Made by a program: the position numbers and the translations under genes
Assembly: GCA_013360215.1 (NCBI GenBank)
Contig: JABWCP010000006.1
Location: forward strand, 40,470 to 104,469
Direction: 5' to 3'
Length of the DNA stretch: 64,000 nucleotides
DNA from: a bacterium
GTDB taxonomy: Bacteria; CLD3; SB21
Notes under the pieces: model-generated
What the model was told of the DNA's origin: nothing
The model's input: the letters and a program-made list of their open reading frames with translations, nothing else
The model's database searches: none
Shown here: positions 1-64,000 of the stretch, in pieces
Layout: each line of letters opens with the position of its first letter
How positions within the stretch are numbered: position 1 is the first letter of the stretch

Positions 1-978
1 CCGGGATTAGTTCCGGGATTGCAGGGTGAAGGGGATATACCCGGAAAATCCAAAGAATGGGTCGTTGAGCAAGCTGAGAAATTTTACATGAGCATGGGGT
101 TTGAAAAGCTGAACGATAATTTTTATAAAAATTCTGATTTGTATCCTGCCGATGCCGCAAGCGGACGAAAAAAGAATACCCATGCGTCGGCATGGCACCT
201 GAATCTGGATCAGGATTACCGTTCGCTGATGAGTGTCGAACCCAATATGGAATGGTTTAAAACGACGCATCATGAGCTCGGGCATATTTATTACTACATC
301 GCTTATACCAATCCTGAAGTGCCGCTTACCTTGCGTGCCGGAGCTAATCGTGCGTACCATGAAGCGATGGGTGACCTGATGGCTGTGGCTGCATCGCAAG
401 AGGCTTATTTAGCCAGTTTAGGTTTATTTGATAAAACTAAGACGCCCGATGCGATCAAACTTTTGCTCAACAGCGCTTTATCCAATAGTTCGATCGTTTT
501 TCTGCCATTTGCTGCGGGTACGATGACGCATTTTGAATACGAACTGTACGAAAAAAATCTTCCCAAAGAAGAATTTAATAAGACATGGTGGGCACTAGCC
601 AAAAAATATCAAGGTATAGTTCCACCGAAAGAGCGTGGTGCCGAATATTGTGATGCGGCTACCAAAACGCACATCATTGACGATCCGGCGCAGTATTATG
701 ATTACGCCATTTCGTGTGTTTTGAAATTCCAAATGCATGACCATATTGCCAAGCAGATACTCAAGCAAGATCCGGCCAATTGCAATTATTACGGAAGCAA
801 AGAAGCCGGTGAGTTTATTCGCTCGATTATGCGTCCGGGCGCGAGCAAAGATTGGCGTCAAGTTTTGAAAGAAAAAACGGGTCAGGACTTGTCTGCAAAA
901 GCCATGTTGGATTATTACGGCCCGCTTTATGACTGGCTGCTCCAACAGAATAAGGGAAGAAAGAAAGCCGAGTTTTGA
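1..978 (+). CDS. Peptidase family M2 (angiotensin-converting-enzyme-like dipeptidyl carboxypeptidase), C-terminal part; 5' end lies outside the window
   Basis: Frame is open from the window edge. HHELGHIYYY (HExxH) followed by HEAMGD closely matches the ACE zinc site HHEMGHIQYY...EAIGD. Confidence 0.7.
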   Translation, partial: PGLVPGLQGEGDIPGKSKEWVVEQAEKFYMSMGFEKLNDNFYKNSDLYPADAASGRKKNTHASAWHLNLDQDYRSLMSVEPNMEWFKTTHHELGHIYYYIAYTNPEVPLTLRAGANRAYHEAMGDLMAVAASQEAYLASLGLFDKTKTPDAIKLLLNSALSNSSIVFLPFAAGTMTHFEYELYEKNLPKEEFNKTWWALAKKYQGIVPPKERGAEYCDAATKTHIIDDPAQYYDYAISCVLKFQMHDHIAKQILKQDPANCNYYGSKEAGEFIRSIMRPGASKDWRQVLKEKTGQDLSAKAMLDYYGPLYDWLLQQNKGRKKAEF

Positions 979-1093
979 GGAAAAATGAGAGTTATGAATG
1001 CAGAGTTTAGAGTTTAGAATTTTAGATTTGCGATTAGACGATTGTATGCGAATCATTTGCATAAAACGTTTGAACAACGTGAGGGTTGTTTAG

Positions 1094-1555
1094 TTGATGA
1101 TAAAAGAGATTGCTGAATTGAGAGGTTATCCGGTGATTTATTCGACGCCGGTGGCATGGGGCGAAATGGATGCGCTGGGGCATGTCAATAACATCATGTA
1201 CTTTCGTTATTTTGAAAGTGCGCGCTCCGATTATTTCCAACGCATCGGTGTATGGGATCATGCTCGGGAACACGGTATCGGCGTCATTCTACATTCGACG
1301 CAGTGCCGCTTTAAACGGCCTCTGACTTATCCGGATCAGATTCACGTAGGCGCTGCGACGGTCGAGGTGATGGCCGATCGTTTTCGCATGAAATATGCCG
1401 TGTGGAGTGAAACGCAACAGGCCATCGTGGCCGAAGGCGAAGGATTGATCGTCGTGTATGATTATAATCAAAATCAGAAATGTCCAATGCCATCGTGGAT
1501 GCGCGATGCGATGGCTGACTTAGAAAAAAAGGCGAGTCAGCCGACAAATTTGTAA
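1094..1555 (+). CDS. Hotdog-fold acyl-CoA thioesterase (4HBT/YbgC-like)
   Basis: 153 aa; YSTPVAWGEMDALGHVNNIMYFRYFESAR motif typical of 4HBT thioesterases. Confidence 0.65.
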   Translation: MMIKEIAELRGYPVIYSTPVAWGEMDALGHVNNIMYFRYFESARSDYFQRIGVWDHAREHGIGVILHSTQCRFKRPLTYPDQIHVGAATVEVMADRFRMKYAVWSETQQAIVAEGEGLIVVYDYNQNQKCPMPSWMRDAMADLEKKASQPTNL

Positions 1556-2223
1556 CCTAGACGGTGGACGGTGATAAAATATTGAGGCCGTTTGGGATTG
1601 GGCTCTAATTTTTGACGTAACCACGCCATGTGTACATCCACCGTGCGTGTTGTGATGTCTTCGCCATAATTCCAAACGTTCTCAAGTAATTCATCCCGGG
1701 ACAAAGTCGCATTGCGATGCTCGATCATATAGCGTAACAATCGAAATTCCTGCGCTGAGAGCTCCACTGTTTTTTTATGGACGCGTACTTCGGCTTTTCG
1801 AAAATCCACCTCAATATTGTTGAAACTGTAATTGTCCGACGCCTCCATGCGATTGGCCGGTTCACTACGTCGCAATAGCGCTTCGATACGTGCCGTGAGT
1901 TCGCTCATATCAAAAGGTTTCGTCAGATAATCATCGGCACCGAGTTTGAGTCCGATCACTTTATCGGTCGTCTGGCTTTTGGCGGTCAACATCAATATAG
2001 GCGTACGATCGCCGTCGCCGCGTAAATCGCGGCACACGTCCAAACCTGAACTTTGCGGCAGCATCACATCCATTAAAATAATATCATAACGATTCTTTCG
2101 GGCTTTGCTCAAAGCGATGGTGCCGTTTTCAGCGATGTCCACGGCGAATCCTTCACGCCGTAAGCGATCCGACAAAGTTATAATTAAACCGGGTTCGTCC
2201 TCGACCAGTAATAATTTTTTCAC
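1537..2223 (-). CDS. Response regulator, OmpR/PhoB family (receiver + winged-helix)
   Basis: MKKLLLVEDEP...DIILMDVMLP receiver motifs; C-terminal winged helix (YFITVHRLGYKF). Overlaps the upstream kinase gene by 4 nt. Confidence 0.85.
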   Translation of the reverse strand: MKKLLLVEDEPGLIITLSDRLRREGFAVDIAENGTIALSKARKNRYDIILMDVMLPQSSGLDVCRDLRGDGDRTPILMLTAKSQTTDKVIGLKLGADDYLTKPFDMSELTARIEALLRRSEPANRMEASDNYSFNNIEVDFRKAEVRVHKKTVELSAQEFRLLRYMIEHRNATLSRDELLENVWNYGEDITTRTVDVHMAWLRQKLEPNPKRPQYFITVHRLGYKFVG

Positions 2224-4001
2224 GTTCCCTCCGGAAGAAAAACACTAAACGTACTTCCTTTACCGGGTTCGCTCTCAACACGGATAGTGCCGCTATGCAA
2301 TGCGACATATCGTTCCACAATGCTGAGCCCGAGGCCATTGCCGTGAATCTGTGCATCGCGTACTCCGGACGCTCTGAAGAAAGGTTCAAAAATGTGAGGT
2401 ATATCTTTTTTATCAATGCCAATACCACGGTCGGTTATATCGGTGCGAATATACGGCGATTCATCGGTCAACGTGATACGTATCGGTGCATTGGCGCGAT
2501 TGTACTTGATCGCATTGGCGATCAGATTGTTAAATATCGTTTGTAAAGCTTCATGATTACCTTTAATCGTGTTATGCGTCGTTTGACGGTTTTCGAAATG
2601 AATCGGGGTGTCATTGGGAAATGAGGCGATGCATTTTGTGATAATTATGGATAAATCCAAACGCTCCATTTTTAATGAATTTTTATCGGTGATGATACCT
2701 GAAAAATCCAAAATCTGATCTACCATGTCCGATAGGCGTTTGCTTTCACCACGTATCAACTCGCCATAACGCCGCACATCATTGGCATCGGTTACGATCG
2801 CATCGGAAAGATTTTCACCGGCTGATCGGATAACGGCAAGCGGCGTTTTAAGTTCATGTGAAACTCCGGCAACAAATTCCAATTGCTGATTCGCTAATAT
2901 CCGTTCCTTTCGTTGTGCGATCAAAAGAATAACGAGTCCTGCGGCCATGATAAGCAGAACGCCTGCGCTAATAAAAAGGTTTCGCCATCGTACGATTTTG
3001 ACGGCATTTTCCAATGAGCCTTCACGATGTATGACCCGTAACGTGCAACCTGACGTCTTGATGTCGGCATGCAACCGCGTTACGATCGAATCCATGATCG
3101 GATTAAATGCGCCGTTTGACGTACGTTCGCTTGTTTCAATGGATTGCGTTACGGTCAGGGTTTTCATGGTCGTTTTATCACGGGTGCCTTTGACGCGAAC
3201 CATAAACATATCTTGAGTGCGAATACGGGCAATCTCAGCGCTGATATCCGATTTTGACCAATGTGCGATCGGTAAATTAGGATTGGATTTGTAAAAAAAT
3301 TCAGATTGGTCATCATTGATAACAGCGATATCTACGTCATTTTCGAATGATGGGCCAAAGTGAATACCTGCTAAACTATCCATCCATGATTTGACCGCAT
3401 TCGTATCCAAAAGAACAGCTATGATTTCCTCAGCCGGTTGCTCCCACGGCAGGCTTAGCATTTTGCGCATCGGATTGACAGTCACGATGATATATGGGTA
3501 GTCGGCAAGGAGGTGGCCTTGCATGATAATCAGATTGTTTTTTTCCTTACCGGTCGAGCGCATAGCACGCATCCGCTGTAATTTGAGAACGATGGGGTTT
3601 GACAGTGTGTCGGAAACCCGATGAAGTTCGGGTTTTGCCGAATCCAACAAAAAAACCTCAGGTGTGTTATTTTCAGACATACGACCGTAAAAAACTGATC
3701 GAATCAGATCCTGACGCACAGCACCGGTTTGCCATTTATTGACGGTACTTTGCAGGATATTGGGCAACTGTTCAGGTTGATCAAAGTCCACTCGAAAAAG
3801 ATATTCATGTAGACGCGATATTTCACTGTCAAAATCCGATGCCATACGCGTAGCGCTGATATGGAGATTACTCCGCATGCGCGTCAATTCGCCTTCGCTC
3901 AGTCGCCCCAGCCAAATATACTGCATTGTTCCGATACTGATCAGCGCTATGGTAAGCAGCGCGATAATCCATCCCGGGTGTAATCGTTTTGATTTTGCCA
4001 T
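2220..4001 (-). CDS. Sensor histidine kinase with two TM segments and a periplasmic sensor domain
   Basis: N-terminal TM, ~300 aa periplasmic region, second TM, H-box SHELKTPL, and HATPase_c motifs (NLIANAIKY, GNGLGLSIV). Confidence 0.85.
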   Translation of the reverse strand: MAKSKRLHPGWIIALLTIALISIGTMQYIWLGRLSEGELTRMRSNLHISATRMASDFDSEISRLHEYLFRVDFDQPEQLPNILQSTVNKWQTGAVRQDLIRSVFYGRMSENNTPEVFLLDSAKPELHRVSDTLSNPIVLKLQRMRAMRSTGKEKNNLIIMQGHLLADYPYIIVTVNPMRKMLSLPWEQPAEEIIAVLLDTNAVKSWMDSLAGIHFGPSFENDVDIAVINDDQSEFFYKSNPNLPIAHWSKSDISAEIARIRTQDMFMVRVKGTRDKTTMKTLTVTQSIETSERTSNGAFNPIMDSIVTRLHADIKTSGCTLRVIHREGSLENAVKIVRWRNLFISAGVLLIMAAGLVILLIAQRKERILANQQLEFVAGVSHELKTPLAVIRSAGENLSDAIVTDANDVRRYGELIRGESKRLSDMVDQILDFSGIITDKNSLKMERLDLSIIITKCIASFPNDTPIHFENRQTTHNTIKGNHEALQTIFNNLIANAIKYNRANAPIRITLTDESPYIRTDITDRGIGIDKKDIPHIFEPFFRASGVRDAQIHGNGLGLSIVERYVALHSGTIRVESEPGKGSTFSVFLPEGT

Positions 4002-4167
4002 AGTGAAAAATAGGCATTCGAACAGCGGTCTTCAATCGAAATGTGTGCTGCGATTCACATTTTACATAGTTTACAACTCTTTTACGCCGGCTTAACAACT
4101 CTAGTTCTAAAATCAAGTATCATTAGCGTAATTCATCATCGTCTATAAAACTTGGAAGGAACGCAGT

Positions 4168-4602
4168 ATGAAAAAAATAATCCTCATCTTAGGTATGGCC
4201 CTGCTCGGTGTCGGAGGAAATGCATTCGCGCAAGGTATTCGCTATATGGCTACGGGTCCTGTGCAGCCGGTGGATGAAGTCGGGGTTATATTTGCAGAAA
4301 AAGAGAACGGTTTGATTGCCGATTTGATTTTTCCTGAACACGCATTACCCAAAGGTTATAAACCTCAAGGGATTGAAAAAAATGATGTGTTGGTGATGGT
4401 TAACGGGGTTTCGGTAAAAACCGCAAACGAGTTGAAAGCGGCTTACGATAAAGTCAAAGTCGGTGATACGATCAAACTCGGGCTAAAACGCGGGGATGAA
4501 AAAATGATTGCCAGTTTTGCCAAAATAGATCCCGAGCATTTACCAAAACGTAAAATGATCAAACGTACGCCGGACGGAAAAGAAATAGAGGAAACCAAAT
4601 AA
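4168..4602 (+). CDS. Secreted PDZ-domain protein
   Basis: Signal peptide; PDZ-like stretch VNGVSVKTANELKAAYDKVKVGDTIKLGLKR. Stop overlaps the next start (TAATG). Confidence 0.45.
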   Translation: MKKIILILGMALLGVGGNAFAQGIRYMATGPVQPVDEVGVIFAEKENGLIADLIFPEHALPKGYKPQGIEKNDVLVMVNGVSVKTANELKAAYDKVKVGDTIKLGLKRGDEKMIASFAKIDPEHLPKRKMIKRTPDGKEIEETK

Positions 4603-6092
4603 TGTTAAGGTGGTTTTCTTTTACAGTTCTATTCTTTTGCAGTACGGATTTTAGTTTGGTAGCGCAGTATAATGCATTTAACCAGCGTGATGATAAATAT
4701 CCGCTGTTGGGATTAAAACGCGCCAAAGAGGTTTATGAATCGGAGAAAGCCGAATACGAACGCGTTAAACAATTGTTTGATAAACAACTGGCTTCACCCG
4801 CGGAACTGGAACGGGCCCGGCGTTCACTGGCCGATGTTGAGGTGAACTATCAGCAATCGCTGTTGGCGGTGCTGTTTGAACAGCAATTTATCACGGTGTC
4901 ACGCGCGGTTAAATATCAGGACAAACGCGGACAGAAGCGTGTTCGTGTCGAACTGATGAACACCTCCGGCGGTGAGGCGGAATTTCGTAAGTTGATTTCC
5001 ATGGAAGACGAGCTATTTCGTTCCTTACAACCGGACCACATTAATAATATCTACGTCTCCGTAACGAACACGGAAGGTGCGATCATCAGTCAACCGTACG
5101 AATCCAAAGTCAACGAATTGATCTACGGACAGCCCGTGACACTGGATTTTGTAATGTTGCAAGATTTGGATGTGGTGAGCGTGAATATTATTTATGGTAA
5201 CGGTGCATCGCGCAGCATGCGGATTTTTTTACAAAAAGACGCCACGGAAAATAAAGTATTATTCCAATCCGAGCAGTTTTCACAGGAAGCAGATCTCGGG
5301 AGCAATGCCACATTTGATCTTACGTTGGAGTTATTCAGCGGCACGGATAATACGTTTAAGCTGGAAGTATTGAACCTCCCGCCGGAACTGACGCGTTATT
5401 TTCTTGATGCGGCAACCAATGCTAAACTCAGCCAGTTAAAGTTTACCGAATCGGCGCGTACCCGTAAGGCATCGCTCCGCGTTTTTCTGCCGGATCGTCC
5501 TACCGAACAAGTCCAAATCGAAAAAACGATTCCGTTTTATGTATTAGCGATACCGCAGGAAAAGCAGGCACTCATCCAAACGCAACGCGATAAGGTGTGG
5601 TCCCAACAAGAGATCGAATCGCTCAACGCAGGCTATCTCCGGCTGGAACTCATCGTCAAAGGCAATGCACGTTTATTGGTCAAAGCGCCCAAGTTGTATT
5701 ATGCCACGACAGAATCCGAGCCTGTAGAAGCATCACTTGAAATTCGCAACGACGGTTCACGCCGCCTTGATAACATCAAGTTTGAAGTGGATCTGCCCTT
5801 GGAATGGAAGAAGGAAATACAATCGCTGATGATTCCTTCGATCCATGTAAACGAAGAGTCGGTTGTGCGATTTAAGTTTTATCCGCCGGAACACGTGGCC
5901 GTCGGTAAATACGAAGTGCGCATCCGAACTTCATCCGTCTCCGATAATCAACCGGTCAATGCCGAGGATAAGGTAATTACTATTGATATTCAGGCGGGAA
6001 GTAATGTTTTGGGCACGATGGCGCTGATCGTTCTGATTCTAAGCATTATCGGTGGAATAGTTTGGTTCGGCATTAAACTCACACGTAAATAG
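4602..6092 (+). CDS. Membrane-anchored protein with hydrophobic N- and C-termini; possible GldG-like ABC-2 auxiliary component
   Basis: 496 aa; N-terminal hydrophobic segment and C-terminal TM (LGTMALIVLILSIIGGIVWFGIKL). Sits immediately upstream of the ABC ATPase. The GldG analogy is inference from topology and context. Confidence 0.4.
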   Translation: MLRWFSFTVLFFCSTDFSLVAQYNAFNQRDDKYPLLGLKRAKEVYESEKAEYERVKQLFDKQLASPAELERARRSLADVEVNYQQSLLAVLFEQQFITVSRAVKYQDKRGQKRVRVELMNTSGGEAEFRKLISMEDELFRSLQPDHINNIYVSVTNTEGAIISQPYESKVNELIYGQPVTLDFVMLQDLDVVSVNIIYGNGASRSMRIFLQKDATENKVLFQSEQFSQEADLGSNATFDLTLELFSGTDNTFKLEVLNLPPELTRYFLDAATNAKLSQLKFTESARTRKASLRVFLPDRPTEQVQIEKTIPFYVLAIPQEKQALIQTQRDKVWSQQEIESLNAGYLRLELIVKGNARLLVKAPKLYYATTESEPVEASLEIRNDGSRRLDNIKFEVDLPLEWKKEIQSLMIPSIHVNEESVVRFKFYPPEHVAVGKYEVRIRTSSVSDNQPVNAEDKVITIDIQAGSNVLGTMALIVLILSIIGGIVWFGIKLTRK

Positions 6093-6100
6093 AGGTATTT

Positions 6101-6850
6101 ATGACAGTACACAATCAACCCATTTTAGAAGCGGCACAATTGACCAAACGTTATGACGATGGTGCTTTAGCGCTTAACGGTATTTCGTTTCAGGTTCATC
6201 CCGGTGAAATATATGCGATGCTTGGAGGGAACGGCGCCGGTAAAACGACGACAATTAATATTTTTTTCAATTTCATCACCCCGACATCCGGCGAGGCCAG
6301 AGTCAAAGGAATCATCACACATCAGGAACCTTTAAGGGCCAAAGAACAAATGGCTTTTGTGTCGGAGAATGTGATGCTCTATCCTAATTTTACAGCGATG
6401 GAGAATCTTGAGTTTTTTGCAAAGCTGGGCGGTCGCGCAGACATAACCGAATCGGAAATGGCAGCCACGTTATCACGTGTCGGACTACAAAGCGAAGCGA
6501 TGAACAAAAAAGTCCGAACCTTTTCCAAAGGCATGCGGCAAAAATGCGGTATAGCCATCGCTATTATCAAAAAAGCTCCGGCCATTATTTTGGATGAACC
6601 TACATCGGGTTTGGATCCCAAGGCGGGGTATGAATTTAACCGATTACTGATCGAACTAAAACAAGAGGGTAAAGCGATCCTTATGTCCACTCATGATATT
6701 TTCAGGGCTAAGGAAGTGGCCGATCATATCGGAATTATGAACCGCGGCTCAATCGTGATGCAAAAAAACCGCGATGAATTAGCGCACGAAGATTTAGAGA
6801 AACTCTACATTGAATATATGGCGGGTTACATGGAACCGGTAGCCGTATAG
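6101..6850 (+). CDS. ABC transporter ATP-binding protein (ABC-2 type)
   Basis: Walker A GGNGAGKTT, signature FSKGMRQK, Walker B ILDEPTSGLD. Confidence 0.85.
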   Translation: MTVHNQPILEAAQLTKRYDDGALALNGISFQVHPGEIYAMLGGNGAGKTTTINIFFNFITPTSGEARVKGIITHQEPLRAKEQMAFVSENVMLYPNFTAMENLEFFAKLGGRADITESEMAATLSRVGLQSEAMNKKVRTFSKGMRQKCGIAIAIIKKAPAIILDEPTSGLDPKAGYEFNRLLIELKQEGKAILMSTHDIFRAKEVADHIGIMNRGSIVMQKNRDELAHEDLEKLYIEYMAGYMEPVAV

Positions 6851-6873
6851 CATTAAACATTAGTAAGGTGGTT

Positions 6874-8256
6874 ATGAAAAAAATATGTTGCATAGTCTGG
6901 TTCATTAGTTCTATTGCTACGGCCCAATCGCGTGATGCACAAGTAAGCGAGTTAGATTCATTGATACAATCAGCTTTACGAGACGGGTTTCATGGATTGG
7001 TGTGGGTTGAAAGCAACGACAAGCCGATCTACTACAAAGGTTTTGGTTTTGCTAACGAAAGTAATAACCAAAAATTTGACAGTACGGTTTTTGTACAAAT
7101 CGGTTCTACGGTCAAAGATTTTACGCGTGTTGCGATTTATCAACTAGTCGAAAAAAGAAAGTTATCTCTCAACGATCCGCTGTCCAAATATATGCCCGGC
7201 CTCGCAGGAGAAAAGAATAAGATTACCGTTCAGCACTTATTGAATCATACCGCCGGCTTTCCTATGGGCATCAAATTTGATGCGGAGCCGCTGACGAAAG
7301 AAGAAATGGTAGAACATATCAGAGGTCTAAATTTACTCTCAAGCCCGGGAGTGCACGAAAAATATTCTAACTTAGGTTATTCATGCCTTGCTTATGTCAT
7401 AGAAAAAATAAGCGGTCGTTCATTTGATGCCTATGTGGACGAGTATATTCTGAAACCTTTAGGCATGCATCATACCGGCACATATCGCCCTAATTTTGAT
7501 CGTAATAAAATAGCTCATGGATACCGTCAACATGCGGATATCGGTATTATTTTGGATATGCCGCATGATCAAGACGGGCACCTATGGAGTTTACGAGGGA
7601 ACGGTGGTTATTTATCTACGTTTCGAGATATGAAATTTTTTTTTGATTCATTTGAAACGGACAAATTATTAAGTACGCCGGCATTTCGCATGGCCGTTTA
7701 TGACTCCAAACAGCCTACGGTGCTGGCCGGATCAGATATGATTTCGTTCTATGGGTTTGCCAATTTTCCCGGTATCAAAGCGCGGCTCATGATTGCCAGT
7801 AATCATGATAATTACATGGGGCATCAATTGTTAGAATCCATTGAGGGATATTTACGCAACGGTAAAAACCCTATGGGAAAAGTTATCAAAACCGTTGAGG
7901 TAGATAGCCCCGGCGAGAGTGCAGAGGTTTTTGATTTACCCAAAGAGGGTGCGGGATTGACGATCCGACGATATGTTGAGGCTTTCAATAGCGGTAACGC
8001 GAATACGATGAAAGCGTTTTTTGAAAATTATGCCAAAAGCGGAGACGGTTTTACTCCGATGGAACGACGTTTGCAAAATTATAATCGGTTGTTTTCGGAT
8101 TTAGGTGTTATAACCGTGAGTTCATTTCAAACACGTGCGGATGGTTCCTGGGAAGTGCATGTGGGCTCGGCGAAAGCGAAAGCAATTTTTAATTTTCAAA
8201 TCGAAACTAAAGCGCCTTGGCGTTTTGAAGCTTTACAGATCGAATTAGGCGATTAG
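6874..8256 (+). CDS. Beta-lactamase/PBP-like serine hydrolase family protein with a C-terminal extra domain
   Basis: Signal peptide; S-x-x-K motif IGSTVKDFT; 460 aa. The start could instead be GTG 6868. Confidence 0.65.
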   Translation: MKKICCIVWFISSIATAQSRDAQVSELDSLIQSALRDGFHGLVWVESNDKPIYYKGFGFANESNNQKFDSTVFVQIGSTVKDFTRVAIYQLVEKRKLSLNDPLSKYMPGLAGEKNKITVQHLLNHTAGFPMGIKFDAEPLTKEEMVEHIRGLNLLSSPGVHEKYSNLGYSCLAYVIEKISGRSFDAYVDEYILKPLGMHHTGTYRPNFDRNKIAHGYRQHADIGIILDMPHDQDGHLWSLRGNGGYLSTFRDMKFFFDSFETDKLLSTPAFRMAVYDSKQPTVLAGSDMISFYGFANFPGIKARLMIASNHDNYMGHQLLESIEGYLRNGKNPMGKVIKTVEVDSPGESAEVFDLPKEGAGLTIRRYVEAFNSGNANTMKAFFENYAKSGDGFTPMERRLQNYNRLFSDLGVITVSSFQTRADGSWEVHVGSAKAKAIFNFQIETKAPWRFEALQIELGD

Positions 8257-8281
8257 TTTCACAAATTAAATATAAAACTAT

Positions 8282-9694
8282 ATGTTTACGTTACTGCTGA
8301 AAAAAGAAATACGCGATATTTTAAACTCACCCAAGTTTTCCGTGCTTTTCGGGATGGGATCGTTGCTCATCTTGTTGGCGTTTTATATGGGTGCGCGCAA
8401 TTATCAAGTTCTGCAAAGTCAATACGAAAGCGCGGTGCGAGAAAATTTACGCCAATTGGAAGGCGTGACAGATTGGTCGCGCGTCGAACCACAAATACAT
8501 CTACCACCTTCGCCGTTAGCCAGTCTTATATCCGGTGTGAGCAACGATATCGGTCGCTCAGTACAAGTGCAGGCCGGTGCCGCCGAATTGATACCGGATC
8601 ATACGCGTTATGGCGAAGATCCCGTTTACGCGGCATTCCGTTTACTGGATTTGGAGTTTGTATTTCAACTGATTCTATCATTAGTGGCGATACTACTGGC
8701 TTATAATGCTGTTAACGGCGAACGCGAGCAGGGTACGCTCAAACTGATGATGGCGCATGCCGTGCCCAAAGATAAAGTGATTTTTGCTAAACTTGTCGGC
8801 AGCTTTACCGCAACGGCTCTGCCTTTGCTGGTTCCTATATTGATCGGCTGCGGTATATTGATGGTGATGAATGTACCGCTGACCGGAGCGGAGTGGCTGC
8901 GCCTGATGCTGATCGTATGTTCAGGAATGTTGTATTATTTCGTTTTTCTTAGTGTTTCTATCTTGGTTTCCTCGCTGACAGCCCGATCGGCTCATGCGTT
9001 TCTTGCGCTTTTGATTATCTGGATTTTTACCGTGCTGATCGTACCGCGTACGGCCGTGCTCTTAGCGGGTCGGGCGATCGAAGTGCCGTCCGTGGATGAA
9101 ATCAACTCACAAAAGTTTCGTCATCAATCGCAGCTCTTTAATGAACATTTTCAAAAAATCGGCGAATTTAAACCAAATTCAAACGATCCTGAAAAAGCAA
9201 TGAATGAATTTAACGAATTTATGGACAAAGCGCGCGCTGATCGGGAAAAGAAGGTCGTCGAATTTAATGAACGATTAAATGAAGACCGCGATAACCGGCA
9301 AAAAATACAACAGCAGTGGGCTTTTGCCTTGGGACGTATTTCACCGGCGACGTCGTTTTCGCTCGCCGCCATGCAATTGGCGGGGACATCTTCGGAACTT
9401 CGTAATCGTTTTGAAGAGTCCGTCAAATCGTATAAACAGACATTCAAACAATTTGTTTTTGAAAAAACGGGAAAAGCTCCGGGTGGCCATATGATGATGA
9501 TTCGTATCGGTGATTCGTCTGAAGAAAAACCGAAGCCTATCAATCCTTACGATTTACCGCAGTTTGTGATGCCATCGTTGACTTTTTCAGAAATAATCAA
9601 TGCCGCTTTGCCGGATATGGCCATTTTGATCGTCATCAATATGCTCATATTTGCGGCTACCACAGCTGCATTTCTTCGTTACGACGTACGATAA
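8282..9694 (+). CDS. ABC-2 family transporter permease
   Basis: Multiple TM helices and a long periplasmic loop. Paralog of the next gene, sharing the MxxLLxKExxxILxSPKF N-terminus and the FLRYDVR C-terminus. Confidence 0.6.
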   Translation: MFTLLLKKEIRDILNSPKFSVLFGMGSLLILLAFYMGARNYQVLQSQYESAVRENLRQLEGVTDWSRVEPQIHLPPSPLASLISGVSNDIGRSVQVQAGAAELIPDHTRYGEDPVYAAFRLLDLEFVFQLILSLVAILLAYNAVNGEREQGTLKLMMAHAVPKDKVIFAKLVGSFTATALPLLVPILIGCGILMVMNVPLTGAEWLRLMLIVCSGMLYYFVFLSVSILVSSLTARSAHAFLALLIIWIFTVLIVPRTAVLLAGRAIEVPSVDEINSQKFRHQSQLFNEHFQKIGEFKPNSNDPEKAMNEFNEFMDKARADREKKVVEFNERLNEDRDNRQKIQQQWAFALGRISPATSFSLAAMQLAGTSSELRNRFEESVKSYKQTFKQFVFEKTGKAPGGHMMMIRIGDSSEEKPKPINPYDLPQFVMPSLTFSEIINAALPDMAILIVINMLIFAATTAAFLRYDVR

Positions 9695-9706
9695 AAGGAG
9701 AAACCC

Positions 9707-11170
9707 ATGTTATCGCTATTGATCATCAAAGAATTTAAAAACATACTGCAAAGCCCTAAATTTTTAGCCACATTTATATCGTGTACGCTATTGATCATCC
9801 TCAGTGTGTGGGTCGGTATCCGTGAATACAAGCTGGCCGTGAAAGATTACGAAACAGGCATAGCGCTTAACCGGCAAGATTTGAGTGAACAAACCAATTG
9901 GATGAATGTAGGTAATCGGGTATATCGCAAACCGGATCCTATGCAGATATGGACATTTGGAGTCCATTACGATATTGGACGCGTCGCGCATGTCAACACA
10001 TGGGATTCACCCGAACTGCGCAGCAGCATTTATTCCCGCGATCTCGTGTATGCCGTATTTCGGTTTTTGGATTTCAATTTTATAGTCGTAGTGGTGTTAT
10101 CGTTATTTGCTATCGTATTTACATACGATGCGGTAAGCGGTGAAAAAGAAAGCGGTATGCTAAAGCTTACGTTTTCCAACGGTGTCCCTAAATCCACATA
10201 CATCGTTGCAAAAATCATCGGCTCATGGGCGGGTTTGGGAATTCCATTGATCGTGCCGATGCTGCTATCATTTTTGATGGCGATATTATTGCAAATACCT
10301 CTCACACCCGATCACTATGCTCGTTTAGGCGGTTTATTTTTGTCGGGTGCGCTCTACTTTACTTTTTTTATAATTTTGGGAATTCTGATCTCATCATGGA
10401 CTTCGCACTCGACCGCATCGTTTCTCACTTTACTTGTTTTATGGGTTACGATCACCTTTGTCGTGCCGCGCCTCGGTGTTATGCTATCGGGGCAGGTTTT
10501 ACCGGTGCCCACAGCCGCCGAAGTGGATAGCCAAATCGAAGGTTTTTCCAAGTCGCAATTTGAAACATTGCGCCAAAACCTTTCGGAAACCTGGATGAAA
10601 CGCAATAATGACGTGCAGCAACAACCGGAATCCGAGCGACAGATGTACCGCGATAAGATGGAGTGGACATGGCTGGAAGAAGATCAAAATGCCCGCAAGT
10701 CCGTACAGGAAAACATTGAAAGTTTTACACGCAAAGTACATGAAGAACTGGATAACCGAAAACGCGAGCAAATCGAACTGGGTTTGATCTTTGCGCGCTG
10801 GTCGCCGGCTTCGTTATTTCAGCTCGCGGCAATGCGTTTTTCGCAGACCGATATTTTTCTGAAAGAGCGTTACGACGGCGCGATACGTACCTATCAAAAA
10901 GATTTTTCCGATGTTGTGGAAAAAAAACGCCGAGAAAATAGAGCCGAAGGACTGCGTATCGAAGTGGATAGCGATCGCGGATTTCGCGTGCAAACACCGG
11001 ATTTGAAAAAAACGATTGATGTGCGATCCATCCCGGAATTTACACATCCAGCCGTTTCCGCCGGGCATGCATGGCGGTTATCGGTTTGGGATATTGTACT
11101 CCTCGCCGTGATAACAGGATTTGCCTTTTTGGGAGCGTTGGTGCGATTTCTGCGCTACGATGTACGCTAA
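9707..11170 (+). CDS. ABC-2 family transporter permease (tandem paralog)
   Basis: Same architecture and conserved termini as 8282..9694. Confidence 0.6.
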   Translation: MLSLLIIKEFKNILQSPKFLATFISCTLLIILSVWVGIREYKLAVKDYETGIALNRQDLSEQTNWMNVGNRVYRKPDPMQIWTFGVHYDIGRVAHVNTWDSPELRSSIYSRDLVYAVFRFLDFNFIVVVVLSLFAIVFTYDAVSGEKESGMLKLTFSNGVPKSTYIVAKIIGSWAGLGIPLIVPMLLSFLMAILLQIPLTPDHYARLGGLFLSGALYFTFFIILGILISSWTSHSTASFLTLLVLWVTITFVVPRLGVMLSGQVLPVPTAAEVDSQIEGFSKSQFETLRQNLSETWMKRNNDVQQQPESERQMYRDKMEWTWLEEDQNARKSVQENIESFTRKVHEELDNRKREQIELGLIFARWSPASLFQLAAMRFSQTDIFLKERYDGAIRTYQKDFSDVVEKKRRENRAEGLRIEVDSDRGFRVQTPDLKKTIDVRSIPEFTHPAVSAGHAWRLSVWDIVLLAVITGFAFLGALVRFLRYDVR

Positions 11171-11174
11171 TACG

Positions 11175-12323
11175 TCAATATTTAGCCAATGAAGGATCTA
11201 CGGTTTCCGCGTAAGCGATGATACCGCCGCGAAGATTGATGAGATTATCAAAGCCCAGCGTGCGCAGTTGCGCGATGGCCTTGGCGCTGCGTCCGCCCAT
11301 TTTGCAATGAACCACGACCGGTTTGTTTGGGGCGATGCGGGCAGATTCTTGCATAATCTGTGCAAGAGGTATTAATGTGCCGCCGAGATTGCATATGTCG
11401 TATTCAAATGACTCGCGCACATCAATGAGTTGAAAATCTTTTCCGGTATCTATCCAATGTTTGAGTTCGGTCGGTGAAATTTCTCCGGCAGTTTGTTTTT
11501 CGGGTTCGGAAATTCCGCAAAAAACTTCATAGTCTATCAATGCGGTGATGGTCGGTTGCAGGCCATTGATCGGATTGACCGGATCGCGCTTAAATTTCAT
11601 AGTTCGTGATTCAAACGTCAACGCATTCCACAGAAAAAGTTTTCCGCTAAGCGGCGCTCCGATACCGGTGATAACTTTGATGGCTTCGCTTGCTTGCATG
11701 CTGCCAATAATGCCCGGCAAAACACCGAGGACACCGCCTTCAGCGCAACTGGGAACCATACCTGGCGGCGGCGGGGTGGGAAAAAGATCGCGATAGTTTG
11801 GTCCGAGCGTACCGGAAGGATCTGTATAATGAAAAACCGAAACCTGGCCTTCGAATTGAAATATTGATGCGTAGATCAGCGGTTTATTCAGTAATACACA
11901 GGCGTCATTGACCAAATACCGTGTTTGAAAGTTATCGCTTCCGTCGGCGATAATGTCGTAAGATCGTATGATGTCCATCGCATTGGCTGAAGTGAGTTTT
12001 TCGCGATGTGTATTAAAATGCACAAACGGGTTGAGCTGCTTCAAACGTTGCGCGGCCGTATCGGCTTTGGGTTTACCGACATCATCCACGGTATATAGGA
12101 CTTGCCTTTGGAGATTACTTGCATCAACTGTGTCAAAATCAACAATACCGATAGTTCCTACGCCGGCGGCTGTAAGATAAAGCAAACAGGGTGCGCCGAG
12201 GCCTCCTGCACCGATGACCAATACTTTGGCTGATTTGAGTTTTTGTTGCCCTTCAAGGCCAAATTCTTTGAGAATAAGATGACGATTGTAGCGTGCTAAT
12301 TCTTCAGTGGTCAATCCGTGCAT
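11175..12323 (-). CDS. ThiF/MoeB-family adenylyltransferase fused to a rhodanese domain (MoeZ-type)
   Basis: VLVIGAGGLGAPCLLYLTAAGVGTIGIVDFDTVDASNLQRQ nucleotide-binding motif; C-terminal rhodanese with active-site CKMGGRS. Confidence 0.85.
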   Translation of the reverse strand: MHGLTTEELARYNRHLILKEFGLEGQQKLKSAKVLVIGAGGLGAPCLLYLTAAGVGTIGIVDFDTVDASNLQRQVLYTVDDVGKPKADTAAQRLKQLNPFVHFNTHREKLTSANAMDIIRSYDIIADGSDNFQTRYLVNDACVLLNKPLIYASIFQFEGQVSVFHYTDPSGTLGPNYRDLFPTPPPPGMVPSCAEGGVLGVLPGIIGSMQASEAIKVITGIGAPLSGKLFLWNALTFESRTMKFKRDPVNPINGLQPTITALIDYEVFCGISEPEKQTAGEISPTELKHWIDTGKDFQLIDVRESFEYDICNLGGTLIPLAQIMQESARIAPNKPVVVHCKMGGRSAKAIAQLRTLGFDNLINLRGGIIAYAETVDPSLAKY

Positions 12324-12335
12324 ACGATACGCCGC

Positions 12336-13622
12336 CTAACTATGTTCGACGATCATCGCACCGCCTTGACCGCCACCGATGCATAACGTAGCTAAACCGA
12401 ACTGAAGATTTTTTCGCTTAAGCTCTTTGAGTACGGTCAAAACAAGCCGCGTTGCGGATGAACCTACGGGGTGACCAAGTGCAATAGCACCGCCATTGAC
12501 GTTGAGGATTTGGCGATCAATTTCACCAACCGCTTCGGTTAGTCCCAATTTTTCTTCGGCAAATTTTTTGGAAGCAAAACAACGTTCATTGGCGATCACC
12601 TGCGCGGCGAAAGCTTCATTCATCTCAATACGTTGTATATCCTTCATGGAGAGGCCGGCTTTTTTGAGCGCGACGGGTGTGGCGTATACCGGGCCGAGTC
12701 CCATGCGTTCCGGATCAAGACCTGCGAAGCCGAAACCGCGAATGGAGCCGAGCGGTGTATATCCTAACGCTTTAGCTTTTTCTTCCGACATGACGAGAAC
12801 AAACGCCGCGCCATCGGTGATTTGGCTGGAATTGCCGGCTGTTACGGTGCCATATTTTTTATCAAACGCCGGGCGAAGTTTGCCCAGCGCTTCCATAGTC
12901 TGATTTTTTCGAATGCCGTTATCTTCGTCAGCGATTTTTTTAAAATCAGGCGGTAAATACACCGGCATGATTTCTTCTTTGAGAATACCGTTGTCCGTTG
13001 CTGTCATGGCGCGTTGATGACTCAGGAGCGCCAGTTCGTCCTGCTCTTTGCGGGTAATGCCGTATTCTTTGGCTAATACTTCGGCGGTTTCGCCCATATT
13101 AAGTCCGCAAAATCCGTCGGTAAGCCCCAAGAGAAGTCCTATCACAGGTTTGAAATCACCGGGGCGAAACGAGGCCATGGCGCCGATTCGTGCCGGCATA
13201 GAACGGGCTTGCATCATCGCGGCAAATTTATTGGTCGCACGTTCCGAAAAAAGCAAAGGTACCTTAGTCATGGATTCGACTCCGCCGGCAATGATGACAT
13301 CGGCTTCACCGGCGATAATCCGTAGATAGGCATCGGCAATAGATTGCATACCGCTGGCGCAATTGCGCCCGACGGTAAAGGAAGGTACGTGTTTGGGGAC
13401 TCCCGCCTCCAGCGCGATGATACGGGCGACATTGGTGGCTTCGGGCGGATTGCCGATATTGCCGACAATGACTTCGTCCACGAGTTTACAGTCAAGATTG
13501 GTGCGCGCCATCAGTTCACGCATCGCCAGTTTCCCGAGATCAACCGCCGACATTTTATTGAAAAGCGTTCCGGCTTTTATGTATGGCGTTCGCACGCCGT
13601 CAACGATAACAACCTTTTTCAT
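12336..13622 (-). CDS. Acetyl-CoA C-acyltransferase (thiolase)
   Basis: Thiolase signatures NVNGGAIALGHPVGSSATR and ATLCIGGGQGGAMIVE; N-terminal VDGVRTPYIKAGT. Confidence 0.9.
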   Translation of the reverse strand: MKKVVIVDGVRTPYIKAGTLFNKMSAVDLGKLAMRELMARTNLDCKLVDEVIVGNIGNPPEATNVARIIALEAGVPKHVPSFTVGRNCASGMQSIADAYLRIIAGEADVIIAGGVESMTKVPLLFSERATNKFAAMMQARSMPARIGAMASFRPGDFKPVIGLLLGLTDGFCGLNMGETAEVLAKEYGITRKEQDELALLSHQRAMTATDNGILKEEIMPVYLPPDFKKIADEDNGIRKNQTMEALGKLRPAFDKKYGTVTAGNSSQITDGAAFVLVMSEEKAKALGYTPLGSIRGFGFAGLDPERMGLGPVYATPVALKKAGLSMKDIQRIEMNEAFAAQVIANERCFASKKFAEEKLGLTEAVGEIDRQILNVNGGAIALGHPVGSSATRLVLTVLKELKRKNLQFGLATLCIGGGQGGAMIVEHS

Positions 13623-13629
13623 ATACGAC

Positions 13630-15135
13630 TCATTTGTTGGAATACGATTTTTTAATCAGTTCGTCCAAATATTTTCTGGGATCATCAAAAACTTCGGGCG
13701 TTACAAGAAAATGTGTTTTACCGGCCAATTTTAATCCGTATTCGTAATCTTTAAAAAGCTCTGCAGCGATCGCCCGGAACGAGCGTTTTTCAGTTTGTGA
13801 TCGCTGAGCGATTTTTTGAATGGCCACATCGGAAAATTCAAAAATAATGCCGTGCGTCGTGAGATACTGCTGTTGAAATTCTTTCATCGAAGAATAGGTG
13901 AGCAGCTTGTTGAGTTCGGCTTGCGGCTGCAAAACGACGTCTTTGGTGACGCGAAATTTACGAATGTTCGTGGACGGTAATTTCTTTTCAAATTTGATCA
14001 ATACGTTTTCTAAAATATTGACTAAGCCGCGCGCGCCTGTTTTTTGGACAAACGCACGTTCTGCAAAAATGTGCAATGCGTCGTCATCAAATTCGACTTC
14101 GATACCGTAAGCGGCAAAATCGCGCTTTTTGCTGAGGATCACGCTGCTGTTGGGGTTTTTTAGAATATTAAATAGCGCGTCAACCGTAAGTTCGTTGAGT
14201 ACGGCGATGACGGGCAGGCGTCCTACAAATTCCGATTCGAATCCGTATTCGACGAGGTCTTCTGTTTTTACGCGTTTCATCAGTTCGCCGCGCGAGAGTT
14301 TAGAAATGCCTTCCTGATCCGAGCCGAAGCCGATGCGTACTTGATTGATGCGCTTGCGGATGTTTTCTTCGATGCCGCCGAAAGCGCCGCTCATTACGAA
14401 TAGGATGTTTTTTGTGTTTACTTTTTTACGCTGCACTTTGCCGGTGCGTTGGGCTTCCATCGCGGCTTCCATTTGGGCGGCCATGTCATGCGGTACGCGC
14501 AGATCCACTTCGGATTCTTCCATAAGTTTCAAAAGGTTCCGCTGAACGCCGGTACGGGATACATCAATACCGCGGTTGTTTTGTGCCGAAGCGATTTTGT
14601 CTATTTCGTCAAGATAGATAATACCGTATTCGGCGCTTTTGATATCGCCGTCGGCTTCACGTACAAGATCGCGCACGAGGTCTTCAACATCGCCCCCGAC
14701 ATAGCCGGTTTCGGAAAACTTGGTGGCATCGCCTTTGACGAAAGGTACACCGATTTTTTTTGCAATCAGTTTGACGATGTACGTTTTACCCACACCCGTA
14801 GGGCCGATGAGAAGAACATTGCTTTTGATGTTACCTACAAGTTTTTGTTCATCCGTGAGCGTGTCTTCCAGTTTCATACGGTTGTAGTGCGTGGCGATCT
14901 TGGTGGCGATGACTTCGATCGCTTCTTCCTGGCATTCGACGAACTGGTTGAGGTATTCTTCCAATTCCTCAGGCTTCAGGTCAAAATTGGTCTTTTCACC
15001 GGATTTCAGCGTTGAACCCTGATTTTTCGTGCCTGCACTGTCTTGTTCCGGATCGGCCGTACCGTATTTTTCTTTTAAAAATTCTTCAAACTCTTTTTTG
15101 AATTGTTCCGAATTGGTCTGCGACGAAATATTCAT
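13630..15135 (-). CDS. ClpX-family AAA+ ATPase lacking the N-terminal zinc-binding domain
   Basis: Walker A GPTGVGKT, ClpX-like ATKFSETGYVGGDVEDL, and an IGF-loop-like VRIGFGS. Start placed at MNISS (ATG 15133-15135) because AAAGGA lies 11 nt upstream; the ORF frame opens at 15168. Confidence 0.65.
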   Translation of the reverse strand: MNISSQTNSEQFKKEFEEFLKEKYGTADPEQDSAGTKNQGSTLKSGEKTNFDLKPEELEEYLNQFVECQEEAIEVIATKIATHYNRMKLEDTLTDEQKLVGNIKSNVLLIGPTGVGKTYIVKLIAKKIGVPFVKGDATKFSETGYVGGDVEDLVRDLVREADGDIKSAEYGIIYLDEIDKIASAQNNRGIDVSRTGVQRNLLKLMEESEVDLRVPHDMAAQMEAAMEAQRTGKVQRKKVNTKNILFVMSGAFGGIEENIRKRINQVRIGFGSDQEGISKLSRGELMKRVKTEDLVEYGFESEFVGRLPVIAVLNELTVDALFNILKNPNSSVILSKKRDFAAYGIEVEFDDDALHIFAERAFVQKTGARGLVNILENVLIKFEKKLPSTNIRKFRVTKDVVLQPQAELNKLLTYSSMKEFQQQYLTTHGIIFEFSDVAIQKIAQRSQTEKRSFRAIAAELFKDYEYGLKLAGKTHFLVTPEVFDDPRKYLDELIKKSYSNK

Positions 15136-15320
15136 CGTTGGTGTTTTCCTTTGGTTGATTCTTAGCATAACGAAACAAGTCGTGACTTATTTCATCAATG
15201 CTGGATCAACTTACTGGGATTCCTGATGAAATTCAAGCGATTAGCTATGTTGCGTGGGCTCTACCGCCCGTCGCATTTTTCGTACTAAGACACCGTATGA
15301 AAAACACCAAAGTTGTTGAG

Positions 15321-15803
15321 CTATTCTGCACGATCAATCCGGCAAATGTAGCATCCGGCTTCCGCATTGCGCGCATGGAGGTATGCGACATCTGTATGTT
15401 TTTCAAAAATGTCGCTGATCATTTGATCTACATCGCGATCTCCGACAAGACGGGTGTATACCATACGCTGATCATCGGAATAACCAATGAGGGTTAATGG
15501 AAAGTGCTTTTTATCGGCTTTGATTTCCGGAGGAAATCGGTGTATATCTTCATAGGGCGTTACGGATTCGGCATGAATAAATACAGGGCCGGGCTGGTTG
15601 AAGGCGTTATCCACTTCAAACGGAGAATGCGAAAAAAGCAAACGTCTGTCCGTACCGGGCCTGAAGGGTTTCAGCGAAACGCGGCACGGGCCGTAGCCGG
15701 TCGCAATTTGTTCGACGACGGCGTGACCTTGATCGTCCATTCGGTCGGTGCGAATGCGTTCTGCTAAGTTTAACGGCAGTGGAACGATTTTGAATTTAGT
15801 CAT
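15321..15803 (-). CDS. Conserved hypothetical protein
   Basis: 160 aa ORF; AGGAGA RBS 7 nt upstream of the ATG at 15801-15803. No recognisable catalytic motif. Confidence 0.45.
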   Translation of the reverse strand: MTKFKIVPLPLNLAERIRTDRMDDQGHAVVEQIATGYGPCRVSLKPFRPGTDRRLLFSHSPFEVDNAFNQPGPVFIHAESVTPYEDIHRFPPEIKADKKHFPLTLIGYSDDQRMVYTRLVGDRDVDQMISDIFEKHTDVAYLHARNAEAGCYICRIDRAE

Positions 15804-16006
15804 ACAAATCTCCTTTAAAATTTGTTTTATGCTGAATGATAAATAGTTCATGACGTCCAAACGACCCGATTCTTGCTCTTGTTGTAGGCTTTTGTTGAAA
15901 TTTGCTTTCATTACTTAGAAACCTTTGTATATTTGTCGCCGTATATCGTCTGTCCCAATATTTCATTTCGTCAGAATGTATTTCTTTTACCATAACCCAG
16001 TGAGGT

Positions 16007-19000
16007 GTGATGAAACGATTTCTATGTTTTGCAATGTGCGGTTTGTTGTGCTTTACGTTGAAAAATGTTTCTGCGCAGCAAACATGGCCGGTCGAGGGTC
16101 TGCATGATAAAACGCCCTCGATTCATGCGTTTGTCGGTGCTACAATTATTCCCGGGCCCGGACAAAAAATTGATAGCGGCACGATCGTCATTCGCGACGG
16201 TGTCATTGAAGCGATCGGTAAATCCGTTAATATTCCGCGTGAGGCCGTCATCCATGATCTCAAGGGAATGTGGATTTATCCGGGGTTGATTGACGCTTAC
16301 GCCGGTTACGGGATCGCACCGCCGGCAAAAGAGAAGGGGAGCGACGGTCCGCAACCTTACACATCCAAAAAAGGCGCTTACAGCTGGAATCAAGCCGTTA
16401 AACCGGAATTTGAAGCGGCGCGGGAATTTACCATAGATGCCAAACGTGCGGGCGAATTACGTGCGTTGGGATTTACGACCGTTCATGCCAGACCGCTGGA
16501 CGGTATTGTGCGCGGCACCGGAGCGATTGTCAATTTGGGCGAGTCTTCGGCCGCCGAAGAAATTTTAAGTCGTCAGGCGACGGCCAATTTTTCATTTGAT
16601 AAAGGTGTTTCTACACAAGATTATCCGAGTTCACTGATCGGTACGATCGCGCTGATCCGGCAAACATTTTACGATGCATCGTGGTATGGCAAAGCGATGA
16701 ATTCCAAAAACCGTCCGGATGTGAATATTTCTCTTGAAGCGCTCAATACACAATTTTCAGCTAAACTGCCTTTGATTTTTGAAGTAGCGAATACGCAGGA
16801 CATTTTTCGGGTGATGCAGATCGGTAAAGAGTTTGGACAAACGTTCATTATCAAATCCGCAGGATATGAATACGAACGCATCGAAGCGCTCAAACAAAAC
16901 GGCGTATCATTGATCGTACCGGTCAATTTTCCTTCAGCGTATGATGTCGAAGATCCAGACGATGCGCGCAATGTCTCCTTAGCCCAGATGAAAAAATGGG
17001 AATGGGCTCCGGCCAATCCCGGCGCATTGGCCAAGGCGGGTATCTCCTTCGCATTGACTTCGGCTGGTTTGCAGGACAACAAATCATTTTGGTCCAACAT
17101 TCATAAATCTATTGCGATGGGATTACCGGCGGATAAAGCACTGGAGGCCCTGACAACGCGGCCGGCCAAAATGCTCGGTATAGACGCACAGGTTGGCACG
17201 CTGGAAAAAGGAAAATTGGCTAATCTGGTAATCGCTTCCGGCAATTTATTTGAAAAAAATACGACGATCACCCAATCCTGGATCAAAGGACGCTCGTATG
17301 AAGTCAATCGCGTACCGGCGATAGATCCGCGCGGCGTATGGAATCTCCAAGGGGATCTCAAAGCATACGTCCTGATGATCAATGGTACGCTTTCAAAGTT
17401 GAGCGGTAATTTTATGTACCGCGATTCGCAAAACGTAGAAGTAACTCCTTCGGTTAACGGGGATATGCTGTCCATCCAGTTTCGTGGAGATTCGATCGGC
17501 GAGCCCGGGCTTGTTCGTTTGAAGGCGCTGCTTATCAACGGACGTCTGTCCGGTACCGGAGAATTTCCTTCAGGTAAGACGATGAGCTGGTCCGGAACGT
17601 TGTTCAAATCGTTTGAACCGAAGGCGGAAGATAATTCGATCAAGCCGGATTCGTCCGTATTATCACCGATCAGCTTTCCCAATATGGCTTTCGGTTTGAA
17701 AGAAATTCCCGTACAACAAACCGTATTAATCCGAAACGCTACGGTGTGGACTAATACGTCGAAAGGGATTTTAAAAGAAACCGATGTGTTGTTTGAAAAA
17801 GGTAAAATCAAACAAGTCGGAAAAAATCTTTCGGCGCCAGCGGGTGCATGGATCGTTGATGGGACGGGCAAACATGTGACGACGGGTATTATCGATGAAC
17901 ACTCGCACATTGCGGTGAGCCGTGGCGTCAATGAAGGTACGCAATCGGTGAGTTCGGAAGTGCGCATCGGCGATGCCTTGGATGCCGAGGATTCGGATAT
18001 ATATCGCCAATTGGCCGGCGGGGTCACATCGTCGCACCTTTTGCACGGCTCCGCTAATGCGATCGGCGGACAGACACAATTGATCAAATTACGTTGGGGT
18101 GCCGCGGCTGAAGAATTAAAATTTCCAAACTGGCCCGGCTTTATCAAGTTTGCTCTCGGTGAAAATGTCAAACAGTCCAATTGGGGTGATAATTTTACGA
18201 CGCGGTATCCGCAAACCCGCATGGGCGTTGAGCAAATCATCCGTGATGCGTTTCAGGCGGCAAAAGAATACAAATCGACGTGGGAAAGTTATCAGAAATC
18301 CGGCGGAGAAAAATCCGGAAAAGTTGCTCCGCGCCGCGATCTGGAGCTTGATGCCCTGGTCGAAATTCTCGACGGGAAACGTCATATCACATGCCATTCT
18401 TACGTCCAATCGGAAATTACGATGCTGATGCGCGTAGCCGAAGAAATGGGTTTTCGCGTCAATACGTTTACGCATATTCTCGAAGGTTACAAAGTAGCCG
18501 ATAAGATGAAAAAACATGGCGCGGCGGGTTCTACGTTTGCTGATTGGTGGGCATACAAATATGAGGTAATTGATGCGATACCGCATAATCCTGGGCTCAT
18601 GCACCAGGAAGGCGTTACCGTGGGTATCAATTCCGATGACGCCGAAATGGCGCGGCGACTCAATCAGGAAGCGGCCAAATCGGTAAAATATGCCGGCGTT
18701 TCAGAAGAAGATGCGTGGAAATTTGTAACGCTCAATCCGGCAAAAATGCTGCGCGTGGATGATCGTGTGGGCAGCTTGGATAACGGCAAAGATGCGGATA
18801 TCGTAGTATGGAATAATAACCCGCTTTCGATTTATGCCGTGCCGGAAAAAACTTTTGTAGACGGGCGTTTATATTTTGATAAAGAAACGGATGTCCGTTT
18901 GCAAAACGAAGTGGATCAGGAACGCAGCCGGTTAATACAAAAAATGATCGCGGATAAAAAAGGCGGCACCCCGGCCGTAAAACCCATACCGCAGAAGAAA

Positions 19001-19030
19001 ATTCGTTACCACTGTGTCGGTGAGGAATAG
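16007..19030 (+). CDS. Secreted amidohydrolase-family protein (large, two-lobed)
   Basis: Signal peptide; metal-binding motif IDEHSHIAVSRG and HITCHSY, plus amidohydrolase-type GINSDD; 1007 aa. Confidence 0.8.
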   Translation: MMKRFLCFAMCGLLCFTLKNVSAQQTWPVEGLHDKTPSIHAFVGATIIPGPGQKIDSGTIVIRDGVIEAIGKSVNIPREAVIHDLKGMWIYPGLIDAYAGYGIAPPAKEKGSDGPQPYTSKKGAYSWNQAVKPEFEAAREFTIDAKRAGELRALGFTTVHARPLDGIVRGTGAIVNLGESSAAEEILSRQATANFSFDKGVSTQDYPSSLIGTIALIRQTFYDASWYGKAMNSKNRPDVNISLEALNTQFSAKLPLIFEVANTQDIFRVMQIGKEFGQTFIIKSAGYEYERIEALKQNGVSLIVPVNFPSAYDVEDPDDARNVSLAQMKKWEWAPANPGALAKAGISFALTSAGLQDNKSFWSNIHKSIAMGLPADKALEALTTRPAKMLGIDAQVGTLEKGKLANLVIASGNLFEKNTTITQSWIKGRSYEVNRVPAIDPRGVWNLQGDLKAYVLMINGTLSKLSGNFMYRDSQNVEVTPSVNGDMLSIQFRGDSIGEPGLVRLKALLINGRLSGTGEFPSGKTMSWSGTLFKSFEPKAEDNSIKPDSSVLSPISFPNMAFGLKEIPVQQTVLIRNATVWTNTSKGILKETDVLFEKGKIKQVGKNLSAPAGAWIVDGTGKHVTTGIIDEHSHIAVSRGVNEGTQSVSSEVRIGDALDAEDSDIYRQLAGGVTSSHLLHGSANAIGGQTQLIKLRWGAAAEELKFPNWPGFIKFALGENVKQSNWGDNFTTRYPQTRMGVEQIIRDAFQAAKEYKSTWESYQKSGGEKSGKVAPRRDLELDALVEILDGKRHITCHSYVQSEITMLMRVAEEMGFRVNTFTHILEGYKVADKMKKHGAAGSTFADWWAYKYEVIDAIPHNPGLMHQEGVTVGINSDDAEMARRLNQEAAKSVKYAGVSEEDAWKFVTLNPAKMLRVDDRVGSLDNGKDADIVVWNNNPLSIYAVPEKTFVDGRLYFDKETDVRLQNEVDQERSRLIQKMIADKKGGTPAVKPIPQKKIRYHCVGEE

Positions 19031-19039
19031 GAGAAAAAT

Positions 19040-20359
19040 ATGAAAAAATCAGGAACGCATTTGAAAAAAATATATATGATGGCCACATGGATCATGGTGG
19101 TGTTCACTTCCGTCGCACAGGCTCAGGATTTGCCGACGCCCGCATCATCCCAAAAGCAGCCGATTCTGTTACGCAATGGTCGCGTACATGTCGGTGATGG
19201 GCGTGTGCTGGAAAAAACGGACATCCTTCTGGATAACGGTAAAATCATCGAAATTGGCCCTGGGCTTAGCAAACCTTCCACCGCACGTGAGGTGGACGCA
19301 ACGGGAAAAGAAATTTATCCCGGGTTGATTGCCTGCTATAGCACGCTCGGTTTGTCGGAGATCGAAGCGGCACGCCCGACGCGTGATGATCGGGAAGTCG
19401 GTTCGATCAATCCCAATGCGCGCGCATTGATAGCGTTTAACACCGATTCCCGTGTTATTCCTACCGTGCGCTCCAATGGCGTGCTTCTGGCGCAAATCAC
19501 GCCGCAGGGAGGCACGTTGTCGGGAACGGCTTCCGTCGTTCAGCTGGATGCATGGAACTATGAAGACGCGGTGGTTTCTGCGGACAATGGTTTGATCGTG
19601 CAGTGGCCGTCTATGTCGATCTCCAGTAGTATATTTGCGCCGCCGGCCGATGTTCAAAAGAAAAACTCGGAAAAAGCATTAAACGAGCTATTCAAAGCTT
19701 TTGAGGATGCGTATGCGTATTTTACAGCTAAAAAAACCGGTAATTCTGCCGCGCTTGATTTAAAATGGGAGTCTGTGATTCCTGTTTTTGAAAAGAAAAG
19801 ACGGGTATTCATTCGTGCCAATGATGCTAAACAAATTCAGGCGGCCGTGGCACTTTTGAAGAAATACGATATACTCGGCGCGATTATCGGCGGTTATGAT
19901 AGTTGGCGCGTCGCACCGCTCTTGAAAGAGCATAATATACCAGTTATCATCACGGATACGCATGCGATACCCGGGCGTGAAGATGAAGACTACGATCTGC
20001 GTTACAAACTGCCCAAACTCTTGCTGGATGCCGGTGTTACATTTGCCATTACCATAGACGGCAGTTGGCAACAGCGGAATTTGGCGTTTCAAGCCGGATC
20101 GGGCGTGGCTTTTGGTTTGTCTAAAGAAGAAGCGTTGACGGCTATCACTAAGTCACCGGCCGAAATTTTAGGTATAAATGATCGTATGGGTACTATAGAA
20201 AAAGGTAAAGATGCGACCTTGATCGTGGTAAGCGGTGATATTATGGACATGCGTACATCTATAGTAGAGCAGGCATTTATACAAGGCCGGGATATTGATC
20301 TTGGTAATAAACAAACCGATCTGTATCAACGGTTTAAGAAAAAGTATGATCAAAACTGA
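19040..20359 (+). CDS. Secreted amidohydrolase-family protein
   Basis: Signal peptide; amidohydrolase-like fold motifs. Lies 9 nt after the previous gene, so probably co-transcribed. Confidence 0.75.
   Translation: MKKSGTHLKKIYMMATWIMVVFTSVAQAQDLPTPASSQKQPILLRNGRVHVGDGRVLEKTDILLDNGKIIEIGPGLSKPSTAREVDATGKEIYPGLIACYSTLGLSEIEAARPTRDDREVGSINPNARALIAFNTDSRVIPTVRSNGVLLAQITPQGGTLSGTASVVQLDAWNYEDAVVSADNGLIVQWPSMSISSSIFAPPADVQKKNSEKALNELFKAFEDAYAYFTAKKTGNSAALDLKWESVIPVFEKKRRVFIRANDAKQIQAAVALLKKYDILGAIIGGYDSWRVAPLLKEHNIPVIITDTHAIPGREDEDYDLRYKLPKLLLDAGVTFAITIDGSWQQRNLAFQAGSGVAFGLSKEEALTAITKSPAEILGINDRMGTIEKGKDATLIVVSGDIMDMRTSIVEQAFIQGRDIDLGNKQTDLYQRFKKKYDQN
20279..20350. repeat. Left copy of a 72-bp direct repeat (3' end of the amidohydrolase gene); candidate attL-like boundary
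   Basis: atacaaggccgggatattgatcttggtaataaacaaaccgatctgtatcaacggtttaagaaaaagtatgat recurs at 38749..38830 with 4 mismatches. Confidence 0.6.
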
Positions 20360-20392
20360 ATATCTTGATAACAGGAGATCATTTTAATCATT

Positions 20393-20419
20393 GAAAGCGG
20401 GCCAAAGCCCGCTTTTTTT
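20393..20419 (+). terminator. Rho-independent terminator after the amidohydrolase operon
   Basis: aaagcgggccaaagcccgc hairpin followed by a T7 run. Confidence 0.6.
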
Positions 20420-20741
20420 ATAAAAAGCCTGGCTTGTAATATTTTAGTTCAAATTGGTTTCAAAAGCCACGTTATCAAGTTGATGATGGGATGTAACTAT
20501 CAAATTAATTTTATCCATTGGCGAGGATGGCTTTTTCATAAGGCGATTCATTTTGCTTCACAGAGCGAAACAGGGGACAAATACCCGGGATATCATTCAC
20601 ATGAAAATAGGGTTTGAATTGTCGAATATGGCCATGAGTTTTAGAATACAGATACGAACAAGCGAAAATTTTGGTAATTCAAATTGAAAGTTGAACTTAG
20701 GTATTGAACTTTGGGCTATCAGATGATTTCGAAATTATTTG

Positions 20742-23204
20742 TCAGTATTTTTTCTTTTTTCTTAATCTTCCGATGAAAGGGGATACGATAATAATCGCGA
20801 AAGGAATGAACAAAAAAGCGATAAACTCATACGGCACGCGGTGCAAGGGAATTGTCTCAGGGTTGCCCCAGAGCATGAGCCCCGCCCAGTAATAAGGCGA
20901 TTGTTTCAGTTCATACGCCTCATTGATATATTTTAGTTTCGCTTGCCGTAGCGCTTCTGCACGCGTAAGTCCGGATGCAATACCTTCATAAAATGCACTC
21001 ATAATCATGGCTGTTGCTTCGTCATCAATATCCCAAGCGGACATGATCAGGCTGTATGCACCAGCATACGCAAAAGCTTGATTGAAACCCATGAGCCCTT
21101 CGCCGGCGACGGGTTTGCCCAAGCCGGTGCGGCAGGCGCTTAAAACGACAAGGTCAGCATCAATACGAAAGTCATAGATGTCATACATTTTAAGAGAACT
21201 GTGATCCGAAAAAAAAATTTGTGAATACATCGGTTCGATATCGGATACGACAGCGTGAGTAGCGAAATCTATGATTTTATAATTAGCGATATGGGATATT
21301 ATTTCATTTACTGAAAGATGGTTAACCCAATATCGGCTTTTATCAAATGTGTTTGAGCTGCTAATCATCTGTTTTTCAGTGTAAGGCAGATCACTTCGTA
21401 GTGAAGATGAAGCAAATGCAAATCCAGCATAGTGGCGAGGTGCGTTTGAAAAACGACGAACGCGATCTAACCAAAAACTGGCTGATATGGCGTAAACTAT
21501 AGGATAATGTCGAAGCAAAATATCGTTAGGTTTATCTGATGAAAGTAACAATTCAAAGGGCAAACGGGTTAATGGCCCGTCTGGGACAACGATGAGTGTT
21601 TTATTTTTATCAAGAATGTCTTCAAAAGGGTGAATCAACGCATTGTATAATTTTCTGCTCGCCACTTCGTCCGTGGTTTGATTTGTACAGACAGTTTCAG
21701 CCCATCGGATTAAACTATCTTTACGGATTCCTGAAATATTTATTTTCATCGTATCGCCAGTAATAAAAAACGAAATCAACGAATCTTCACAGAGGCCGTA
21801 CTCTATTAGTTGGTAGGACTGACCCAATGCGTCCTTTAAAGCGTTCGAGGATTGATTTGTATTTTCAAATGGTGATTTCGCAGAATCCTCCAAAAAAAGT
21901 AAAGAGTCTAACAGGTGAACTCGTTCGGTATCCCATATGCGGGCCTCATGCAGAGCTATGGGATGATTTTGATATTGGCCAAAGATATTTCGAATGCGTC
22001 GATCAATTGAAGATAAACTGTCTGATAAAGCTTTCAGTGATCTATTACCGCTAAGTCGGAGCAGTTTGGATGAGTACAGTGATTTAGTATTTTCAATGAG
22101 GTTAAATGCGACTTGAGTTTTTCCTTGTCTGGCATAAAAACGCGCGGCATGTAGATAAGCAGGGACGATATTTTTAGAAATAGCAACAATGGAGATACCT
22201 TTATTTAATTCAGCCTTTTTAGTAGCTAACATGATAGAGCGACGGTACAAGCTGTCGGCTTCTTCTATTTTAGATTGTGATTCGGCCACTCTAGCTAATC
22301 CGGAACAAGCCGTCCAGTTTTCCATTAATAAATTCAATGCAGTTTTATAAGAAACAGAGGCTTTATCCCATTTGCCGATACGTTCATAATAGTATCCCAA
22401 TTCGCTGTACACGACATCTGCTTCGCTTTTCAACGTTTTTATTTCTTCAACGGATCGTAGTTGATTCTTTATTGCTTCTTCGTATTTGTTTTGTTTGTAA
22501 TACAATTCAGCGATGCCCGAATAAGCGCTTAATTTACGATCATTTGGCTGAATATGGAGCTTAGAACTCATTGCCAAAACTCGATTAAAATACTCTTCCG
22601 ATTTTCGAAACTCATTAGTTTCTCTGAAAATTCTTCCCATCTGAAGGTAGGTCGAGCTTAATTCATACTCATCATGTAGTCGCTCAAAAAAAATATTACA
22701 TGAATCAAAACAAGCTAGTGCTTCGCGGTAATTACCAAGATGAAAATTGACTAATCCTAATCGGTTAAGTGTAGAGTAATACGGATGCGGTTTCTTTTTA
22801 AACACGGAATCAGCGCGTGCAATTTTAATTGCCTCATGTAGGAGTAGTAGAGAAGAGGAATATTCGTTGAGCATCAGTTTGTAGTGCGCTTCAAAAGATA
22901 AAGCATAAACCAGCCAATCAGGATAATGTGTATTTAAAAATATCTGTTGAGACTTACGGGTAGGATCAATCGCAGAAGCATAGTCGTTAATATTTTGATA
23001 AAACACTCCTATCCGAAGATATTCAATACCGCAACGCATAGAGTCAGTTCGGTTGCTCAATGATGAAATCAAACTATCCAAAACATGCAACGCACCGCGT
23101 GGGTTGCTTTCATTCAGCATTTTTTGGATTGGCTTGAAATCTTGTGATGAAGCTTTTGTGAATACAACCAAACAATACATCACAAAATAAAGGAACTTAA
23201 TCAT
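20742..23204 (-). CDS. TPR-repeat + CHAT-domain (caspase-like) protease with signal peptide and C-terminal TM anchor
   Basis: N-terminal signal peptide; ~350 aa of TPR-like repeats. CHAT His-Cys dyad context (DFATHAVV ... LVVLSACRTGLGK); C-terminal hydrophobic helix and a KKKKY tail. Confidence 0.8.
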   Translation of the reverse strand: MIKFLYFVMYCLVVFTKASSQDFKPIQKMLNESNPRGALHVLDSLISSLSNRTDSMRCGIEYLRIGVFYQNINDYASAIDPTRKSQQIFLNTHYPDWLVYALSFEAHYKLMLNEYSSSLLLLHEAIKIARADSVFKKKPHPYYSTLNRLGLVNFHLGNYREALACFDSCNIFFERLHDEYELSSTYLQMGRIFRETNEFRKSEEYFNRVLAMSSKLHIQPNDRKLSAYSGIAELYYKQNKYEEAIKNQLRSVEEIKTLKSEADVVYSELGYYYERIGKWDKASVSYKTALNLLMENWTACSGLARVAESQSKIEEADSLYRRSIMLATKKAELNKGISIVAISKNIVPAYLHAARFYARQGKTQVAFNLIENTKSLYSSKLLRLSGNRSLKALSDSLSSIDRRIRNIFGQYQNHPIALHEARIWDTERVHLLDSLLFLEDSAKSPFENTNQSSNALKDALGQSYQLIEYGLCEDSLISFFITGDTMKINISGIRKDSLIRWAETVCTNQTTDEVASRKLYNALIHPFEDILDKNKTLIVVPDGPLTRLPFELLLSSDKPNDILLRHYPIVYAISASFWLDRVRRFSNAPRHYAGFAFASSSLRSDLPYTEKQMISSSNTFDKSRYWVNHLSVNEIISHIANYKIIDFATHAVVSDIEPMYSQIFFSDHSSLKMYDIYDFRIDADLVVLSACRTGLGKPVAGEGLMGFNQAFAYAGAYSLIMSAWDIDDEATAMIMSAFYEGIASGLTRAEALRQAKLKYINEAYELKQSPYYWAGLMLWGNPETIPLHRVPYEFIAFLFIPFAIIIVSPFIGRLRKKKKY

Positions 23205-23281
23205 AAGGAATGGCGTTTAATGTAGAAGTCTCTCTCAATTTAATTTATCGTCCTACCCATCTCAAAAAGAGGAGTGTTTGT

Positions 23282-23908
23282 ATGAAAAAGATCGCTCTCT
23301 GCGTTTCAGGCACTTTTACGCTTGCAATTATTTATGCTTTGTACGGTATTTTAGGGCCAGTTAACACAACTGACACCAATGATTCGGGCACAGCTATTCC
23401 ACCGACCGGAGGAGGTAATGATGTTCAAATATCCAATAGGCCGATCAGTGATCCTAATTCCTACCTATCCATAACTTTACCAAAAAACATTATTGCCGAC
23501 ATTTCTATCAATGTAATTAACAATGGTGACGCCGATGGTCAGCCTAATTACATCGTAATGTCTCAATATTATATGACGATGTGGGATGACGGTTTGCCGG
23601 AAGTGAAATCTCATAACGATGTGCTGACCAAAGTTCAAATTATTCGTGATAAAATATTAAAATTTAAATCACAAAACATTTTCTCCCGTTATCCAATGGG
23701 TACTGTGCTGACAGGGGATACAATTTTTGTAGAAATCGACGGTAAAGCTGTATCCCTTGGCGAACTGATACGTTTTGGGTTTTATTTTAACTCCGGCAAA
23801 ACGACGCCGTACGACGAGTATTATTGCAAAATAGGAATGAGAAATTACGGCATCAAAATCGAAGTTCGTAACAAAGGTTTCATGAAATACTTTGACAGCT
23901 CGCATTAA
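23282..23908 (+). CDS. Secreted hypothetical protein
   Basis: AGAGGAG RBS, signal-anchor, 208 aa. Divergent from the CHAT gene (78-bp spacer). Confidence 0.45.
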   Translation: MKKIALCVSGTFTLAIIYALYGILGPVNTTDTNDSGTAIPPTGGGNDVQISNRPISDPNSYLSITLPKNIIADISINVINNGDADGQPNYIVMSQYYMTMWDDGLPEVKSHNDVLTKVQIIRDKILKFKSQNIFSRYPMGTVLTGDTIFVEIDGKAVSLGELIRFGFYFNSGKTTPYDEYYCKIGMRNYGIKIEVRNKGFMKYFDSSH

Positions 23909-24090
23909 ATATAGCTTGAAACGGTTTTGTAATGTTTCAGAAAGTGCAGATTTATGTCAGGTACAGTTTTTTTACATAGATATTATTCATGATTCAATGG
24001 GTATTTACATATACCGACATATGATTTACTTGCTTTTACTTGTTCGGTATTTTCAAAAAACGTTTCATATGTTTTTTTACGAATTAAAAA

Positions 24091-24723
24091 CTATTCGCTG
24101 ATGTATTTATTTATTTGTGCTGTGAGTATTTCGACACGCAAAAAAACTTTGGAGTTGGTTGTAAGTTTACGAACTGATTCCAATGTGTTTAATGTGAGTA
24201 CTAGTTTTTCTTTATCATACCTCGGAAACAAACCCAGAGTCGTTTCTTTGGATTCAAATAACAATCGCACACCTTCTTTGAAGAGCCGGATATCCTCCGG
24301 CTCTTTTTCATTGGAACCGCGGGTCGCGGCGGGTGCTATGGCAAACTCATAATCCTTTTGAAACTGCGCCAAGCCTTGCGGCCCGTGATCGAACCGATAA
24401 TTTACATAAGCCACTAGGCCGGAATAACTCCCGACTATGATCAAAAAAATGGCTGCGGCGCGTAACCACACGGTTTTTGTCAAATTAGATTTTACAGAAG
24501 GTGTGGTTTTCTGTTGGAGCCGTGCAAAATGATTTTCCGAGGGGGTTAGTCGATCTAATCCCGTTTTACGATCCAGCATGACCTGTAATTCAGCCTGAGC
24601 ATTCGGATCCAGATCTATGCGTCGGCGAATAGATTCTTCTTTTTCCGGTGTCAAAGGAAAATGACTGCGCATCGCATAGTCGGCAATTTCCTGACGGCTG
24701 AGTTTTTCTTTTGAGTCCAGCAT
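24091..24723 (-). CDS. Putative membrane anti-sigma factor (single TM)
   Basis: Immediately downstream of the sigma-factor gene on the same strand (24-nt gap). ~95 aa cytoplasmic N-domain, one TM (LRAAAIFLIIVGSYSGLVAYV), ~95 aa periplasmic C-domain. Assignment is by context. Confidence 0.5.
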   Translation of the reverse strand: MLDSKEKLSRQEIADYAMRSHFPLTPEKEESIRRRIDLDPNAQAELQVMLDRKTGLDRLTPSENHFARLQQKTTPSVKSNLTKTVWLRAAAIFLIIVGSYSGLVAYVNYRFDHGPQGLAQFQKDYEFAIAPAATRGSNEKEPEDIRLFKEGVRLLFESKETTLGLFPRYDKEKLVLTLNTLESVRKLTTNSKVFLRVEILTAQINKYISE

Positions 24724-24747
24724 ACAATCTCTTACGGTATAGACAAT

Positions 24748-25398
24748 TTAGGGGTTCGGTTCATAACTCTCTGCATAGGCTTCGCGGATTGTATGGGAAT
24801 TGCGAAGCGCTTTGATGCCACGCGCAAAATACGCGCGTATGGTTTCCACGCTGTGTCCCATCTCCTGAGCGATCACATGATACTCTTTATCTTCCCATAT
24901 TTTTTTGTGAATAACCGTCTGTACATAGTCCGGAAGTTGGCGCATTTCTCCGGAGATGATTCTGTCAAAAAACAGTTTTACATCCAAATCATGTATCATG
25001 GACCTATCGGCTTCGTTACCGATCACTTCTGTCAGTACTTCGTTCCACTGTTCCGGATGACAAGAACGAATATAGTTGAGAAAGCGATACTTGCAGATGA
25101 CCGAAAGCCATCCCGCAAAATGCGACGGGGTATGCACATGAGCGTGTTTTTGAATGAATAAAAAATAGACTTCTTCGATAAGTTTTTCGGCATCACCGGC
25201 AGAGTGAATTTGCCCGCAAAGAAACTTGCGAAAAAAATATCTTCTCGTCCAGCAATAAACCCAAGTTTGTACCCATTCGCCGTCATTTGCTTTGCCAATC
25301 AGACGCCATTGCACAAAACGATGGTTCACCGCATCGGCATTATCTAATTGAAAATCAATGGCTTTGAGCAATGTGCCCGGCAACTGATCTGAATCCAT
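24748..25398 (-). CDS. Sigma-70 family (ECF-type) RNA polymerase sigma factor with ~65 aa N-terminal extension
   Basis: Region 2 (EEVYFLFIQKHAHVHTPSHFAGWLSVICKYRFLNYIR) and region 4 HTH (YHVIAQEMGHSVETIRAYFARGIKALR). Confidence 0.75.
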   Translation of the reverse strand: MDSDQLPGTLLKAIDFQLDNADAVNHRFVQWRLIGKANDGEWVQTWVYCWTRRYFFRKFLCGQIHSAGDAEKLIEEVYFLFIQKHAHVHTPSHFAGWLSVICKYRFLNYIRSCHPEQWNEVLTEVIGNEADRSMIHDLDVKLFFDRIISGEMRQLPDYVQTVIHKKIWEDKEYHVIAQEMGHSVETIRAYFARGIKALRNSHTIREAYAESYEPNP

Positions 25399-25669
25399 GA
25401 GGGAAAGTAGTTATGAAATAACCAAGAACGGTGTCTATATGAGTAAACAAAGTTAAACATCGGTATGGCGATGTACAAGAAAATTATTTCTTAAAAACTT
25501 TTTGTGAATTTTGTTCATAGGAAAATCGAGTATGTAATGTTTTCCGCTCTTAGAGCAATGAGTAACTGCGAAGTGTGTAATATGCTCTAAAACTTCCACT
25601 GCCAAATAACTAAGTATTTAATAATTTCGTTCTAATTGAATTGTTAAACCAAATTTAGGAGGAGATGTT

Positions 25670-26683
25670 ATGATCCGTTTTTTTATCGGCATTTTCATTT
25701 TCTTTCTTACCGCACAAGCTAGTTCTCAGAATGTTAAGCTAATAAGAAAAGGTGAGATCAAGGAACACGATATCAATTCTGCAATAACCGCAATATTTGG
25801 ATCTAAACTAGACACTGCTGTTTTGGCGATTATGGATGACGGAAATGCGATAACTTGGACGCTTGGAGGTAAATCCGTAAAACAGGGCGCAGTTCTTAAC
25901 GCCAGGGTATTTTATATCTTTGTTGCCGGTAATCGGATTATGGATGAACCGTCTGTCAATTATATCAAAAACAAATCTGCAATCGAAAATTCAGTGAATG
26001 ACATTTTGAGTTTTATTAAGCAATCAAATCGGTTCGGAATATATAGCGCCAAAAGTAACGGGGGCAACATCCCATATAAGGTATATGAAGTTTCAAATAT
26101 TAAACCCCCGGGAAACGCTGAAATAATTATAGATGTGATTCAAGATGACAACTCAAGAATGAGCAAGAAGATAACAGTTCCAATCCATGAGTTGAATTGG
26201 GCACTGCTTAAAGTCGGTGTGCAGCAGAGCAAGTTTGTCAAAAATGATTTTAGAATCAGCGAAGGTCGAATCATTGCATCACCTGATAGTGCACATCGGA
26301 AAGAATGGAAACAGCAGTTGTTCGTAGCGATTGAAGTGCATTGGCCTCGCGATCCGGAAACTTATAATCCGAACATATACAACTGGAAAAAACATAATTA
26401 TGACCGTTTGGGGTTGTTCACTGGCTTAAAATTGTCAAAAGCCCCCTTAGATGTCTTTTTTATTGGAAGTACGGTTGATCTTTTTAAAGATTTTTCTTTT
26501 GTCGGCGGTCTATCATGGAAAAAAATTTATAAAAACGAATCTGTAGCAATCGGGAATGTGTCTTCGCTTAAGACAGCCAAAAACTACCTGACCCAAAAAT
26601 ATTCTAAGCCAACGTGGTTTTGGGGCTTAGCTCTATCGCCATCTGCAATGGCAGAATCACTTGGGTTAAAAGAAAAACAATGA
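25670..26683 (+). CDS. Secreted hypothetical protein
   Basis: GGAGGAG RBS and signal peptide MIRFFIGIFIFFLTAQASSQ; 337 aa. Confidence 0.5.
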   Translation: MIRFFIGIFIFFLTAQASSQNVKLIRKGEIKEHDINSAITAIFGSKLDTAVLAIMDDGNAITWTLGGKSVKQGAVLNARVFYIFVAGNRIMDEPSVNYIKNKSAIENSVNDILSFIKQSNRFGIYSAKSNGGNIPYKVYEVSNIKPPGNAEIIIDVIQDDNSRMSKKITVPIHELNWALLKVGVQQSKFVKNDFRISEGRIIASPDSAHRKEWKQQLFVAIEVHWPRDPETYNPNIYNWKKHNYDRLGLFTGLKLSKAPLDVFFIGSTVDLFKDFSFVGGLSWKKIYKNESVAIGNVSSLKTAKNYLTQKYSKPTWFWGLALSPSAMAESLGLKEKQ

Positions 26684-26850
26684 ACGATCATCGCGCTATA
26701 TGACCGTTATGTATTTTCATTAGAATTTATTATAACTACGAAAGCCGCAAATTTTGGAGACAGAGTCTTTTCTTTTTTAGAAAAACAAATATTTCAATGT
26801 GCTTTTGGGGTTATTCATAGAAGTTAAACATCTTCAAAAGAAGGAGTTTT

Positions 26851-27374
26851 ATGAAAAAAATCATTTTTTTTTCTTGCTTCTGTGGGCTCATGATGTCTTT
26901 TCTCAGTCAGACAATTCGTCTGAAGATGAAAAGCCTTGGCTTAAAAAGCATTTCAATGTCAAGTCGGGTTGGGGATATAGATTTTGGCTGGTACGGCTTG
27001 AGGAGAGGTTTTATATTGATTTGAAAGAAAAACATCATAAGGAAATCGATGTTTTTAAACATGGAAAAATAGGAGCTCCGGGGTCTCAGATTTTGAGTAT
27101 AGATGCGTATCATGGATTTGATAAAGGCTTTCTTAGATTGGGGGTAAACGGTTCTTTAGGTCATGCCACTACCGCTGATCAAGAAGAAGAGCTACTCATA
27201 TGGACGGCAGGAGGATTTATTCAATTTGGCAGAGCAATCCGAATTGAAGGTGGCATAATAAAGGCTTTTAGTGCGGATATAGCATCGGATGGTAGGCAAG
27301 ATGATCGTGCATGCTATATAGGCCTGTCATATCCCTACGATTTGATAGATGTAATAAACGAATTTACTCAATGA
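26851..27374 (+). pseudogene. Secreted hypothetical protein gene interrupted by a frameshift in a T9 homopolymer (26864..26872)
   Basis: ATG 26851 with AAGGAG 7 nt upstream opens MKKIIFF, then shifts frame. The 191-aa ORF (26799..27374) has no ATG and no signal peptide. One extra T in the T9 run gives MKKIIFFFLLLWAHDVFSQ..., a clean signal peptide in frame with the long ORF. Confidence 0.5.
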
Positions 27375-27446
27375 AGTTTATAGTCGGGTTTTGATTTAAA
27401 CTTTCAAATTTATGCGCCGAACATTTTACGTAGCATAGATCTTCAT

Positions 27447-27478
27447 GAAAGCCGGAAAATTAACCGGCTTTTTTTTGT
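27447..27478 (+). terminator. Rho-independent terminator
   Basis: agccgg-aaaattaa-ccggct hairpin followed by T8. Confidence 0.55.
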
Positions 27479-27682
27479 TACCACTAAAAATTAAGGAAAA
27501 TAATACCTTTCTCAAATGCATCCAACCCCGACGCAGTTATAATCTTTTCATTACAAAGCCACTATATACTTTATCGCCTCATTGATGTATCACCAAATTT
27601 ACATCAGAAATAATCCGCCTGCTGCTATTGAGCACACTCTCAAATAGTTATCAAAGACTTAAAGTGTTCACACAGAGTTGTA

Positions 27683-27911
27683 TTTTCTCGTCCAGCAATA
27701 AACCCAAGTTTGTACCTATTCGTCGTCATTTGCTTTGCCCATCAGACGCCATTGCACAAAACGATCTTTCGTTATCTAATTGAAAATCAATGGCTTTGAG
27801 CAATGTGCCCGACATATGACCTGAATCCATGAGGGAATGCAGTTATGTAATAACCAAGAATGGTGTCTATATGAGTAAATAAAGTTAAACACCATAGCTA
27901 CGATGTACAAG
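27683..27911 (-). repeat. Degenerate duplicate of the promoter/5'UTR/first ~55 codons of the ECF sigma-factor gene (gene fragment)
   Basis: ~230 bp at ~88% identity to 25238..25479, including the start codon (27828-27830 on the minus strand). A 13-bp deletion breaks the frame. Confidence 0.7.
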
Positions 27912-28054
27912 ATTTTTTTGCATAAGCGCGTATTCAGAATTTCCACGCGTGCTATGGGAGATGGAAATTCTGTCGTCTAAATTTAAGCACACGTCTTTTG
28001 GGTCTAATTCCTTTTTTGGTTCTCATATTCGTCTTTTAAGGGGTCTGTACGGCT

Positions 28055-28360
28055 ATGTCTAAAAGCAGCAAATACGATGCGACACGTGAATTTATAGATG
28101 CACTTACGGAAATCATCGCCGAACCGCACCAGCATGTATTGGACAAGGTTATACTAATATGTACGCGCCTCAGAGGTTCTTACGTACCGTCTGAAAAATA
28201 TGTGCTTCGTCAGAAAGCGGTGCGTGATGTGGTCGAAATGCATCATCGCGGCATGCCGGTGCGCCTCATCATCGAAAAAACAGGTCTGAAAAAATCAACC
28301 GTGTACAAAATAATCAAAGACCAAAACGGCGGTATTTCTGAAAAGACCAATACGAAATAA
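28055..28360 (+). CDS. Small HTH DNA-binding protein (putative transcriptional regulator), paralog A
   Basis: 101 aa; C-terminal HTH-like GLKKSTVYKIIK. ~60% identical to the protein at 38308..38628. Confidence 0.6.
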   Translation: MSKSSKYDATREFIDALTEIIAEPHQHVLDKVILICTRLRGSYVPSEKYVLRQKAVRDVVEMHHRGMPVRLIIEKTGLKKSTVYKIIKDQNGGISEKTNTK

Positions 28361-28597
28361 TAAGATCATTGAAGTGGAGATAGTAGCTGTGAAAGATAAT
28401 TTCTTAAGAGATTTCGGTCTTACGATGATGCTTGCCACGATTTCCGGATTGTTGTTGCTGTGCATCGTATGGTGGCTGTGATGTGAATGTATGCCGTCAA
28501 GCTTAGAATAAGACGCTTTATTTTATCAGGTGATTGTAACAAAACGAATATATGAAAAAATCATACCAATGATTTCCAAAAAACACGGGGAGAAGAC

Positions 28598-29215
28598 ATG
28601 AGACAAATAGGGTGGTCTGTAGTATTCATGCTGATCGTTTTCGGCATAAGTATATACGGTCAAAAACAAGAGAAAGAAAGAAAGCCTACGGCCGCAGTAT
28701 TGGATTTTAAGATCATATCGGGATTGACGCCGCAGGAAGCAGCCGCGCTGACGAGCAAGTTTCGTAACTCGTTTTCCAATACCGGCAAATACACGGTGCT
28801 TGAGCGCGGTGAGATGGACAAGATTCTCAAAGAGCAGGATTTTAAGATGTCCGATGTGTGTAACTCCAGCGAGTGCGCGGTGGAGATCGGCCAGTTATTG
28901 GCCGCAGAGAAGATGGTAACCGGAGACATCGGCAAAATAGGAGAGACTTATTCGGTCACGATCAAACTTTTGGATGTGACTACCGGCAAAGTGGATGTGA
29001 CGGTCAATGAGGAATACCGCGGTAAACCGGACGGATTGCTTACGGTATTTGATATCATGGCGCAGAAAATCACCGGCACGTATAGAGTTTCCAAAACCAA
29101 ATGGTATATCCTCGGCGGAGTGGTGATAGCCGGCGGTGCAGCGGCGTTTCTAATGAAGCCCGCCAAGAAATCACCTCCGGTTTCTGTTTTTCCGGATCCG
29201 CCGAATAATCCGTAA
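28598..29215 (+). CDS. CsgG-like lipoprotein with C-terminal TM helix
   Basis: Signal peptide; AVLDF...GKYTVLERGEMDKILKEQ and GQLLAAEKMVTGDIGKIG...YSVTIKLLDVTTGKV resemble CsgG/LpoB-type motifs. C-terminal hydrophobic helix. Confidence 0.45.
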   Translation: MRQIGWSVVFMLIVFGISIYGQKQEKERKPTAAVLDFKIISGLTPQEAAALTSKFRNSFSNTGKYTVLERGEMDKILKEQDFKMSDVCNSSECAVEIGQLLAAEKMVTGDIGKIGETYSVTIKLLDVTTGKVDVTVNEEYRGKPDGLLTVFDIMAQKITGTYRVSKTKWYILGGVVIAGGAAAFLMKPAKKSPPVSVFPDPPNNP

Positions 29216-29293
29216 CAATAAGACAATGCACCGTTAACCGGAAGAATATTCTTCATCGGACTTGAACTACATAAAACATACAGGAGATAAGCA

Positions 29294-30610
29294 ATGAAGC
29301 GTATCATACCACTAATGCTGTTACTTATTATCGGAAGTAATCCCGTCAACGCTCAGATACCACAATACATCACTTTTCAGGGTGTGCTGACGGAGGCGGA
29401 CGGCAACCCCAAACCGGACGGCAATTATTCAATTGATTTCAAGATTTACGATCAACCATCCGGAGGCACTTCAAAATACAGCCAGAACGAAAGTGTTTCG
29501 ATCAGACGCGGTGTTTTTTCCGTCAAACTCGGCCCTTTGCCGGCCACGCTCCGATTTGATGTACCTTATTATCTGGGCATCACAGTATCCGGTGGCATAG
29601 AGATGTCACCGCGCATTGCGCTGAATAGCACGCCGTATAGTTTGTCATCTGTTCGAGCCGATACGGCAAAAACTACTCTGGATGGCGGCATCACTTCCGC
29701 TAAAATAGCCTCCGGTTCGATTTCTGACGGACATGTCGCTTCAGGAGCGGCTATCGCCGGTACGAAAATCACACCTAATTTTGGTTCACAAAATATCACA
29801 ACAAGCGGAAGCGTGACGGCCACATCATTTAGCGGAGATGGAAGTGCACTGACCAACGTCGGCGCAGGTAGTATTCCTGACGGCTCAATAACATCCACTA
29901 AAATATTGGACGGAACGATCACCAATGCAGATATAAACGCGACGGCAGGTATTGCGACGAGCAAGATTAGTGGTACGGTGACTTCCATCAGCGGACACGG
30001 CCTTGGGAGTCTAGCAACTAAAAATACTGTGGACTCTTCTACGATTACCGACGGCTCGATAACGAATGCAGACATACGTGCCAATGCGGGCATATCCGGA
30101 ACTAAAATCAATCCAGATTTTGGTAGTCAGAATGTGGCTACGACAGGAAATGTCACTGCAAATAGTATTCAGGGAGACGGGGGGAACCTTACAGGGTTTA
30201 TGAAAATAAGACAAATAGTTCAAGATGGTCATAGTAGTCAGGTTTCATGCAATTCAGAAGAAACAAAATCAGTTATAAGTTTATCGCTTAATGTAGGGAG
30301 CACTACAAACCATGTCTTAATTCAAATTTCAAGTGAAATTCGCGCTGATGCTGGTTCGAATATCAGGACAGGAATAATCAGACTAAAACGCAATGGAGCC
30401 ACCACCATCAAGGCCCAGGAAATAACAACATATGCTGTTCCGTTTAAGACGCCATTTTCAATGTCATATGTTGATTCACCTAATTCAAGTTCTTTGGTTA
30501 CTTACGAACTTGAAGTGTCAACTGTTGGAAGCTCACCATTGGTTTTGAATTTTAATAGTGGATCATTCCTAAATGGTATAACAATGACTTTAATGGAAAT
30601 CGCGCCTTGA
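29294..30610 (+). CDS. Secreted Ser/Thr/Gly-rich protein with ~60-aa periodic repeats and a distinct C-terminal domain
   Basis: Signal peptide; at least three repeat units of the pattern ITxAxIxxGxI...GTKIxPxFGSQNxxTxGxVTAxSxxGDGxxLT. Confidence 0.55.
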   Translation: MKRIIPLMLLLIIGSNPVNAQIPQYITFQGVLTEADGNPKPDGNYSIDFKIYDQPSGGTSKYSQNESVSIRRGVFSVKLGPLPATLRFDVPYYLGITVSGGIEMSPRIALNSTPYSLSSVRADTAKTTLDGGITSAKIASGSISDGHVASGAAIAGTKITPNFGSQNITTSGSVTATSFSGDGSALTNVGAGSIPDGSITSTKILDGTITNADINATAGIATSKISGTVTSISGHGLGSLATKNTVDSSTITDGSITNADIRANAGISGTKINPDFGSQNVATTGNVTANSIQGDGGNLTGFMKIRQIVQDGHSSQVSCNSEETKSVISLSLNVGSTTNHVLIQISSEIRADAGSNIRTGIIRLKRNGATTIKAQEITTYAVPFKTPFSMSYVDSPNSSSLVTYELEVSTVGSSPLVLNFNSGSFLNGITMTLMEIAP

Positions 30611-30646
30611 AATTAACGTTATCAATAAATCGTACAAATCTTCAAA

Positions 30647-30946
30647 GTGGAGGAAATTAAAATGGAATTTCATGATTTAAATCTTGAAGAAATAGAAAAT
30701 CTAACAAAAGACGAGTTAAGAATTGCTTCATTGGAAATGGATTCAGAAATCAATGACTTGGAAGTGTTACTTGTTTCCACAACAATCACAACGAATTTCT
30801 GCTCATTGTATCGCCCAAAAATGCGTAAGACCCTTAAGAGAATTCTTAATATTATATCCCATCCTATACTCAAGGCTATAATTGGAAGCAAGCCATCCAA
30901 AGCATTAAAAAAAATAATCGAAATTCTTGACAAGGTTTGTCCATAA
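30647..30946 (+). CDS. Hypothetical small protein in AT-rich spacer (doubtful)
   Basis: 99-aa ORF, very AT-rich, no convincing RBS. Confidence 0.2.
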   Translation: MEEIKMEFHDLNLEEIENLTKDELRIASLEMDSEINDLEVLLVSTTITTNFCSLYRPKMRKTLKRILNIISHPILKAIIGSKPSKALKKIIEILDKVCP

Positions 30947-31256
30947 ATATTATGGTTAAAAAAGAACAATGTTCTGATTCAATTGATAAGAATCTGCAGT
31001 CGATAAGAATAACTGAATCCGAACTTAATTATAAGAAGTTTTATTTTTAATTTATTTTTTTCCAAATAGCGGCCTTGTATAGCAGTATCGCATTTGAGCA
31101 ACACTTTTTCTGGACGTGCATGATGTAAACGACGATCTAAATTAAAAATTCAATGATACCGATATGTCTTCGAACTCCATTTTGCCTTGCTCGATTGGTT
31201 TGATTTTGACTTACGCTTAGTATGTCAATTGTCTTCAATAAATCATAGGTATTCTC

Positions 31257-33692
31257 ATGAAAAAAATCATTCTCATATCATTATTATTTGCACAAAATTG
31301 GAATCCTATTTATTCTCAAGAACAAATTTTACTACCTTCGTTCACGTCAGGATTTGATAAACCATCGGGTTCTGGAGCGGTGATCTCGGCATCCATCGGT
31401 GTGATCGCTGCCGATACCAGTACGGGTTCGGGCGTTTCACTGGGCGGAGGATTTTTCGGTTATACGATCAATACGGTGCCGCCGACACGCGTTGCTAATT
31501 TTACCGCCAATCCGGTAGATACCACACAAGTGACACTGGCATGGCAAGCAAGTATAGGGGACACGTCAAGTTTTCGTTATTTCATATATCGCGGCGCTAC
31601 GCGTACCGGCGCTTATCAGCGTGTGGATTCGACGATCAGAACGCAACTGAATATCAATGATATAGGTCGTGTACGCAAAACAGTGTACTTTTATTACGTG
31701 ACTGCAAAAAATCGTTGGGGTACTTCTTACACATCAGACACGGCACAGGTCACGACCTACGGCGAACCCGATACGCCTTCCAGCTTTACGGCACAATTGG
31801 AGTCAGGCAAAGTCAATCGCATCCAGATGACATGGTCAGCTTCAGATTTTGACCCGTCGCAGTATAAAATCTACAGATCAAACCAAGCAACAACCGGTTT
31901 TGTTGCTATAGATTCTGTCCATAGCGGTACTTTAGTATTCACCGATAGCACACTGCAATTGGGTGCGACATACTACTACAATGTTCGGGCAAAGAATAGT
32001 TGGGGAGAGTCGGCACCCACCATCACGCGCAATGTTACATCCGGAAATCTGACGCTGGCCTATTCCGGTACACCGCCTACCAATGTCACAGAAAATCAAT
32101 CAGCGCTCGTACAGGCTACGATCAATGCGGATCGGGGCAATGGGGATATCGTGAAGCTGTATTATAAGGCCGGCGGCGCGGCTTCTTATTCGGATTCGGC
32201 AGATATGAATTATTCCGGAGGCGTATATTCATATTCGATTCCGTGGAATAAGATTGCTTCGCGCGGTGCCGTTTATTTTGTTCGTGCTCGTGTGGGTAAT
32301 TCAAACCAATCGGAATCTGAAAAACATATCACCGCTGCTATAACTTCCGGTGTGACCAAAAGTAATAGTCAGCCTGTAGCAGTAGCCAAAAAACATGACC
32401 TATCCAAATTTGAAATTATCTCCATTCCTCTCGACATCACCGGCGCAAAAGATGTGAATACAGTGCTTGGATCAATTTTTGGAGAAAAGGGCAAAGAGTG
32501 GGAAATATGGAACTATAGCAGCGGCAATCAGATTTTTACCGGTAATATTGCTTCCGGAAAAGGGTATTGGTTCATTACGACCAAAGAGGGTTCGCTTAAA
32601 ACCGGCGCGGCCAAAACTTTTACTACCGAAACGCCATACACTGTGAGCGTACAGTCAGGATGGAATATTATCGGCAATCCGTTCCATTTCGACGTTTCGA
32701 CGTCGGATATTATTCCCTCTTCCGGAGTCTCTATTGAAAATTCTAAATTCTACACTTGGGGCGTCAACAAAGATTGGCAGGAAGTAAGTTCGATCAAACC
32801 GTGGTTCGGTTACTACGTAAAAGTCATCGGCAATGGGAATTTGCTTATTTATCCTAAAGCGGCCGGGAGTGTTTCTAAACCTCTTATGAGAAGCGTTGCA
32901 TCGGATTTTGACAAAGGCGAATGGTTGATCAATATTCAAGCCGTAAGCGAAGAAATCGCAGATAAACATAATTTTATCGGTGCGCTTTCCCATGCGGATG
33001 ATGCCGTGGATGAAGAAGATTATTACGATACACCGTTACCGCCGGGCGATCAGCGTCTGCACCTCTATTTTCCGCATAAGGATTGGGGATCGAAGTCTGA
33101 TGACTACGGGATCGATATGCGCCGCGTATCGGAGGAAGGCCATACGTGGGATTTTGAAGTGTCAACGAATATCACGCGTTCTCATATAGTGATCGGCGAG
33201 CCGGTGAATCTGCCGGAAAATTTCAGTGTGCGCGTTATGGATACGGATTTGCGTGTAATGTACGATGCGAAGCAACAAAAAGAAATTCCTGTAATCCTGA
33301 CTTCCAAAACGAGCGACGCGCGACATTATAAAGTGCTCGTAGGAACGGAAGCATATATCAATGCGCACGATATGGGTTTTTTGGGCTTGCCTACAGGATT
33401 CGAATTAAATCAAAACTATCCCAATCCCTTTAATCCGACAACGACAATCAAGTTTGCGCTTCCCGTTGCATCAAAAATTGAAATTACGATTTATAATGCT
33501 TTAGGTCAGGTGGTGCGTAAGCTTGCAGATCGCGAGTATGCGGCGGGGTATCAGTTCGCCCAATGGGACGGAAAAGACAATCGTGGAAGCATGGCGGCGT
33601 CCGGAGTGTACATCTACCGTCTGACCGCACGCAGTTTAGACGGTTCAGGTAAAAGTTTTACGAAATCCCAAAAGATGCTGCTGATGAAGTGA
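31257..33692 (+). CDS. Secreted fibronectin-type-III repeat protein with T9SS (Por) C-terminal sorting domain
   Basis: Signal peptide; FN3-like modules (W/Y/T pattern: LAWQAS...YFYYVTAKN; MTWSAS...YYYNVRAKN). C-terminal NQNYPNPFNPTTTIKFALP...IYNALGQVV...GVYIYRL is a typical T9SS CTD. Confidence 0.75.
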   Translation: MKKIILISLLFAQNWNPIYSQEQILLPSFTSGFDKPSGSGAVISASIGVIAADTSTGSGVSLGGGFFGYTINTVPPTRVANFTANPVDTTQVTLAWQASIGDTSSFRYFIYRGATRTGAYQRVDSTIRTQLNINDIGRVRKTVYFYYVTAKNRWGTSYTSDTAQVTTYGEPDTPSSFTAQLESGKVNRIQMTWSASDFDPSQYKIYRSNQATTGFVAIDSVHSGTLVFTDSTLQLGATYYYNVRAKNSWGESAPTITRNVTSGNLTLAYSGTPPTNVTENQSALVQATINADRGNGDIVKLYYKAGGAASYSDSADMNYSGGVYSYSIPWNKIASRGAVYFVRARVGNSNQSESEKHITAAITSGVTKSNSQPVAVAKKHDLSKFEIISIPLDITGAKDVNTVLGSIFGEKGKEWEIWNYSSGNQIFTGNIASGKGYWFITTKEGSLKTGAAKTFTTETPYTVSVQSGWNIIGNPFHFDVSTSDIIPSSGVSIENSKFYTWGVNKDWQEVSSIKPWFGYYVKVIGNGNLLIYPKAAGSVSKPLMRSVASDFDKGEWLINIQAVSEEIADKHNFIGALSHADDAVDEEDYYDTPLPPGDQRLHLYFPHKDWGSKSDDYGIDMRRVSEEGHTWDFEVSTNITRSHIVIGEPVNLPENFSVRVMDTDLRVMYDAKQQKEIPVILTSKTSDARHYKVLVGTEAYINAHDMGFLGLPTGFELNQNYPNPFNPTTTIKFALPVASKIEITIYNALGQVVRKLADREYAAGYQFAQWDGKDNRGSMAASGVYIYRLTARSLDGSGKSFTKSQKMLLMK

Positions 33693-34148
33693 ATCAATTT
33701 TTGTTCAGCGATAAGCTTTGGACGGAAGATAGATGCTTTGATCATAAACGATACAAAATACCGGAATACTCGCGTGCGCGAAAATCTATACGGATAAACA
33801 TGATTGATACAACCTAGTATGGGCACCGGCTTTGACAGTTGAAATTTCCTCTATCGAGCATTCTAGGGCAAAACCAAGTGACTATTGCATAATAGAGTTT
33901 ATTTAAACTATGTTTAACCATTATGCTCCAAAATTTACCGTGTATGCTACGGGAAGCGGTGTTGGTGTCTTGTGTATATACATTAATTTTAACTCCTCGT
34001 CACTGCAATAATGCTGTAGTGTCGAGGTGTCGTGAGTGATCGATTCTCTTTAGCACGCCTTAGAGTGTTCTTCTTTTTCTAAAAAATATTTCGCGCTGGA
34101 AAAAATAGCAAGTGTGATACTTTTTAAGGGCCTCAAAAATATCAGTCC

Positions 34149-37100
34149 ATGATACACAACACGTTAATGCTATTCCGGTTATATTTTTTTTATTTGCTCT
34201 TAACAGGTTATCTATCGCAAATATGCGCACAGCCTGAAGCATATCATGTAGATAAGATCGGCCGTGAACACGGCCTTTTGCAAAACAGGGTAACGTGTCT
34301 TTTGCAAAGTCGCGACGGTCGGATATGGATCGGAACCCGTGAAGGGTTGCATTGTTACGATGGCTCACTAATGAAGTTGTACCTCTCGGATTCTCTGGCC
34401 GCATCACTATCGAGTAATTACATAACAGCGATTGCCGAAGACAGTCTGGAAAGTATATGGGTCGGCACCGAACGTGGCTTAAATCGTATAAATCGTTACT
34501 CCGGGGAGGTTTCCCGTCATCCGGTGATTACGGAAGATCAGCATTCAGTTTCAGATGGTCGCGTAACAAGTCTTTTTACTGATGCTCGCGGGCGTTTATG
34601 GGTCGGGACTTTGCAGGGCTTATTTCGGTTTTCGGAAAATGGCTTTATATCCTATCCACTAAAATGGCCAGACAAAACGGATTCGACGATATTGTTTCCT
34701 GTACGTGTCATGTATCAGCCGCTTCATAATCCGGATGAACTCTGGATCGGCACTACCGGACTAGGTATGCTCGTAATGGATATGGACAAAGGTGTTTATA
34801 CACGCGTAGCTGCGGTGACTACCCGCGCACCGACTGCTGATATTTCGACTGTATGGTCTATCTATAGTCAGGGAGACTCCGTCGTGTGGATGGGCACCCC
34901 CAATGGTCTTATCCGATGGGGGCGAACTTATAATCAATGGCGTTCATACCAGCCGCAAAAAACAGATCGGTATAGTATCAATGATTTACGCATACGATGT
35001 GTAACGACTGCCGATGCCTCGGGCTTATGGATCGGTACATCGAACGGAGGGTTAAATTATTTCGACATGGTTTCGGAACGTTTTTATCATATAGGCAATG
35101 ATCCCGATAATGCTGTTTTTTTTCGTGATTATGTCAATGCTTTAATCAAAACTTCTGACGGTACATTATGGGTCGGAACGCATGCTCATGAACTATATAA
35201 AATATCGAAAACGGCGATACAGTATAAGCATTATGCCACCAAAGACGGATTACCGCACGATATGGTGCGCTGCTTTTGGGAAGACATAGACAGCGCCGTC
35301 TGGGTAGGGACAGAAAATGGCGTAGCACGATGGGCCGAAGGCCAATTCAGCGTATTCCCGGTTGCTATGAGTAACTTACAAATACGGATGATCTACCGGG
35401 ATCGTAGGCAAAACTTATGGATCGGTTCCCGATTAGGAGGTATTTGGCGGCAAGATGCGAACAAAACGATAAGGCGATTTGTACAAAATAAAAATTTGCT
35501 CGGCTCGCTTTCGGGAAATCGCGTTTACACCTGTTACGAAGATACGCTGTCAGATGTACTGTGGGTAGGTACTTATAAAGGTGGATTAAACCGTTTTGAT
35601 TATAGCAGCGCACGCTTTGAACTCTACCGGTATGATTCATCACGATTTGGAAATTCTAATTACGAATTTGTCAATGCCATTGCTTTACAATCGGATTCCA
35701 TCGTGTGGCTGGGTACACGGCATCACGGATTGATTCGTTTCGATGTGCGCCGACGGCAGTTTCGTTATTTTTCCGGAGAACGTTATGGCGCCGAAGACAA
35801 TCATGTATATGGATTGTGCATTGATCGAAAAGGGTATTTATGGGTTGCGACCGGTAAAGGGCTTCAGCGATGGGACATGCAAAATCTGACACCCACGGTA
35901 TTTACCGTTAAGGACGGTTTGGCTAATGATATGGTGTATTCAGTGCAGGAAGATTTGCACGGTCGGATTTGGCTTACCAATAACAATGGTCTGACGGTGC
36001 TGCGTTGGGGTGATGAAAATCAAAAGCCATCGGTTACTAATTTTTCCGGCGGTAAAGATTTGCCTATACGTCAGTTCGAGCCCGGGTCGGGCTTCAGAAA
36101 AAAAGACGGTACTTTACTTTTTGGAGGCGTCGAAGGGTTTATTCATGTATTCCCGGAGAGCGTTGAAAAAAAAGATAATCTTCTTAGGCCCTATCTTACA
36201 CGGTTTGAAGTTTTTCAGGAAGCGTGGCCATTGGATACCGTGATAGATCGAAAAACGGCGATCGTACTCCCGTATGATAAAAATTTTTTTACTTTTCAGT
36301 TCTCAGCCATCGGGTTTCAGCGTTCCGATGAGTTGGAGTTTGAATATCTATTGGAAGGTTTAGATCGCCATTGGGTGACTGTACACCGAGGTCAGCGAGA
36401 TGTATCTTATGCCAATATTCGATCAGGCGAGTATTTCTTTACATTGCGGGCCAAGCTTGACGGTGCAATCGTGGGCATGCCCGCACGAATAAAGGTTATC
36501 GTTCAAACCGCATGGTGGGATACCATACTTTTTCGTCTATCTATAATTGTGATCGTTTTGATTTCCGGAGCCGGCATATTCCGAATGCAATCAAAGCGCA
36601 TGCATAAGAGAAACAAAGAACTCAGGGAATTATCCAATCATCTTGTGCAAGCCCGTGAATCCGAAAGGCTCAAAATAGCCCGCGAAATTCACGATGAATT
36701 AGGGCAGAGCCTTGCGGTGATGAAAATCGAAGCATCCGTGGTTGATGATGACCATACTTCCATAATACATCTGATCGACGAGGCCGCTCGAAAGGTCCAG
36801 TCTATTGCACTGGAACTTCGTCCGGCTATTTTAGACGACATCGGTTTATCGGCAGCAATAGCGGCGCATATGCGGGATATTATCTTAAAAACGAATATCC
36901 ATTGGCGGTTGGATATAAATGATGTAGAAGCATCCGACTTGGCTAATATTACGGCGTTCAGGATTTTCCAGGAGTGCGTGACCAATATCCTGCGCCATTC
37001 CAACGCCACCGAAGCTTCCGTAACGCTGAGTCAAACGCAAGGTAAACTATTTTTAACCGTCGATGATAACGGATCGGGAATCGATGAAATACATCTTACG

Positions 37101-37235
37101 AGCAGTAAATCAATCGGCCTGATCGGCATGCGTGAGCGTATCCGTGCTGTCGGCGGTCATATTTTTATCAAAACGGCTGTCGGACAGGGAACCCATATCC
37201 GTGTTGAACTGCCATCAGAACCCGTGGAGTCATGA
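34149..37235 (+). CDS. Sensor histidine kinase with periplasmic beta-propeller (Reg_prop/Y_Y_Y-type) sensor, HisKA_3 and HATPase domains
   Basis: Signal peptide; many WVGT/WIGT propeller repeats; TM before ERLKIAREIHDELGQSL H-box (NarX-type); HATPase motifs DDNGSGI and GLIGMRER. Confidence 0.85.
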   Translation: MIHNTLMLFRLYFFYLLLTGYLSQICAQPEAYHVDKIGREHGLLQNRVTCLLQSRDGRIWIGTREGLHCYDGSLMKLYLSDSLAASLSSNYITAIAEDSLESIWVGTERGLNRINRYSGEVSRHPVITEDQHSVSDGRVTSLFTDARGRLWVGTLQGLFRFSENGFISYPLKWPDKTDSTILFPVRVMYQPLHNPDELWIGTTGLGMLVMDMDKGVYTRVAAVTTRAPTADISTVWSIYSQGDSVVWMGTPNGLIRWGRTYNQWRSYQPQKTDRYSINDLRIRCVTTADASGLWIGTSNGGLNYFDMVSERFYHIGNDPDNAVFFRDYVNALIKTSDGTLWVGTHAHELYKISKTAIQYKHYATKDGLPHDMVRCFWEDIDSAVWVGTENGVARWAEGQFSVFPVAMSNLQIRMIYRDRRQNLWIGSRLGGIWRQDANKTIRRFVQNKNLLGSLSGNRVYTCYEDTLSDVLWVGTYKGGLNRFDYSSARFELYRYDSSRFGNSNYEFVNAIALQSDSIVWLGTRHHGLIRFDVRRRQFRYFSGERYGAEDNHVYGLCIDRKGYLWVATGKGLQRWDMQNLTPTVFTVKDGLANDMVYSVQEDLHGRIWLTNNNGLTVLRWGDENQKPSVTNFSGGKDLPIRQFEPGSGFRKKDGTLLFGGVEGFIHVFPESVEKKDNLLRPYLTRFEVFQEAWPLDTVIDRKTAIVLPYDKNFFTFQFSAIGFQRSDELEFEYLLEGLDRHWVTVHRGQRDVSYANIRSGEYFFTLRAKLDGAIVGMPARIKVIVQTAWWDTILFRLSIIVIVLISGAGIFRMQSKRMHKRNKELRELSNHLVQARESERLKIAREIHDELGQSLAVMKIEASVVDDDHTSIIHLIDEAARKVQSIALELRPAILDDIGLSAAIAAHMRDIILKTNIHWRLDINDVEASDLANITAFRIFQECVTNILRHSNATEASVTLSQTQGKLFLTVDDNGSGIDEIHLTSSKSIGLIGMRERIRAVGGHIFIKTAVGQGTHIRVELPSEPVES

Positions 37236-37236
37236 T

Positions 37237-37857
37237 ATGTATGTGCTTATTGTAGATGATCATGCCGTTGTACGCTTTGGCGTTGAAAAAATATTGAGCG
37301 CCGAATTTAAAGAAGTACGTATTGACGAAGCATCCGACGGAGAAAAAGCTTTGGAGCTATTCAGAATTTCGGATTATGATCTTATTTTGCTTGATATGGC
37401 TCTACCCGGGCGCAATGGGTTTGATGTCCTTCGGCATATTAAGACTGAAAAACCGGATCAGCGTGTTTTGGTATTATCTATGCAGACACAGGAGGAGTAT
37501 GCCTTACGCGTGCTCAAGGCCGGTGCAAACGCTTTTGTCTGTAAGACATCACTGACGGATGAACTTATTGTAGCCATACATCGTGTAATGCGAGGCGGTA
37601 GATTTGTCTCCGCACCTATTGCCGAAGCCGTGACTGTATCATTTGGAACGGATGAGGTTATACACCGAAAACTCTCTCAGCGCGAATTTCAGGTGTTGTG
37701 CCTGATCGGTGGCGGGAAAACGGTAACTGAGATAGCGGACGAATTGTGCATCAGTGTAAAAACGGTCAGCACCTTACGTGAGCGCTTATTGAAAAAACTA
37801 GGACTGAATACCACGGCTGAAATCATACGTTATGCGATCGAGAATAAATTTGTCTGA
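37237..37857 (+). CDS. Response regulator, NarL/LuxR family
   Basis: MYVLIVDDH receiver; C-terminal LuxR HTH (LSQREFQVLCLIGGGKTVTEIADELCISVKTV). ATG lies 1 nt after the kinase stop codon. Confidence 0.85.
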   Translation: MYVLIVDDHAVVRFGVEKILSAEFKEVRIDEASDGEKALELFRISDYDLILLDMALPGRNGFDVLRHIKTEKPDQRVLVLSMQTQEEYALRVLKAGANAFVCKTSLTDELIVAIHRVMRGGRFVSAPIAEAVTVSFGTDEVIHRKLSQREFQVLCLIGGGKTVTEIADELCISVKTVSTLRERLLKKLGLNTTAEIIRYAIENKFV

Positions 37858-38011
37858 TTGATCTTTCCGCCTTTGTTTGCGATCATCAAATAGCTCTTAC
37901 CTGCAATGCTTAAAGAATGATGGCTTTAAATTCGTAGCGCCTACAGATTTTGATCAATTTCAGGTTTAATCCACGTCATTGATGACCTATCTATTTCTCC
38001 GGCAAAAAACA

Positions 38012-38055
38012 TGTAGGACAAACCCCGACAACAAAATCAGAGTTTGTCCTACATA
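38012..38055. other. Perfect 13-bp inverted repeat (hairpin) without a U-tail
   Basis: atgtaggacaaac-N18-gtttgtcctacat, ~155 bp downstream of the LuxR regulator gene. Confidence 0.4.
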
Positions 38056-38307
38056 CAAACCTATGCGCTTTTGTTATCTTATAGCATATTTAAATCATCC
38101 GATTTCCTAATCTCAGTTTAAGACAGGTGACTTTTGGCTGATCGTGAAATCAGAGAACGCTATGTCATACGTTTGTTGATTATTATTTTTACAGCGGCTT
38201 TGCTGATAATGATATATCTGCTTGTAAGGCTTTAGATTTGAAGAAAAATCCGAACACAACATGACGGATAAAATGAATATACAGGCGAACGAAAAGGTGG
38301 AATTGAA

Positions 38308-38628
38308 GTGAAAAACGAGAAATACGATACAACAAGAGAATTTGTAACGACGTTGAGCGAAATAATAGCTCAACCGGGTCATCATGTACTGGATAAAATT
38401 GTTTCCATTTGTTCACGATTAAGGGGTACGTACGTACCATCGGCAAAGTACGTTCTTCGCCAGAGCGCCATTCATCGTGTGATTGATTTGCACCATCAGG
38501 GCAAGTCGGTTCGTGAAATTACCGCTTCCGTTGGTTTAAAAAAATCTACCGTTTATAAAATTCTCAAAGAGCATCACTTCAATGTGTGCACCCTCAAAAA
38601 ACGAAACGCGGGAACTGTAACTGCATAG
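38308..38628 (+). CDS. Small HTH DNA-binding protein, paralog B (GTG start)
   Basis: 106 aa; GLKKSTVYKILK HTH; paralog of 28055..28360. AAGGTGG RBS upstream of GTG. Confidence 0.55.
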   Translation: MKNEKYDTTREFVTTLSEIIAQPGHHVLDKIVSICSRLRGTYVPSAKYVLRQSAIHRVIDLHHQGKSVREITASVGLKKSTVYKILKEHHFNVCTLKKRNAGTVTA

Positions 38629-38748
38629 TAGGAAAGTAGTTCAATCCGACCGATTAGATTCTGAACCGAATTTTTTAAATTATGGCGACTCTGTTTTTAT
38701 TCTGGTAACATTCGGCACTAATATCATTCTACAGCAAGTACCTATCAT

Positions 38749-38830
38749 ATACAAGGCCGGGATATTAATCTTGATAATAAACAAACCGATCTATATCAAA
38801 GGTTTAAGAAAAAGTATGATTAGTGCCTAA
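38749..38830. repeat. Right copy of the 72-bp direct repeat (remnant of amidohydrolase 3' end); candidate attR-like boundary
   Basis: 68/72 identical to 20279..20350 (roughly 94%). Followed by a diverged terminator-like hairpin at 38861..38890. Confidence 0.6.
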
Positions 38831-38987
38831 AGCTATGGGATAAGAATTTCATTTTAAGTATAAAAAGCGGGTTTAACCTCGCTTTTTTTTATTAAAAAAA
38901 TTTTCAGTTTGTAATAATTTAGTCAAAATTTTGCTTTTAAAGTTTTGATAAAACTTCGTTTATGAGGTGAAATTTTTTATGACAAAT

Positions 38988-39007
38988 TTATGACAATTAT
39001 CATAGGG
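38988..39007. promoter_or_regulatory. Operator-like motif TTATGACAATTATCATAGGG upstream of the multiheme cytochrome gene
   Basis: Near-palindrome ATGACAATTATCAT. Identical flanks TTTTATGACAATT / TCATAGGG recur at 40641..40660. Confidence 0.45.
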
Positions 39008-39080
39008 ATGGTTTGGTCGTGTGTTTATTTTATATGCGAGATTCAACTCCAAACCAATCCTAAGTAGGAGGTAAAAAGCG

Positions 39081-40430
39081 ATGAGAAGTAACTTGATGAG
39101 ATTTGCAGGCATCGTCGCACTACCATTAGTATTTTTAGCGTTTTTGTTTATCAATAGCTGCGAAGGCCCGAGAGGCCCCGCCGGAGCGGATGGCAAAGAT
39201 GGTACAAATGGCACAAATGGTACCGATGCAAACGAAACATGCAAAACATGCCACAATCCCAATGATGTGGATCGTATCAAAATTGAATTCCAGTTTTCCA
39301 AACATGAATACGGCGAAGCCGCTTTTGAAGAAGCCGGCAATACATCTTGCGCCGTATGCCACACGCAACAAGGATTCCTGTATGTTGTTCAGAACAATGT
39401 TCCGTCAACATTTACGTTGAATGCAGGTACCGGCAAGTACTCCAATAGTTATGCTACTATTTCTTCCCAGGCCTTAGGCGAAATTGGTTGCGGTACGTGC
39501 CATGCCAGTACGCATACGACGTATGGTGCTGCGGATACGGTATTAACGACGAATGCGGCTGTTGCGATGAATATGTGGAAAGGCAATAAGACGATCAATT
39601 TGGCTCAAGACAATGGTCGTTCTAATCTTTGCATCAAGTGCCATCAACCGCGTCCTATGACAAAGAGCACGACGCTCAGTAATGGCGATATCGTCAATTA
39701 TGATTCTTTAGCATTAGATCCGAATCGGATGTTCTATGATTCAACGACGGGTGCTTCCAATACGCATACCTATCCCAGCTATCGCATGCATGTGCACTAC
39801 GGTGTAGTAGGTGCTGTATTTGCAGGTATGGGTGGTGTAGAATTCACAGGATCTAAAACAGTTCAAAGTTCAACGCACACTTCCGTTGCGTCCTGCCAAG
39901 ATTGTCACATGGCGACGGTCAGTGGTCGTGGTGGCGGACACACATTTATGGTGCAGGGTAACTTTAATGGTTGCAATACCTCCGGTTGCCATACCGGCGT
40001 AAGTTCCAGCAACTCTACCTTGTGGACAAATCCTCGGAACACGATCAAAGGTTTGCTCAATACATTGGCTACGAAGATCAATGCGGCCGGCGGCGGAACA
40101 CCGATCCTCCACGCTGACAGTGATACTGAAACCAATTTGTGGGCAGGTTTGACGACAGGCAATTGGGATGGATATCTGAATATATATGATCCTTCATCCA
40201 ATCCCGGCGGGGCATGGAGAAATCCCAATCCAAGCGGCTCATGGACACAAGCTCAAAAAGATGCAAACTTAGCATTACCGAAGTTCCCATCGCTGAAGTA
40301 TGTACAAGTCGGTGCGATGATTAACTTCCAGTTTGCACTGAGAGAAGCCAGCCTCGGTATTCACAACTACAAATATTCGGAAGCTCTGCTGACGAATACG
40401 ATTGAAAAAATGACGGATGCAGGCTTTTAA
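39081..40430 (+). CDS. Multiheme cytochrome c lipoprotein with N-terminal collagen-like GXY stretch
   Basis: Lipobox FINSC; 7 consecutive GXY triplets (GPRGPAGADGKDGTNGTNGTD). Five CxxCH motifs (CKTCH, CAVCH, CGTCH, CIKCH, CQDCH) and one CNTSGCH (Cx4CH). TAGGAGG RBS. Confidence 0.8.
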   Translation: MRSNLMRFAGIVALPLVFLAFLFINSCEGPRGPAGADGKDGTNGTNGTDANETCKTCHNPNDVDRIKIEFQFSKHEYGEAAFEEAGNTSCAVCHTQQGFLYVVQNNVPSTFTLNAGTGKYSNSYATISSQALGEIGCGTCHASTHTTYGAADTVLTTNAAVAMNMWKGNKTINLAQDNGRSNLCIKCHQPRPMTKSTTLSNGDIVNYDSLALDPNRMFYDSTTGASNTHTYPSYRMHVHYGVVGAVFAGMGGVEFTGSKTVQSSTHTSVASCQDCHMATVSGRGGGHTFMVQGNFNGCNTSGCHTGVSSSNSTLWTNPRNTIKGLLNTLATKINAAGGGTPILHADSDTETNLWAGLTTGNWDGYLNIYDPSSNPGGAWRNPNPSGSWTQAQKDANLALPKFPSLKYVQVGAMINFQFALREASLGIHNYKYSEALLTNTIEKMTDAGF

Positions 40431-40455
40431 TTAGTACGATCGTTACGATTCTTCA

Positions 40456-40490
40456 AAGGTCGCTCGCTAAAACGAGCGACCTTATTTTTT
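40456..40490 (+). terminator. Rho-independent terminator
   Basis: aaggtcgctcg-ctaaaa-cgagcgacctt hairpin followed by a T run. Confidence 0.6.
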
Positions 40491-40640
40491 ATCTATTTTC
40501 CGCTTTGTTCCACAAATTTTAAGCAAAAACCTTCTGATGCTTAAAATCAAACGACCCATAAGTTGTTAAAACGCTGGTTACATCAGTTTGTTGACTGATG
40601 ATAATTAATGCAAAGTAATGCTGTAATTTTCTTTACAATT

Positions 40641-40660
40641 TTATGACAATTGTCATAGGG
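40641..40660. promoter_or_regulatory. Operator-like perfect palindrome ATGACAATTGTCAT upstream of the beta-barrel gene
   Basis: TTATGACAATTGTCATAGGG is shared (19/20) with 38988..39007. Confidence 0.45.
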
Positions 40661-40774
40661 TGTATTGCGACTTGGGCATATCTTTTGATGAAATAAGTGC
40701 CTTTCTGTATTTTTATTAGCTTTATTTTGACATATAATTTACGACGATTCATGGACTTGAAGCCTGAGGTTGCT

Positions 40775-42148
40775 ATGAATATCAAAAAAAGATTAGTTGG
40801 CTACTTGATAGTGTTGTGCGGCGCAGTCGTACTTTTTGACGCATCAGCCCAAACGCTTTCAACGCGGCTTTCGACATCGGTGTATTCCTGGGAAAATCAG
40901 TATGCGGATTCAACCACACAAAAAAGTTTTCGTGGTTATCAAACGGCGATTTTTCATGCCAACGGGATTTGGAAATCCAATATTTCGTTGCACGGATATG
41001 TAACCGGAAGTTATGATCTGGCCGGTGCGCGGCAGGACAATCCGGATTATCGCGTGTACAATCTTTATGCGCAGTGGAAATCCGATCCGACAAAAAATCA
41101 TCGTTGGGAAGCCCGCGTAGGGCGTCAGCAGGTTTATGCCGGTGTACGCGCACCCTCGATAGATGGTGTCCGTTACGACTTTTATAACGCCGACAAATAC
41201 GGATTTATGGCTTACTACGGTGCACTGCCTCCGGCCGATGGAACTGTAAAAATGGGGCGCCCGGCGGATCGTTCCGCGTTTGGTGCCAAGGTGATGACTT
41301 CCAAGTTGGCGCAAACTCATATGGCCCTAACGTATGTTGAACGACGCAGCATTGGTCAATATTACTATACGATCAATGAGCGCAACGCGGATACCCTCGT
41401 TTACAGTCCGGATTTGGATGAGCGGCTTATCGCTTTTGATGCCAATCGCAATTTTTTCGGAAAGATCAATTGGTTTTATAATGTGACGTACGATGCGTTG
41501 GCTTCCAACGTGCGTAAGATATCTACGGATGTGCAATTCCAACCGTTGCATACGCTGTGGTTTGCCGTACAGTATGCGTACCGCCGACCGGATCTTTATT
41601 ACAATACCATTTTTGCGAAGTTTGATGACATTGATGCCAATCAGGAACTGTGGGTGCGCGGAACGTATCAATTCAATACCGATTGGTCGTTTAACGGTGA
41701 ATATGCCAACGTATTTTACAAAATGAAAGACGCGTGGCGTTACGGTGCGGGTCTCACGTATCAACGTACCAACGTATCTTATCAATGGCGTTTGGGTTAT
41801 GGCGGCACGATCAAACAGATTTCGTTAAGTTCGTATTACCCTGTCCGTCGAAACATGTATTTGTATGGTGGGTTGACTTATGCTACATATGACATGAAAG
41901 ATGACATCACATCGAGCGATTTTTCGTCAAGCAGCACACAAGATATCTACCGTCAGGTATATCAATATACCAATAGTTCCATGACGGCCGTTCTGCGCTG
42001 CAATTATAATCTGATGCAGGCGATGAACGTGGATGTCGAAGGACAATACCTTTCGCAAAACATCAAAACATCGCCGGTTTTTGCCGGATCGAAATATGAC
42101 CTGCGCTTTTTTGTGCGCGCCAATTATTGGTTCTTCAATAAAATATAA
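40775..42148 (+). CDS. Outer-membrane beta-barrel (porin-like) protein
   Basis: Signal peptide (start set at MNIKKRL, ATG 40775); Y/W/G-rich amphipathic beta-strand pattern throughout. Sits between two multiheme cytochrome genes. Confidence 0.55.
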   Translation: MNIKKRLVGYLIVLCGAVVLFDASAQTLSTRLSTSVYSWENQYADSTTQKSFRGYQTAIFHANGIWKSNISLHGYVTGSYDLAGARQDNPDYRVYNLYAQWKSDPTKNHRWEARVGRQQVYAGVRAPSIDGVRYDFYNADKYGFMAYYGALPPADGTVKMGRPADRSAFGAKVMTSKLAQTHMALTYVERRSIGQYYYTINERNADTLVYSPDLDERLIAFDANRNFFGKINWFYNVTYDALASNVRKISTDVQFQPLHTLWFAVQYAYRRPDLYYNTIFAKFDDIDANQELWVRGTYQFNTDWSFNGEYANVFYKMKDAWRYGAGLTYQRTNVSYQWRLGYGGTIKQISLSSYYPVRRNMYLYGGLTYATYDMKDDITSSDFSSSSTQDIYRQVYQYTNSSMTAVLRCNYNLMQAMNVDVEGQYLSQNIKTSPVFAGSKYDLRFFVRANYWFFNKI

Positions 42149-42166
42149 CTTATAACGGACACTGGT

Positions 42167-43261
42167 ATGAAGAAATTACTCGGAATAATACTCATTACGG
42201 CGGTCGGACTCATGGCCGCTGCCTTGGTTTTCTTTCCTTCTTCGGAGCCGCTCAAAGCTTCGTCGCTGGTGAAAACTTCCGCTCAGATGCAAGATAAGAT
42301 CGGCAGCCGTTATGCGATTATATACAAAGAAGAGGATCGCTCCAAGCTGATCAAACACAGTCACAAGTTTCACGCCACTAAAGGCGGCGCTGAATGTAAA
42401 GACTGCCATGCTTCGATCACTTCTAGTGAAAAAGCGATGGACAGCAATCTTCCCAAAATGGATGCCTGCTACGAATGCCACGACAAAGAAACGACGGACT
42501 GTAAGCTCTGCCATCTTGAGCCCAAAGAACCGTATTCATCCTACAAAGCGCCCAAACGGGAATTGACCTTTAATCACAAGGCGCATCTCGGGATGAAAAA
42601 TGTAAATTGTGAAACCTGCCACAGCGAAATAACTAACAAAGCGTATACCGGCGCACGTACACTGCCTGCGATGGAGTCTTGTATGGGTTGCCATGACGGC
42701 GCACAGGCGAGCAATGATTGTAAAACTTGCCATACGGACATCCGTTTTATCAAACCTGCGGATCATATGGCCGGATTTATTCGTACGCATAAACACGAAG
42801 TGGCTACGCAAGGCGATGCCAACTGCCGCATGTGCCATAGCACCGAATCCTGCGAAGATTGCCATAATGGCGGTAATCTGAATAAAATGAAAAATAGAAA
42901 CGAATTCAGCCCGTCCGGTACACCGTCGGGTATGAGTGAAAATAGCAGTCAGATTATTAGTAAAGCCCATGCACTGGATTTCATTTTCACACACCGTTTT
43001 GATGCCAAGGCTAAAACTTCCGAATGTCAAACCTGCCACGAAGCTGAGAGTTTCTGTGTACAGTGCCACAATAATAATGATAAAATGTCTAAACCGGCTT
43101 GGCATAAGGTAGCTGGTTTTACGTCGGGTGTAGGCGGCGGTTTGCACGCTCAGTTAGCCAAAAAAGATATGGAAAACTGCGTAAGTTGCCATAACATCGA
43201 AGGGCAGGATCCGACTTGTTACACGTGTCATAAAGCCGATGGTTCACTTAAAAATTTCTGA
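42167..43261 (+). CDS. Dodecaheme cytochrome c (12 CxxCH), periplasmic/membrane-anchored
   Basis: 12 canonical CxxCH motifs in 364 aa, about one heme per 30 residues as in MtrA/OmaB-type cytochromes. N-terminal signal/anchor. Confidence 0.85.
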   Translation: MKKLLGIILITAVGLMAAALVFFPSSEPLKASSLVKTSAQMQDKIGSRYAIIYKEEDRSKLIKHSHKFHATKGGAECKDCHASITSSEKAMDSNLPKMDACYECHDKETTDCKLCHLEPKEPYSSYKAPKRELTFNHKAHLGMKNVNCETCHSEITNKAYTGARTLPAMESCMGCHDGAQASNDCKTCHTDIRFIKPADHMAGFIRTHKHEVATQGDANCRMCHSTESCEDCHNGGNLNKMKNRNEFSPSGTPSGMSENSSQIISKAHALDFIFTHRFDAKAKTSECQTCHEAESFCVQCHNNNDKMSKPAWHKVAGFTSGVGGGLHAQLAKKDMENCVSCHNIEGQDPTCYTCHKADGSLKNF

Positions 43262-43271
43262 GGACAGCCAA

Positions 43272-43655
43272 ATGAAAAAGAAAATATTAATAATAATGTT
43301 ATCCCTTTTGGCCTTCGTGGGCTGCAGCGAATCCGAAGATATTGGTAATGTACCCGGCCCACCGGATCCGCCAAAACCATACAGTTATGTAACCGACATA
43401 AAAGCCGTACTTGATGATGGATGTGCATCACCTTGTCATTCGACGGCTGTGAAGCTTGGAAATTATGATTTATCCACGTATGCCGGTGTTTTAGGAAATG
43501 GGTCCGATGCAACACCGAATGCTATACCCGGTGATTCGACCAGTCTTATTATCGTCAAATTAAAATCCGGACATCCTTCAGTTGATGTATCCAGGTTAGC
43601 GATGATATTGCAGTGGGTCTATCAGGATAGCTGCAAAGAGACACTGCCGGACTAA
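43272..43655 (+). CDS. Small lipoprotein with a single CASPCH (Cx3CH) motif
   Basis: Lipobox FVGCSES; GAGGA RBS; CASPCH possibly heme-binding. Confidence 0.4.
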   Translation: MKKKILIIMLSLLAFVGCSESEDIGNVPGPPDPPKPYSYVTDIKAVLDDGCASPCHSTAVKLGNYDLSTYAGVLGNGSDATPNAIPGDSTSLIIVKLKSGHPSVDVSRLAMILQWVYQDSCKETLPD

Positions 43656-43680
43656 CAAACGGTTTTTTTTGATAGAGTAG

Positions 43681-43717
43681 AATCCCCGGATGATTTTTCG
43701 TTCGGGGATTTTTTTTA
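43681..43717. terminator. Bidirectional terminator hairpin between convergent genes
   Basis: aatccccgga-N12-ccggggatt flanked by T runs. Confidence 0.5.
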
Positions 43718-45103
43718 AACTTTGTACAGCGCTAAACACGTCTGTCGTTCCTGATCCAGATCAATGATAGGATGCGGATAATGGCTGAATAATCCGTTTT
43801 GCCGTTTATCCGGGTCATGTATTTCACGAAGCGAAACATTTTCCAGCTTCGGTACCCATCGCCGAATATATACGGCATCCGGATCAAATTTTTTCCCTTG
43901 GGTCAGAGGATTAAAAATCCGAAAATACGGTGCAGCATCCACACCGGTACCGGCGGCCCATTGCCAGTTACCGTTATTGCTGGATAATTCATAGTCCAAC
44001 AGTTTTTCTGCAAAATACGCCTCGCCTTTACGCCAATCGACATGCAGATGTTTGACCAAAAATGAAGCCACGATCATCCGTACCCGATTGTGCATATATC
44101 CCGTTGCATTAAGTTCACGTATACCGGCATCCACGATGGGATAACCCGTATACCCTGATTTCCATGCTTCAAACCAATCTTCGCGATTAGGCCATACGAT
44201 GCGGTCAAACTGGGCTTGAAAACTACGGATTATGACGTGTGGGAAATGCCAAAGTATCATCATGAAAAATTCACGCCAGATGAGTTCTGACAAAAAAACT
44301 TTAGCCGCCGGCGCCTCATGTTTTGATAGAAAGTCTATAAGCTGGCGAACACTGATCGTACCAAAACGAAGGTGTGGCGCAAGGTGAGAGGTAGCGTTCA
44401 GTCCGGGCAAGTCGCGTTGTGTATCGTATTTTTCGAGGTAATCACCGGTAAATTGTGTCCATTGTTTTTGAGCGGCATCGGAACCGCCGTGTATGATATT
44501 TTCACGCTTAACAAACCCGATCTCTTGCAGCGAATGAATAAGCGGTAGCGACGAAATCAGAGGAGAAAATTTTTTCCATGATATGGATGTATTATCTGTT
44601 ATTGCATTCGGATAAGAATGGGTATACGTATTCAGCCATCGGTTTTTATAAGCAGTAAAAACTTTATAAGGCGTGCCGTCATCTTTTACGATTTCTGATT
44701 TTTCAAAAATGACCTGATCTTTAAAAGAGTGTACAAGGATTCCTTTTTGGGTTAATACCTCCGTTATCGCCGTATCGCGCGCGTTGGCATACGGCTCATA
44801 GTCGTGATTAAAGAATAATGCATCCGTTTTGTTTTCAGAAAATAGCTGCGGAATAACGACTTCTGGTTCACCGTAAAGTATATGTACGGTCGGCGCACCA
44901 TGGGCTTTCAATTTGTTTTGAAGATAGGTGAGCGATTCGTAAATAAAGCTCAATCGTCGGTCATCGGCCGGCAAACGATCCAAAATATGTTTGTCAAATA
45001 TAAAAATAAGTGAAACAAATTGGCTTGCCTTTATAGCGTGGAGAAGCGCCGTATTATCGTCTAATCGTAGATCCCGCCTTAACCAAACAATGCTGTGCTG
45101 CAT
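43715..45103 (-). CDS. phr: Deoxyribodipyrimidine photolyase / cryptochrome family
   Basis: MQHSIVWLRRDLRLDDNTAL N-terminus; FAD-binding region (WREFF, GYMHNRVRMIVASFL, WQWAAG). Start set at ATG 45101-45103. Confidence 0.85.
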   Translation of the reverse strand: MQHSIVWLRRDLRLDDNTALLHAIKASQFVSLIFIFDKHILDRLPADDRRLSFIYESLTYLQNKLKAHGAPTVHILYGEPEVVIPQLFSENKTDALFFNHDYEPYANARDTAITEVLTQKGILVHSFKDQVIFEKSEIVKDDGTPYKVFTAYKNRWLNTYTHSYPNAITDNTSISWKKFSPLISSLPLIHSLQEIGFVKRENIIHGGSDAAQKQWTQFTGDYLEKYDTQRDLPGLNATSHLAPHLRFGTISVRQLIDFLSKHEAPAAKVFLSELIWREFFMMILWHFPHVIIRSFQAQFDRIVWPNREDWFEAWKSGYTGYPIVDAGIRELNATGYMHNRVRMIVASFLVKHLHVDWRKGEAYFAEKLLDYELSSNNGNWQWAAGTGVDAAPYFRIFNPLTQGKKFDPDAVYIRRWVPKLENVSLREIHDPDKRQNGLFSHYPHPIIDLDQERQTCLALYKV

Positions 45104-45361
45104 GCATTTATCTTTTATTTTGAATTTAACTGTGTTCTTGCACTTGCTGTACAAGTTATCGTGCAAACCGAAACCGACGAACCGACCGTTACAATACATC
45201 AAAAACGGTCTGTGATTTTGCTACGAGCTGTGCATGGATGACCTTTTGTGCATGTAATATATAAAATATAATTGTTTAAAAAAACATCGCATATATTAAA
45301 CAATATTTCTTATTTTCAAAACACTTTTAGAAGTGTTTTTTATTGCTTACACTACCACGCT

Positions 45362-47194
45362 ATGATGTACAAAAATTTATCCGACTGTATTGCCGATTTG
45401 GAACGGCACGGTCATTTGATACGCGTTAATGAAGAAGTGGATCCCTATCTTGAGATGGCGGAGATCCAACGACGCGTATATCAAGAACAAGGTCCGGCAT
45501 TATTATTTACCCGCGTCAAAGGGTGTCGTTTCCCGGCTGTTTCCAATCTTTTTGGAACGATGGACCGAACGCGCTTTATGTTTCGCCATACGCTCGCGGC
45601 TGTGCAAAAACTGATCGAATTAAAAGTTGATCCGGCGAATCTGGCCAAACGCCCGTTGCGTTATGCTGGAGTTCCATTTTCAGCGTTGACGATGTTGCCA
45701 TGGAAAAAAAGCAACGGTGCGGTTTTAAAAAATACATGCCGTATCGGTGAGCTTCCGCAAATCACTTGTTGGCCCAAGGATGGCGGGCCGTTTGTCACAT
45801 TGCCGCAGGTTTACTCCGAACATCCGGATCACCCCGGATGGAAAATGTCCAATCTTGGCATGTACCGCATACAAATGGCCGGTAATCAGTATATCCAGGA
45901 TCGTGAGGTCGGCGGCCATTATCAGATTCATCGCGGTATCGGCGTGCACCATGCCGCCGCCATTCGTCGTGGTGAAAAGTTGCGTGTTAGCATTTTTGTC
46001 GGCGGTCCGCCTGCGCACACCTTGGCGGCGGTAATGCCCTTACCCGAAGGTTTATCCGAACTGATGTTTGCGGGTGTACTGACAGGACGGCGTTTTCGTT
46101 ATGGTTACCAAAACGGTCATGCGGTATCCATGGATGCTGATTTTGTGATTACGGGTACTATTGATACGCAAGCGACAAAACCGGAAGGTCCTTTTGGAGA
46201 TCACTTAGGTTACTACAGTCTCACGCACGACTATCCGTACATTGAGGTGGAGCAGGTGTATCACCGGGATGGCGCGGTATGGCCGTTTACCGTTGTCGGA
46301 CGCCCGCCGCAAGAGGATACATCGTTCGGGGATATTATTCATGAAATCACAGGGCCGGTTATACCTACGGTGATCGCCGGTTTGCATGGTGTCAATGCGG
46401 TGGACGGCGCGGGTGTTCATCCGCTGTTACTTGCGATCGGCAGCGAGCGTTATGTGCCTTACGGCGAACGTAAACCGCAGGAACTTCTTACTATCGCCAA
46501 TGCCATTCTCGGTCAGGGGCAACTTTCTTTGGCAAAGTATCTCTTCATCACCGCAAAAGAAGACGATCTGTCGCTTGATGTACATGATATTCCTAAATTT
46601 TTGCAACACGTACTTTCACGGGTGCGTTGGGAGGAGGATCTGCATTTTCAGACACGAACGACGATTGATACATTGGATTATTCAGGTTTCGGTTTTAATC
46701 AAGGGTCTAAAGTGGTGATAGCATCCGCGGGTAAAGTCCGTCGCTTATTGGCAAGTCAGGTGCCTTCGGAATTAAAATTACCGGAGGGTTTTTCCGATGC
46801 GCACGTTATTTTACCGGGCATTGTTGCCGTCAGAGGAGCCCAATATTCCGACCGCGTAGCCGCCCGAAAAGCCATTCGTGTTTTATGCGAATATTTGGAA
46901 CATCAGAGAGATTTGGAAAACTTGCCATTATGGATAGTTTGTGATGATGTGACGTTAGTCAAAGCACAACTCAACAATTTTCTGTGGGTGACTTTTACGC
47001 GTTCCGATCCGGCGGCTGATATGGACGGAGCGGGTGCTTTTGTGGAGGATAAACATTGGGGTTGCAGGGGACCTCTGGTTATTGACGCACGGATCAAACC
47101 GCATCACGCACCGCCGCTTATCGAAGATCCCGATGTCACGCGTCGTGTGGATGCATTGGCTGAAAAAGGAAAAAGTTTGTACGGTATTATTTAA
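45362..47194 (+). CDS. UbiD-family (prenylated-FMN-dependent) decarboxylase
   Basis: N-terminal DLRDFIADLE-like sequence LSDCIADLERHGHLIRVNEEVDP; ~610 aa UbiD-like. Confidence 0.7.
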   Translation: MMYKNLSDCIADLERHGHLIRVNEEVDPYLEMAEIQRRVYQEQGPALLFTRVKGCRFPAVSNLFGTMDRTRFMFRHTLAAVQKLIELKVDPANLAKRPLRYAGVPFSALTMLPWKKSNGAVLKNTCRIGELPQITCWPKDGGPFVTLPQVYSEHPDHPGWKMSNLGMYRIQMAGNQYIQDREVGGHYQIHRGIGVHHAAAIRRGEKLRVSIFVGGPPAHTLAAVMPLPEGLSELMFAGVLTGRRFRYGYQNGHAVSMDADFVITGTIDTQATKPEGPFGDHLGYYSLTHDYPYIEVEQVYHRDGAVWPFTVVGRPPQEDTSFGDIIHEITGPVIPTVIAGLHGVNAVDGAGVHPLLLAIGSERYVPYGERKPQELLTIANAILGQGQLSLAKYLFITAKEDDLSLDVHDIPKFLQHVLSRVRWEEDLHFQTRTTIDTLDYSGFGFNQGSKVVIASAGKVRRLLASQVPSELKLPEGFSDAHVILPGIVAVRGAQYSDRVAARKAIRVLCEYLEHQRDLENLPLWIVCDDVTLVKAQLNNFLWVTFTRSDPAADMDGAGAFVEDKHWGCRGPLVIDARIKPHHAPPLIEDPDVTRRVDALAEKGKSLYGII

Positions 47195-47231
47195 GTTTCG
47201 GATTCATTGAACGGTTAACTTTTGGAGCATC

Positions 47232-48026
47232 ATGGAAATCAATTGCCTGCACATTGCCGATATTTTTGCACAATCCGGTTTGGATATGGTCACAGAAACG
47301 CTGCCCAAACTCATCAAGGAACGTGACATTCATTTTGTTGTGGCAAACGGTGAAAATACGCTCGAAGGTAAAGGTATAACCGAAGGGCAATGCCAGCATC
47401 TTTTTAATCTCGGCGTACATGTGATCACCAGCGGTAACCATATTTGGGATCGAAAGAAAACATTTTATGCGGAAAACCCGTTGATTCAAAAATACTTACT
47501 TCGCCCGCTCAATTATCCTGTGGGCAATGAAGGTCGTGGTTCGACGGTATACGAATTAAAAAATGGCCTCAAAATCGGTGTGATCAATCTGCAAGGGCGA
47601 ACCTATATGTATGACATAGATTGCCCTTTTCGCGTCGGTGAACGCGAAATTGAAAAACTTCAGGATGAAACCAATATCATTATTGTAGATTTTCATGCGG
47701 AAGCGACCGCTGAAAAAATTGCGTTTCGTCATTATGTTGACGGGCGTGTGAGTGCTGTGATCGGGACACATACGCATGTACAAACGGCGGATGAAATGAT
47801 CACCCCATCCGGCACGGCGTATATTACCGATGCCGGTATGACGGGCCCGCACGACGGTGTGATCGGTATGCAAAAAGAGCCCACGGTAAAAAAATTTATA
47901 CTCCAAACGTACTTCAAATTTGAGCCCTCCAAAGGGGATGTGCGCTTTCACGGCTTGTTTTTTAAGGTTAATGTCGAAACCGGGCGTGCAACCTATGTCG
48001 AACGTGTGCGCATAGACAAACCATAA
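47232..48026 (+). CDS. YmdB-like metallophosphoesterase (TIGR00282 family)
   Basis: FVVANGEN...GNHIWD metallophosphatase motifs; 264 aa. Confidence 0.7.
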   Translation: MEINCLHIADIFAQSGLDMVTETLPKLIKERDIHFVVANGENTLEGKGITEGQCQHLFNLGVHVITSGNHIWDRKKTFYAENPLIQKYLLRPLNYPVGNEGRGSTVYELKNGLKIGVINLQGRTYMYDIDCPFRVGEREIEKLQDETNIIIVDFHAEATAEKIAFRHYVDGRVSAVIGTHTHVQTADEMITPSGTAYITDAGMTGPHDGVIGMQKEPTVKKFILQTYFKFEPSKGDVRFHGLFFKVNVETGRATYVERVRIDKP

Positions 48027-48140
48027 CTCATTTCTTATCAAGCTTTAACAGCATTGCATCCGCGGATGGAACTTTTTTGGGGGCGGTGAAGTTTAATTGA
48101 TAGGTTCTTGAAAGGAACTTTTTTCCCAAAGGAGAGCGCG

Positions 48141-48512
48141 ATGGCTAAGATTTGTGTCATAGAAGATGAGCCGAATCTAAGGCTATTGTATCGTTCTGAG
48201 TTTGAAAGAATGGGGCACGAAGTCATTTGCCACGCCAATGGGCGCGAAGCTTACCGATCACTTCCGGTTGATCAGCCCGATCTGATCATCCTTGATATCA
48301 TGATGCCTGAAGGCGATGGTTTGGAGTTTCTCTCAAATGTACTGGTTATGCATGTTGGCATACCGGTGATTATCAATTCAGCGTACGCGCAGTTTAAAAA
48401 TGATTTCGTCAGTTGGGCGGCTGAGGCGTATGTCGTCAAGTCCAGCGATTTAAGTGAACTGAAAGAGCAAGTCCATCGCGTTCTCTTCAAGTTTTCAATG
48501 GCCACCGCGTGA
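48141..48512 (+). CDS. Single-domain response regulator (CheY-like receiver)
   Basis: MAKICVIEDEP...DLIILDIMMP; no output domain. Confidence 0.7.
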   Translation: MAKICVIEDEPNLRLLYRSEFERMGHEVICHANGREAYRSLPVDQPDLIILDIMMPEGDGLEFLSNVLVMHVGIPVIINSAYAQFKNDFVSWAAEAYVVKSSDLSELKEQVHRVLFKFSMATA

Positions 48513-48571
48513 TCCATAGATGGGCACGCCTTAATTCACGCCTTATCATAAGGCGCGTGAGTCTTACTCAT

Positions 48572-48599
48572 CCCGCTGTCGTCACAGCGGGATTTTTTA
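48572..48599 (+). terminator. Rho-independent terminator (preceded by a second hairpin at 48536..48559)
   Basis: cccgctg-tcgtca-cagcggg hairpin followed by T6. Confidence 0.65.
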
Positions 48600-48681
48600 T
48601 TGAGCTTCTCTTAAGGTTTGGGTACATTTTAGTCGCACTTAACATATCACGAGATTATACATAATAACAGGAGATGAATCT

Positions 48682-49539
48682 GTGGAAATCAAACGTATCG
48701 CCGTGATCGGCGCCGGTACTATGGGAAACGGAATTGCTCACGTTTTTGCGCAAACCGGATACGATGTCAATTTGATTGATATCAAACAGGAATTTGTCGA
48801 ACGCGGTAAAGCGAATATCGAAAAAAATATGGGCCGTCAGGTTACCAAAGGTACTTTGACGGAAGAACAAAAAAACGCTGCACTGGCGCGGATCACGCTT
48901 TGCACCAAAATCGAAGATGCGGCTAACTGTGATTTTGTCGTCGAAGCGGCATCCGAAAACCCGGAAATAAAAGCGGGCATTTTTAAAACTCTGGATAACG
49001 TATGTAAACCTGACGTGATTTTATCCACCAATACATCTTCGATTTCGATCACACAGATCGCTGCAGTGACCAAACGTGCCGATAAAGTGATCGGGATGCA
49101 TTTTATGAATCCCGTGCCCGTCATGAAACTGATCGAATTGATCCGTGGATTAGCAACAAGCCAGGCTACGTATGACACGGTCAAAACTATGTCCGAAAAA
49201 CTTGGCAAAGTGCCTGTCGAGGTCAATGATTATCCGGGTTTTATTTCCAATCGCGTGTTGATGCCTATGATCAATGAAGCGATATTCTGTCTCATGGAAG
49301 GTGTGGCGTCTGTCGAAGCCATTGATACCGTAATGAAACTCGGCATGAATCATCCTATGGGGCCGCTGCAACTTGCCGATTTTATCGGTTTGGACGTATG
49401 TCTTTCCATCATGAATGTATTGCATGAAGGTCTTGGCGACGACAAATACCGCCCATGTCCGCTGCTCAAAAAAATGGTAACAGCAGGGTATTATGGCGTA
49501 AAAAGCGGAAAAGGTTTTTACGACTACCCCAAAAAGTAA
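48682..49539 (+). CDS. 3-hydroxybutyryl-CoA / 3-hydroxyacyl-CoA dehydrogenase (GTG start)
   Basis: [24 protein letters not shown] Rossmann motif and 3HCDH C-domain; AGGAG RBS 9 nt upstream of GTG. Confidence 0.85.
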
Positions 49540-49612
49540 TTGCAAATTTCGGTTGAATGTGTAAAGACGAAAATGTAACTTACGCCGTTGTATAAAATAA
49601 AAAGGACTGTCT

Positions 49613-50053
49613 ATGCGAATTTTAGTAGTGCTTGTTAGCCTGATCGTTGGTGCGTCGCTTGTTGCGCAACAGCGAACCACCATCAAGTTTGGAACCGGGA
49701 AAATTGATATGACCTGCTCCAATAAAGCGGCGGCAGGATTTTTTAAAAATATTGAAATTCGATCAACCGATACGCCGATCCGCATTTATTTCATGAAAAA
49801 CGATAAAACCGTTATGGACGTATCCGGTTCAGCGGTTTATATTTCGTATGAACAAGATACACGGGGAGATGATGTAGCCGCTGTTACTGTGGATCAAAAG
49901 AATTTTTGGGGTGTCAAAGTTATTTATTTTGTAACGGCGACGGTTCCCAATAAATACGTAGATATTAACGGTGAACAAAAGGAAGTGGCGGGACATCTCA
50001 ATTTGGATTATTTAGGATTGCCATTGTGGATTTCGCGAACAAGCAAGTCTTGA
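49613..50053 (+). CDS. Secreted hypothetical protein
   Basis: Signal peptide; 146 aa. Confidence 0.4.
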   Translation: MRILVVLVSLIVGASLVAQQRTTIKFGTGKIDMTCSNKAAAGFFKNIEIRSTDTPIRIYFMKNDKTVMDVSGSAVYISYEQDTRGDDVAAVTVDQKNFWGVKVIYFVTATVPNKYVDINGEQKEVAGHLNLDYLGLPLWISRTSKS

Positions 50054-50071
50054 TGATATGAAATTGCTTAA

Positions 50072-50097
50072 AAAGCCTCCGATAAGGAGGCTTTTTA
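50072..50097 (+). terminator. Rho-independent terminator
   Basis: aaagcctcc-gataa-ggaggcttttt. Confidence 0.55.
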
Positions 50098-50218
50098 GTT
50101 TTATCGGTATCCTACAAAAAAAAACGATACTTGTGTACGCGGGGAATTTAGCGTATGTTTGTGCGTTGTAATCGTCTCAGTACCCCAATAAAACTTTATC
50201 TATATCAGGCGATACGTT

Positions 50219-50947
50219 ATGCGATTTTGTTTTTTAATGTTATGCGCATTGAGTTTTACCGGTTGTGACAAAGAACCTGTTACCGAAGATACGTTAATAA
50301 CACGCGGGCGTGAACTGTTTCGCAGCCTTCAATTTTCGTCGGACGGTAAAACGTCCTGTGTGACGTGTCATCCCGAAGGGCACACGGATAACCGTAACTG
50401 GCATTTTGCAGCGATCCACGACACGACGGCCGGTATTCCCGATTCATTTCGCACCATTACTTTATGGGGCATAGCACAAACCGGATCGCCGTATCTTTGG
50501 AAAAACTCCTTTCGTTCGTTGGAATCCGTTACGCGTTTATATACGGATACTATTATGGGTGGGACGGCCTCGGAGGATGAAGTGGCCGCTTTAGTGGCGT
50601 ATCAAAGATCGCTGGCATTTCCAAAAAATCCGAACTTGGCGGACAACGGTCAACTGACAGAGGCGCAAGCACGCGGAAAGAGCATTTACGAAGACCCTAA
50701 TCGCGGCAACTGTGCGCCATGCCATCCTGCTCCGACCTACGGAAGTCCTATTCCGAAAAATATTTATACCGGCGGCACATTTCGTACTGTCGGATTACGC
50801 GGTCTTTATTCGATAGCACCTTATTTTCATAATGGTTCGGCCAAAACACTGCACGAGGTGATTGAACATTATGCCGGCAATGGGCTTATTGCACCGTTGA
50901 CCGCGCAGGAACGTGACGATCTCGTAGAATATCTTAAAACTTTATAA
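50219..50947 (+). CDS. Di-heme cytochrome c peroxidase (CCP/MauG) family lipoprotein, short form
   Basis: Lipobox FTGC; two CxxCH (CVTCH, CAPCH). C-terminal FRTVGLRGLYSIAPYFHNGS...LTAQERDDLVEYLKTL matches the CCP family C-terminus. Confidence 0.65.
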   Translation: MRFCFLMLCALSFTGCDKEPVTEDTLITRGRELFRSLQFSSDGKTSCVTCHPEGHTDNRNWHFAAIHDTTAGIPDSFRTITLWGIAQTGSPYLWKNSFRSLESVTRLYTDTIMGGTASEDEVAALVAYQRSLAFPKNPNLADNGQLTEAQARGKSIYEDPNRGNCAPCHPAPTYGSPIPKNIYTGGTFRTVGLRGLYSIAPYFHNGSAKTLHEVIEHYAGNGLIAPLTAQERDDLVEYLKTL

Positions 50948-50968
50948 TATCTAACGATCAGTACAGCT

Positions 50969-51775
50969 ATGAAACATGACAAAATGAGATTTGTACTTAT
51001 TCTGAGTTTGATTTTTTCGGTTATGCAATCTTGTGAGAAAGAAAAAATCAGTGAAGACGCGCAAATCGCTTATGGAAGAAAACTTTTTAACGATACTAAG
51101 TTTTCCGGCAGCGGACAGTTAAGCTGCGGTACTTGTCACCCTCAAGGAGATATGGATAACAAGCAGTGGCATTTGGACTTGATTCATGATTCACTTGGCG
51201 GTGTGGCGGTATCCTATTCCACTCCGACCTTATTTGGCGTAGCGGAGACGGCGCCCTATCTATGGAAAGGTCAAGGTGGCAGCGATCTGGATACGTTGAC
51301 CAAAACGGTTATCACGGGTATTATGGGCGGTACGGCCACCGATGAAGAAATAAAAGCCATCGGCGCATATATGCGATTTTTGGATGTTCCTGCCAATCCT
51401 TTTCGAAATGATGATGGTTCTTTAACTGCCGAGCAAGCGCGCGGTAAAATTGTTTTTGAAAATCAGGGTAAGTGTAATATTTGTCATTCCGGAGAGACGC
51501 TCTCCGGTAAGTTTTCGATTCAAATCAAAGCGGCTAGACCGGCATTTGATGTACCGTCTTTGCGATGGGTTTTTGCAACGGCGCCGTACTGGCATGACGG
51601 ATCGGCCGGGTCATTGCGCGCTGTGATCAATCATTACGCAGATACCATCACTACGGCGCAGATGACAACATGGAAGTGGAACGGCACCGGACAAGTGACG
51701 CCAAAACCCATATTCGATATCGAATTGACAGAGCAGGAAAAAAACGATTTGATCGAATATCTAAAAACGTTGTAA
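50969..51775 (+). CDS. Di-heme cytochrome c peroxidase (CCP/MauG) family lipoprotein, tandem paralog
   Basis: Lipobox MQSC; CGTCH and CNICH; APYWHDGSAGSL...LTEQEKNDLIEYLKTL. Confidence 0.65.
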   Translation: MKHDKMRFVLILSLIFSVMQSCEKEKISEDAQIAYGRKLFNDTKFSGSGQLSCGTCHPQGDMDNKQWHLDLIHDSLGGVAVSYSTPTLFGVAETAPYLWKGQGGSDLDTLTKTVITGIMGGTATDEEIKAIGAYMRFLDVPANPFRNDDGSLTAEQARGKIVFENQGKCNICHSGETLSGKFSIQIKAARPAFDVPSLRWVFATAPYWHDGSAGSLRAVINHYADTITTAQMTTWKWNGTGQVTPKPIFDIELTEQEKNDLIEYLKTL

Positions 51776-51793
51776 TCAAATTATTTTGAGGAT

Positions 51794-53008
51794 ATGGCCA
51801 TGAGTAAATTTTGCTGGATTGTGATTGCAGTGTGTTTATTGGCGGCACCGATTCATGCACAGGAAGAAACGGTTGCTCCGAATACGGAAGCCGGAACGGA
51901 AGGAACATCCGTAGGTTTTGGCGGTTTTGTGGATGTCGCGCATGCCGTCGGGCGTAAAGCGGGGAATGCCAATACGCTTGGGGATAATAATTTTAACAAT
52001 ATGCGCACATTGTTGATGTTTAATGCACAACAGGGTTCGAAAATACGCGCCGATGTAGAAGTTCTTTTTGATGATCGTTCTAAGGATCGAATTCGCTTGC
52101 AAGGTGCATTTGTGACAATTTTTGATGTACCCAATGAAGCCGTCAATTTTATGATCGGAAAAATTCCGAATCCGTTCGGTAACTTTGCCAAGCGTGAATT
52201 TTCCGATGTCAATCCTTTGATCGGTCAACCCCTGATGCGGCAATACCGCACGGCATTGGATTGGAATAATCTCTGGAACAATGCGGAACAGGTCGTCCGA
52301 AAGAGTGAACGAAAAAAATATGATGGCAATATACCGATTTCGCGATTTGAAGCGGCAACGCCGACGGTATACGATGCGCGATGGGATTTTGGTGTACAAA
52401 TGTTCGGCTCGATCGGTTGGTTTGAATATCAAGCGGCTGTCACGGAAGGTTCCATATCCAATCCGGAGGCGGATCTGAATAAAGGCAAACAATTTGTCGG
52501 TCGTATCGGTTTCAATCCGGTTCCCGGTATTCGTATCGGTTTTTCCGGAGCATACAATCCGTATTTGTCGAAAGCCGATGACCAGCGATTATTGGAAGAA
52601 GGTAAAGGACTAGGCGAGTACCATCAGACGGCGTACGGTGCGGATTGGGAACTGAGTTATCGCTATTTTATGATGAGTGGTGAATTTGTACGCAGCACTT
52701 GGGATGCGACGGTGATCGAAGGCGAACTGTCTAACTGGAGCGTTTATTCTGATATCAAGTACAAACTGCATCCACGATGGTATATCGCAGGTCGGTACGA
52801 TATTATGCGTTTTTCCGAAATCCGTGAATCTAAATTAAGTTCTAAAAAAACGCCGTGGGATTATAATGTTCAACGCTATGAAGCGGGTATCGGATTTCGT
52901 GTGACGACCGATGTGACATTGAAGCTTGTCGAACAGTGGACGCGATTTGATCAATCGGAAATCCCGATGAGCCGTTTGACGGCTGTTCAATTATCCGTAC
53001 CATTTTAA
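51794..53008 (+). CDS. Putative outer-membrane (porin-like) protein
   Basis: Signal peptide ending AQEE; alternating aromatic/glycine pattern. Ends in a hydrophobic/aromatic strand (QLSVPF). Confidence 0.4.
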   Translation: MAMSKFCWIVIAVCLLAAPIHAQEETVAPNTEAGTEGTSVGFGGFVDVAHAVGRKAGNANTLGDNNFNNMRTLLMFNAQQGSKIRADVEVLFDDRSKDRIRLQGAFVTIFDVPNEAVNFMIGKIPNPFGNFAKREFSDVNPLIGQPLMRQYRTALDWNNLWNNAEQVVRKSERKKYDGNIPISRFEAATPTVYDARWDFGVQMFGSIGWFEYQAAVTEGSISNPEADLNKGKQFVGRIGFNPVPGIRIGFSGAYNPYLSKADDQRLLEEGKGLGEYHQTAYGADWELSYRYFMMSGEFVRSTWDATVIEGELSNWSVYSDIKYKLHPRWYIAGRYDIMRFSEIRESKLSSKKTPWDYNVQRYEAGIGFRVTTDVTLKLVEQWTRFDQSEIPMSRLTAVQLSVPF

Positions 53009-53028
53009 AAGCATTTAAGAGGATTCAT

Positions 53029-53751
53029 ATGAAACTAATTTTTTCAGCGATAGCAGGGATAACCTTTTGGATATTATCGGTGACAGGTACGTCCACGCGT
53101 TTATTTGAAGCGATGGGTCAAAACGCCCGCTTAAATCATGACGTAATACTGATGCGCCCGGCGGGCGATGGTAAAATAACAGGAACGGTCAGTTTTCCTC
53201 GATCAGCTAATGCTACCGGGCGTGCCGTAAAAGGATCATACGGAAAAAACACATCACGTTTAAAATCCGGTTCCGCCGGCGAAAAAAGAGCGGTGGTATA
53301 TATTGCCTCGGCCAAGGGTAATTTCCCCGCGCCGCAAAGCCGGCCTGCTATGCGTCAAAAAAATATAGCCATTACGCCGCGCATTTTACCGGTGCTGGCG
53401 GGAACGACAGTGGACTTCCCCAATGAAGATGATTTGTTTCACAATATTTTTTCACTTTCGCCTTCTGTCAAATTTGATCTTGGGCGTTATGCCAAAGGTG
53501 TTTCCAAGTCTGTCAAATTTACTACGCCGGGTGTTGTCAAAGTGTTTTGTGACATTCATTCGACTATGGGCGGGGTCGTTCTGGTTTTACAAAACCCGTA
53601 TTATACCGTGACGGAAGCCGATGGAAGTTATGCATTATCCGGTGTACCGGCGGGGACGTATGATCTGGTGGCATGGCATGAAGGGGGTACACAAACTCAA
53701 AAAATTACCATCTCAGCTTCCGGAGTGATCACACAAAATTTTGCCTTTTGA
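53029..53751 (+). CDS. Cupredoxin-like (type-1 copper?) protein with C-terminal carboxypeptidase-regulatory-like beta-sandwich
   Basis: Candidate T1Cu ligands H...CDIHSTM (His, Cys-x2-His-x2-Met). C-terminal YTVTEADGSYALSGVPAGTYDLVAWHEGG. Tentative. Confidence 0.4.
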   Translation: MKLIFSAIAGITFWILSVTGTSTRLFEAMGQNARLNHDVILMRPAGDGKITGTVSFPRSANATGRAVKGSYGKNTSRLKSGSAGEKRAVVYIASAKGNFPAPQSRPAMRQKNIAITPRILPVLAGTTVDFPNEDDLFHNIFSLSPSVKFDLGRYAKGVSKSVKFTTPGVVKVFCDIHSTMGGVVLVLQNPYYTVTEADGSYALSGVPAGTYDLVAWHEGGTQTQKITISASGVITQNFAF

Positions 53752-53777
53752 AAAGTAATACCATTGTTATGTGAAAA

Positions 53778-53806
53778 AAAACCTGCTTTCGGCAGGTTTT
53801 TTTATT
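53778..53806 (+). terminator. Rho-independent terminator
   Basis: aaacctgc-tttc-ggcaggttt followed by a T run. Confidence 0.6.
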
Positions 53807-53956
53807 TATACCCAAACCTGATAGGCCATATAAGCATTTAATTTTTACTTTAACAGATATTGTTTTCAGTTCAATAAACTCCGTGATGATCCGTCGAACC
53901 GATATGGGTTTATCGCTTGCAAGAAATCGGGTGAGTGTGTACATTAGGCCGCTTTT

Positions 53957-54301
53957 TCAGAAAAGTTCCGTGCGGTTTTGCAGGCACGACACATAGCGAT
54001 TAAACCCTGTAATTTCAAGATAGCGGATTTCTGAATCAGGAAATTGAATGAAGATTAACCGTCCGTCATTCGTCCGTGCCATTTGATAAGCTTTGATCAA
54101 CGTATTGATTCCGACTGAACCGATGTGTTTCATTTTAAATTCAAGGATCAAATCCGTTTGGCCGGTTTCTTTGCGGATCAGATCGTAGGCATTTTGGAGA
54201 GCGATCAAATCATTGTCTGAATCATACGGATCGAATCGCCCTTCGAGGACGAGAAGTACATGGGTTTTAAAAATTTCATGTGTTGCGCGCAGGGATGGCA
54301 T
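53957..54301 (-). CDS. STAS-domain protein (anti-sigma-factor antagonist-like)
   Basis: SpoIIAA-like pattern: LVLEGRFD... then LILEFKMKHIGSVGINTLIKAYQ. Confidence 0.5.
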   Translation of the reverse strand: MPSLRATHEIFKTHVLLVLEGRFDPYDSDNDLIALQNAYDLIRKETGQTDLILEFKMKHIGSVGINTLIKAYQMARTNDGRLIFIQFPDSEIRYLEITGFNRYVSCLQNRTELF

Positions 54302-54378
54302 ATTGGGTTTAGTTATAATTTCAACAGAGATACTACATACAAACTTATTTTCAAACAATATAAAAGGATTAAGCCGAT

Positions 54379-54912
54379 ATGAAGTCAAATAGGTATTGGT
54401 TCGTTGCGTTGGTTTTGATTGGTTTTATCTCATCATGCCAATCGTCGAAAACGGAGACGGCGGCTGATTTATTTAAACAGGCGGACAGCCTTTTTACAAA
54501 AAACAAAACGGATGAGGCGTTTACGTTATTGGCCGGTATGGAAACACGTTTTAAATCCGATACGACCGTGATGTGTGAAGTGTGGCGTGTAACGGCCGAA
54601 GCGTATGCGCAATATAAAAATGAATTTACAAAGACTATAGAATATTATGATCGTATTGTAAATACCTATCCCAATACGCCTCAAGCCGTGGCCAGTTTAT
54701 TCAAAAAAGCATACACCTACGAAAACGGGCTGAACGACAATGATCGTGCAAAAGCGGCGTATGAAGAATTTATAAAAAAATATCCCAATCATGAATTAGC
54801 CGATGATGCGCAAACGATGATAGATTTTCTCGGTAAACCGGCGGATGATTTGATCGAAATGCTGGAGAAAAAGGCTAAACAAAATGAAAAAAAATCAACA
54901 CCTGCTAAATAA
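54379..54912 (+). CDS. TPR-like lipoprotein
   Basis: Lipobox ISSC; TPR-like helical repeats (YYDRIVNTYPNTPQA..., AYEEFIKKYPNHELADDA). Confidence 0.45.
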   Translation: MKSNRYWFVALVLIGFISSCQSSKTETAADLFKQADSLFTKNKTDEAFTLLAGMETRFKSDTTVMCEVWRVTAEAYAQYKNEFTKTIEYYDRIVNTYPNTPQAVASLFKKAYTYENGLNDNDRAKAAYEEFIKKYPNHELADDAQTMIDFLGKPADDLIEMLEKKAKQNEKKSTPAK

Positions 54913-54926
54913 CTTAATCGGAGTTT

Positions 54927-56357
54927 ATGATAAATTTATTTGAAACCCGCGCTAAAATTATTTGTACGATTGGTCCGTCATCGAGCGATTACGAAACTTT
55001 GGTACGGATGATTGATGCCGGGATGGATATTGCGCGTCTTAATTTTTCGCACGGCTCGCATGACGCGCATCGTCAGGTAATGGACAATATTCGTAAAGCG
55101 GCTGCGCAGGTTGGTAAGCAGGTAGCGCTTCTTCAGGATTTGCAAGGCCCTAAAATACGTGTGGGAGTTTTTAAAAACGGCCCTATTGATTTGCGTATCG
55201 GTGAAAAATTTACAATTACATCCAGGGATGTAGATGGTGATCAGCATATCGTTTCCACCACGTACAAAGAACTGCCCGGGGACGTAAAAGTCGGTGATGA
55301 TTTACTTTTAGATGACGGACTACTTAGGCTGCGTGTCGTCTCTAAGACCGGTACCGATGTGGTGTGTGAAGTCATCATCGGCGGTGTGCTGAAAAATAAC
55401 AAAGGGATCAATTTGCCCGGTGTGCATGTCAGCGCCCCTTCGTTGACGGAAAAAGATGCGGAGGATCTGCTTTTCGGCTTGGCTAATGACGTAGACTATG
55501 TCGCGCTTTCGTTTGTTCGCAAACCGGAAGATATACTTCATGTGAAAGAAGTGATACGTGCGCACGGCAAGAATACACCCGTCGTAGCGAAAATCGAAAA
55601 ACCGGAAGCTATTGATTGTATAGAACGTATTATAGCGATAACGGACGGATTGATGGTTGCGCGCGGTGATCTTGGTGTTGAGATGAAAACCGAAGAAGTT
55701 CCGCCCATTCAGAAGCGATTGATTCATCTTTGCAACCGTGCCGGAGTGCCGGTGATCACGGCAACACAAATGCTTGATTCGATGGTTAACAATCCGCGTC
55801 CGACGCGTGCGGAGGCTTCGGACGTTGCCAATGCCATATTGGACGGTTCGGACGCCGTGATGTTATCGGCGGAAACAGCATCGGGTAAATATCCGGTGGA
55901 AACCATCGCCACCATGAAACAAATCATTAAACTGATCGAAAAAGAAATTCCCCACGATCAGAGCAAACGTCGCAAGACAGGCGTAGAATTGCAAATGATG
56001 CAGGAGGGGATAGCCATCGCCGCTTGCGGGCTTGCCGATATGCTAGAAGCCGATGCCATCGTTAATATTACGATGACGGGCGCTATGTCTAAGCTCGTGG
56101 CTAAACACCGTCCCGGTACACCCATCATTGCAATTACACATTCGGAGCAGGTATGCCGTCAACTTAATCTTGTGTGGGGCGTACGCGGCATCAATGTTGC
56201 TGATCTGAAAGAGGATATTGATGAAAGTATTGAAAAAGTTAAAAAAGATCTTGTAAAGCGTAAGATCCTATCTGCAGGCCAGCGTATCCTGATAACCGCA
56301 GGTTTGCCTTTTGGCGGACGCGGGGCGACCAATACGGTTCGGGTTGAAACGGTTTAG
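54927..56357 (+). CDS. pyk: Pyruvate kinase
   Basis: KIICTIGPSS...MDIARLNFSHGSH, MVARGDLGVE, and a C-terminal allosteric domain. Confidence 0.9.
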   Translation: MINLFETRAKIICTIGPSSSDYETLVRMIDAGMDIARLNFSHGSHDAHRQVMDNIRKAAAQVGKQVALLQDLQGPKIRVGVFKNGPIDLRIGEKFTITSRDVDGDQHIVSTTYKELPGDVKVGDDLLLDDGLLRLRVVSKTGTDVVCEVIIGGVLKNNKGINLPGVHVSAPSLTEKDAEDLLFGLANDVDYVALSFVRKPEDILHVKEVIRAHGKNTPVVAKIEKPEAIDCIERIIAITDGLMVARGDLGVEMKTEEVPPIQKRLIHLCNRAGVPVITATQMLDSMVNNPRPTRAEASDVANAILDGSDAVMLSAETASGKYPVETIATMKQIIKLIEKEIPHDQSKRRKTGVELQMMQEGIAIAACGLADMLEADAIVNITMTGAMSKLVAKHRPGTPIIAITHSEQVCRQLNLVWGVRGINVADLKEDIDESIEKVKKDLVKRKILSAGQRILITAGLPFGGRGATNTVRVETV

Positions 56358-56371
56358 TCTGTAAAATCGCA

Positions 56372-58081
56372 TCAACGCACGACAGCGATTTTACCGGTTT
56401 TGGAATAATCGCCAATATTCAAACGATAGATATAAATGCCGGAGGGTAAAAACTTTCCGGCATTATCTTTTATATCCCAATTTAAAAGATGATTATTAGG
56501 ATCAAATTTGCCGTAGTTATGATGTACCATTCGCTTTCCTGAAATAGTATAAACCTCGAAAACAACGGATGCCGTTTTTCGAAGATCAAACTTGATATTG
56601 ACCACGTCATGTAGATCCGTTCGAATCGGATTAGGATAGATTTGCAGATTAGTAGCCGTTGCATGTGAAGAAGAGCCGTCTGTTAAACCGGTACTGATCG
56701 TATAGGTCGTATTGGTCTTATTTGTAGTCGTGTTGCTGACGATAACGATCAAAGAATCGCCCGCTTTCATATGCGATACAACAAAACTGTCAACATGGCT
56801 TCGACGGGTTATAAAAGGATCGCCGGATTCCAAACGTTCAATGGTAATGATATTAAAATCGGAAGGGCTACCTGATTCGAAACGAATTTTAATATCACTG
56901 GAGTCAAAGGTTTTAAAGTTATAATACCGTGCCGCCAAACCGGGTATGCCATCGGTATAAGTTAAATTACCGATTAAAGTGTTTTTATAAAAACTTACCG
57001 CAGGAAACGAGCGACTTTCCTGAAAATATGTAATACTGTCATAACGATCTTTTGTAAAATAGTTCCAGATTGAAAATTCGGTAAATGAATTTCTAAGGTC
57101 AGTACTTGTTTCGGCTTCGAGAGCATTATTTATAGCGATCAACGCCCGTTCGTCGGGCATGCGTTCCCATATATTTCGAACTATAGAAGCGCCGCGGGTC
57201 TTTTCCATCATATGCAACCAATGTGTAACATGGTAACCAAAAAACGTCGTCTCGCTGAATAAAGACACGTGGGGGTTGCTGTAAAATCTTGGTAGATAAG
57301 CGTAATAGTCGTTGACCTCGTCATATACTACATCTTCCAGCCAAGTTGAAGTCATTTCATAAAACCAACCGTCCGTATAACCGGTATCGTATTTATAGGC
57401 CAATTGAATGGCGTGGTGAAATTCGTGCGCCGCCGTTACCCGCATGGCGTCATAACCGTGCGTTTTGAATCCACCGCCTACAAAATCATTTTCAATTTCA
57501 ATGAATGATTCCCATGTATCGCTTCCGGATGGATATTGCTGCACCGGTGCCGTCTGACCGTAAGCGCTGATGTTGATAATGTATACCTCATAGTATCCGT
57601 CACGCTTCATATTGACGGGTTCACGATATCCCATGGTATCGATTTCTTTACGGTATGATTTTTCAAAAGCCTTTCCGTTTTCTTCGACCCAGTCGGGAAT
57701 GGTATTGGCGTCGGCATCAATAGTTGATACTTTATCTGTGCCGACCGTATCGTAGTATATTTTAAATGTACGATTTTTTCCTGAACCGGTTACAAACGCG
57801 TGATTGTAAACAAATGCGGCAGATTTTTTCTGCACAGCAAACGATTTATTTAATTTTTGAGAAAGAGCTTGTAAAGTTTGAATTGCCGGAAAACCGCATT
57901 TGTCAGCCTCATGGATCGGTGTAGAATCCGAAGTCGTAAGCAAATCATGCAGTGTATCGTAGGCTTGTTGATCGCTGATAATGCCATCGGCGTGGTCTTT
58001 ACACGTTTGCGAAAGTCGTCCTTGGGCAAAGGCATAACCGGTTGTAGTAAGGACTATAAATACAAATAGACGGTTTATCAT
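56372..58081 (-). CDS. Secreted putative zinc metalloprotease (HEFHH) with T9SS C-terminal sorting domain
   Basis: Signal peptide; TAAHEFHHAIQ HExxH motif. C-terminal LQIYPNPIRTDL...GIYIYRL...GKIAVVR is a Por/T9SS CTD. Confidence 0.6.
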   Translation of the reverse strand: MINRLFVFIVLTTTGYAFAQGRLSQTCKDHADGIISDQQAYDTLHDLLTTSDSTPIHEADKCGFPAIQTLQALSQKLNKSFAVQKKSAAFVYNHAFVTGSGKNRTFKIYYDTVGTDKVSTIDADANTIPDWVEENGKAFEKSYRKEIDTMGYREPVNMKRDGYYEVYIINISAYGQTAPVQQYPSGSDTWESFIEIENDFVGGGFKTHGYDAMRVTAAHEFHHAIQLAYKYDTGYTDGWFYEMTSTWLEDVVYDEVNDYYAYLPRFYSNPHVSLFSETTFFGYHVTHWLHMMEKTRGASIVRNIWERMPDERALIAINNALEAETSTDLRNSFTEFSIWNYFTKDRYDSITYFQESRSFPAVSFYKNTLIGNLTYTDGIPGLAARYYNFKTFDSSDIKIRFESGSPSDFNIITIERLESGDPFITRRSHVDSFVVSHMKAGDSLIVIVSNTTTNKTNTTYTISTGLTDGSSSHATATNLQIYPNPIRTDLHDVVNIKFDLRKTASVVFEVYTISGKRMVHHNYGKFDPNNHLLNWDIKDNAGKFLPSGIYIYRLNIGDYSKTGKIAVVR

Positions 58082-59460
58082 TCGTAACGATCCCTGCTTT
58101 TTTTTCTAAAAGTTAGTGACAAAGGGACGCCTTCAAAACCAAACTCATCCCGCATTTGATTTTCGATGTACTGGCGATAGTTAGCCGGAATGAGGGTTGG
58201 TTCATTGGAGAAAATCGCGAATACAGGTGGCCGTGATTTGACTTGCGTTGCGTAGTTCAGTTTGATTTCTTTACCGCGTACGGCGGGCGGGTGATTGCGT
58301 GCAATGATGCGTTCGAGAAAGCGGTTGAGTTGCGCGGTTGCAATAGTCCGGTTACGTTCGTCATGCACTTTTTTAGCTGTTTCGAGTACTTTGGCAACGC
58401 GTTGTTTGGTGAGCGCCGACGTAAAAACATACGGAATATATTTGGTTGCGCCGAGTGCTTTGTCCAAATGCTTTTCGTAATCAAGCGCCGTTTTGTCTGT
58501 TTTTTTAACAAGATCCCATTTATTTACAACTAAAATTAATCCTTTTTTCAGTTGCCGGGCTTCTTCGAGTACGCGAATGTCCTGAGCCGCGAGCCCCTCA
58601 ATCGCATCAATCAAGAGAATCGCTACATCGCACTCTTGTATTGTCTTGAGTGTACGAAGAGTGCTGTAAAATTCGAGATTTTCTTTAACTTTGGCCTTGC
58701 GTCGCAGACCGGCCGTATCAATCAATTTGAATGCGGTATCATTGTAAATAAAATCAGTATCAATCGCGTCGCGCGTTGTTCCCGGTATATCCGAAACGAT
58801 ATGTTTATTTTTACCGATGATGGCGTTGACCAAAGAAGATTTTCCGACATTGGGGCGTCCGATAATAGCCAAACGAATGGCGCTAGTATCGGTCGTTATT
58901 TCGTCCGGACTGGCCGCAAATCGGTCACCAAGCGCCGTCATGATACGATCGAGCATGTCGCCGATATGGCGACTGTTAAGCGCCGATATCATCAGCGGTT
59001 GACCCATGGCCAGTTTATAAATTTCCTGATCCGCCAGTGTATTTTGATAGACCTTTTCGTTGTCCACTTTATTGACTATCAATAACGATGTTTTTTTAGA
59101 ACGTTTTAAAACATCGGCAATTTTCATTTCTGTCGTGGAAAGTTGGCTTACGGCATCAATCAGTAAAATAACGAGATCGGATTCGTCAATAGCCAGCTGC
59201 GCTTGCTCACGGATAGCGGTATTGATGAGATCATGCGAATCCGGAATAAACCCGCCCGTATCGATGAGAATAAAATTTTTTCCACGCCATTCGGCGATTT
59301 CATAGTGACGGTCCCGTGTTACCCCGGGTGTGCCGTCTACGATGGCATCCTGACGTCCGATGATGCGGTTGAATAGCGTTGATTTTCCTACATTGGGCCG
59401 TCCGACTATCGTGACGACGGGAAGGCGGTTGATTTTTTTTGAGGCCACTTTAAAAGTCAA
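58078..59460 (-). CDS. der: Ribosome-associated GTPase Der (EngA), two GTPase domains + KH-like
   Basis: Two G1 motifs (GRPNVGKSTLFN, GRPNVGKSSLVN); DTAG; NKVD/NKWD. Confidence 0.9.
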   Translation of the reverse strand: MTFKVASKKINRLPVVTIVGRPNVGKSTLFNRIIGRQDAIVDGTPGVTRDRHYEIAEWRGKNFILIDTGGFIPDSHDLINTAIREQAQLAIDESDLVILLIDAVSQLSTTEMKIADVLKRSKKTSLLIVNKVDNEKVYQNTLADQEIYKLAMGQPLMISALNSRHIGDMLDRIMTALGDRFAASPDEITTDTSAIRLAIIGRPNVGKSSLVNAIIGKNKHIVSDIPGTTRDAIDTDFIYNDTAFKLIDTAGLRRKAKVKENLEFYSTLRTLKTIQECDVAILLIDAIEGLAAQDIRVLEEARQLKKGLILVVNKWDLVKKTDKTALDYEKHLDKALGATKYIPYVFTSALTKQRVAKVLETAKKVHDERNRTIATAQLNRFLERIIARNHPPAVRGKEIKLNYATQVKSRPPVFAIFSNEPTLIPANYRQYIENQMRDEFGFEGVPLSLTFRKKSRDRYE

Positions 59461-59532
59461 TATTGAATATATATACTTGATTTAATAACCTAACCAACAG
59501 CGCGTACTATTTCAAGGTTTAAATAGGAATTT

Positions 59533-61401
59533 ATGTATATACGATCGCTTCAAATACGCGATTTTATGGGTTTTTCGGTGTATCGGACCGAATTCAAAGA
59601 GGGATTTTCCGCTTTGATGATGGGCCCGTCCCAAGGAAAAACCGGTTTGCGAATGGCCATGCGCGCTGTACTCACGGATCATTTTGATCGCAATTTTGCC
59701 TTGTTTCACCGTAATCATTCCGATACGTCTGAAATCAATTTGGAGTTGTATTGCGGAAAGAGTGCCTTAAGATTTAATAAGAATTGGACCGGCGGTGCTG
59801 TACAACAATGGACTGTAGAAAATCCGGATGCCGGCACGGTTTTAGACCTTACAAACCAGGGAACGTATGATGATTGGGCGCGATGGCTTTTGTATGAAAC
59901 GCAAGGTTGGCCGGTGAGCGAACATGATGGTGAGACTGTTTTGCACAATGAATGGGCGCGTGAACAGTACGATTTTTTGATGCGCCTTATTTTCTGTGAT
60001 GAAACGACTATGGCTGATCTCATGACGATGCCGATTTCTTCGTTGGTAGGCCTTCGGTATGTACAGAATATGGAAGTGCGATTAAATGAATTGATACAAA
60101 AAGCGTCAGAAAAAGTATTTATTCTCAAATCGGAAGAAAACCTCGTCCAAAACGAACTGTCATTATTAGAACAAAAGCGACAAATGGTTTTAGTGTTGGA
60201 AAAGGATTTGGAAAGCGATACCGAATTACTTCAAAAATTGGACGAAAGACTGATTCAAACGCAACACGATCGCGTACAAGCCGAGCGCATCACCGGCTAT
60301 ATTCAGGAAAAGCGCAGCGAAATTACCAAACTAGGTTTTGAAATTACGACGTATCAAAACGTCATGCAAAACAACGTATTGCAAGATACGTCGGAAGAAG
60401 AAATACGTACGCTGGATCGTAAAGCGCGGTTATATGAAAAAGCCCTTAAAGAAATAGAAACCATCGAAGAAAACATCATACAACGACGGCACTTAGAAAA
60501 AAATCTCGAAGGCATCGAGCAGGAGATACAGGTCATAGATCGCACGCATACGGGCAAATTACCTCCGGAAATAAAAACGCAAAAAAAAGCGTACGAGTCC
60601 GAAGCGCGTCGTTTGCGTTTGTTGTTGTCCAAAATGCAGGATGATCCTTCTTCGATGGAGCATTGGCAAACTGAAAAACGCACGCATGAAGAAGCGTATC
60701 ATCAATATACGATTCTCAAAAAAACGCGCCAGTACATGAACCAAAATAATCTGCAAAAGTTGAAATCAACGACTGAAAAATTGATCGTGAAGCGCCAACA
60801 AATGCAAGATGAACTGGATCAGATATTTGCATCGCAGCACGAAACTCAATATCAGAAACTGGAAGCGGCCGTTGCATCGGATCGCCAGCAAGCGCTCGAA
60901 CTGAAAGAGCGGATGGCTGCGGCCGTTGCAAGAAAAGAAAAGTTACAGCAGGAGATACAAGCGCTTCAACTTGTCGTAGATAAGCATCTTTCGCGGGCCG
61001 ATCAGAAACGTCGGGAAATCACATCAAAACGGCATTTACTTTTTGTTCGCGAGACGGTTATGGATTTTTATAACGCGCAAATCGAGCTTCGAAAAAACGA
61101 ACTGAGTCGTCAGATTAAAACGCATTTAAAGAAATTTCGAGTTGAATTTACAAATAAACAGCTGTTCGGAAAAAACAAAACGAATGAAGCTTCGCATGAA
61201 ACGATACCGATATCCTCATCAGAGCGGGCTCTATCTCAGCATATTCTTGCTATGACAGTCTTGGCTATGAATTTAAAAAGTCCTCTTTTTTTTGCTGATG
61301 AGAACTTTTCGTGGTATCTGACGAAAGAAGATCGTACGGAGATCGAAACATTGGCCGATCAATTAAAGTTTGGTCAATTCATGTTCTTCGAAAAAAATTA
61401 A
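59533..61401 (+). CDS. SMC/RecF-like coiled-coil protein with degenerate ATPase motifs
   Basis: N-terminal MYIRSLQIRDFMGF...GPSQGKTGL resembles an SMC head but Walker A is one residue short. ~400 aa predicted coiled coil. C-terminal LSQH...LFFADE stands in place of LSGGQ/Walker B. Confidence 0.45.
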   Translation: MYIRSLQIRDFMGFSVYRTEFKEGFSALMMGPSQGKTGLRMAMRAVLTDHFDRNFALFHRNHSDTSEINLELYCGKSALRFNKNWTGGAVQQWTVENPDAGTVLDLTNQGTYDDWARWLLYETQGWPVSEHDGETVLHNEWAREQYDFLMRLIFCDETTMADLMTMPISSLVGLRYVQNMEVRLNELIQKASEKVFILKSEENLVQNELSLLEQKRQMVLVLEKDLESDTELLQKLDERLIQTQHDRVQAERITGYIQEKRSEITKLGFEITTYQNVMQNNVLQDTSEEEIRTLDRKARLYEKALKEIETIEENIIQRRHLEKNLEGIEQEIQVIDRTHTGKLPPEIKTQKKAYESEARRLRLLLSKMQDDPSSMEHWQTEKRTHEEAYHQYTILKKTRQYMNQNNLQKLKSTTEKLIVKRQQMQDELDQIFASQHETQYQKLEAAVASDRQQALELKERMAAAVARKEKLQQEIQALQLVVDKHLSRADQKRREITSKRHLLFVRETVMDFYNAQIELRKNELSRQIKTHLKKFRVEFTNKQLFGKNKTNEASHETIPISSSERALSQHILAMTVLAMNLKSPLFFADENFSWYLTKEDRTEIETLADQLKFGQFMFFEKN

Positions 61402-61691
61402 AACTCTATATCGCCCACAATGACCGATTCGCGTATCGGCGCGACGAGTTCCTTAACGACCCTCAGATGTTCAGGATGATCGGCATAAATTTGCAAATCT
61501 TCCTTATTTTTAAAACGACTCGTAAGCATAATATCGTGCCCTTGGCGACGTTCGGAAAAATTAGGCCGCGCATGAATTTCAATGACTTGCGGTATTCGAT
61601 GTTTCAGATCTTCCAAAGCAGCGCACATGTTTTCGATAGCGGTAGTATCTGCACCCGGTTTAAGTTTGAATAAAACGATGTGATCAATCAC
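61398..61691 (-). CDS. Dabb-family stress-responsive protein (dimeric alpha/beta barrel)
   Basis: 97 aa; MIDHIVLFKLKPG...KEDLQIYADHPEH pattern. Confidence 0.55.
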   Translation of the reverse strand: MIDHIVLFKLKPGADTTAIENMCAALEDLKHRIPQVIEIHARPNFSERRQGHDIMLTSRFKNKEDLQIYADHPEHLRVVKELVAPIRESVIVGDIEF

Positions 61692-61705
61692 GGTATCCTC
61701 CTTGT

Positions 61706-63157
61706 TTAAAAAGCAAATTCTAATGCGCGTTTGGCAGTAAAATAACGGTTATAGATGTAGGTTGATTTGGCCTCAATCTCTATTTTATATATTCCTGAAG
61801 GTGCTAATTGTTCGGTCATAGCGGGTTGTTTGCCTTGTGAAGAATCGGACTTATTTTGTTCGCGAAATTGTAAAATGTCCCGCAACGGGCTGTTGGATTT
61901 ATATGCTCTGTTCCACTGTAGCGTTTTGATTCCCGGCGATGTCATGCTATTACGGGCAAGTGTAGCGACAAGTTTTCCTTTTTCATCCACGATGCGGGCC
62001 GTAAGACGGGATGTTTCCGGTAAATAAAACGAAAATACTAACTGACTATCCTTGAGCGCGACATTGAGATTCTGTATGTCTGTTCCGATATGATAATATT
62101 GTGCGCTGATTTTATCGGCGATAAATACCTGACCAAATTTTTTTCCTATGGCGATGGCACGAGGTTCTATAAATTGATTTTCTCCGTCACCGGGTGAACC
62201 GAAAGTGCCCATATAACGAAGATCACGATCAAACTTATGAATAACATGGTTTTCTGCGTCGGTAACCCACACATTATTAAAACCGTCAATAGCTACCGAT
62301 GTCAGATTGACTTTGTCGAAGCCATATTCTGATGAAACCACGCCCATTTGAAAATGTCCATCGAATCCTAATTTTTGAATGCGTGTGCCATCCATGTCAA
62401 CGACGATAAAAAAGTGGTCTTGTGTGAAATTATCCGGGTCACTGCCATCTGACACGGCAATGGCATCGGGACGATACAGTGACAATGTACCGGAAGCGTC
62501 AGCCGCATTGTCCCAAATCTGACACGGAATGAGGTTGGAATCTAATACCTGAATACGATCATTTTTATAGTCGGTCACGTAGACTTGATTTTTTTGATCT
62601 ACGGCTACGCCGCGCGGTTCATCATATTCGCCGGATTTGCTTCCTTTTTTTCCTGAAGCTTTGACGAAAAGCAAATATCCTCCGGGATTCTTTAGTTTGA
62701 CGATACGATTATTACCGGTATCGGATATATAAACATCACCATCACTATTGCAAGCGATGCCACGCGGACGTTTGAGTTTTTGCTGAGGACCTTTGCCTTC
62801 ATACACGTCTAAGCCCTGCATAGAGCTGTTGAAGATGATATTATTCTGACCGGAATTGACACCGTAAGCCGTGAGATCATCGTCGTCATTACGATTATCG
62901 GGATCGTCGGTAGATTTTAAGCGGGTAACGGCCAAACCGCGAGGATCCGAAGGCGTGATGTCAGAGCGTCCTATCAATGCCATAAATGCAAATAAATGAA
63001 CTGCCGTGGCTTTGTGAATCGGTGCGTGATTAGCGGGAGGATATACCAGAAGAGATTCTGATTTTCGAATACGTGGTTTTGTGTCTTCCGCAAGATCTTG
63101 AGATCGGCCAAACGAAGTAACAAAGAAAAACAAAATAATTAAAAAGTAATGTTTCAT
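61706..63157 (-). CDS. Secreted NHL-repeat beta-propeller protein
   Basis: Signal peptide; NHL-type repeats (YISDTGNNRIVKL, VYVTDYKNDRIQVLD, VWVTDAENHVIHKFD). Confidence 0.6.
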   Translation of the reverse strand: MKHYFLIILFFFVTSFGRSQDLAEDTKPRIRKSESLLVYPPANHAPIHKATAVHLFAFMALIGRSDITPSDPRGLAVTRLKSTDDPDNRNDDDDLTAYGVNSGQNNIIFNSSMQGLDVYEGKGPQQKLKRPRGIACNSDGDVYISDTGNNRIVKLKNPGGYLLFVKASGKKGSKSGEYDEPRGVAVDQKNQVYVTDYKNDRIQVLDSNLIPCQIWDNAADASGTLSLYRPDAIAVSDGSDPDNFTQDHFFIVVDMDGTRIQKLGFDGHFQMGVVSSEYGFDKVNLTSVAIDGFNNVWVTDAENHVIHKFDRDLRYMGTFGSPGDGENQFIEPRAIAIGKKFGQVFIADKISAQYYHIGTDIQNLNVALKDSQLVFSFYLPETSRLTARIVDEKGKLVATLARNSMTSPGIKTLQWNRAYKSNSPLRDILQFREQNKSDSSQGKQPAMTEQLAPSGIYKIEIEAKSTYIYNRYFTAKRALEFAF

Positions 63158-64000
63158 TATTGCCCCTCGATGGCTTGTAACGCCGATTCGATGGCATACC
63201 GTACATCGGAATTATTAGTCTTGCCGAGGCTTTGTTGCAAAACGGTTTTTGCAGAGCGTGCATCCGGGCCGATCTTACCTAGTATTTCAGCGATGCTGTA
63301 CATAAGTCCGCCGTCCTGATCGGTTAATGATTGCAATTTGGATGTGAGCTTGGGTACGGCCGATTTTCCTATTTGTACAAGCGCTGTTTTAGCATTATCC
63401 GAAAACCGGTAATCGTAACTCATAAGCGAAGCCATCATAAAATCAATTGCCGCAGGATCCGAAGTTTTCAGATGCCCTAAGGTGACTATTGCCGATGATT
63501 GCATTTCAGTCAGCGTTTCTTTGTGTTCCAAATTTCGTTTGGAGAATATTGCGATAAGTTGCGATTCCAAAGGCTTAGGCTGCATTCCCATTTTTTCAAT
63601 CATCAACAATGTTTGCAACTGCTCATCCCAATTATCTTTACCGCTAAGTATTACTTTGGCTTCGTCCATGGTAGGTATAATGCCGGGTACGGCAATGTCA
63701 TACCACAAACAGAAATCAATGCGTTCGTCTTTTTGACTTTTGTAAGGAGTTTTTGGTGCATTGGCGGCAATGCGTTCGGACGTTTTATTTGCAAAGTATT
63801 TCAAATCCGATTCGGGAAATACAGCGGTTATTTCTTTGTTTCGCTCTGCATTGGTGGTCAAGCGAAATTGACGGATGAAATCAAAAAGGCGATCGGCTAT
63901 ATCGTCCGAGGCATCGAAACGGTGAAAATATTCGCTGAGCCAATCCAATGCTTGGCGCTTATTTTCAGCCGTGGGCGAAGTTTGATACAGGCGATTGAGC
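63157..64000 (-). CDS. HEAT/PBS-lyase-like repeat protein; frame stays open to the window edge, so the start is uncertain (TTG at 63948 or beyond the window)
   Basis: HEAT-like repeats (IAEILGKIGPDARSAKTVLQQSLGK...). No stop codon between 63949 and 64000 in frame. Confidence 0.4.
   Translation of the reverse strand, partial: LNRLYQTSPTAENKRQALDWLSEYFHRFDASDDIADRLFDFIRQFRLTTNAERNKEITAVFPESDLKYFANKTSERIAANAPKTPYKSQKDERIDFCLWYDIAVPGIIPTMDEAKVILSGKDNWDEQLQTLLMIEKMGMQPKPLESQLIAIFSKRNLEHKETLTEMQSSAIVTLGHLKTSDPAAIDFMMASLMSYDYRFSDNAKTALVQIGKSAVPKLTSKLQSLTDQDGGLMYSIAEILGKIGPDARSAKTVLQQSLGKTNNSDVRYAIESALQAIEGQ

Follow-up and report, generated by a model that had tools for sequence, protein, structure and literature searches.

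An 18,471-nucleotide strain-variable gene segment bracketed by a diverged gene-end repeat in an uncultured Bacteroidota-like species complex

The window analysed here is a stretch of 64 kb from a member of an uncultured Bacteroidota-like species complex. On its forward strand lies amidoB (19040..20359), a core gene for an amidohydrolase of 439 residues (Pfam Amidohydro_1/3) whose 3' end is repeated further downstream. amidoB is the second gene of an amidoA-amidoB pair, conserved at 79 out of 80 loci in distant Bacteroidota; its nearest relative among species-representative genomes is only 55% identical, and at none of the 80 distant amidoB loci in these genomes is the synteny of either flank preserved. 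The core genes of the right flank form a multihaem cytochrome cluster (39081..43655, forward strand; Pfam), which follows amidoB directly in strains with an empty site (gene maps of the related contigs L084, L087 and L093). Between the two, the window carries a strain-variable segment of 18,471 nt (20422..38892, from BLAST breakpoints), which is absent from the contigs L084, L087 and L086.

The genes of this island are those listed in a preliminary description of the locus, and their themes are envelope, secretion and regulation. At the left end, on the reverse strand, is a TPR-CHAT protease-like protein of 820 residues (20742..23204; Pfam CHAT, 3.5e-51), for which no relative above 35% identity was found outside its own cluster; it is followed on the forward strand by a membrane-anchored or secreted protein of 232 residues (23210..23908) with a hydrophobic internal N-terminus and no family matches. 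An anti-sigma factor (24091-24723, a weak match) and an ECF sigma factor (24748-25398; NCBIfam TIGR02985, 1.7e-15) occupy 24091..25398 on the reverse strand; in L085, a contig that covers the left part of the island in a diverged strain and ends 10 kb into it, this pair is conserved at 94% and 76% protein identity. All further genes lie on the forward strand. A small HTH protein of 101 residues (28055..28360), with only weak generic HTH matches, is a paralog (59% identity) of HTH106, the 106-residue HTH protein that forms the last gene of the island (38308..38628). Next to the shorter paralog, the stretch 28598..30946 encodes a CsgG/LpoB-like lipoprotein (28598-29215; Pfam CsgG, 1.1e-8), a fibre/adhesin-like secreted repeat protein (29294-30610) and an ORF of 99 residues, with signal peptides and a match to the minor tail protein family phrog_2012 (6.9e-15). 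The fibre-like protein is the only phage-like cargo. It is followed by a T9SS-secreted protein of 811 residues (31257..33692) with fn3, FlgD_ig and Por_Secre_tail domains, in whose place L085 has a distinct T9SS protein of 1932 residues, and by a β-propeller/Y_Y_Y sensor histidine kinase with its LuxR-type response regulator (34149..37857; Pfam), both host-like in composition. Those island proteins that remain unannotated carry signal peptides.

Within the island, a second and smaller indel is nested. An insert of 2.2 kb (25460..27680, forward strand), absent from L085, encodes two secreted proteins, one of 337 residues (25670-26683) and one of 191 residues (26799-27374) that is frameshifted at a T9 tract. 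To its left lies one copy of a 220-nt repeat (25238..25459, forward strand), consisting of the 5' end of the sigma gene and the region upstream of it; to its right lies the other (27681..27891, forward strand), a truncated fragment of the sigma 5' end with an 11-nt deletion, uniformly 93% identical to the first. The order of elements is thus native copy, insert, diverged truncated copy and native flank, as it is for the whole island. As the two indels share this geometry but have repeats of unrelated sequence, they cannot both be the work of a single site-specific recombinase. In a search among close strains for polymorphism of the nested insert, all contigs matching the sigma and 337-residue proteins break at the repeats.

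The composition of the island is uneven. Its left 11.5 kb are foreign, and only this part is deviant: between 20.4 and 32 kb the GC content is 0.37-0.42 and the tetranucleotide z-score, taken against the remainder of the window, rises to 7.5, whereas from 32 to 38 kb, over the T9SS cargo, the sensor kinase and the response regulator, GC is 0.45 and z at most 2.2, indistinguishable from background. The preliminary description had called the segment AT-rich and named sliding-window GC and tetranucleotide deviation as a check; a deviation is seen over the left two thirds, and the remainder resembles its surroundings.

The island is bracketed by a direct repeat of the 3' end of amidoB, described beforehand as 72 bp with four mismatches. 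Repeat finding over the 64-kb window places the two copies, both on the forward strand, at 20278..20350 and 38748..38820, with a start-to-start spacing of 18470; they are 73 nt long and identical at 69 positions, and of the four mismatches two are synonymous and two non-synonymous in the amidohydrolase frame. The right end given earlier, 38830, is 10 nt too far, as the block of high identity stops at 38820. Only three families of long direct repeats exist in the window, so that this pair, as one of them, is far beyond chance. The left copy comprises the last 24 codons of amidoB without the terminal QN and stop; in the right copy only an orphaned 3' piece of amidoB is present, which ends in KKKYD and a stop and belongs to no ORF. 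The left edge of the repeat is sharp: upstream of it the in-register identity is 0.33-0.375, against 0.26 for random sequence, and upstream of 38748 neither protein nor nucleotide similarity to amidoB is left, the intact HTH106 gene being only 120 nt away. To the right of the 73-nt block a weaker collinear similarity continues, at 48% in the spacer, 70% in the terminator and 55% in the next ~45 nt, so that the repeat with this extension amounts to ~190 nt (20278-20464 against 38748-38941). There the collinearity ends; the 73-nt repeat does not belong to any large segmental duplication.

Both copies are followed by related terminator-like hairpins, as had been noted from the sequence, at nearly the same distance from the block (43 nt in one copy and 44 nt in the other). 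Both hairpins are real: the intrinsic terminator of amidoB (20393..20421, forward strand) has a folding energy of -16.4 kcal/mol with a z-score of -4.4, its counterpart in the right copy (38862..38892, forward strand) -11.5 kcal/mol with a z-score of -3.2, and each has a T-run. The left terminator contains at 20410-20421 a 12-nt core, CGCTTTTTTTAT, which is common to the right copy; the core of the right terminator reads CGCTTTTTTTTAT (38880-38892).

Empty sites are found in three related contigs, L084 and L087 of a clade I and L086 of a clade II, the two clades being ~93% identical. In all three, a positive outcome of the comparison with related genomes that the preliminary description had proposed, the amidohydrolase gene is directly followed by the cytochrome cluster, whose first gene begins ~250 nt past amidoB, and a single copy of the repeat is present. 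In BLAST, positions 1-11388 of L084 correspond to 9040-20426 of the window, and positions 11239-21317 to 38748-48827; from the core of the right terminator onward, the window and the empty-site strains share 98% identity. Junction alignments of six sequences show for all three empty sites the block of the left copy, the stop, the spacer and the terminator, and then, from CGCTTTTTTTAT onward, the right flank. The switch point lies ~60 nt past the end of the 73-nt block, and the junction is identical in both clades: an empty site consists of the left copy up to 20421 and the flank of the right copy from 38893, which makes the two repeat copies reciprocal hybrids of it. The first ~45 nt of the insert weakly resemble the host sequence after the right copy. 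The segment is therefore an indel with exact junctions, present and absent in both clades; four lineages carry it, all joined at the same left junction, and in one of them the cargo differs. The empty sites, the repeat and the composition of the left part support the core of the earlier proposal, a genomic island between att-like direct repeats. Not supported in its original form is the proposal that integration took place by crossover in the 73-nt copies, reconstituting the gene at its 3' end, as all three empty sites keep the left-copy end and switch at CGCTTTTTTTAT. A gene end of the right-copy type (KKKYD and stop, 437 residues), which would be expected at a pristine attB, was found in none of 13 sampled amidoB variants.

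The island genes that the window shares with L085, a clade II contig, are 89-93% identical at the nucleotide level, and the flanks 92-96%; the island genes are thus about as diverged as their surroundings, and the island is therefore old. A recent import into the strain of the window from a diverged donor can be rejected: relative to empty clade-mates, SNP density is flat at ~1% up to both junctions, leaving no signature of an imported tract. The contigs L100 and L101 are mosaics, with a window-type island (one difference in 580 nt) on an amidoB body resembling clade II, and with switch points in amidoB at 20297-20358 and 20161-20176. These mosaics demonstrate that the island now passes from one background to another through homologous recombination in amidoB at its flank. 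No transfer to a further host or site is documented, because the cargo and HTH106 are confined to this lineage; a scan of metagenome contigs with 45-mers from the repeat core, in a collection that also lacks the JGI contig L085, returned neither a donor nor a second host.

The absence of a recognisable integrase, recombinase or transposase inside the island, remarked upon at the outset, is borne out by Pfam, NCBIfam, PHROGs and PADLOC, which detect none of these among the island proteins, nor any excisionase or conjugation gene, and by a six-frame Pfam scan of five intergenic gaps, which yields no recombinase remnants. The rest of the 64-kb window likewise contains no integrase, excisionase, transposase or other recombinase and no remnant of one, and neither it nor the island has a tRNA. 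A search for distant recombinase folds had been suggested, and HTH106 was considered as a cryptic recombinase; it is rejected as one, as its predicted structure (pLDDT 66.6) has its top PDB fold matches in Mu Mor/C and Fis, all of them insignificant (E >= 0.36). Its family among 5.8 billion proteins consists only of HTH106 itself and the cluster of its paralog. A transposon or insertion sequence is rejected as well, there being no transposase and no terminal inverted repeats at the island ends, and the repeat being 73-190 nt long. The junction of a circular form (38892 to 20422) occurs in none of the 16 contigs that carry the terminal HTH gene.

Taken together, the locus is probably an old, strain-variable genomic island that derives from an integrative element, has since decayed to a CIME-like state and sits at a recombination hotspot; its origin in a site-specific event is inferred. 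In this scenario, an integrative element would have entered by one reciprocal recombination in the region of the amidoB 3' end, leaving attL and attR behind in the form of the diverged direct repeat. Its integration module would later have been lost, unless the recombinase was always supplied in trans, and the cargo would then have turned over piecemeal, the nested 2.2-kb insertion being one such step. Two positions are conceivable for the founding crossover: it may have occurred at the terminator core CGCTTTTTTTAT, in which case the right copy would be element-borne, or, by analogy with e14 at icd, within the 73-nt block, and the sampled empty sites would then be scars left by a deletion that later removed what lay between the two terminators. 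Beside the repeat with its sharp left edge, the reading as an island of integrative origin draws on the junction common to both clades, the age of the island, the flat SNP density, the foreign left part and the likeness of the repeat profile to e14/icd. Against it count the lack of any recombinase and of a circular-form junction, the confinement of the cargo to this lineage, the absence of a duplicated amidoB end in distant relatives, the gene end at the empty sites and the nested indel with its unrelated repeat.

A somewhat unlikely alternative dispenses with a mobile element altogether and makes the locus simply a hotspot of recombination: DNA with homology to the end of amidoB, either circular or joined by template switching, would have entered by a Campbell-type crossover or by the template switch itself, duplicating the homologous stretch on both sides, and the same process would have made the nested insert. 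It agrees with the lack of a recombinase in the island and the window, with the recurrence of the same geometry around an unrelated repeat in the nested indel, and with the rampant homologous recombination at the locus; compared with the empty site, the two repeat copies are moreover reciprocal hybrids, as a Campbell-type insertion predicts, and many hotspots without mobile elements show recombination in their flanks (PMC5635113). However, the junction would be expected in the 73-nt block with its 95% identity and lies instead in a stretch of 12 identical nt where the repeat is poorly conserved. The uneven identities of 95, 48, 70 and 55% along the repeat are unlike the neutral decay of an identical duplication and fit a known integrase system, and ~190 nt at ~70% identity are a poor substrate for recombination of the RecA type.

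It is unlikely that the locus represents an undescribed kind of integrative element, whose recombinase is encoded in trans and acts at the T-run of an intrinsic terminator, or, in a related form, that a recombinase-free, homology-primed insertion with duplication took place twice, one nested in the other. In the first of these forms, the last 73 nt of the upstream gene would be a recognition landmark, of which the element carries its own copy. If true, this would explain why the 73-nt block stands at 95% identity amid diverged surroundings, and why clean empty sites with clade-specific flanks exist in both clades.

Very unlikely is a third alternative, in which the right copy is what remains of a paralog or segmental duplication: a second amidoB, or its end, would have lain downstream and been mostly deleted, the empty sites would have arisen by deletion, and the cargo would be native. 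The ~190 nt of collinearity with closely similar block-to-terminator spacing (43 and 44 nt), the host-like composition of the right third and an island as old as the split of the clades are all compatible with this. Against it speak the sharp left edge of the repeat, with nothing resembling amidoB upstream of 38748 and an HTH gene 120 nt away, the foreign composition of the left 11.5 kb, and the position of the junctions, since a deletion should cross over in the 73-nt block and all three empty sites have theirs at the T-run. A tandem duplicate of amidoB downstream also occurs in no distant relative screened (none of 42 with at least 5 kb downstream). An assembly artefact, by which the island was joined through its repeats in a mixed-strain metagenome, is hardly credible: the window does come from a metagenome-assembled genome and short-read assemblies break at both repeat pairs, but the left junction recurs at 100% identity in independent assemblies, one of them a contig of 52 kb, and is the same in the diverged strains L085, L100 and L101, while at least 13 contigs of 50-200 kb, assembled from different samples, run across the right junction.

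Read as a decayed island, the locus is real but fairly ordinary, and the payoff from its further study would be modest unless a recombinase that targets terminators is found. Its value lies in junctions resolved to the base pair and in both allelic states in two clades, which document variation of surface and regulatory genes at a fixed site that has no resident recombinase. For island prediction it offers a caution: a gene-end repeat with the textbook appearance of attL and attR need not mark the breakpoint of the empty site. Once established, such islands can change backgrounds by flank recombination alone.

Among the closest known systems is the cryptic prophage e14, or phage 21, at icd in E. 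coli, where the 3' end of a protein-coding gene is likewise repeated directly on both sides of an insert of ~15-18 kb. Measured in the same way, the coding block of e14/icd is 92.7% identical over 165 nt, and that of the island 95% over 73 nt; both have a sharp left edge, what follows the stop is essentially unrelated, at 54% identity there and 48, 70 and 55% here (spacer, terminator and downstream), and in both the right copy is an orphan, in e14 the pseudogene fragment icdC. The systems differ in that e14 carries intE and xisE and the island no recombinase, and in that the prophage supplies the left copy in the e14 model, so that its empty site has the right-copy end, whereas the empty sites here have the left-copy end and the terminator. 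We know of no element family that targets amidoB, since a second copy of the amidoB 3' end is absent from the 80 distant loci screened, 42 of which extend at least 5 kb downstream. Tn7 inserts in or next to the terminator downstream of glmS without disrupting the gene, with the conserved 3' coding end of glmS as its landmark; the island shares with it the position by the terminator of a conserved gene that stays intact, but lacks Tns genes, terminal inverted repeats and a 5-bp target duplication, and to our knowledge Tn7 carries no copy of the end of its target gene.

The att site of ICESt1 measures 27 bp; compared with it, the repeat described here is longer and far less uniform, and the empty-site junction lies outside its best-conserved block. 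For this lineage, a cognate ICE or IME that shares the att specificity is not known. In other respects the island resembles the CIMEs (cis-mobilizable elements), decayed ICEs or IMEs such as those in Streptococcus thermophilus that are related to ICESt1 and lie at the 3' end of fda, which likewise have att-type repeats and no integration or transfer genes, are strain-variable, and have had their cargo altered by deletion and accretion; a CIME is defined as an island that keeps attL and attR and lacks the genes for integration and transfer (PMC5704250). Many hotspots of gene turnover have no mobile elements and show recombination in their flanks (Oliveira et al. 2017, PMC5635113). Like the island, these integrase-free hotspots consist of an accessory cluster between two core genes, with mosaic cargo and recombination in the flanking core gene. 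Bracketing by a duplicated gene-end fragment is not expected of them, however, and the repeat of the island points to a discrete founding recombination event.

The segment that follows amidoB (the 439-aa amidohydrolase gene at 19040..20359, forward strand) is present in some close relatives and absent from others. Species-representative genomes contain no amidoB match above 55% identity and show no synteny on either side; the key contigs come from the members of a 98%-identity cluster in a large protein collection and form two clades, about 93% identical to each other in amidoB: clade I (the window, L084 and L087) and clade II (L085 and L086). In L084, L087 and L086 the 449-aa cytochrome gene lies about 250 nt after the amidohydrolase gene, which is the empty arrangement envisaged in the preliminary description; the BLAST breakpoints, window 20426 and 38748, overlap owing to the repeat. 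The site is occupied in L085 (clade II), L100 and L101, with a left junction identical to the window's, and the right junction of the island (20422..38892) is crossed by at least 13 independent assemblies (50-200 kb); the 18,471-nt difference is thus no artefact but a real polymorphism present in both clades.

When the six sequences are aligned, the three empty sites all carry the left copy of the repeat through its 73-nt block, the QN-stop ending, the spacer and the terminator stem, and pass into the right flank within CGCTTTTTTTAT (window 20410-20421; right-copy equivalent 38880-38892); they lack the right copy and the diverged spacer and terminator that belong to it. Clade-II-specific bases lie close to the junction of the clade-II empty site, within about 35 nt on its left and directly on its right, so this site was not recently imported from clade I.

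The direct repeat of the amidoB end, previously noted with four mismatches, measures 73 nt (69/73 identical), with copies at 20278-20350 and 38748-38820 spaced by 18,470 nt, as seen in a repeat search of the window and in the sequence itself; the right copy had been extended 10 nt too far, to 38830. Two of the mismatches are silent in the amidohydrolase reading frame and the other two alter the protein, the right copy translating to an ending in IQGRDINLDNKQTDLYQRFKKKYD and stop, the gene to one in IQGRDIDLGNKQTDLYQRFKKKYDQN and stop; an ending in KKKYD and stop occurs in 0 of 13 cluster variants. The left edge of the repeat is sharp (upstream in-register identity 0.33-0.375, random 0.26). Rightward of the block the copies remain collinear at far weaker identity (spacer 48%, terminator 70%, next ~45 nt 55%), for a total extent of about 190 nt and with equal distances from block to terminator (43 and 44 nt); the terminator-like hairpins reported after each copy are genuine, with T-runs and energies of -16.4 and -11.5 kcal/mol. 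The left copies of clades I and II are 96, 86, 100 and 88% identical in block, spacer, terminator and downstream sequence; judged against these, the identity profile of the repeat is not the one that a duplication with identical copies at the start would acquire by neutral decay. A 17-nt inverted repeat (82% complementary, 38706-38722 and 38819-38835) on either side of the right 73-nt copy may be chance in AT-rich sequence.

The gene list of the preliminary description holds with some additions: the island encodes a TPR-CHAT protein, an ECF sigma/anti-sigma pair, several signal-peptide proteins, a CsgG/LpoB-like lipoprotein, a fibre/adhesin-like repeat protein, two paralogous HTH proteins of about 100 aa (59% identical to each other) and, in its right part, a T9SS cargo protein and a propeller sensor kinase with a LuxR-type regulator. 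Its reported AT-richness is true of 20.4-32 kb (GC 0.37-0.42 against 0.45, tetranucleotide distance up to z = 7.5) and fails for the right 6 kb (T9SS cargo, kinase and regulator), which resemble the host; the segment is thus compositionally mosaic. Pfam, NCBIfam, PHROGs and PADLOC find no integrase, recombinase or transposase in it, as had been claimed, and no known defence system; a tRNA search finds no tRNA, and no recombinase is seen in six-frame scans of the intergenic gaps or in the rest of the 64-kb window. The unannotated island proteins of recombinase-capable size all begin with a signal peptide or membrane anchor. The model of HTH106, the 106-aa HTH protein encoded last in the island (pLDDT 66.6), has no significant fold match, its nearest resemblances being Mu Mor/C and Fis (E >= 0.36), and the island ends lack transposon-like inverted repeats.

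Within the island lies a nested 2.2-kb insert (25460-27680) encoding two secreted proteins and bracketed by a 220-nt direct repeat (25238-25459 and 27681-27891), uniformly 93% identical, whose right copy comprises a truncated ECF sigma 5' end and promoter with an 11-nt deletion. In L085 (clade II) the insert is missing and one copy remains, its left side matching the left copy and its right side the right copy's flank. The geometry is like that of the main island, but with a repeat of unrelated sequence and uniform similarity. In ORF 26799-27374, a T9 tract at 26864-26872 (feature 26851-26884) shifts the frame, so that a well-placed ATG, preceded by AAGGAG, and a canonical signal peptide are not in phase with the rest of the 191-aa ORF; with T10 or T7 the product would be a secreted protein of 174 aa. 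The T9 state recurs in an independent assembly found in 15 samples, and could represent either a pseudogene or the OFF state of phase variation.

The CHAT C-terminus, sigma/anti-sigma and CsgG-like genes, which the island has in both the window and L085, show 89-93% nucleotide identity, about the divergence of the flanks (92-96%); the CHAT N-terminus and the T9SS cargo have undergone replacement. The island therefore dates from roughly the time of the clade split, and its cargo turns over. For CHAT (window 20742-23204, L085 11662-14127), the C-terminal 145 aa are 87% and the N-terminal TPR part 31% identical, which suggests a domain-level replacement; L085 has a scaffold gap where the two parts meet. 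Compared with its empty clade-mates, the window shows a flat SNP density of about 1% up to both junctions. L100 and L101 are clade I/II mosaics over amidoB, changing to the clade-I type at 20297-20358 and 20161-20176, and their island sequence differs from the window's at only 1 of 580 nt; these mosaics are direct evidence that homologous recombination in the flank now carries the island between backgrounds, behaviour also described for integrase-free hotspots (PMC5635113). Over window 18420-20421 both lineages show clade-I and clade-II tracts of a few hundred nt each in the amidohydrolase gene, so recombination across the ~93% identity divide is frequent.

Some observations concern the flanks. 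A palindromic motif, TTATGACAATT[A/G]TCATAGGG, has just two occurrences in the window (38974-39007 and 40627-40660), each time roughly 55-95 nt upstream of a multihaem cytochrome cluster gene (39081, 40697), and is probably a shared operator. The pair of 1007-aa and 439-aa amidohydrolase genes (16007-20359) is kept in 79 of 80 distant Bacteroidota loci in varying surroundings. At 19-978, cut by the window start, lies an angiotensin-converting-enzyme-like peptidase M2 (Pfam, 1.2e-78), a family uncommon in bacteria.

What is robust is a discrete, old, strain-variable island whose founding recombination duplicated the amidoB end region. The earlier island interpretation thus stands as to empty sites and missing recombinase; the proposed reconstitution of the gene end is not confirmed, the empty sites keeping the left-copy end. 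Two geometries can be considered. A crossover at the terminator core, with an element-borne right copy, would account directly for the empty sites, including their recurrence in both clades, but not for the far stronger conservation of the 73-nt block relative to the sequence around it. A crossover within the block, as in the E. coli prophage e14, would mean that the element brought the spacer and terminator of the left copy and that the host's original gene end is now the right copy; it would account for the repeat anatomy, but works only if deletion between the two terminators, before the clade split or twice, left the sampled empty sites as scars. The main rival is a recombinase-free origin, by Campbell-type integration or template switching, which the missing recombinase and the nested indel favor, whereas the crossover position and the uneven identity profile speak against it. 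That the right copy is the remnant of a paralog is unlikely, as is an assembly artefact, against which the left junction in L085, L100 and L101 and the assemblies across the right junction argue.

A verified precedent for comparison is e14 at icd. In E. coli K-12, e14 starts 165 nt before the end of icd, and beyond its right end lies icdC, a pseudogene of 165 nt; identity between the copies is 92.7%, 11 of their 12 differences being at third codon positions, and the repeat has a sharp left edge (0.25 upstream) and unrelated sequence after the stop (54% gapped identity). The amidoB repeat shows an e14-like profile, with a 95% coding block followed by 48-70%. In contrast to e14, which has intE and xisE in its interior, the amidoB island is now without any recombinase, as in the definition of a cis-mobilizable element (CIME; PMC5704250); it is thus a CIME-like island without an integrase, situated at a recombination hotspot and shuffled today through recombination in its flank.

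Follow-up and report, generated by a model that had tools for sequence, protein, structure and literature searches.

Four genes, encoding an exported TPR-CHAT caspase-like protein, a small exported protein, an anti-sigma-like membrane protein and an ECF-type sigma factor, form a conserved cassette and not a chance adjacency. The four open reading frames are all present at the coordinates given in the earlier reading. Neither their order nor their orientation varies across five lineages from three deep clades, namely the window (the whole 64-kb stretch of DNA analyzed here, together with the partial locus L009), L002/L008, L004, L010, and L006, while the genes on either side are unrelated wherever flanks are visible, which is the case in four of these lineages. 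The proteins co-diverge across the cassettes, with identities of 43–70% for the sigma factor, 31–65% for the anti-sigma, 33–57% for the TPR-CHAT protein and 21–61% for the small protein. We consider the chances about even that the cassette is a four-component envelope signalling unit resembling a split form of the DdvA-DdvS system, in which the protease would cut the anti-sigma in trans and thereby free the sigma factor.

The four cassette proteins

The TPR-CHAT gene (20742–23204, minus strand, as are all coordinates of this protein) encodes 820 amino acids. The Pfam CHAT model (PF12770) matches it with an E-value of 3.5e-51 and 174.8 bits (cut-off 24) over profile positions 4–289 of 289, delimiting a CHAT domain at residues 516–781 (20862–21659). 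Many TPR families of Pfam match about residues 145–325, and the TPR solenoid extends over about residues 24–437 (21894–23135). The sequence-only reading had recognized a His/Cys dyad in the stretches ATHAVV and VLSACRTG, and this dyad is real: His650 (FATHAV; codon 21255–21257) and Cys691 (LSACRTG; codon 21132–21134), the putative catalytic residues, are invariant among 41 aligned TPR-CHAT proteins, in which only two further columns are invariant, and also across the five cassette orthologues. A signal peptide is predicted at residues 1–21 (23142–23204), with a signal-like helix at residues 2–20, and a C-terminal transmembrane anchor at residues 789–815 (20760–20840), with a helix at residues 792–819 followed by the basic tail RLRKKKKY; only ~10 residues separate the caspase-like domain from this last helix. 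The NCBI start of the gene is Met29 (792 aa), with which the signal peptide would be lost. The 820-aa start is given by other gene callers, and the orthologues retain the N-terminal hydrophobic segment; indeed, signal peptide, C-terminal helix and basic tail are all predicted to be kept among them. The topology so predicted agrees with the earlier proposal of a periplasmic protease domain and would have both the CHAT domain and the tail of the anti-sigma face the periplasm.

The anti-sigma-like protein (24091–24723, minus strand; 210 aa) consists of a cytoplasmic three-helix N-domain, a single hydrophobic span at residues 85–108 and a periplasmic tail, with a predicted N-in, C-out orientation. 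Its single-pass topology had been anticipated correctly; the tail, formerly put at ~95 residues, is computed at ~102. AlphaFold2 models the three-helix N-domain with helices within residues 10–57 at a pLDDT of about 80–87, while residues 59–139, modelled from a shallow alignment of five sequences, remain below 50. The protein matches NF010501 (anti-sigmaE) weakly (3.6e-4), and the best PDB match of the family profile is RsiW (E = 0.039). Seven of the 15 family members match zf-HC2 below threshold and 13 of 15 carry the zinc motif HxxxCxxC; P0087 and the window's protein have lost it. Judged by these sequence features, the family is probably of the ZAS type, the member in the window being one without the motif. 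The segment N108–D170 (24214–24402, minus strand), located immediately after the membrane span, is nearly invariant (NYRFDHGP.GLA.F..DYEFA....RG..KEPEDIRLFKEGVR.LF.SK.TT.GLFPRYD). Most of the columns that are invariant among the 15 family members lie in it, namely F111, G117, L118, D124, A128, R135 (codon 24319–24321, minus strand), K149, G151, F156, and Y169. Because this is the most conserved part of the protein, we consider it the candidate substrate, that is, a possible docking or cleavage region.

Between the anti-sigma and TPR-CHAT genes, and on the opposite strand, lies the gene of the small exported protein. Its open reading frame spans 23210–23908 (plus strand); the most likely start, which provides an N-terminal hydrophobic export signal, is Met25 at 23282, giving a product of 208 aa (23282–23908). 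Each of the five cassettes has an opposite-strand gene of ~185–208 aa at this place. Their products can be aligned, at the identities given above, and have in common the motifs G.PPP, L.LTI, and PY.EYY.KI as well as an N-terminal signal that is lipobox-like or hydrophobic. Searches of Pfam, NCBIfam, PADLOC and the PDB returned no match for this protein.

The sigma factor (24748–25398, minus strand; 216 aa) is probably a divergent ECF-type member of the sigma-70 family, with an N-terminal extension of ~55 aa. Residues 58–201, covering both sigma-2 and sigma-4, align with 34 NCBIfam sigma-70/ECF families and with three Pfam models, all below the curated cut-offs (best score 57.6 bits vs. a cut-off of 126.4). 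The best family match is TIGR02985 (1.7e-15), with TIGR02937 (1e-6) and Pfam Sigma70_r2 and r4_2 also matched below cut-off; the best PDB match is the ECF factor SigE (E = 0.006), and only six close homologues were found. A gap of 24 nt separates the sigma gene from the anti-sigma gene that follows it in the window, and one of 45–52 nt in L002, L004, L006, and L010. Since the opposite-strand gene lies in between, the TPR-CHAT gene is not co-transcribed with this pair.

Synteny, a recurrent motif and a local duplication

The preserved synteny answers the earlier proposal to test, across genomes, the conservation of TPR-CHAT genes next to ECF sigma genes. One relative of the cassette is labelled Bacteroidota, and the association reaches beyond the cassette itself. 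In cultured Bacteroidota, a protein with signal peptide, TPR-CHAT and C-terminal transmembrane helix adjoins a non-orthologous sigma factor and a ~240-aa single-pass TPR protein in Aureibacter (two loci), Chondrinema (two loci), and Mangrovibacterium, the gene order varying among these loci and lipoproteins also accompanying the Aureibacter modules. Another taxon has an operon of sigma factor, zf-HC2 anti-sigma and secreted TPR-CHAT protein. Overall, a sigma gene lies within 3 kb of the TPR-CHAT gene at five of six distant Bacteroidota TPR-CHAT loci, and in L024 and L015 the sigma operon ends with the CHAT gene. In L019, on a contig of just 1.2 kb, recG is found directly 3′ of the anti-sigma gene in place of the small and CHAT genes, and the CHAT gene of L006 has a frameshift between the part encoding the signal peptide and the remainder.

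The motif AGACA-N15/16-CATAAC occurs four times in exact form in the window, vs. 0.03 sites expected. One copy (25410–25436, minus strand, N16), in sense orientation, ends 11 nt upstream of the sigma ATG and is a candidate for an autoregulatory, sigma-dependent promoter; the motif is also found upstream of the sigma gene in L009, L002 (two copies), L010, L006, and L004 (with one mismatch). Another copy (24741–24767, plus strand) lies antisense where the sigma and anti-sigma genes meet and covers the stop codon of the former, a position at which it is exact also in L009, L002, L004, and L006 and degenerate (two mismatches) in L010. Upstream of the CHAT and small genes, the motif was not found in four of the five lineages (window, L002, L004, and L010), even allowing one to two mismatches, which argues that CHAT acts as an input rather than an output of the sigma factor. 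In L006 a sigma-type motif is present upstream of the CHAT gene, which fits an output or feedback role.

A second, degenerate copy of the sigma promoter and 5′ end does exist, as the sequence-only reading had noted: the segment 25238–25489 is repeated at 27681–27932 (minus strand) over 252 bp with ~93% identity, the decayed copy comprising the promoter and the first ~54 codons, with the frame broken by an 11-nt deletion. Its interpretation as a hint of recombining cassettes was not upheld. In the closest relative, L009, the sigma gene directly abuts a 101-aa HTH gene, with one copy of the duplicated segment and no insert; the window therefore carries a lineage-specific insertion of 2.19 kb (25490–27680), flanked by the 252-bp duplication.

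Comparison with Craspase and DdvA-DdvS

In the type III-E Craspase, the Cas7-11/gRAMP-bound TPR-CHAT protein Csx29 cleaves Csx30, and Csx31 and an ECF sigma factor (RpoE) are also present (PMC10028731; PDB 7Y9X, 8EEY). The cassette might then be an accessory of such a system, or of another CRISPR or defence system, encoded elsewhere in the genome: fold comparison identifies the TPR-CHAT fold and places the protein closest to Csx29, and an ECF sigma gene adjoins it as at type III-E loci. We judge this very improbable. The absence of gRAMP/Cas7-11, cas genes and CRISPR arrays reported earlier holds for the 64-kb window, in which we found no CRISPR array, tandem array, tRNA, cas gene or PADLOC match, and nothing of the size of Cas7-11, the largest open reading frames being those of a histidine kinase (1028 aa) and an amidohydrolase (1007 aa); the flanks of the other cassette loci are likewise devoid of cas genes. 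The likeness to Csx29 is confined to the fold, phmmer and profile searches detecting no sequence similarity, and the partners differ: neither the anti-sigma nor the small protein resembles Csx30 or Csx31 in sequence or fold, and neither matches any PDB chain, Csx30 included. Furthermore, Csx29 is cytoplasmic and switched on by RNA-guided Cas7-11, whereas the cassette protein is predicted to be membrane-anchored in the periplasm, a location incompatible with docking on a cytoplasmic Cas7-11. The specific tie to type III-E suggested by the earlier reading is not supported.

A closer precedent is the DdvA-DdvS system of Myxococcus xanthus, in which an envelope-facing TPR-CHAT domain is linked to an ECF sigma factor (PMC6061681; PMC11506125). 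When the PDB was searched with the profile of the CHAT domain, DdvA was the sole sequence detected. This ZAS anti-sigma carries in the periplasm a TPR-CHAT region that blocks RseP; its CHAT domain has been proposed to act as site-1 protease by self-cleavage in trans, cleavage being a proposal even there (PMC11506125). Both systems encode, together with an ECF sigma factor, a TPR-CHAT region with a His-Cys dyad that is periplasmic in DdvA and predicted to be so in the cassette. However, DdvA carries ZAS, membrane span and TPR-CHAT on one dimeric polypeptide of ~990 aa, whereas the cassette distributes them over separate genes for 210 and 820 aa with an opposite-strand gene between them. In addition, the cassette TPR-CHAT protein is equipped with a signal peptide and a C-terminal anchor of its own, the short anti-sigma has its own conserved periplasmic domain of ~100 aa, and the small exported protein is an extra, fourth component. 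The cassette also belongs to a different lineage, adjoins no CBASS or CRISPR island and shares only ~13% sequence identity with DdvA; fusions of the DdvA type have been reported only in Myxococcota and one Comamonas (PMC11506125). Since DdvA-DdvS had already been published, the idea of an envelope CHAT protein linked to an ECF sigma factor is not without precedent, and what is new is only the split, two-polypeptide form.

Proposed mechanism and alternatives

Classical regulated intramembrane proteolysis of ECF anti-sigmas is exemplified by DegS/RseA/RseP-sigmaE and PrsW/RsiW/RasP-sigmaW (RsiW, PDB 5WUQ); known site-1 enzymes are of the serine or metalloprotease type and usually encoded elsewhere. 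The cassette resembles these systems in its single-pass anti-sigma with a putative cytoplasmic sigma-binding domain, in which a periplasmic site-1 cut would be expected to license a site-2 protease; it differs in that the candidate site-1 protease is a clan-CD caspase-like cysteine protease encoded within the cassette. In the split DdvA-like mechanism that we propose, the N-domain of the anti-sigma would hold the sigma factor at the inner membrane, to which the exported TPR-CHAT protein would be tethered via its C-terminal helix. The TPR solenoid, the small exported protein or both would sense a periplasmic signal, probably a protein, with the small exported protein serving as a modulator (inhibitor, pseudosubstrate or co-sensor). 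The His650/Cys691 protease would then cut the conserved juxtamembrane segment of the anti-sigma in trans, and a site-2 intramembrane protease would release the sigma factor, which would transcribe from AGACA-N15/16-CATAAC promoters, including its own. Counting against the split-DdvA reading are the separate transcription of the CHAT gene in this family, recG in L019, the motif and frameshift in L006, the missing zinc motif in the window's anti-sigma, the mere five sequences behind the low pLDDT of its juxtamembrane segment and the sub-cut-off scores of the sigma factor.

The association itself is hardly fortuitous. TPR-CHAT proteins and ECF sigma factors are each abundant in Bacteroidota, so that they could meet by chance, yet the constancy of order and orientation in five lineages with differing flanks, and the proximity of a sigma gene at most of the distant TPR-CHAT loci, effectively refute adjacency of unrelated genes. 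A different possibility is that the TPR-CHAT and small proteins are targets of the sigma factor or co-inherited effectors, for instance in the processing of envelope or surface proteins, with another protease or signal inactivating the anti-sigma. ECF sigma operons often adjoin their target genes, a separate divergent promoter region serves the CHAT gene together with the small gene in this family, and both the terminal place of the CHAT gene in the L024 and L015 operons and the L006 motif are as expected of an output gene. We nevertheless hold this arrangement to be unlikely, considering that in the other four lineages neither the CHAT gene nor the small gene is preceded by the candidate motif, that the association survives changes of gene order and two unrelated sigma/anti-sigma families, and that DdvA has this domain physically built into the sensor side of the anti-sigma.

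The protease might also act one step removed from the anti-sigma, its substrate being the small exported protein, in the manner of securin or Csx30, or another periplasmic protein, whose product or relieved binding would then act on the periplasmic domain of the anti-sigma without a direct cut. The small protein is indeed the constant fourth member and the fastest evolving one (21–29% identity between clades), as expected of a sensor or decoy, lipoproteins accompany the Aureibacter modules, and dedicated small partners control both separase and Craspase, to which the relationship is one of fold only. Such a cascade seems improbable to us: the small protein does not recognizably resemble securin or Csx30, nor a member of any other known family, and direct recognition would explain the extreme juxtamembrane conservation of the anti-sigma more simply. 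Separase itself (PDB 5U1T, 7NJ0) is a eukaryotic enzyme, cytoplasmic or nuclear and much larger.

Direct cleavage of the anti-sigma in trans, the mechanism that we prefer, could have a wider reach. Tentatively, and with some doubt, we suggest that exported, tail-anchored TPR-CHAT proteins may be a so far overlooked class of caspase-like proteases dedicated to the site-1 cut of ECF anti-sigmas in trans, present in several Bacteroidota lineages and serving two or more sigma/anti-sigma families that are unrelated to each other. The small exported partner would exert control, with feedback through the antisense sigma-type promoter at the sigma/anti-sigma junction.

The cassette bears on the question raised by DdvA-DdvS, namely whether an ECF sigma factor is freed through site-1 cleavage by a periplasmic CHAT domain; in DdvA, protease and presumed substrate are one polypeptide (PMC11506125). 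Here, the two are naturally divided between different polypeptides and accompanied by a candidate regulator, which makes the site-1 hypothesis directly testable. If it is true, a clan-CD cysteine protease would join the short list of site-1 proteases, envelope ECF signalling would be linked mechanistically to the Craspase/separase type of switch, and a function would be provided for some of the many Bacteroidota genes annotated just as "CHAT domain-containing protein".

Components of the cassette

The four open reading frames proposed by the sequence-only reading were all found in the window where it had placed them. The TPR-CHAT gene (20742-23204, minus strand) encodes a protein of 820 aa which matches the Pfam CHAT domain over residues 516-781 (E 3.5e-51) and, in addition, a dozen TPR families. 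The His/Cys dyad motifs quoted in that reading are real and place the two residues at His650 (codon 21255-21257, minus strand) and Cys691 (codon 21132-21134, minus strand); when the protein is aligned with 40 distantly related TPR-CHAT proteins, these two positions are among the only four invariant columns. The AF2 model of the protein is confident (pLDDT 84, pTM 0.81); in it, helix 2-20 at the N-terminus leads into a TPR solenoid (to ~437), which is followed by the alpha/beta CHAT domain (453-780) and a helix at the C-terminus (792-819). Since the orthologues retain the N-terminal hydrophobic signal as well as the C-terminal hydrophobic helix and its basic tail, the modelled helices lead us to predict that the protein resides in the periplasm with a tail anchor in the inner membrane, which would place its catalytic domain at most ~10 residues from the bilayer. 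The NCBI start of this gene, Met29 (792 aa), would remove the signal peptide; other gene callers choose the long, 820-aa form, and the orthologues also speak for it. Start codons are ambiguous at 23120-23204 (CHAT gene) and 23210-23282 (small ORF). With the long CHAT form and the short form of the small gene, the divergent intergenic region measures 77 nt, similar to the 75-80 nt of the related loci L004 and L010. In a further relative, L006, the signal-peptide-coding part of the CHAT gene (2594-2840) is out of frame with the remainder, due to either a frameshift or an assembly error.

The sigma gene (24748-25398, minus strand) encodes 216 aa that match 34 NCBIfam sigma/ECF models across the sigma-2 and sigma-4 regions, with TIGR02985 (1.7e-15) as the top hit. 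Because every match falls under the curated cut-offs, we classify the product, on its sequence, as a divergent ECF-type sigma factor. The gene of the putative anti-sigma factor (24091-24723, minus strand; 210 aa) begins 24 nt past the sigma gene; its product has a single hydrophobic span (85-108) and weak anti-sigma matches. The N-terminal part forms three helices in the AF2 model (pLDDT ~80-87), the overall confidence of which is low (pLDDT 63), and a Foldseek search with this low-confidence model gave no match under E 1.7. At the family level, the HxxxCxxC motif is present in 13 of 15 members and lost in the lineage of the window, zf-HC2 is matched below threshold by seven of the 15, and the top PDB match of the family profile is the ZAS anti-sigma factor RsiW (E 0.039). 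Nearly all invariant residues of the family, including its only invariant arginine, Arg135, lie in the periplasmic stretch N108-D170, starting from the membrane exit, where AF2 confidence is low (alignment of five sequences). A separase-like ExxR site, EPEDIR, was considered in this protein and dropped, as its Arg is not retained across the wider family. Some 30 proteins with lengths of 300-380 aa (P0101-P0129) weakly match the transmembrane and periplasmic part of the anti-sigma profile. Common to them is a GLFP.YD motif with TPR-like repeats after it, and they may constitute a related family of membrane anti-sigma-like proteins.

Between the anti-sigma and CHAT genes, on the opposite strand, lies a small ORF which could start at 23210 or at 23282. 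Most likely, translation begins at Met25 (23282), a start that provides an N-terminal export signal. The small protein is homologous across the cassettes and fast-evolving, with lipobox-like N-termini in three of five (L002, L004 and L006), and has no match in Pfam, NCBIfam, PADLOC or PDB.

Conservation, rarity and local rearrangement

The adjacency of the four genes is more than chance. Identical order and orientation, i.e., sigma, anti-sigma of ~205 aa, opposite-strand exported protein of ~185-208 aa and TPR-CHAT of ~825 aa, were found in all five lineages with long enough contigs (the window, L002/L008, L004, L010 and L006), which represent three deep clades. In the four whose flanks can be seen, the neighbouring genes are unrelated and encode amidohydrolases (window), a pyridoxal decarboxylase (L002), a trypsin-PDZ protease (L004) and a prenyltransferase (L006). 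The components diverge together, with identities across the cassettes of 43-70% for the sigma factor, 31-65% for the anti-sigma factor, 33-57% for the CHAT protein and 21-61% for the small protein. In the short contig L019, recG directly follows the anti-sigma gene; therefore, the four-gene arrangement may not be universal. The contigs retrieved for two divergent anti-sigma homologues did not extend far enough for the cassette to be seen. Judging from the searches, the sigma and anti-sigma families are rare: word-indexed searches returned six sigma and five anti-sigma homologues, an exhaustive search of 1.84 billion representatives with the anti-sigma profile gave 12 clusters at E < 1e-10, and 185,579 species genomes contained one locus, labelled as an uncultured Bacteroidota MAG. 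Two JGI metagenome scans found nothing.

A second, degenerate copy of the sigma promoter and 5′ end had been taken as a hint that such cassettes recombine. The duplication is real, but comparison with the closest relative, L009 (sigma 94% identical), reveals a local indel and no sign of cassette recombination. L009 is colinear with the window by blastn, its segment 4745-4996 matches the window twice (25238-25489 and 27681-27932), and its sigma gene directly faces a 101-aa HTH gene. From this single copy and layout it follows that the window carries a 2.19-kb insertion (25490-27680), absent from L009, between two copies of a 252-bp stretch that holds the sigma promoter and 5′ end. The insertion encodes two exported proteins of 337 aa (25670-26683) and 191 aa (26799-27374). 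The distal copy is decaying (~93% identity, an 11-nt deletion), and assemblies made independently from short reads of the same organism are interrupted at the 252-bp repeat. The G+C content over 20001-28000, which comprises cassette and insertion, is 0.37-0.41 as compared to 0.46-0.49 in the flanks, and this difference suggests an accessory or acquired region. In the window, Gln commonly follows the predicted signal peptides (for example, ...ASS-QDF and ...VNA-QIP), as in the products of 16007, 19040, 20742 (minus strand), 25670 and 29294, and type IX secretion C-terminal domains are encoded nearby (31257-33692). The post-signal Gln, known from Bacteroidota secretory proteins, and the type IX domains fit an FCB-group origin.

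A candidate promoter motif

The motif AGACA-N15/16-CATAAC has four exact sites in the window versus 0.03 expected. One lies in sense, 11 nt upstream of the sigma ATG (25410-25436, minus strand), and another in the duplicated copy (27842-27868, minus strand). A third, antisense, covers the stop codon of the sigma gene and its junction with the anti-sigma gene (24741-24767, plus strand). The fourth, also antisense, falls within the final 30 nt of a gene for a LuxR-type response regulator (37829-37855, minus strand). Among the relatives, the sense motif precedes the sigma gene in L009, L010 and L006, twice in L002 and with one mismatch in L004. Its antisense counterpart at the junction is likewise present in L009, L002, L004 and L006 and degenerate in L010. 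The sites in the relatives are located at 9793-9818, 9869-9894 and 10636-10662 (L002), 117-142 and 888-914 (L004), 190-215, 920-945 and 2532-2557 (L006), 119-145 (L010), and 4798-4824 and 5467-5493 (L009). The spacing of the two blocks is compatible with an ECF-type -35/-10 pair, and the motif could be the promoter recognized by the cassette sigma, in which case there would be autoregulation and a conserved antisense promoter. A sigma-70-like TTGACT-17-TA(A/G)(G/C)TT element is found nearer to the gene in L002, L004 and L010 as well. Of the five lineages, only L006 has the motif upstream of the CHAT and small genes; the other four lack it there. K-mers common to the sigma-upstream and CHAT-upstream regions were uninformative except in L006, and a generic sigma-70 promoter scan gave 10 sites versus 15 expected, not above chance.

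The 101-aa HTH gene that ancestrally faced the sigma gene (28055-28360, plus strand) has a 106-aa paralogue at 38308-38628 (plus strand), which is ~68% identical in DNA to the copy in L009 and lies in the same divergent layout at ~450 nt from the fourth motif site. That this site is a relic of a duplicated sigma/HTH segment was considered and rejected, as the intergenic regions gave no convincing alignment.

Relation to DdvA, to Craspase and to other TPR-CHAT loci

By sequence, the full CHAT protein retrieves only TPR proteins from the PDB. The CHAT-domain profile retrieves a single chain, 8rot_B, with a marginal E of 0.023, aligned over the H862/C907 dyad region; 8ROT is DdvA. DdvA is a transmembrane ZAS anti-sigma factor whose ~900-residue periplasmic TPR-CHAT blocks RseP, and its authors propose that this part excises itself in trans (PMC11506125). 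Such fusions are reported only in Myxococcota and one Comamonas, and split forms are not mentioned (PMC11506125). Full-text literature searches pairing CHAT with ECF, anti-sigma or periplasm yielded nothing beyond the DdvA and CRISPR papers, and CHAT does not appear in the paper that reclassified the ECF factors. By analogy, the cassette appears functionally closest to DdvA-DdvS; in DdvA the TPR-CHAT is fused to the anti-sigma factor, whereas here the sensor/protease is a separate polypeptide.

The sequence-only reading had seen a Craspase-like arrangement devoid of CRISPR components. Their absence holds: neither a repeat array nor Cas7-11 occurs in the window. The window is also free of tRNA genes, PADLOC finds nothing in it, no ORF exceeds 1028 aa (the large ones encode a sensor kinase and an amidohydrolase), and the other genes are ordinary chromosomal genes. 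The cassette is not a Craspase because the location is wrong, the window contains neither Cas7-11 nor an array, and no partner resembles Csx30 or Csx31. The arrangement as observed was confirmed and its interpretation partly supported: fold and logic are shared with Craspase, but membership is not, and the published DdvA system is a nearer precedent than type III-E.

The best explanation, which we hold with about as much doubt as confidence, is a split DdvA-like cassette with the CHAT protein cutting the anti-sigma factor in trans. The sigma factor would be sequestered by the anti-sigma factor until a signal is sensed via the TPR solenoid and/or the small exported protein; the tail-anchored periplasmic TPR-CHAT would then cleave the conserved juxtamembrane segment of the anti-sigma factor in trans, and a site-2 protease would complete the release. 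Alternatively, the CHAT and small proteins could be outputs of the sigma factor. We consider this unlikely, since the lack of the motif upstream of their genes in four of five lineages weakly favours CHAT as an input. A cascade in which the small protein is the CHAT substrate seems rather improbable, and an accessory role for a distant CRISPR system highly so. Chance adjacency is scarcely credible in view of an order and orientation constant in five lineages with unrelated flanks in four.

Beyond the exact family, a sigma-70-family gene lies <3 kb from a TPR-CHAT gene, distantly homologous to that of the window, in the cultured Bacteroidota Aureibacter tunicatorum (L021 on pAT1, L024 on pAT7), Chondrinema litorale (plasmid loci L022 and L025) and Mangrovibacterium diazotrophicum (L017), where annotation is limited to sigma factor, hypothetical protein and CHAT domain protein. 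The CHAT protein carries a signal peptide and a C-terminal TM at four of these five loci; at one Aureibacter locus the annotated ORF has the TM only. Except in Mangrovibacterium, the sigma gene is followed by that of a ~240-aa single-pass protein with periplasmic TPR-like repeats. Gene order varies (same-strand operon, divergent or convergent), and the Aureibacter modules have an extra upstream lipoprotein. The sigma factors and partner proteins of these loci are mutually homologous, not homologous to the pair of the window; we do not claim homology of the two anti-sigma-like families, for which profile-profile probability was 45%, over the N-terminal and TM part only. In another taxon (L015; GCA_966190215.1, 4445-8889), one same-strand operon comprises genes for an ECF sigma factor, an anti-sigma factor of the zf-HC2 type and a secreted TPR-CHAT protein lacking a C-terminal anchor; beside this operon a second CHAT protein, a CHAT-FGE-sulfatase fusion, is divergently encoded. 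No sigma gene adjoins the CHAT gene at one Chondrinema locus or in Caballeronia, Sphingobium and Oscillatoria, nor in L016, for which only a short upstream stretch can be seen. The proteobacterial homologue on the Caballeronia plasmid (L023, 3549-10870) has another context: it neighbours a type VI secretion cluster and is followed directly by genes for a ShlB/FhaC transporter and a filamentous haemagglutinin. Overall, five of six Bacteroidota loci show the sigma link, as compared to a roughly estimated few percent for unrelated genes. What is new with respect to the DdvA fusions is the split, four-gene form with the sensor/protease apart from the anti-sigma factor, which is rare in its exact family and part of a broader, undescribed Bacteroidota pattern.

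Follow-up and report, generated by a model that had tools for sequence, protein, structure and literature searches.

Four consecutive genes from an uncultured CLD3 bacterium, designated A, B, C and D, probably encode a porin-cytochrome conduit that would carry electrons across the outer membrane (Table 1); they lie in the window, the 64-kb stretch of DNA analysed here. Through conduits of this kind, Gram-negative bacteria can use minerals, electrodes and partner cells for respiration, and to our knowledge nearly all mechanistic knowledge of them comes from Shewanella and Geobacter. A sequence-only reading of the window had proposed a porin-cytochrome module; this proposal is supported by the architecture of the module, by its co-conservation and by inner-membrane cytochromes encoded next door in most relatives, and not by homology to Mtr proteins.

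Table 1. Module genes and associated hairpin, with positions in the window
Feature	Position	Strand	Product and proposed role
Gene A	39081..40430	+	449 aa; hexaheme c-type cytochrome lipoprotein; proposed outer (terminal) cytochrome
Terminator-like hairpin	40456..40483	+	11-bp stem, 7 G-C pairs, then T run
Gene B	40775..42148	+	457 aa; outer-membrane beta-barrel; proposed conduit sheath
Gene C	42167..43261	+	364 aa; dodecaheme c-type cytochrome; proposed heme wire threaded through B
Gene D	43272..43655	+	127 aa; monoheme cytochrome lipoprotein; proposed periplasmic-side adaptor / electron entry point

All four genes are present as plus-strand open reading frames with boundaries checked on the DNA, and the heme counts of the sequence-only reading were confirmed there. 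When all six frames of the 64 kb were scanned, CxxCH-bearing open reading frames turned up at just five places, with more than two motifs only in A and C, and this rarity indicates that the heme density of A and C is not due to chance. B starts at an ATG (40775) with GAGG 6 nt upstream, and D likewise at an ATG; the mechanical open reading frame of B begins at a GTG at 40697. The B stop and the C start lie 18 nt apart, and a hairpin beginning 26 nt past the A stop separates A from B-C-D. A strong hairpin with a T-rich tail lies just 3′ of the A stop in 10 of 10 loci examined, with differing sequences, and A is predicted to be transcribed on its own, apart from B-C-D. A sigma-70 promoter scan returned 14 sites against 15.1 expected in shuffled sequence, no better than chance. 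A Reg_prop/Y_Y_Y histidine kinase and a LuxR-type regulator encoded upstream (34149-37857) were considered as regulators of the module and dropped as unsupported, since they are conserved beside it in none of the related loci.

Strand prediction upheld the earlier assignment of B as a beta-barrel and gave a modelled outer-membrane protein with 22 predicted transmembrane strands behind a signal peptide that ends at ASA, before QT. Because the strands start right after the signal peptide, B is predicted to have no plug domain, and a plug-less 22-strand pore would need an occupant. The protein contains no CxxCH or CxnCH heme motif and has no match in Pfam or NCBIfam, including MtrB_PioB (PF11854), and PDB sequence searches with B and with a B-family profile returned noise only. 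In the wider sense the B family comprises 553 representative clusters, all unnamed; 20 distant representatives that we looked up and a profile search from 16 distant barrels yielded only proteins of metagenome-assembled genomes (MAGs), from Zixibacteria, Chitinivibrionia, Handelsmanbacteria and Bacteroidota. Geobacter and Ignavibacteria proteins are absent among the named homologs, as is any family member from a cultured organism. Automatic annotation labels some B homologs as PF04453 (LptD), 'alginate export domain' or 'opacity protein-like'.

Gene C encodes 12 CxxCH motifs behind an N-terminal signal or anchor, probably in repeats of c7/c3 type, and matches Pfam Cytochrome_C7 above the cut-off over two stretches (2.5e-15, 56.5 bits). 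Its best PDB sequence match is the elongated dodecaheme GSU1996 (3ov0, E 3.2e-13, three matched stretches), with ActA subunits of Alternative Complex III next in rank, and it scores below the cut-offs of TIGR04257 (35.6 against 40 bits) and of the DmsE/MtrA family (TIGR03508, 21.3 against 192.2 bits). All 12 heme motifs and 10 further histidines are invariant among 14 homologs of 32-57% identity, and distant C relatives carry 14 hemes. A C-type cytochrome adjoins B in every sampled locus of the wider barrel family, comprising 12 genome loci and four metagenome or MAG loci of the close family and, among more distant members, L014, L016 and L020-L023, whose barrels are 21-29% identical, across CLD3, 'Bacteroidota' and Handelsmanbacteria MAGs. 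B is paired with a 12-14-heme cytochrome even in loci that lack A. The A-B-C-D order was seen wherever a related locus offered enough context, all such loci being from uncultured CLD3 or 'Bacteroidota' MAGs, and these two patterns bear out the earlier expectation that the genes are co-conserved.

Comparison between loci shows that the outer cytochrome varies while B-C stays constant. The outer partner is a paralog of A (25-30% identical) in L009-L011, a lipoprotein with nine hemes and the acidic start GCEDDDDN in L020, a lipoprotein with an OmcB-type CxxxxCH/CxxCH domain (76 bits) in L022, where the order is barrel, periplasmic cytochrome and OmcB-type lipoprotein, and a T9SS-tailed cytochrome of 925 aa in L023. 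B and C make up the conserved core and A is exchangeable; together with the wide distribution of A and its own terminator, this had escaped the sequence-only reading. In most relatives, CbcL-like and ImcH-like inner-membrane cytochrome genes directly follow the module. The seven loci with this downstream set (L001, L003, L005, L006, L008, L009 and L015) encode in order a c554-like tetraheme protein, 13- and 19-heme proteins fused to an FdnI/HydC-type cytochrome b, a 7-motif NrfH/NapC-like membrane cytochrome and a Rieske/cytochrome b complex; the two multiheme/cytochrome b fusions have the CbcL architecture and the NapC/NirT-like cytochrome that of ImcH. Inner-membrane quinol dehydrogenase genes are absent from the 64-kb window, where tblastn found no remnants of the inner-membrane genes (E-H) of the relatives, and this counts against a conduit.

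The A precursor carries an FINSC lipobox, with Cys27 as the lipobox cysteine followed by a collagen-like GPRGPAGADGKDGTNGTNGTD (Gly-X-Y) stalk; the post-cysteine sequence holds no clear Bacteroidota lipoprotein export signal, a further point against a conduit. Six heme motifs, five CxxCH (CKTCH, CAVCH, CGTCH, CIKCH and CQDCH) and one Cx4CH (CNTSGCH) that is kept across 60 homologs, are combined with long C-terminal helices. Beyond these motifs the homolog alignment holds six invariant histidines, consistent with electron-transfer hemes that are all bis-His ligated. Fold searches matched A to NrfA and OcwA with no match to MtrC or OmcA, so that the 'decaheme-like', MtrC-like description given earlier does not hold for this hexaheme protein, whose predicted fold is remotely NrfA/OcwA-like. 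Two of the structures nearest A, OcwA and the S-layer cytochrome of C. ferrireducens, are proven cell-surface reductases of extracellular electron transfer (PMC6703420). Sequence models score A below their cut-offs: 28.9 against 30 bits for PF22113, 21.3 against 24.1 for PF02335, and, for the NCBIfam NrfA models, 21.7 against 595 (NF008339) and 16.6 against 692.5 (TIGR03152). The OmcB-type CxxxxCH/CxxCH domain (TIGR01904 / PF09698) is not matched by A. An OmcS-like hexaheme was also considered and rejected, OmcS being absent from both sequence and fold search results.

Homologs of A fall into at least 1200 clusters and are 52-69% identical across Bacteroidia and CLD3, making A a widespread, swappable module. 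In Bacteroidia the neighbours of A are another barrel, of the DUF5777 type, together with a cytochrome of seven hemes, a cytochrome b and a monoheme lipoprotein like D; in several loci they form a single co-directional operon with A. This setting independently repeats the logic of the module. A Crp/Fnr-type regulator, typical of anaerobic respiratory induction, flanks A in 27 of 32 Bacteroidia loci. A may be a Crp/Fnr-controlled, stalk-mounted terminal oxidoreductase of the cell surface that docks both on B-C and on the combination of DUF5777, 7-heme cytochrome and cytochrome b.

Gene D encodes an FVGC lipobox and a single CASPCH heme motif and is kept after C in L001-L010, L015, L016 and L020. 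Among 11 D-family members, 10 match PSCyt1 (PF07635, best 1.3e-5) and eight match PccH (PF22297, best 1.2e-4), with the D of the window itself at E 0.11 and 13.6 bits against a 22-bit cut-off. These scores, under the curated cut-offs, weakly suggest a PSCyt1/PccH-like type.

These features can be assembled into a mechanism in which B would form a plug-less barrel of 22 strands and house C, much as MtrB houses MtrA. The 12-heme chain of C, putatively made of c7-type repeats, would move electrons between periplasm and cell surface, and D would link C to periplasmic or inner-membrane electron carriers; relatives encode the putative quinol-pool end next door as CbcL-type fusions and an ImcH-type cytochrome. 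A would be the exchangeable terminal cytochrome, exposed on its stalk at the cell surface, and would exchange electrons, in either direction, with a partner that is extracellular or insoluble. We favour outward respiration as the direction of flow. The same hardware run in reverse, taking up electrons in the manner of PioAB/MtoAB by oxidising Fe(II), minerals, cathodes or a syntrophic partner outside the cell, is unlikely in our assessment. Porin-cytochrome conduits are reversible in principle, as in MtoAB and PioAB, and uptake would suit both the Rieske/cytochrome b complex after the cluster in CLD3-type loci and the PccH matches of the D family, PccH being a Geobacter cytochrome family linked to electron uptake from cathodes. 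However, the PccH and PSCyt1 matches are weak, the neighbours in relatives have the architectures of CbcL and ImcH, which serve outward electron flow in Geobacter, and the regulator beside A in Bacteroidia is of the Crp/Fnr type.

Two further explanations dispense with electron transfer across the outer membrane. It is quite improbable that A is a periplasmic NrfA-superfamily enzyme, supplied with electrons by multiheme partners, that reduces a soluble oxyanion of nitrogen or sulfur or a compound to be detoxified, with B a mere substrate/product porin or unrelated barrel. An NrfH-like cytochrome directly after A in L018, L035, L040, L051 and L053 fits a periplasmic NrfHA-type enzyme and counts against a conduit, but A contains no CxxCK; spacing aligns a CxxCH motif of A with the catalytic heme of NrfA, and GGVEFTG stands where NrfA has its catalytic-His region. 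The six extra invariant histidines for six hemes and NCBIfam NrfA scores of 17-22 bits against cut-offs of 595-692 also argue against such an enzyme, which would leave unexplained both the constant pairing of plug-less B with a cytochrome of 12-14 hemes, also in loci without A, and the T9SS-secreted and OmcB-type outer partners. We give very little credence to a merely incidental adjacency, in which B would be a generic diffusion or export porin and the cytochromes an unrelated periplasmic chain. The lack of any heme motif or recognised redox motif in B and the LptD, 'alginate export' and 'opacity protein' labels on some homologs would suit this view, yet B-C adjacency persists down to 21-29% identity across three groups of MAGs, the two genes lie 18 nt apart in the window, and a plug-less barrel of 22 strands far exceeds the 16-18 strands of diffusion porins.

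The outward-directed conduit therefore remains our preferred interpretation, and we attach to it a more tentative joint proposal, which we rate as possible but less likely than not: that B-C arose independently of Mtr and of Geobacter Pcc/Ext, and that A is a common surface oxidoreductase serving at least two unrelated conduits. The B-C lineage appears confined to MAGs of uncultured CLD3, Zixibacteria, Chitinivibrionia, Handelsmanbacteria and 'Bacteroidota', which we take to be the FCB group and neighbouring phyla. The predicted NrfA/OcwA-like fold of A marks an outer-cytochrome type known so far from Gram-positive surfaces. The module is a compact four-gene, porin-cytochrome-like example from an uncultured phylum-level lineage without sequence match to Mtr, and surveys relying on Pfam or NCBIfam marker models may miss it because A, B and D do not rise above model thresholds. 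If confirmed, it would broaden the range of taxa and ecological settings known for extracellular electron transfer in anoxic sediments, wetlands and digesters, and offer a small conduit for heterologous expression; if A is a common surface oxidoreductase, extracellular electron transfer would be widespread and so far unrecognised among sediment and digester Bacteroidota.

Among known systems, the Geobacter Pcc (OmbB-OmaB-OmcB) and Ext (ExtABCD, ExtEFG) conduits likewise combine three parts, namely a barrel without heme, a multiheme cytochrome in the periplasm and a lipoprotein cytochrome of the outer membrane, and relatives of the window module likewise carry CbcL-like and ImcH-like inner-membrane partners. 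ExtA and ExtG are reportedly dodecaheme. The likeness to Pcc is one of architecture (strands, hemes, gene contiguity and co-conservation). Pcc porins have 18-22 predicted strands and Pcc periplasmic cytochromes 5-14 hemes (PMC4245776), ranges that hold the 22 strands of B and the 12 hemes of C, beside the lipobox and six hemes of A; homology among Pcc proteins was judged by BLAST at E<0.01 (PMC4245776). Described earlier as much smaller than MtrB and OmbB, B is indeed smaller than MtrB but belongs to the size class of Geobacter Pcc porins (PMC4245776). The module differs from Pcc in its hexaheme outer protein of NrfA/OcwA-like predicted fold, which lacks the OmcB-type domain, and from Pcc and Ext in its monoheme PSCyt1/PccH-like D, in its A-B-C-D order and in the predicted separate transcript of A; a differing gene order, as remarked on earlier, is not informative in itself. 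OmbB-like porin-cytochrome clusters were already reported from neighbouring Ignavibacteria (PMC7399161, PMC4245776), and the architecture being of a known kind, the variant is 'undescribed' at the level of sequence families only. Literature on CLD3, DUF5777 and Bacteroidales multiheme lipoproteins yielded no description of an A-B-C-D cluster.

Differences from Shewanella MtrCAB (6R2Q) are larger: MtrB has 26 strands and 649 aa in the solved chain against 22 strands and 457 aa in B, and A, with six hemes, is not a staggered-cross decaheme of the MtrC/OmcA type. As regards MtrCAB, MtoAB and PioAB alike, B falls outside the MtrB/PioB family (PF11854) and C is not a DmsE/MtrA decaheme, and unlike the fused porin-cytochromes of the Cyc2 type, B has no heme motif in the barrel polypeptide. 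The 'nanowire' cytochrome GSU1996 of Geobacter sulfurreducens (3OV0) has its twelve c-type hemes arranged as c7-type triheme modules in tandem, a layout that C may share; identity between the two is low and restricted to the heme-module regions, and GSU1996 is a free periplasmic protein with no known associated barrel. Pentaheme NrfA, which works with NrfH, has a CxxCK catalytic heme, whereas all six motifs of A end in His, with an extra N-terminal heme, Cx4CH as the last motif and no conserved catalytic-His region. OcwA of Thermincola potens (6I5B) and the undecaheme S-layer cytochrome of Carboxydothermus ferrireducens (6QVM) carry nine and 11 hemes against six in A, and in OcwA two hemes have open coordination and His-His pockets where A has enough invariant histidines for six bis-His hemes. 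Both belong to Gram-positive hosts that have no outer membrane or porin, whereas A is predicted to be lipid-anchored through its Gly-X-Y stalk.

As the sequence-only reading had described, genes A, B, C and D are four consecutive plus-strand genes, and both the ORF list and direct reading of the DNA confirm their tight packing and heme motifs (table). Gene B starts at an ATG with GAGG 6 nt upstream, the mechanically called ORF starting at a GTG at 40697, and the intergenic gaps are 18 nt between B and C and 10 nt between C and D. A six-frame scan places CxxCH-bearing ORFs at only five places in the 64 kb, with more than two motifs only in A and C. The terminator-like hairpin behind the A stop codon has an equivalent with a T run in nine of nine other loci checked, and A is a separately transcribed, widespread module.

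Features of the A-B-C-D module and its surroundings (window coordinates)
Feature	Position	Strand	Description
Gene A	39081-40430	+	Hexaheme lipoprotein, 449 aa; lipobox FINS-C27; Gly-X-Y run GPRGPAGADGKDGTNGTNGTD; CKTCH, CAVCH, CGTCH, CIKCH, CQDCH, CNTSGCH
CEGPxGPAG and Gly-X-Y segment of A	39159-39230	+	Residues 27-50
Hairpin with T run	40456-40483	+	Intrinsic-terminator-like; strong hairpin 3′ of A stop codon
Gene B	40775-42148	+	Predicted barrel, 457 aa; signal peptide ending ASA|QT; no heme motif
Gene C	42167-43261	+	Dodecaheme cytochrome, 364 aa; twelve CxxCH
Gene D	43272-43655	+	Monoheme lipoprotein, 127 aa; lipobox FVG-C
Heme motif of D	43422-43439	+	CASPCH
Synteny with L010, one side	11178-14877		ClpX-like, thiolase, ThiF genes
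Insert relative to L010	~15200-39000		~24 kb between ClpX-like gene and A
TPR-CHAT protein	20742-23204	-	In insert
T9SS-tailed protein	31257-33692		811 aa, in insert
Reg_prop/Y_Y_Y histidine kinase and LuxR-type regulator	34149-37857		In insert
Gap upstream of A	37858-39080		1.2 kb, AT-rich
Hairpin with T run	38009-38056	-	20-bp stem, in gap
ORF with transposase/resolvase-type HTH	38308-38628		106 aa, in gap
Terminator-like hairpin	38862-38887	+	In gap
Synteny with L010, other side	43721-48017		Photolyase, UbiD, YmdB genes
Redox cluster	50219-53751		Tandem dihaem CCP/MauG/RoxA-like cytochromes (50219-50947, 50969-51775), then 404-aa and 240-aa proteins
NHL-repeat protein	61706-63157	-	483 aa; single CxxCH

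Searches of Pfam and NCBIfam returned no match for B, and neither did searches of PDB sequences, whether with the single sequence or with the family profile. An AlphaFold2 model built on an alignment of 18 homologs (pLDDT 80, pTM 0.69) is all-beta, with 22 long strands, the first at residue 28, periplasmic turns of 2-6 residues and longer alternate loops; loop 5 carries an extra hairpin and loop 10 a short helix. Because the modeled strands begin directly after the signal peptide, B is predicted to be a 22-strand outer-membrane barrel without a plug domain of its own, which bears out the beta-barrel assignment made from sequence. By our own estimate from simple barrel geometry, the lumen is about the size that holds a plug of ~150 residues in TonB-dependent receptors, and a heme module of c7 type would fit in it with ease. 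An empty pore of this size would harm the cell, so B would presumably have an occupant.

Close homologs of B form only 18 clusters among 5.8 billion proteins, and among 185,579 species-representative genomes no more than 12 have B. These are all MAGs, named either 'bacterium' or 'uncultured Bacteroidota', and one of the contigs bears the name p_CLD3. At E ≤ 1e-3 the B-family profile retrieves 553 representative clusters, nearly all with lengths of 400-460 aa, with named members from Handelsmanbacteria, Zixibacteria, Chitinivibrionia and Bacteroidota MAGs, all annotated 'hypothetical'. The co-conservation expected of the module genes is found at both depths: wherever the flank is long enough, the genes stand in the order A-B-C-D, and a C-type cytochrome with 12-14 hemes, 32-42% identical to window C, adjoins B in all six distant loci sampled, comprising four family members (L020-L023) and two from a genome scan (L014, L016). 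The outer partner is either A itself or another protein: a paralog 25-30% identical to A in L009-L011, a 9-heme lipoprotein starting GCEDDDDN in L020, a lipoprotein with an OmcB-type CxxxxCH/CxxCH domain (76 bits) in L022, and, in L023, a cytochrome of 925 aa that carries a T9SS sorting tail, together with a lipoprotein containing a D-like domain. Since the B-C pairing is constant and the outer partner varies by locus, the conserved core is B plus C and the presumed surface component is exchangeable. Between B and C, locus L021 carries PhoU and PHO4 genes, and L014 carries a 143-aa gene (L014:11278-11709) with an N-terminal membrane anchor, whose N-terminal sequence resembles a CcmE-type heme chaperone by eye only.

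The closest solved relative of C is the dodecaheme cytochrome GSU1996 (3ov0, E 3e-13), ahead of the ActA subunits of Alternative Complex III, and all 12 motifs and 10 further histidines of C are invariant in 14 homologs. At family level D is, by sequence matching, a putative PSCyt1/PccH-like monoheme lipoprotein, with 10 of 11 members matching PSCyt1 and 8 of 11 matching PccH; window D itself reaches E 0.11 only. Its single heme motif is conserved and the cysteine spacing varies among orthologs, being CxxCH in L003, L007, L010, L015, L016 and L020, Cx3CH in the window, L001, L005 and L006, and Cx4CH in L009. Where the distal ligand is presumed to lie, most orthologs have Gly-His, and L016 and L020 have Gly-Gly-Ser-Met.

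As a single sequence A had no PDB match. Its family profiles match Geobacter lovleyi NrfA (E 9e-4) and OcwA (6i5b, E 8e-5), which has the NrfA fold and serves a Gram-positive electrogen as terminal reductase at the cell surface (PMC6703420). The AlphaFold model of A (pLDDT 77; weak at residues 26-79 and 278-297) returned the same NrfA entries in Foldseek without significance. In the HMM alignment, motifs 3-6 of A match NrfA hemes 2-5, and motif 2 occupies the position of the NrfA catalytic heme by spacing, yet is CxxCH, not CxxCK. The unusual Cx4CH motif is conserved in 60 homologs, and six histidines outside the motifs (H75, H145, H239, H266, H287 and H428) are invariant, enough for six bis-His hemes. 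We rejected the identification of A as NrfA because it lacks CxxCK, the NrfA catalytic-His segment aligns to an unlike GGVEFTG, and its histidines suffice for six bis-His hemes; provisionally, and with moderate confidence, we place A, with its six hemes, in the NrfA/OcwA structural superfamily. Directly after the lipid-anchor cysteine of A comes CEGPxGPAG, which is invariant, and then a run of Gly-X-Y triplets whose number differs between loci (~3 in L019, 7 in the window and ~9 in L005; the A loci compared with the window are L005:7471-8811, L018:8001-9374 and L019:8001-9293). This segment weakly matches Pfam Collagen (E 0.008), and could form a stalk of collagen-like or polyproline type that may also help the protein to trimerise.

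A has at least 1,200 homolog clusters, of which the best 120 show 59-67% identity and include many from Bacteroidales/Bacteroidia MAGs. Our census of A neighborhoods covered 32 metagenomic contigs, each 9 kb or longer. None has B or C as a neighbor of A; neighbors are a Crp/Fnr-type regulator (27 of 32), cytochrome b (23), a seven-heme cytochrome (21), a fused ResB/CcsA heme-attachment gene (21), a DUF5777 barrel of ~290 aa (19) and a D-like 125-aa monoheme lipoprotein (18). These neighbors lie downstream of A on the same strand in L072, L083, L089, L095, L098 and L102. The conserved set of D-like lipoprotein, DUF5777 barrel, seven-heme cytochrome and cytochrome b, often flanked by the regulator and the ResB/CcsA gene, is a feature of Bacteroidia and occurs in these six loci and in L029, L031, L035, L040, L050, L051, L053, L067, L068, L078 and L017-L019. 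It looks like a second candidate envelope electron pathway, apparently undescribed; a literature search for DUF5777 returned nothing. A thus has the same three kinds of partner (barrel, multiheme cytochrome, monoheme lipoprotein) in two sets that are not homologous, and we take this as independent support for a functional tie between A and a trans-envelope electron path.

In seven relatives (L001, L003, L005, L006, L008, L009 and L015), the cluster continues beyond the four genes with a c554-like tetraheme gene, 13-heme and 19-heme proteins that both carry a fused dihaem cytochrome b of FdnI/HydC type, a membrane cytochrome of ~498 aa with an NrfH/NapC-like N-terminus and seven motifs, and, in most, a monoheme cytochrome; Rieske and cytochrome b genes appear where the flank extends far enough. 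We take the multiheme/cytochrome b fusions and the NrfH/NapC-like protein to have the architectures of Geobacter CbcL and ImcH, and, since none of the downstream genes passes a curated cut-off, we claim architecture and not membership. These inner-membrane cytochrome genes are absent from the window, where tblastn found no remnants. L010 likewise has only A-B-C-D, and the window is syntenic with it on both sides of the module.

The ~24 kb of the window missing in L010 (L010:7136-8553), which carries a 237-aa tetraheme gene in its place, includes amidohydrolases and a low-GC part (0.37-0.41, 20-32 kb). The A types of the two loci differ (28-30% identity) though they stand at the same position. 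The small redox cluster at 50219-53751 is separate from A-B-C-D; its 404-aa protein has no Pfam match and its 240-aa protein has a CarboxypepD_reg-like domain.

We consider it probable that the module is a porin-cytochrome conduit, in which B would form the sheath, C a 12-heme wire inserted in B, A an outer cytochrome presumably exposed on a stalk, and D an adaptor on the periplasmic side. Electrons would presumably flow outward from quinol-oxidising inner-membrane cytochromes. Outward flow is more likely than inward, and use of the same machine for Fe(II) or cathode oxidation appears unlikely. An alternative in which A belongs to an NrfA-like enzyme system of the periplasm and B is an ordinary porin would fit the NrfH-like cytochrome found near A in eight census loci (including L035, L040, L051 and L053) and in L018, directly downstream of A in most such loci as in nrfHA, but it leaves unexplained both the B-C pairing in loci without A and the T9SS-secreted and OmcB-type outer partners, and we judge it quite improbable. 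That B and the cytochromes are adjacent by accident is hardly credible beside a pairing kept in every distant locus sampled.

The gene families of the porin-cytochrome conduit proposed here are unannotated, confined to uncultured lineages and strongly co-conserved, and we found no paper describing the A-B-C-D cluster. To this extent the 'undescribed variant' of the sequence-only reading stands, but the porin-cytochrome concept itself is established, and the module is known here from genes and predicted structures. Divergent porin-multiheme clusters, including OcwA-like cytochromes, are reported in Acidobacteriota and Verrucomicrobiota (bioRxiv 10.64898/2026.05.27.727921), and such sequence-divergent variants are already expected in the field. 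An independent porin-cytochrome lineage, with a Bacteroidota-wide surface reductase docking to two unrelated conduits, is a tentative and rather doubtful extension.

Pcc systems set a porin of 18-22 strands beside a periplasmic cytochrome with 5-14 hemes and an outer cytochrome that is a lipoprotein (PMC4245776). None of the named relatives of the module is a protein of Geobacter or Ignavibacteria; a remote kinship to Pcc is possible, since Ignavibacteria are reported to have OmbB-like clusters (PMC7399161). We found no described system that joins a lipoprotein of putative NrfA/OcwA fold to a dodecaheme cytochrome and a barrel modeled with 22 strands and no plug. The proposed parallel with known conduits rests on architecture and co-conservation and has no backing in homology to Mtr: the module fails Mtr membership on all three components, yet follows the same principle, and in architecture it matches the Geobacter Pcc and Ext systems.
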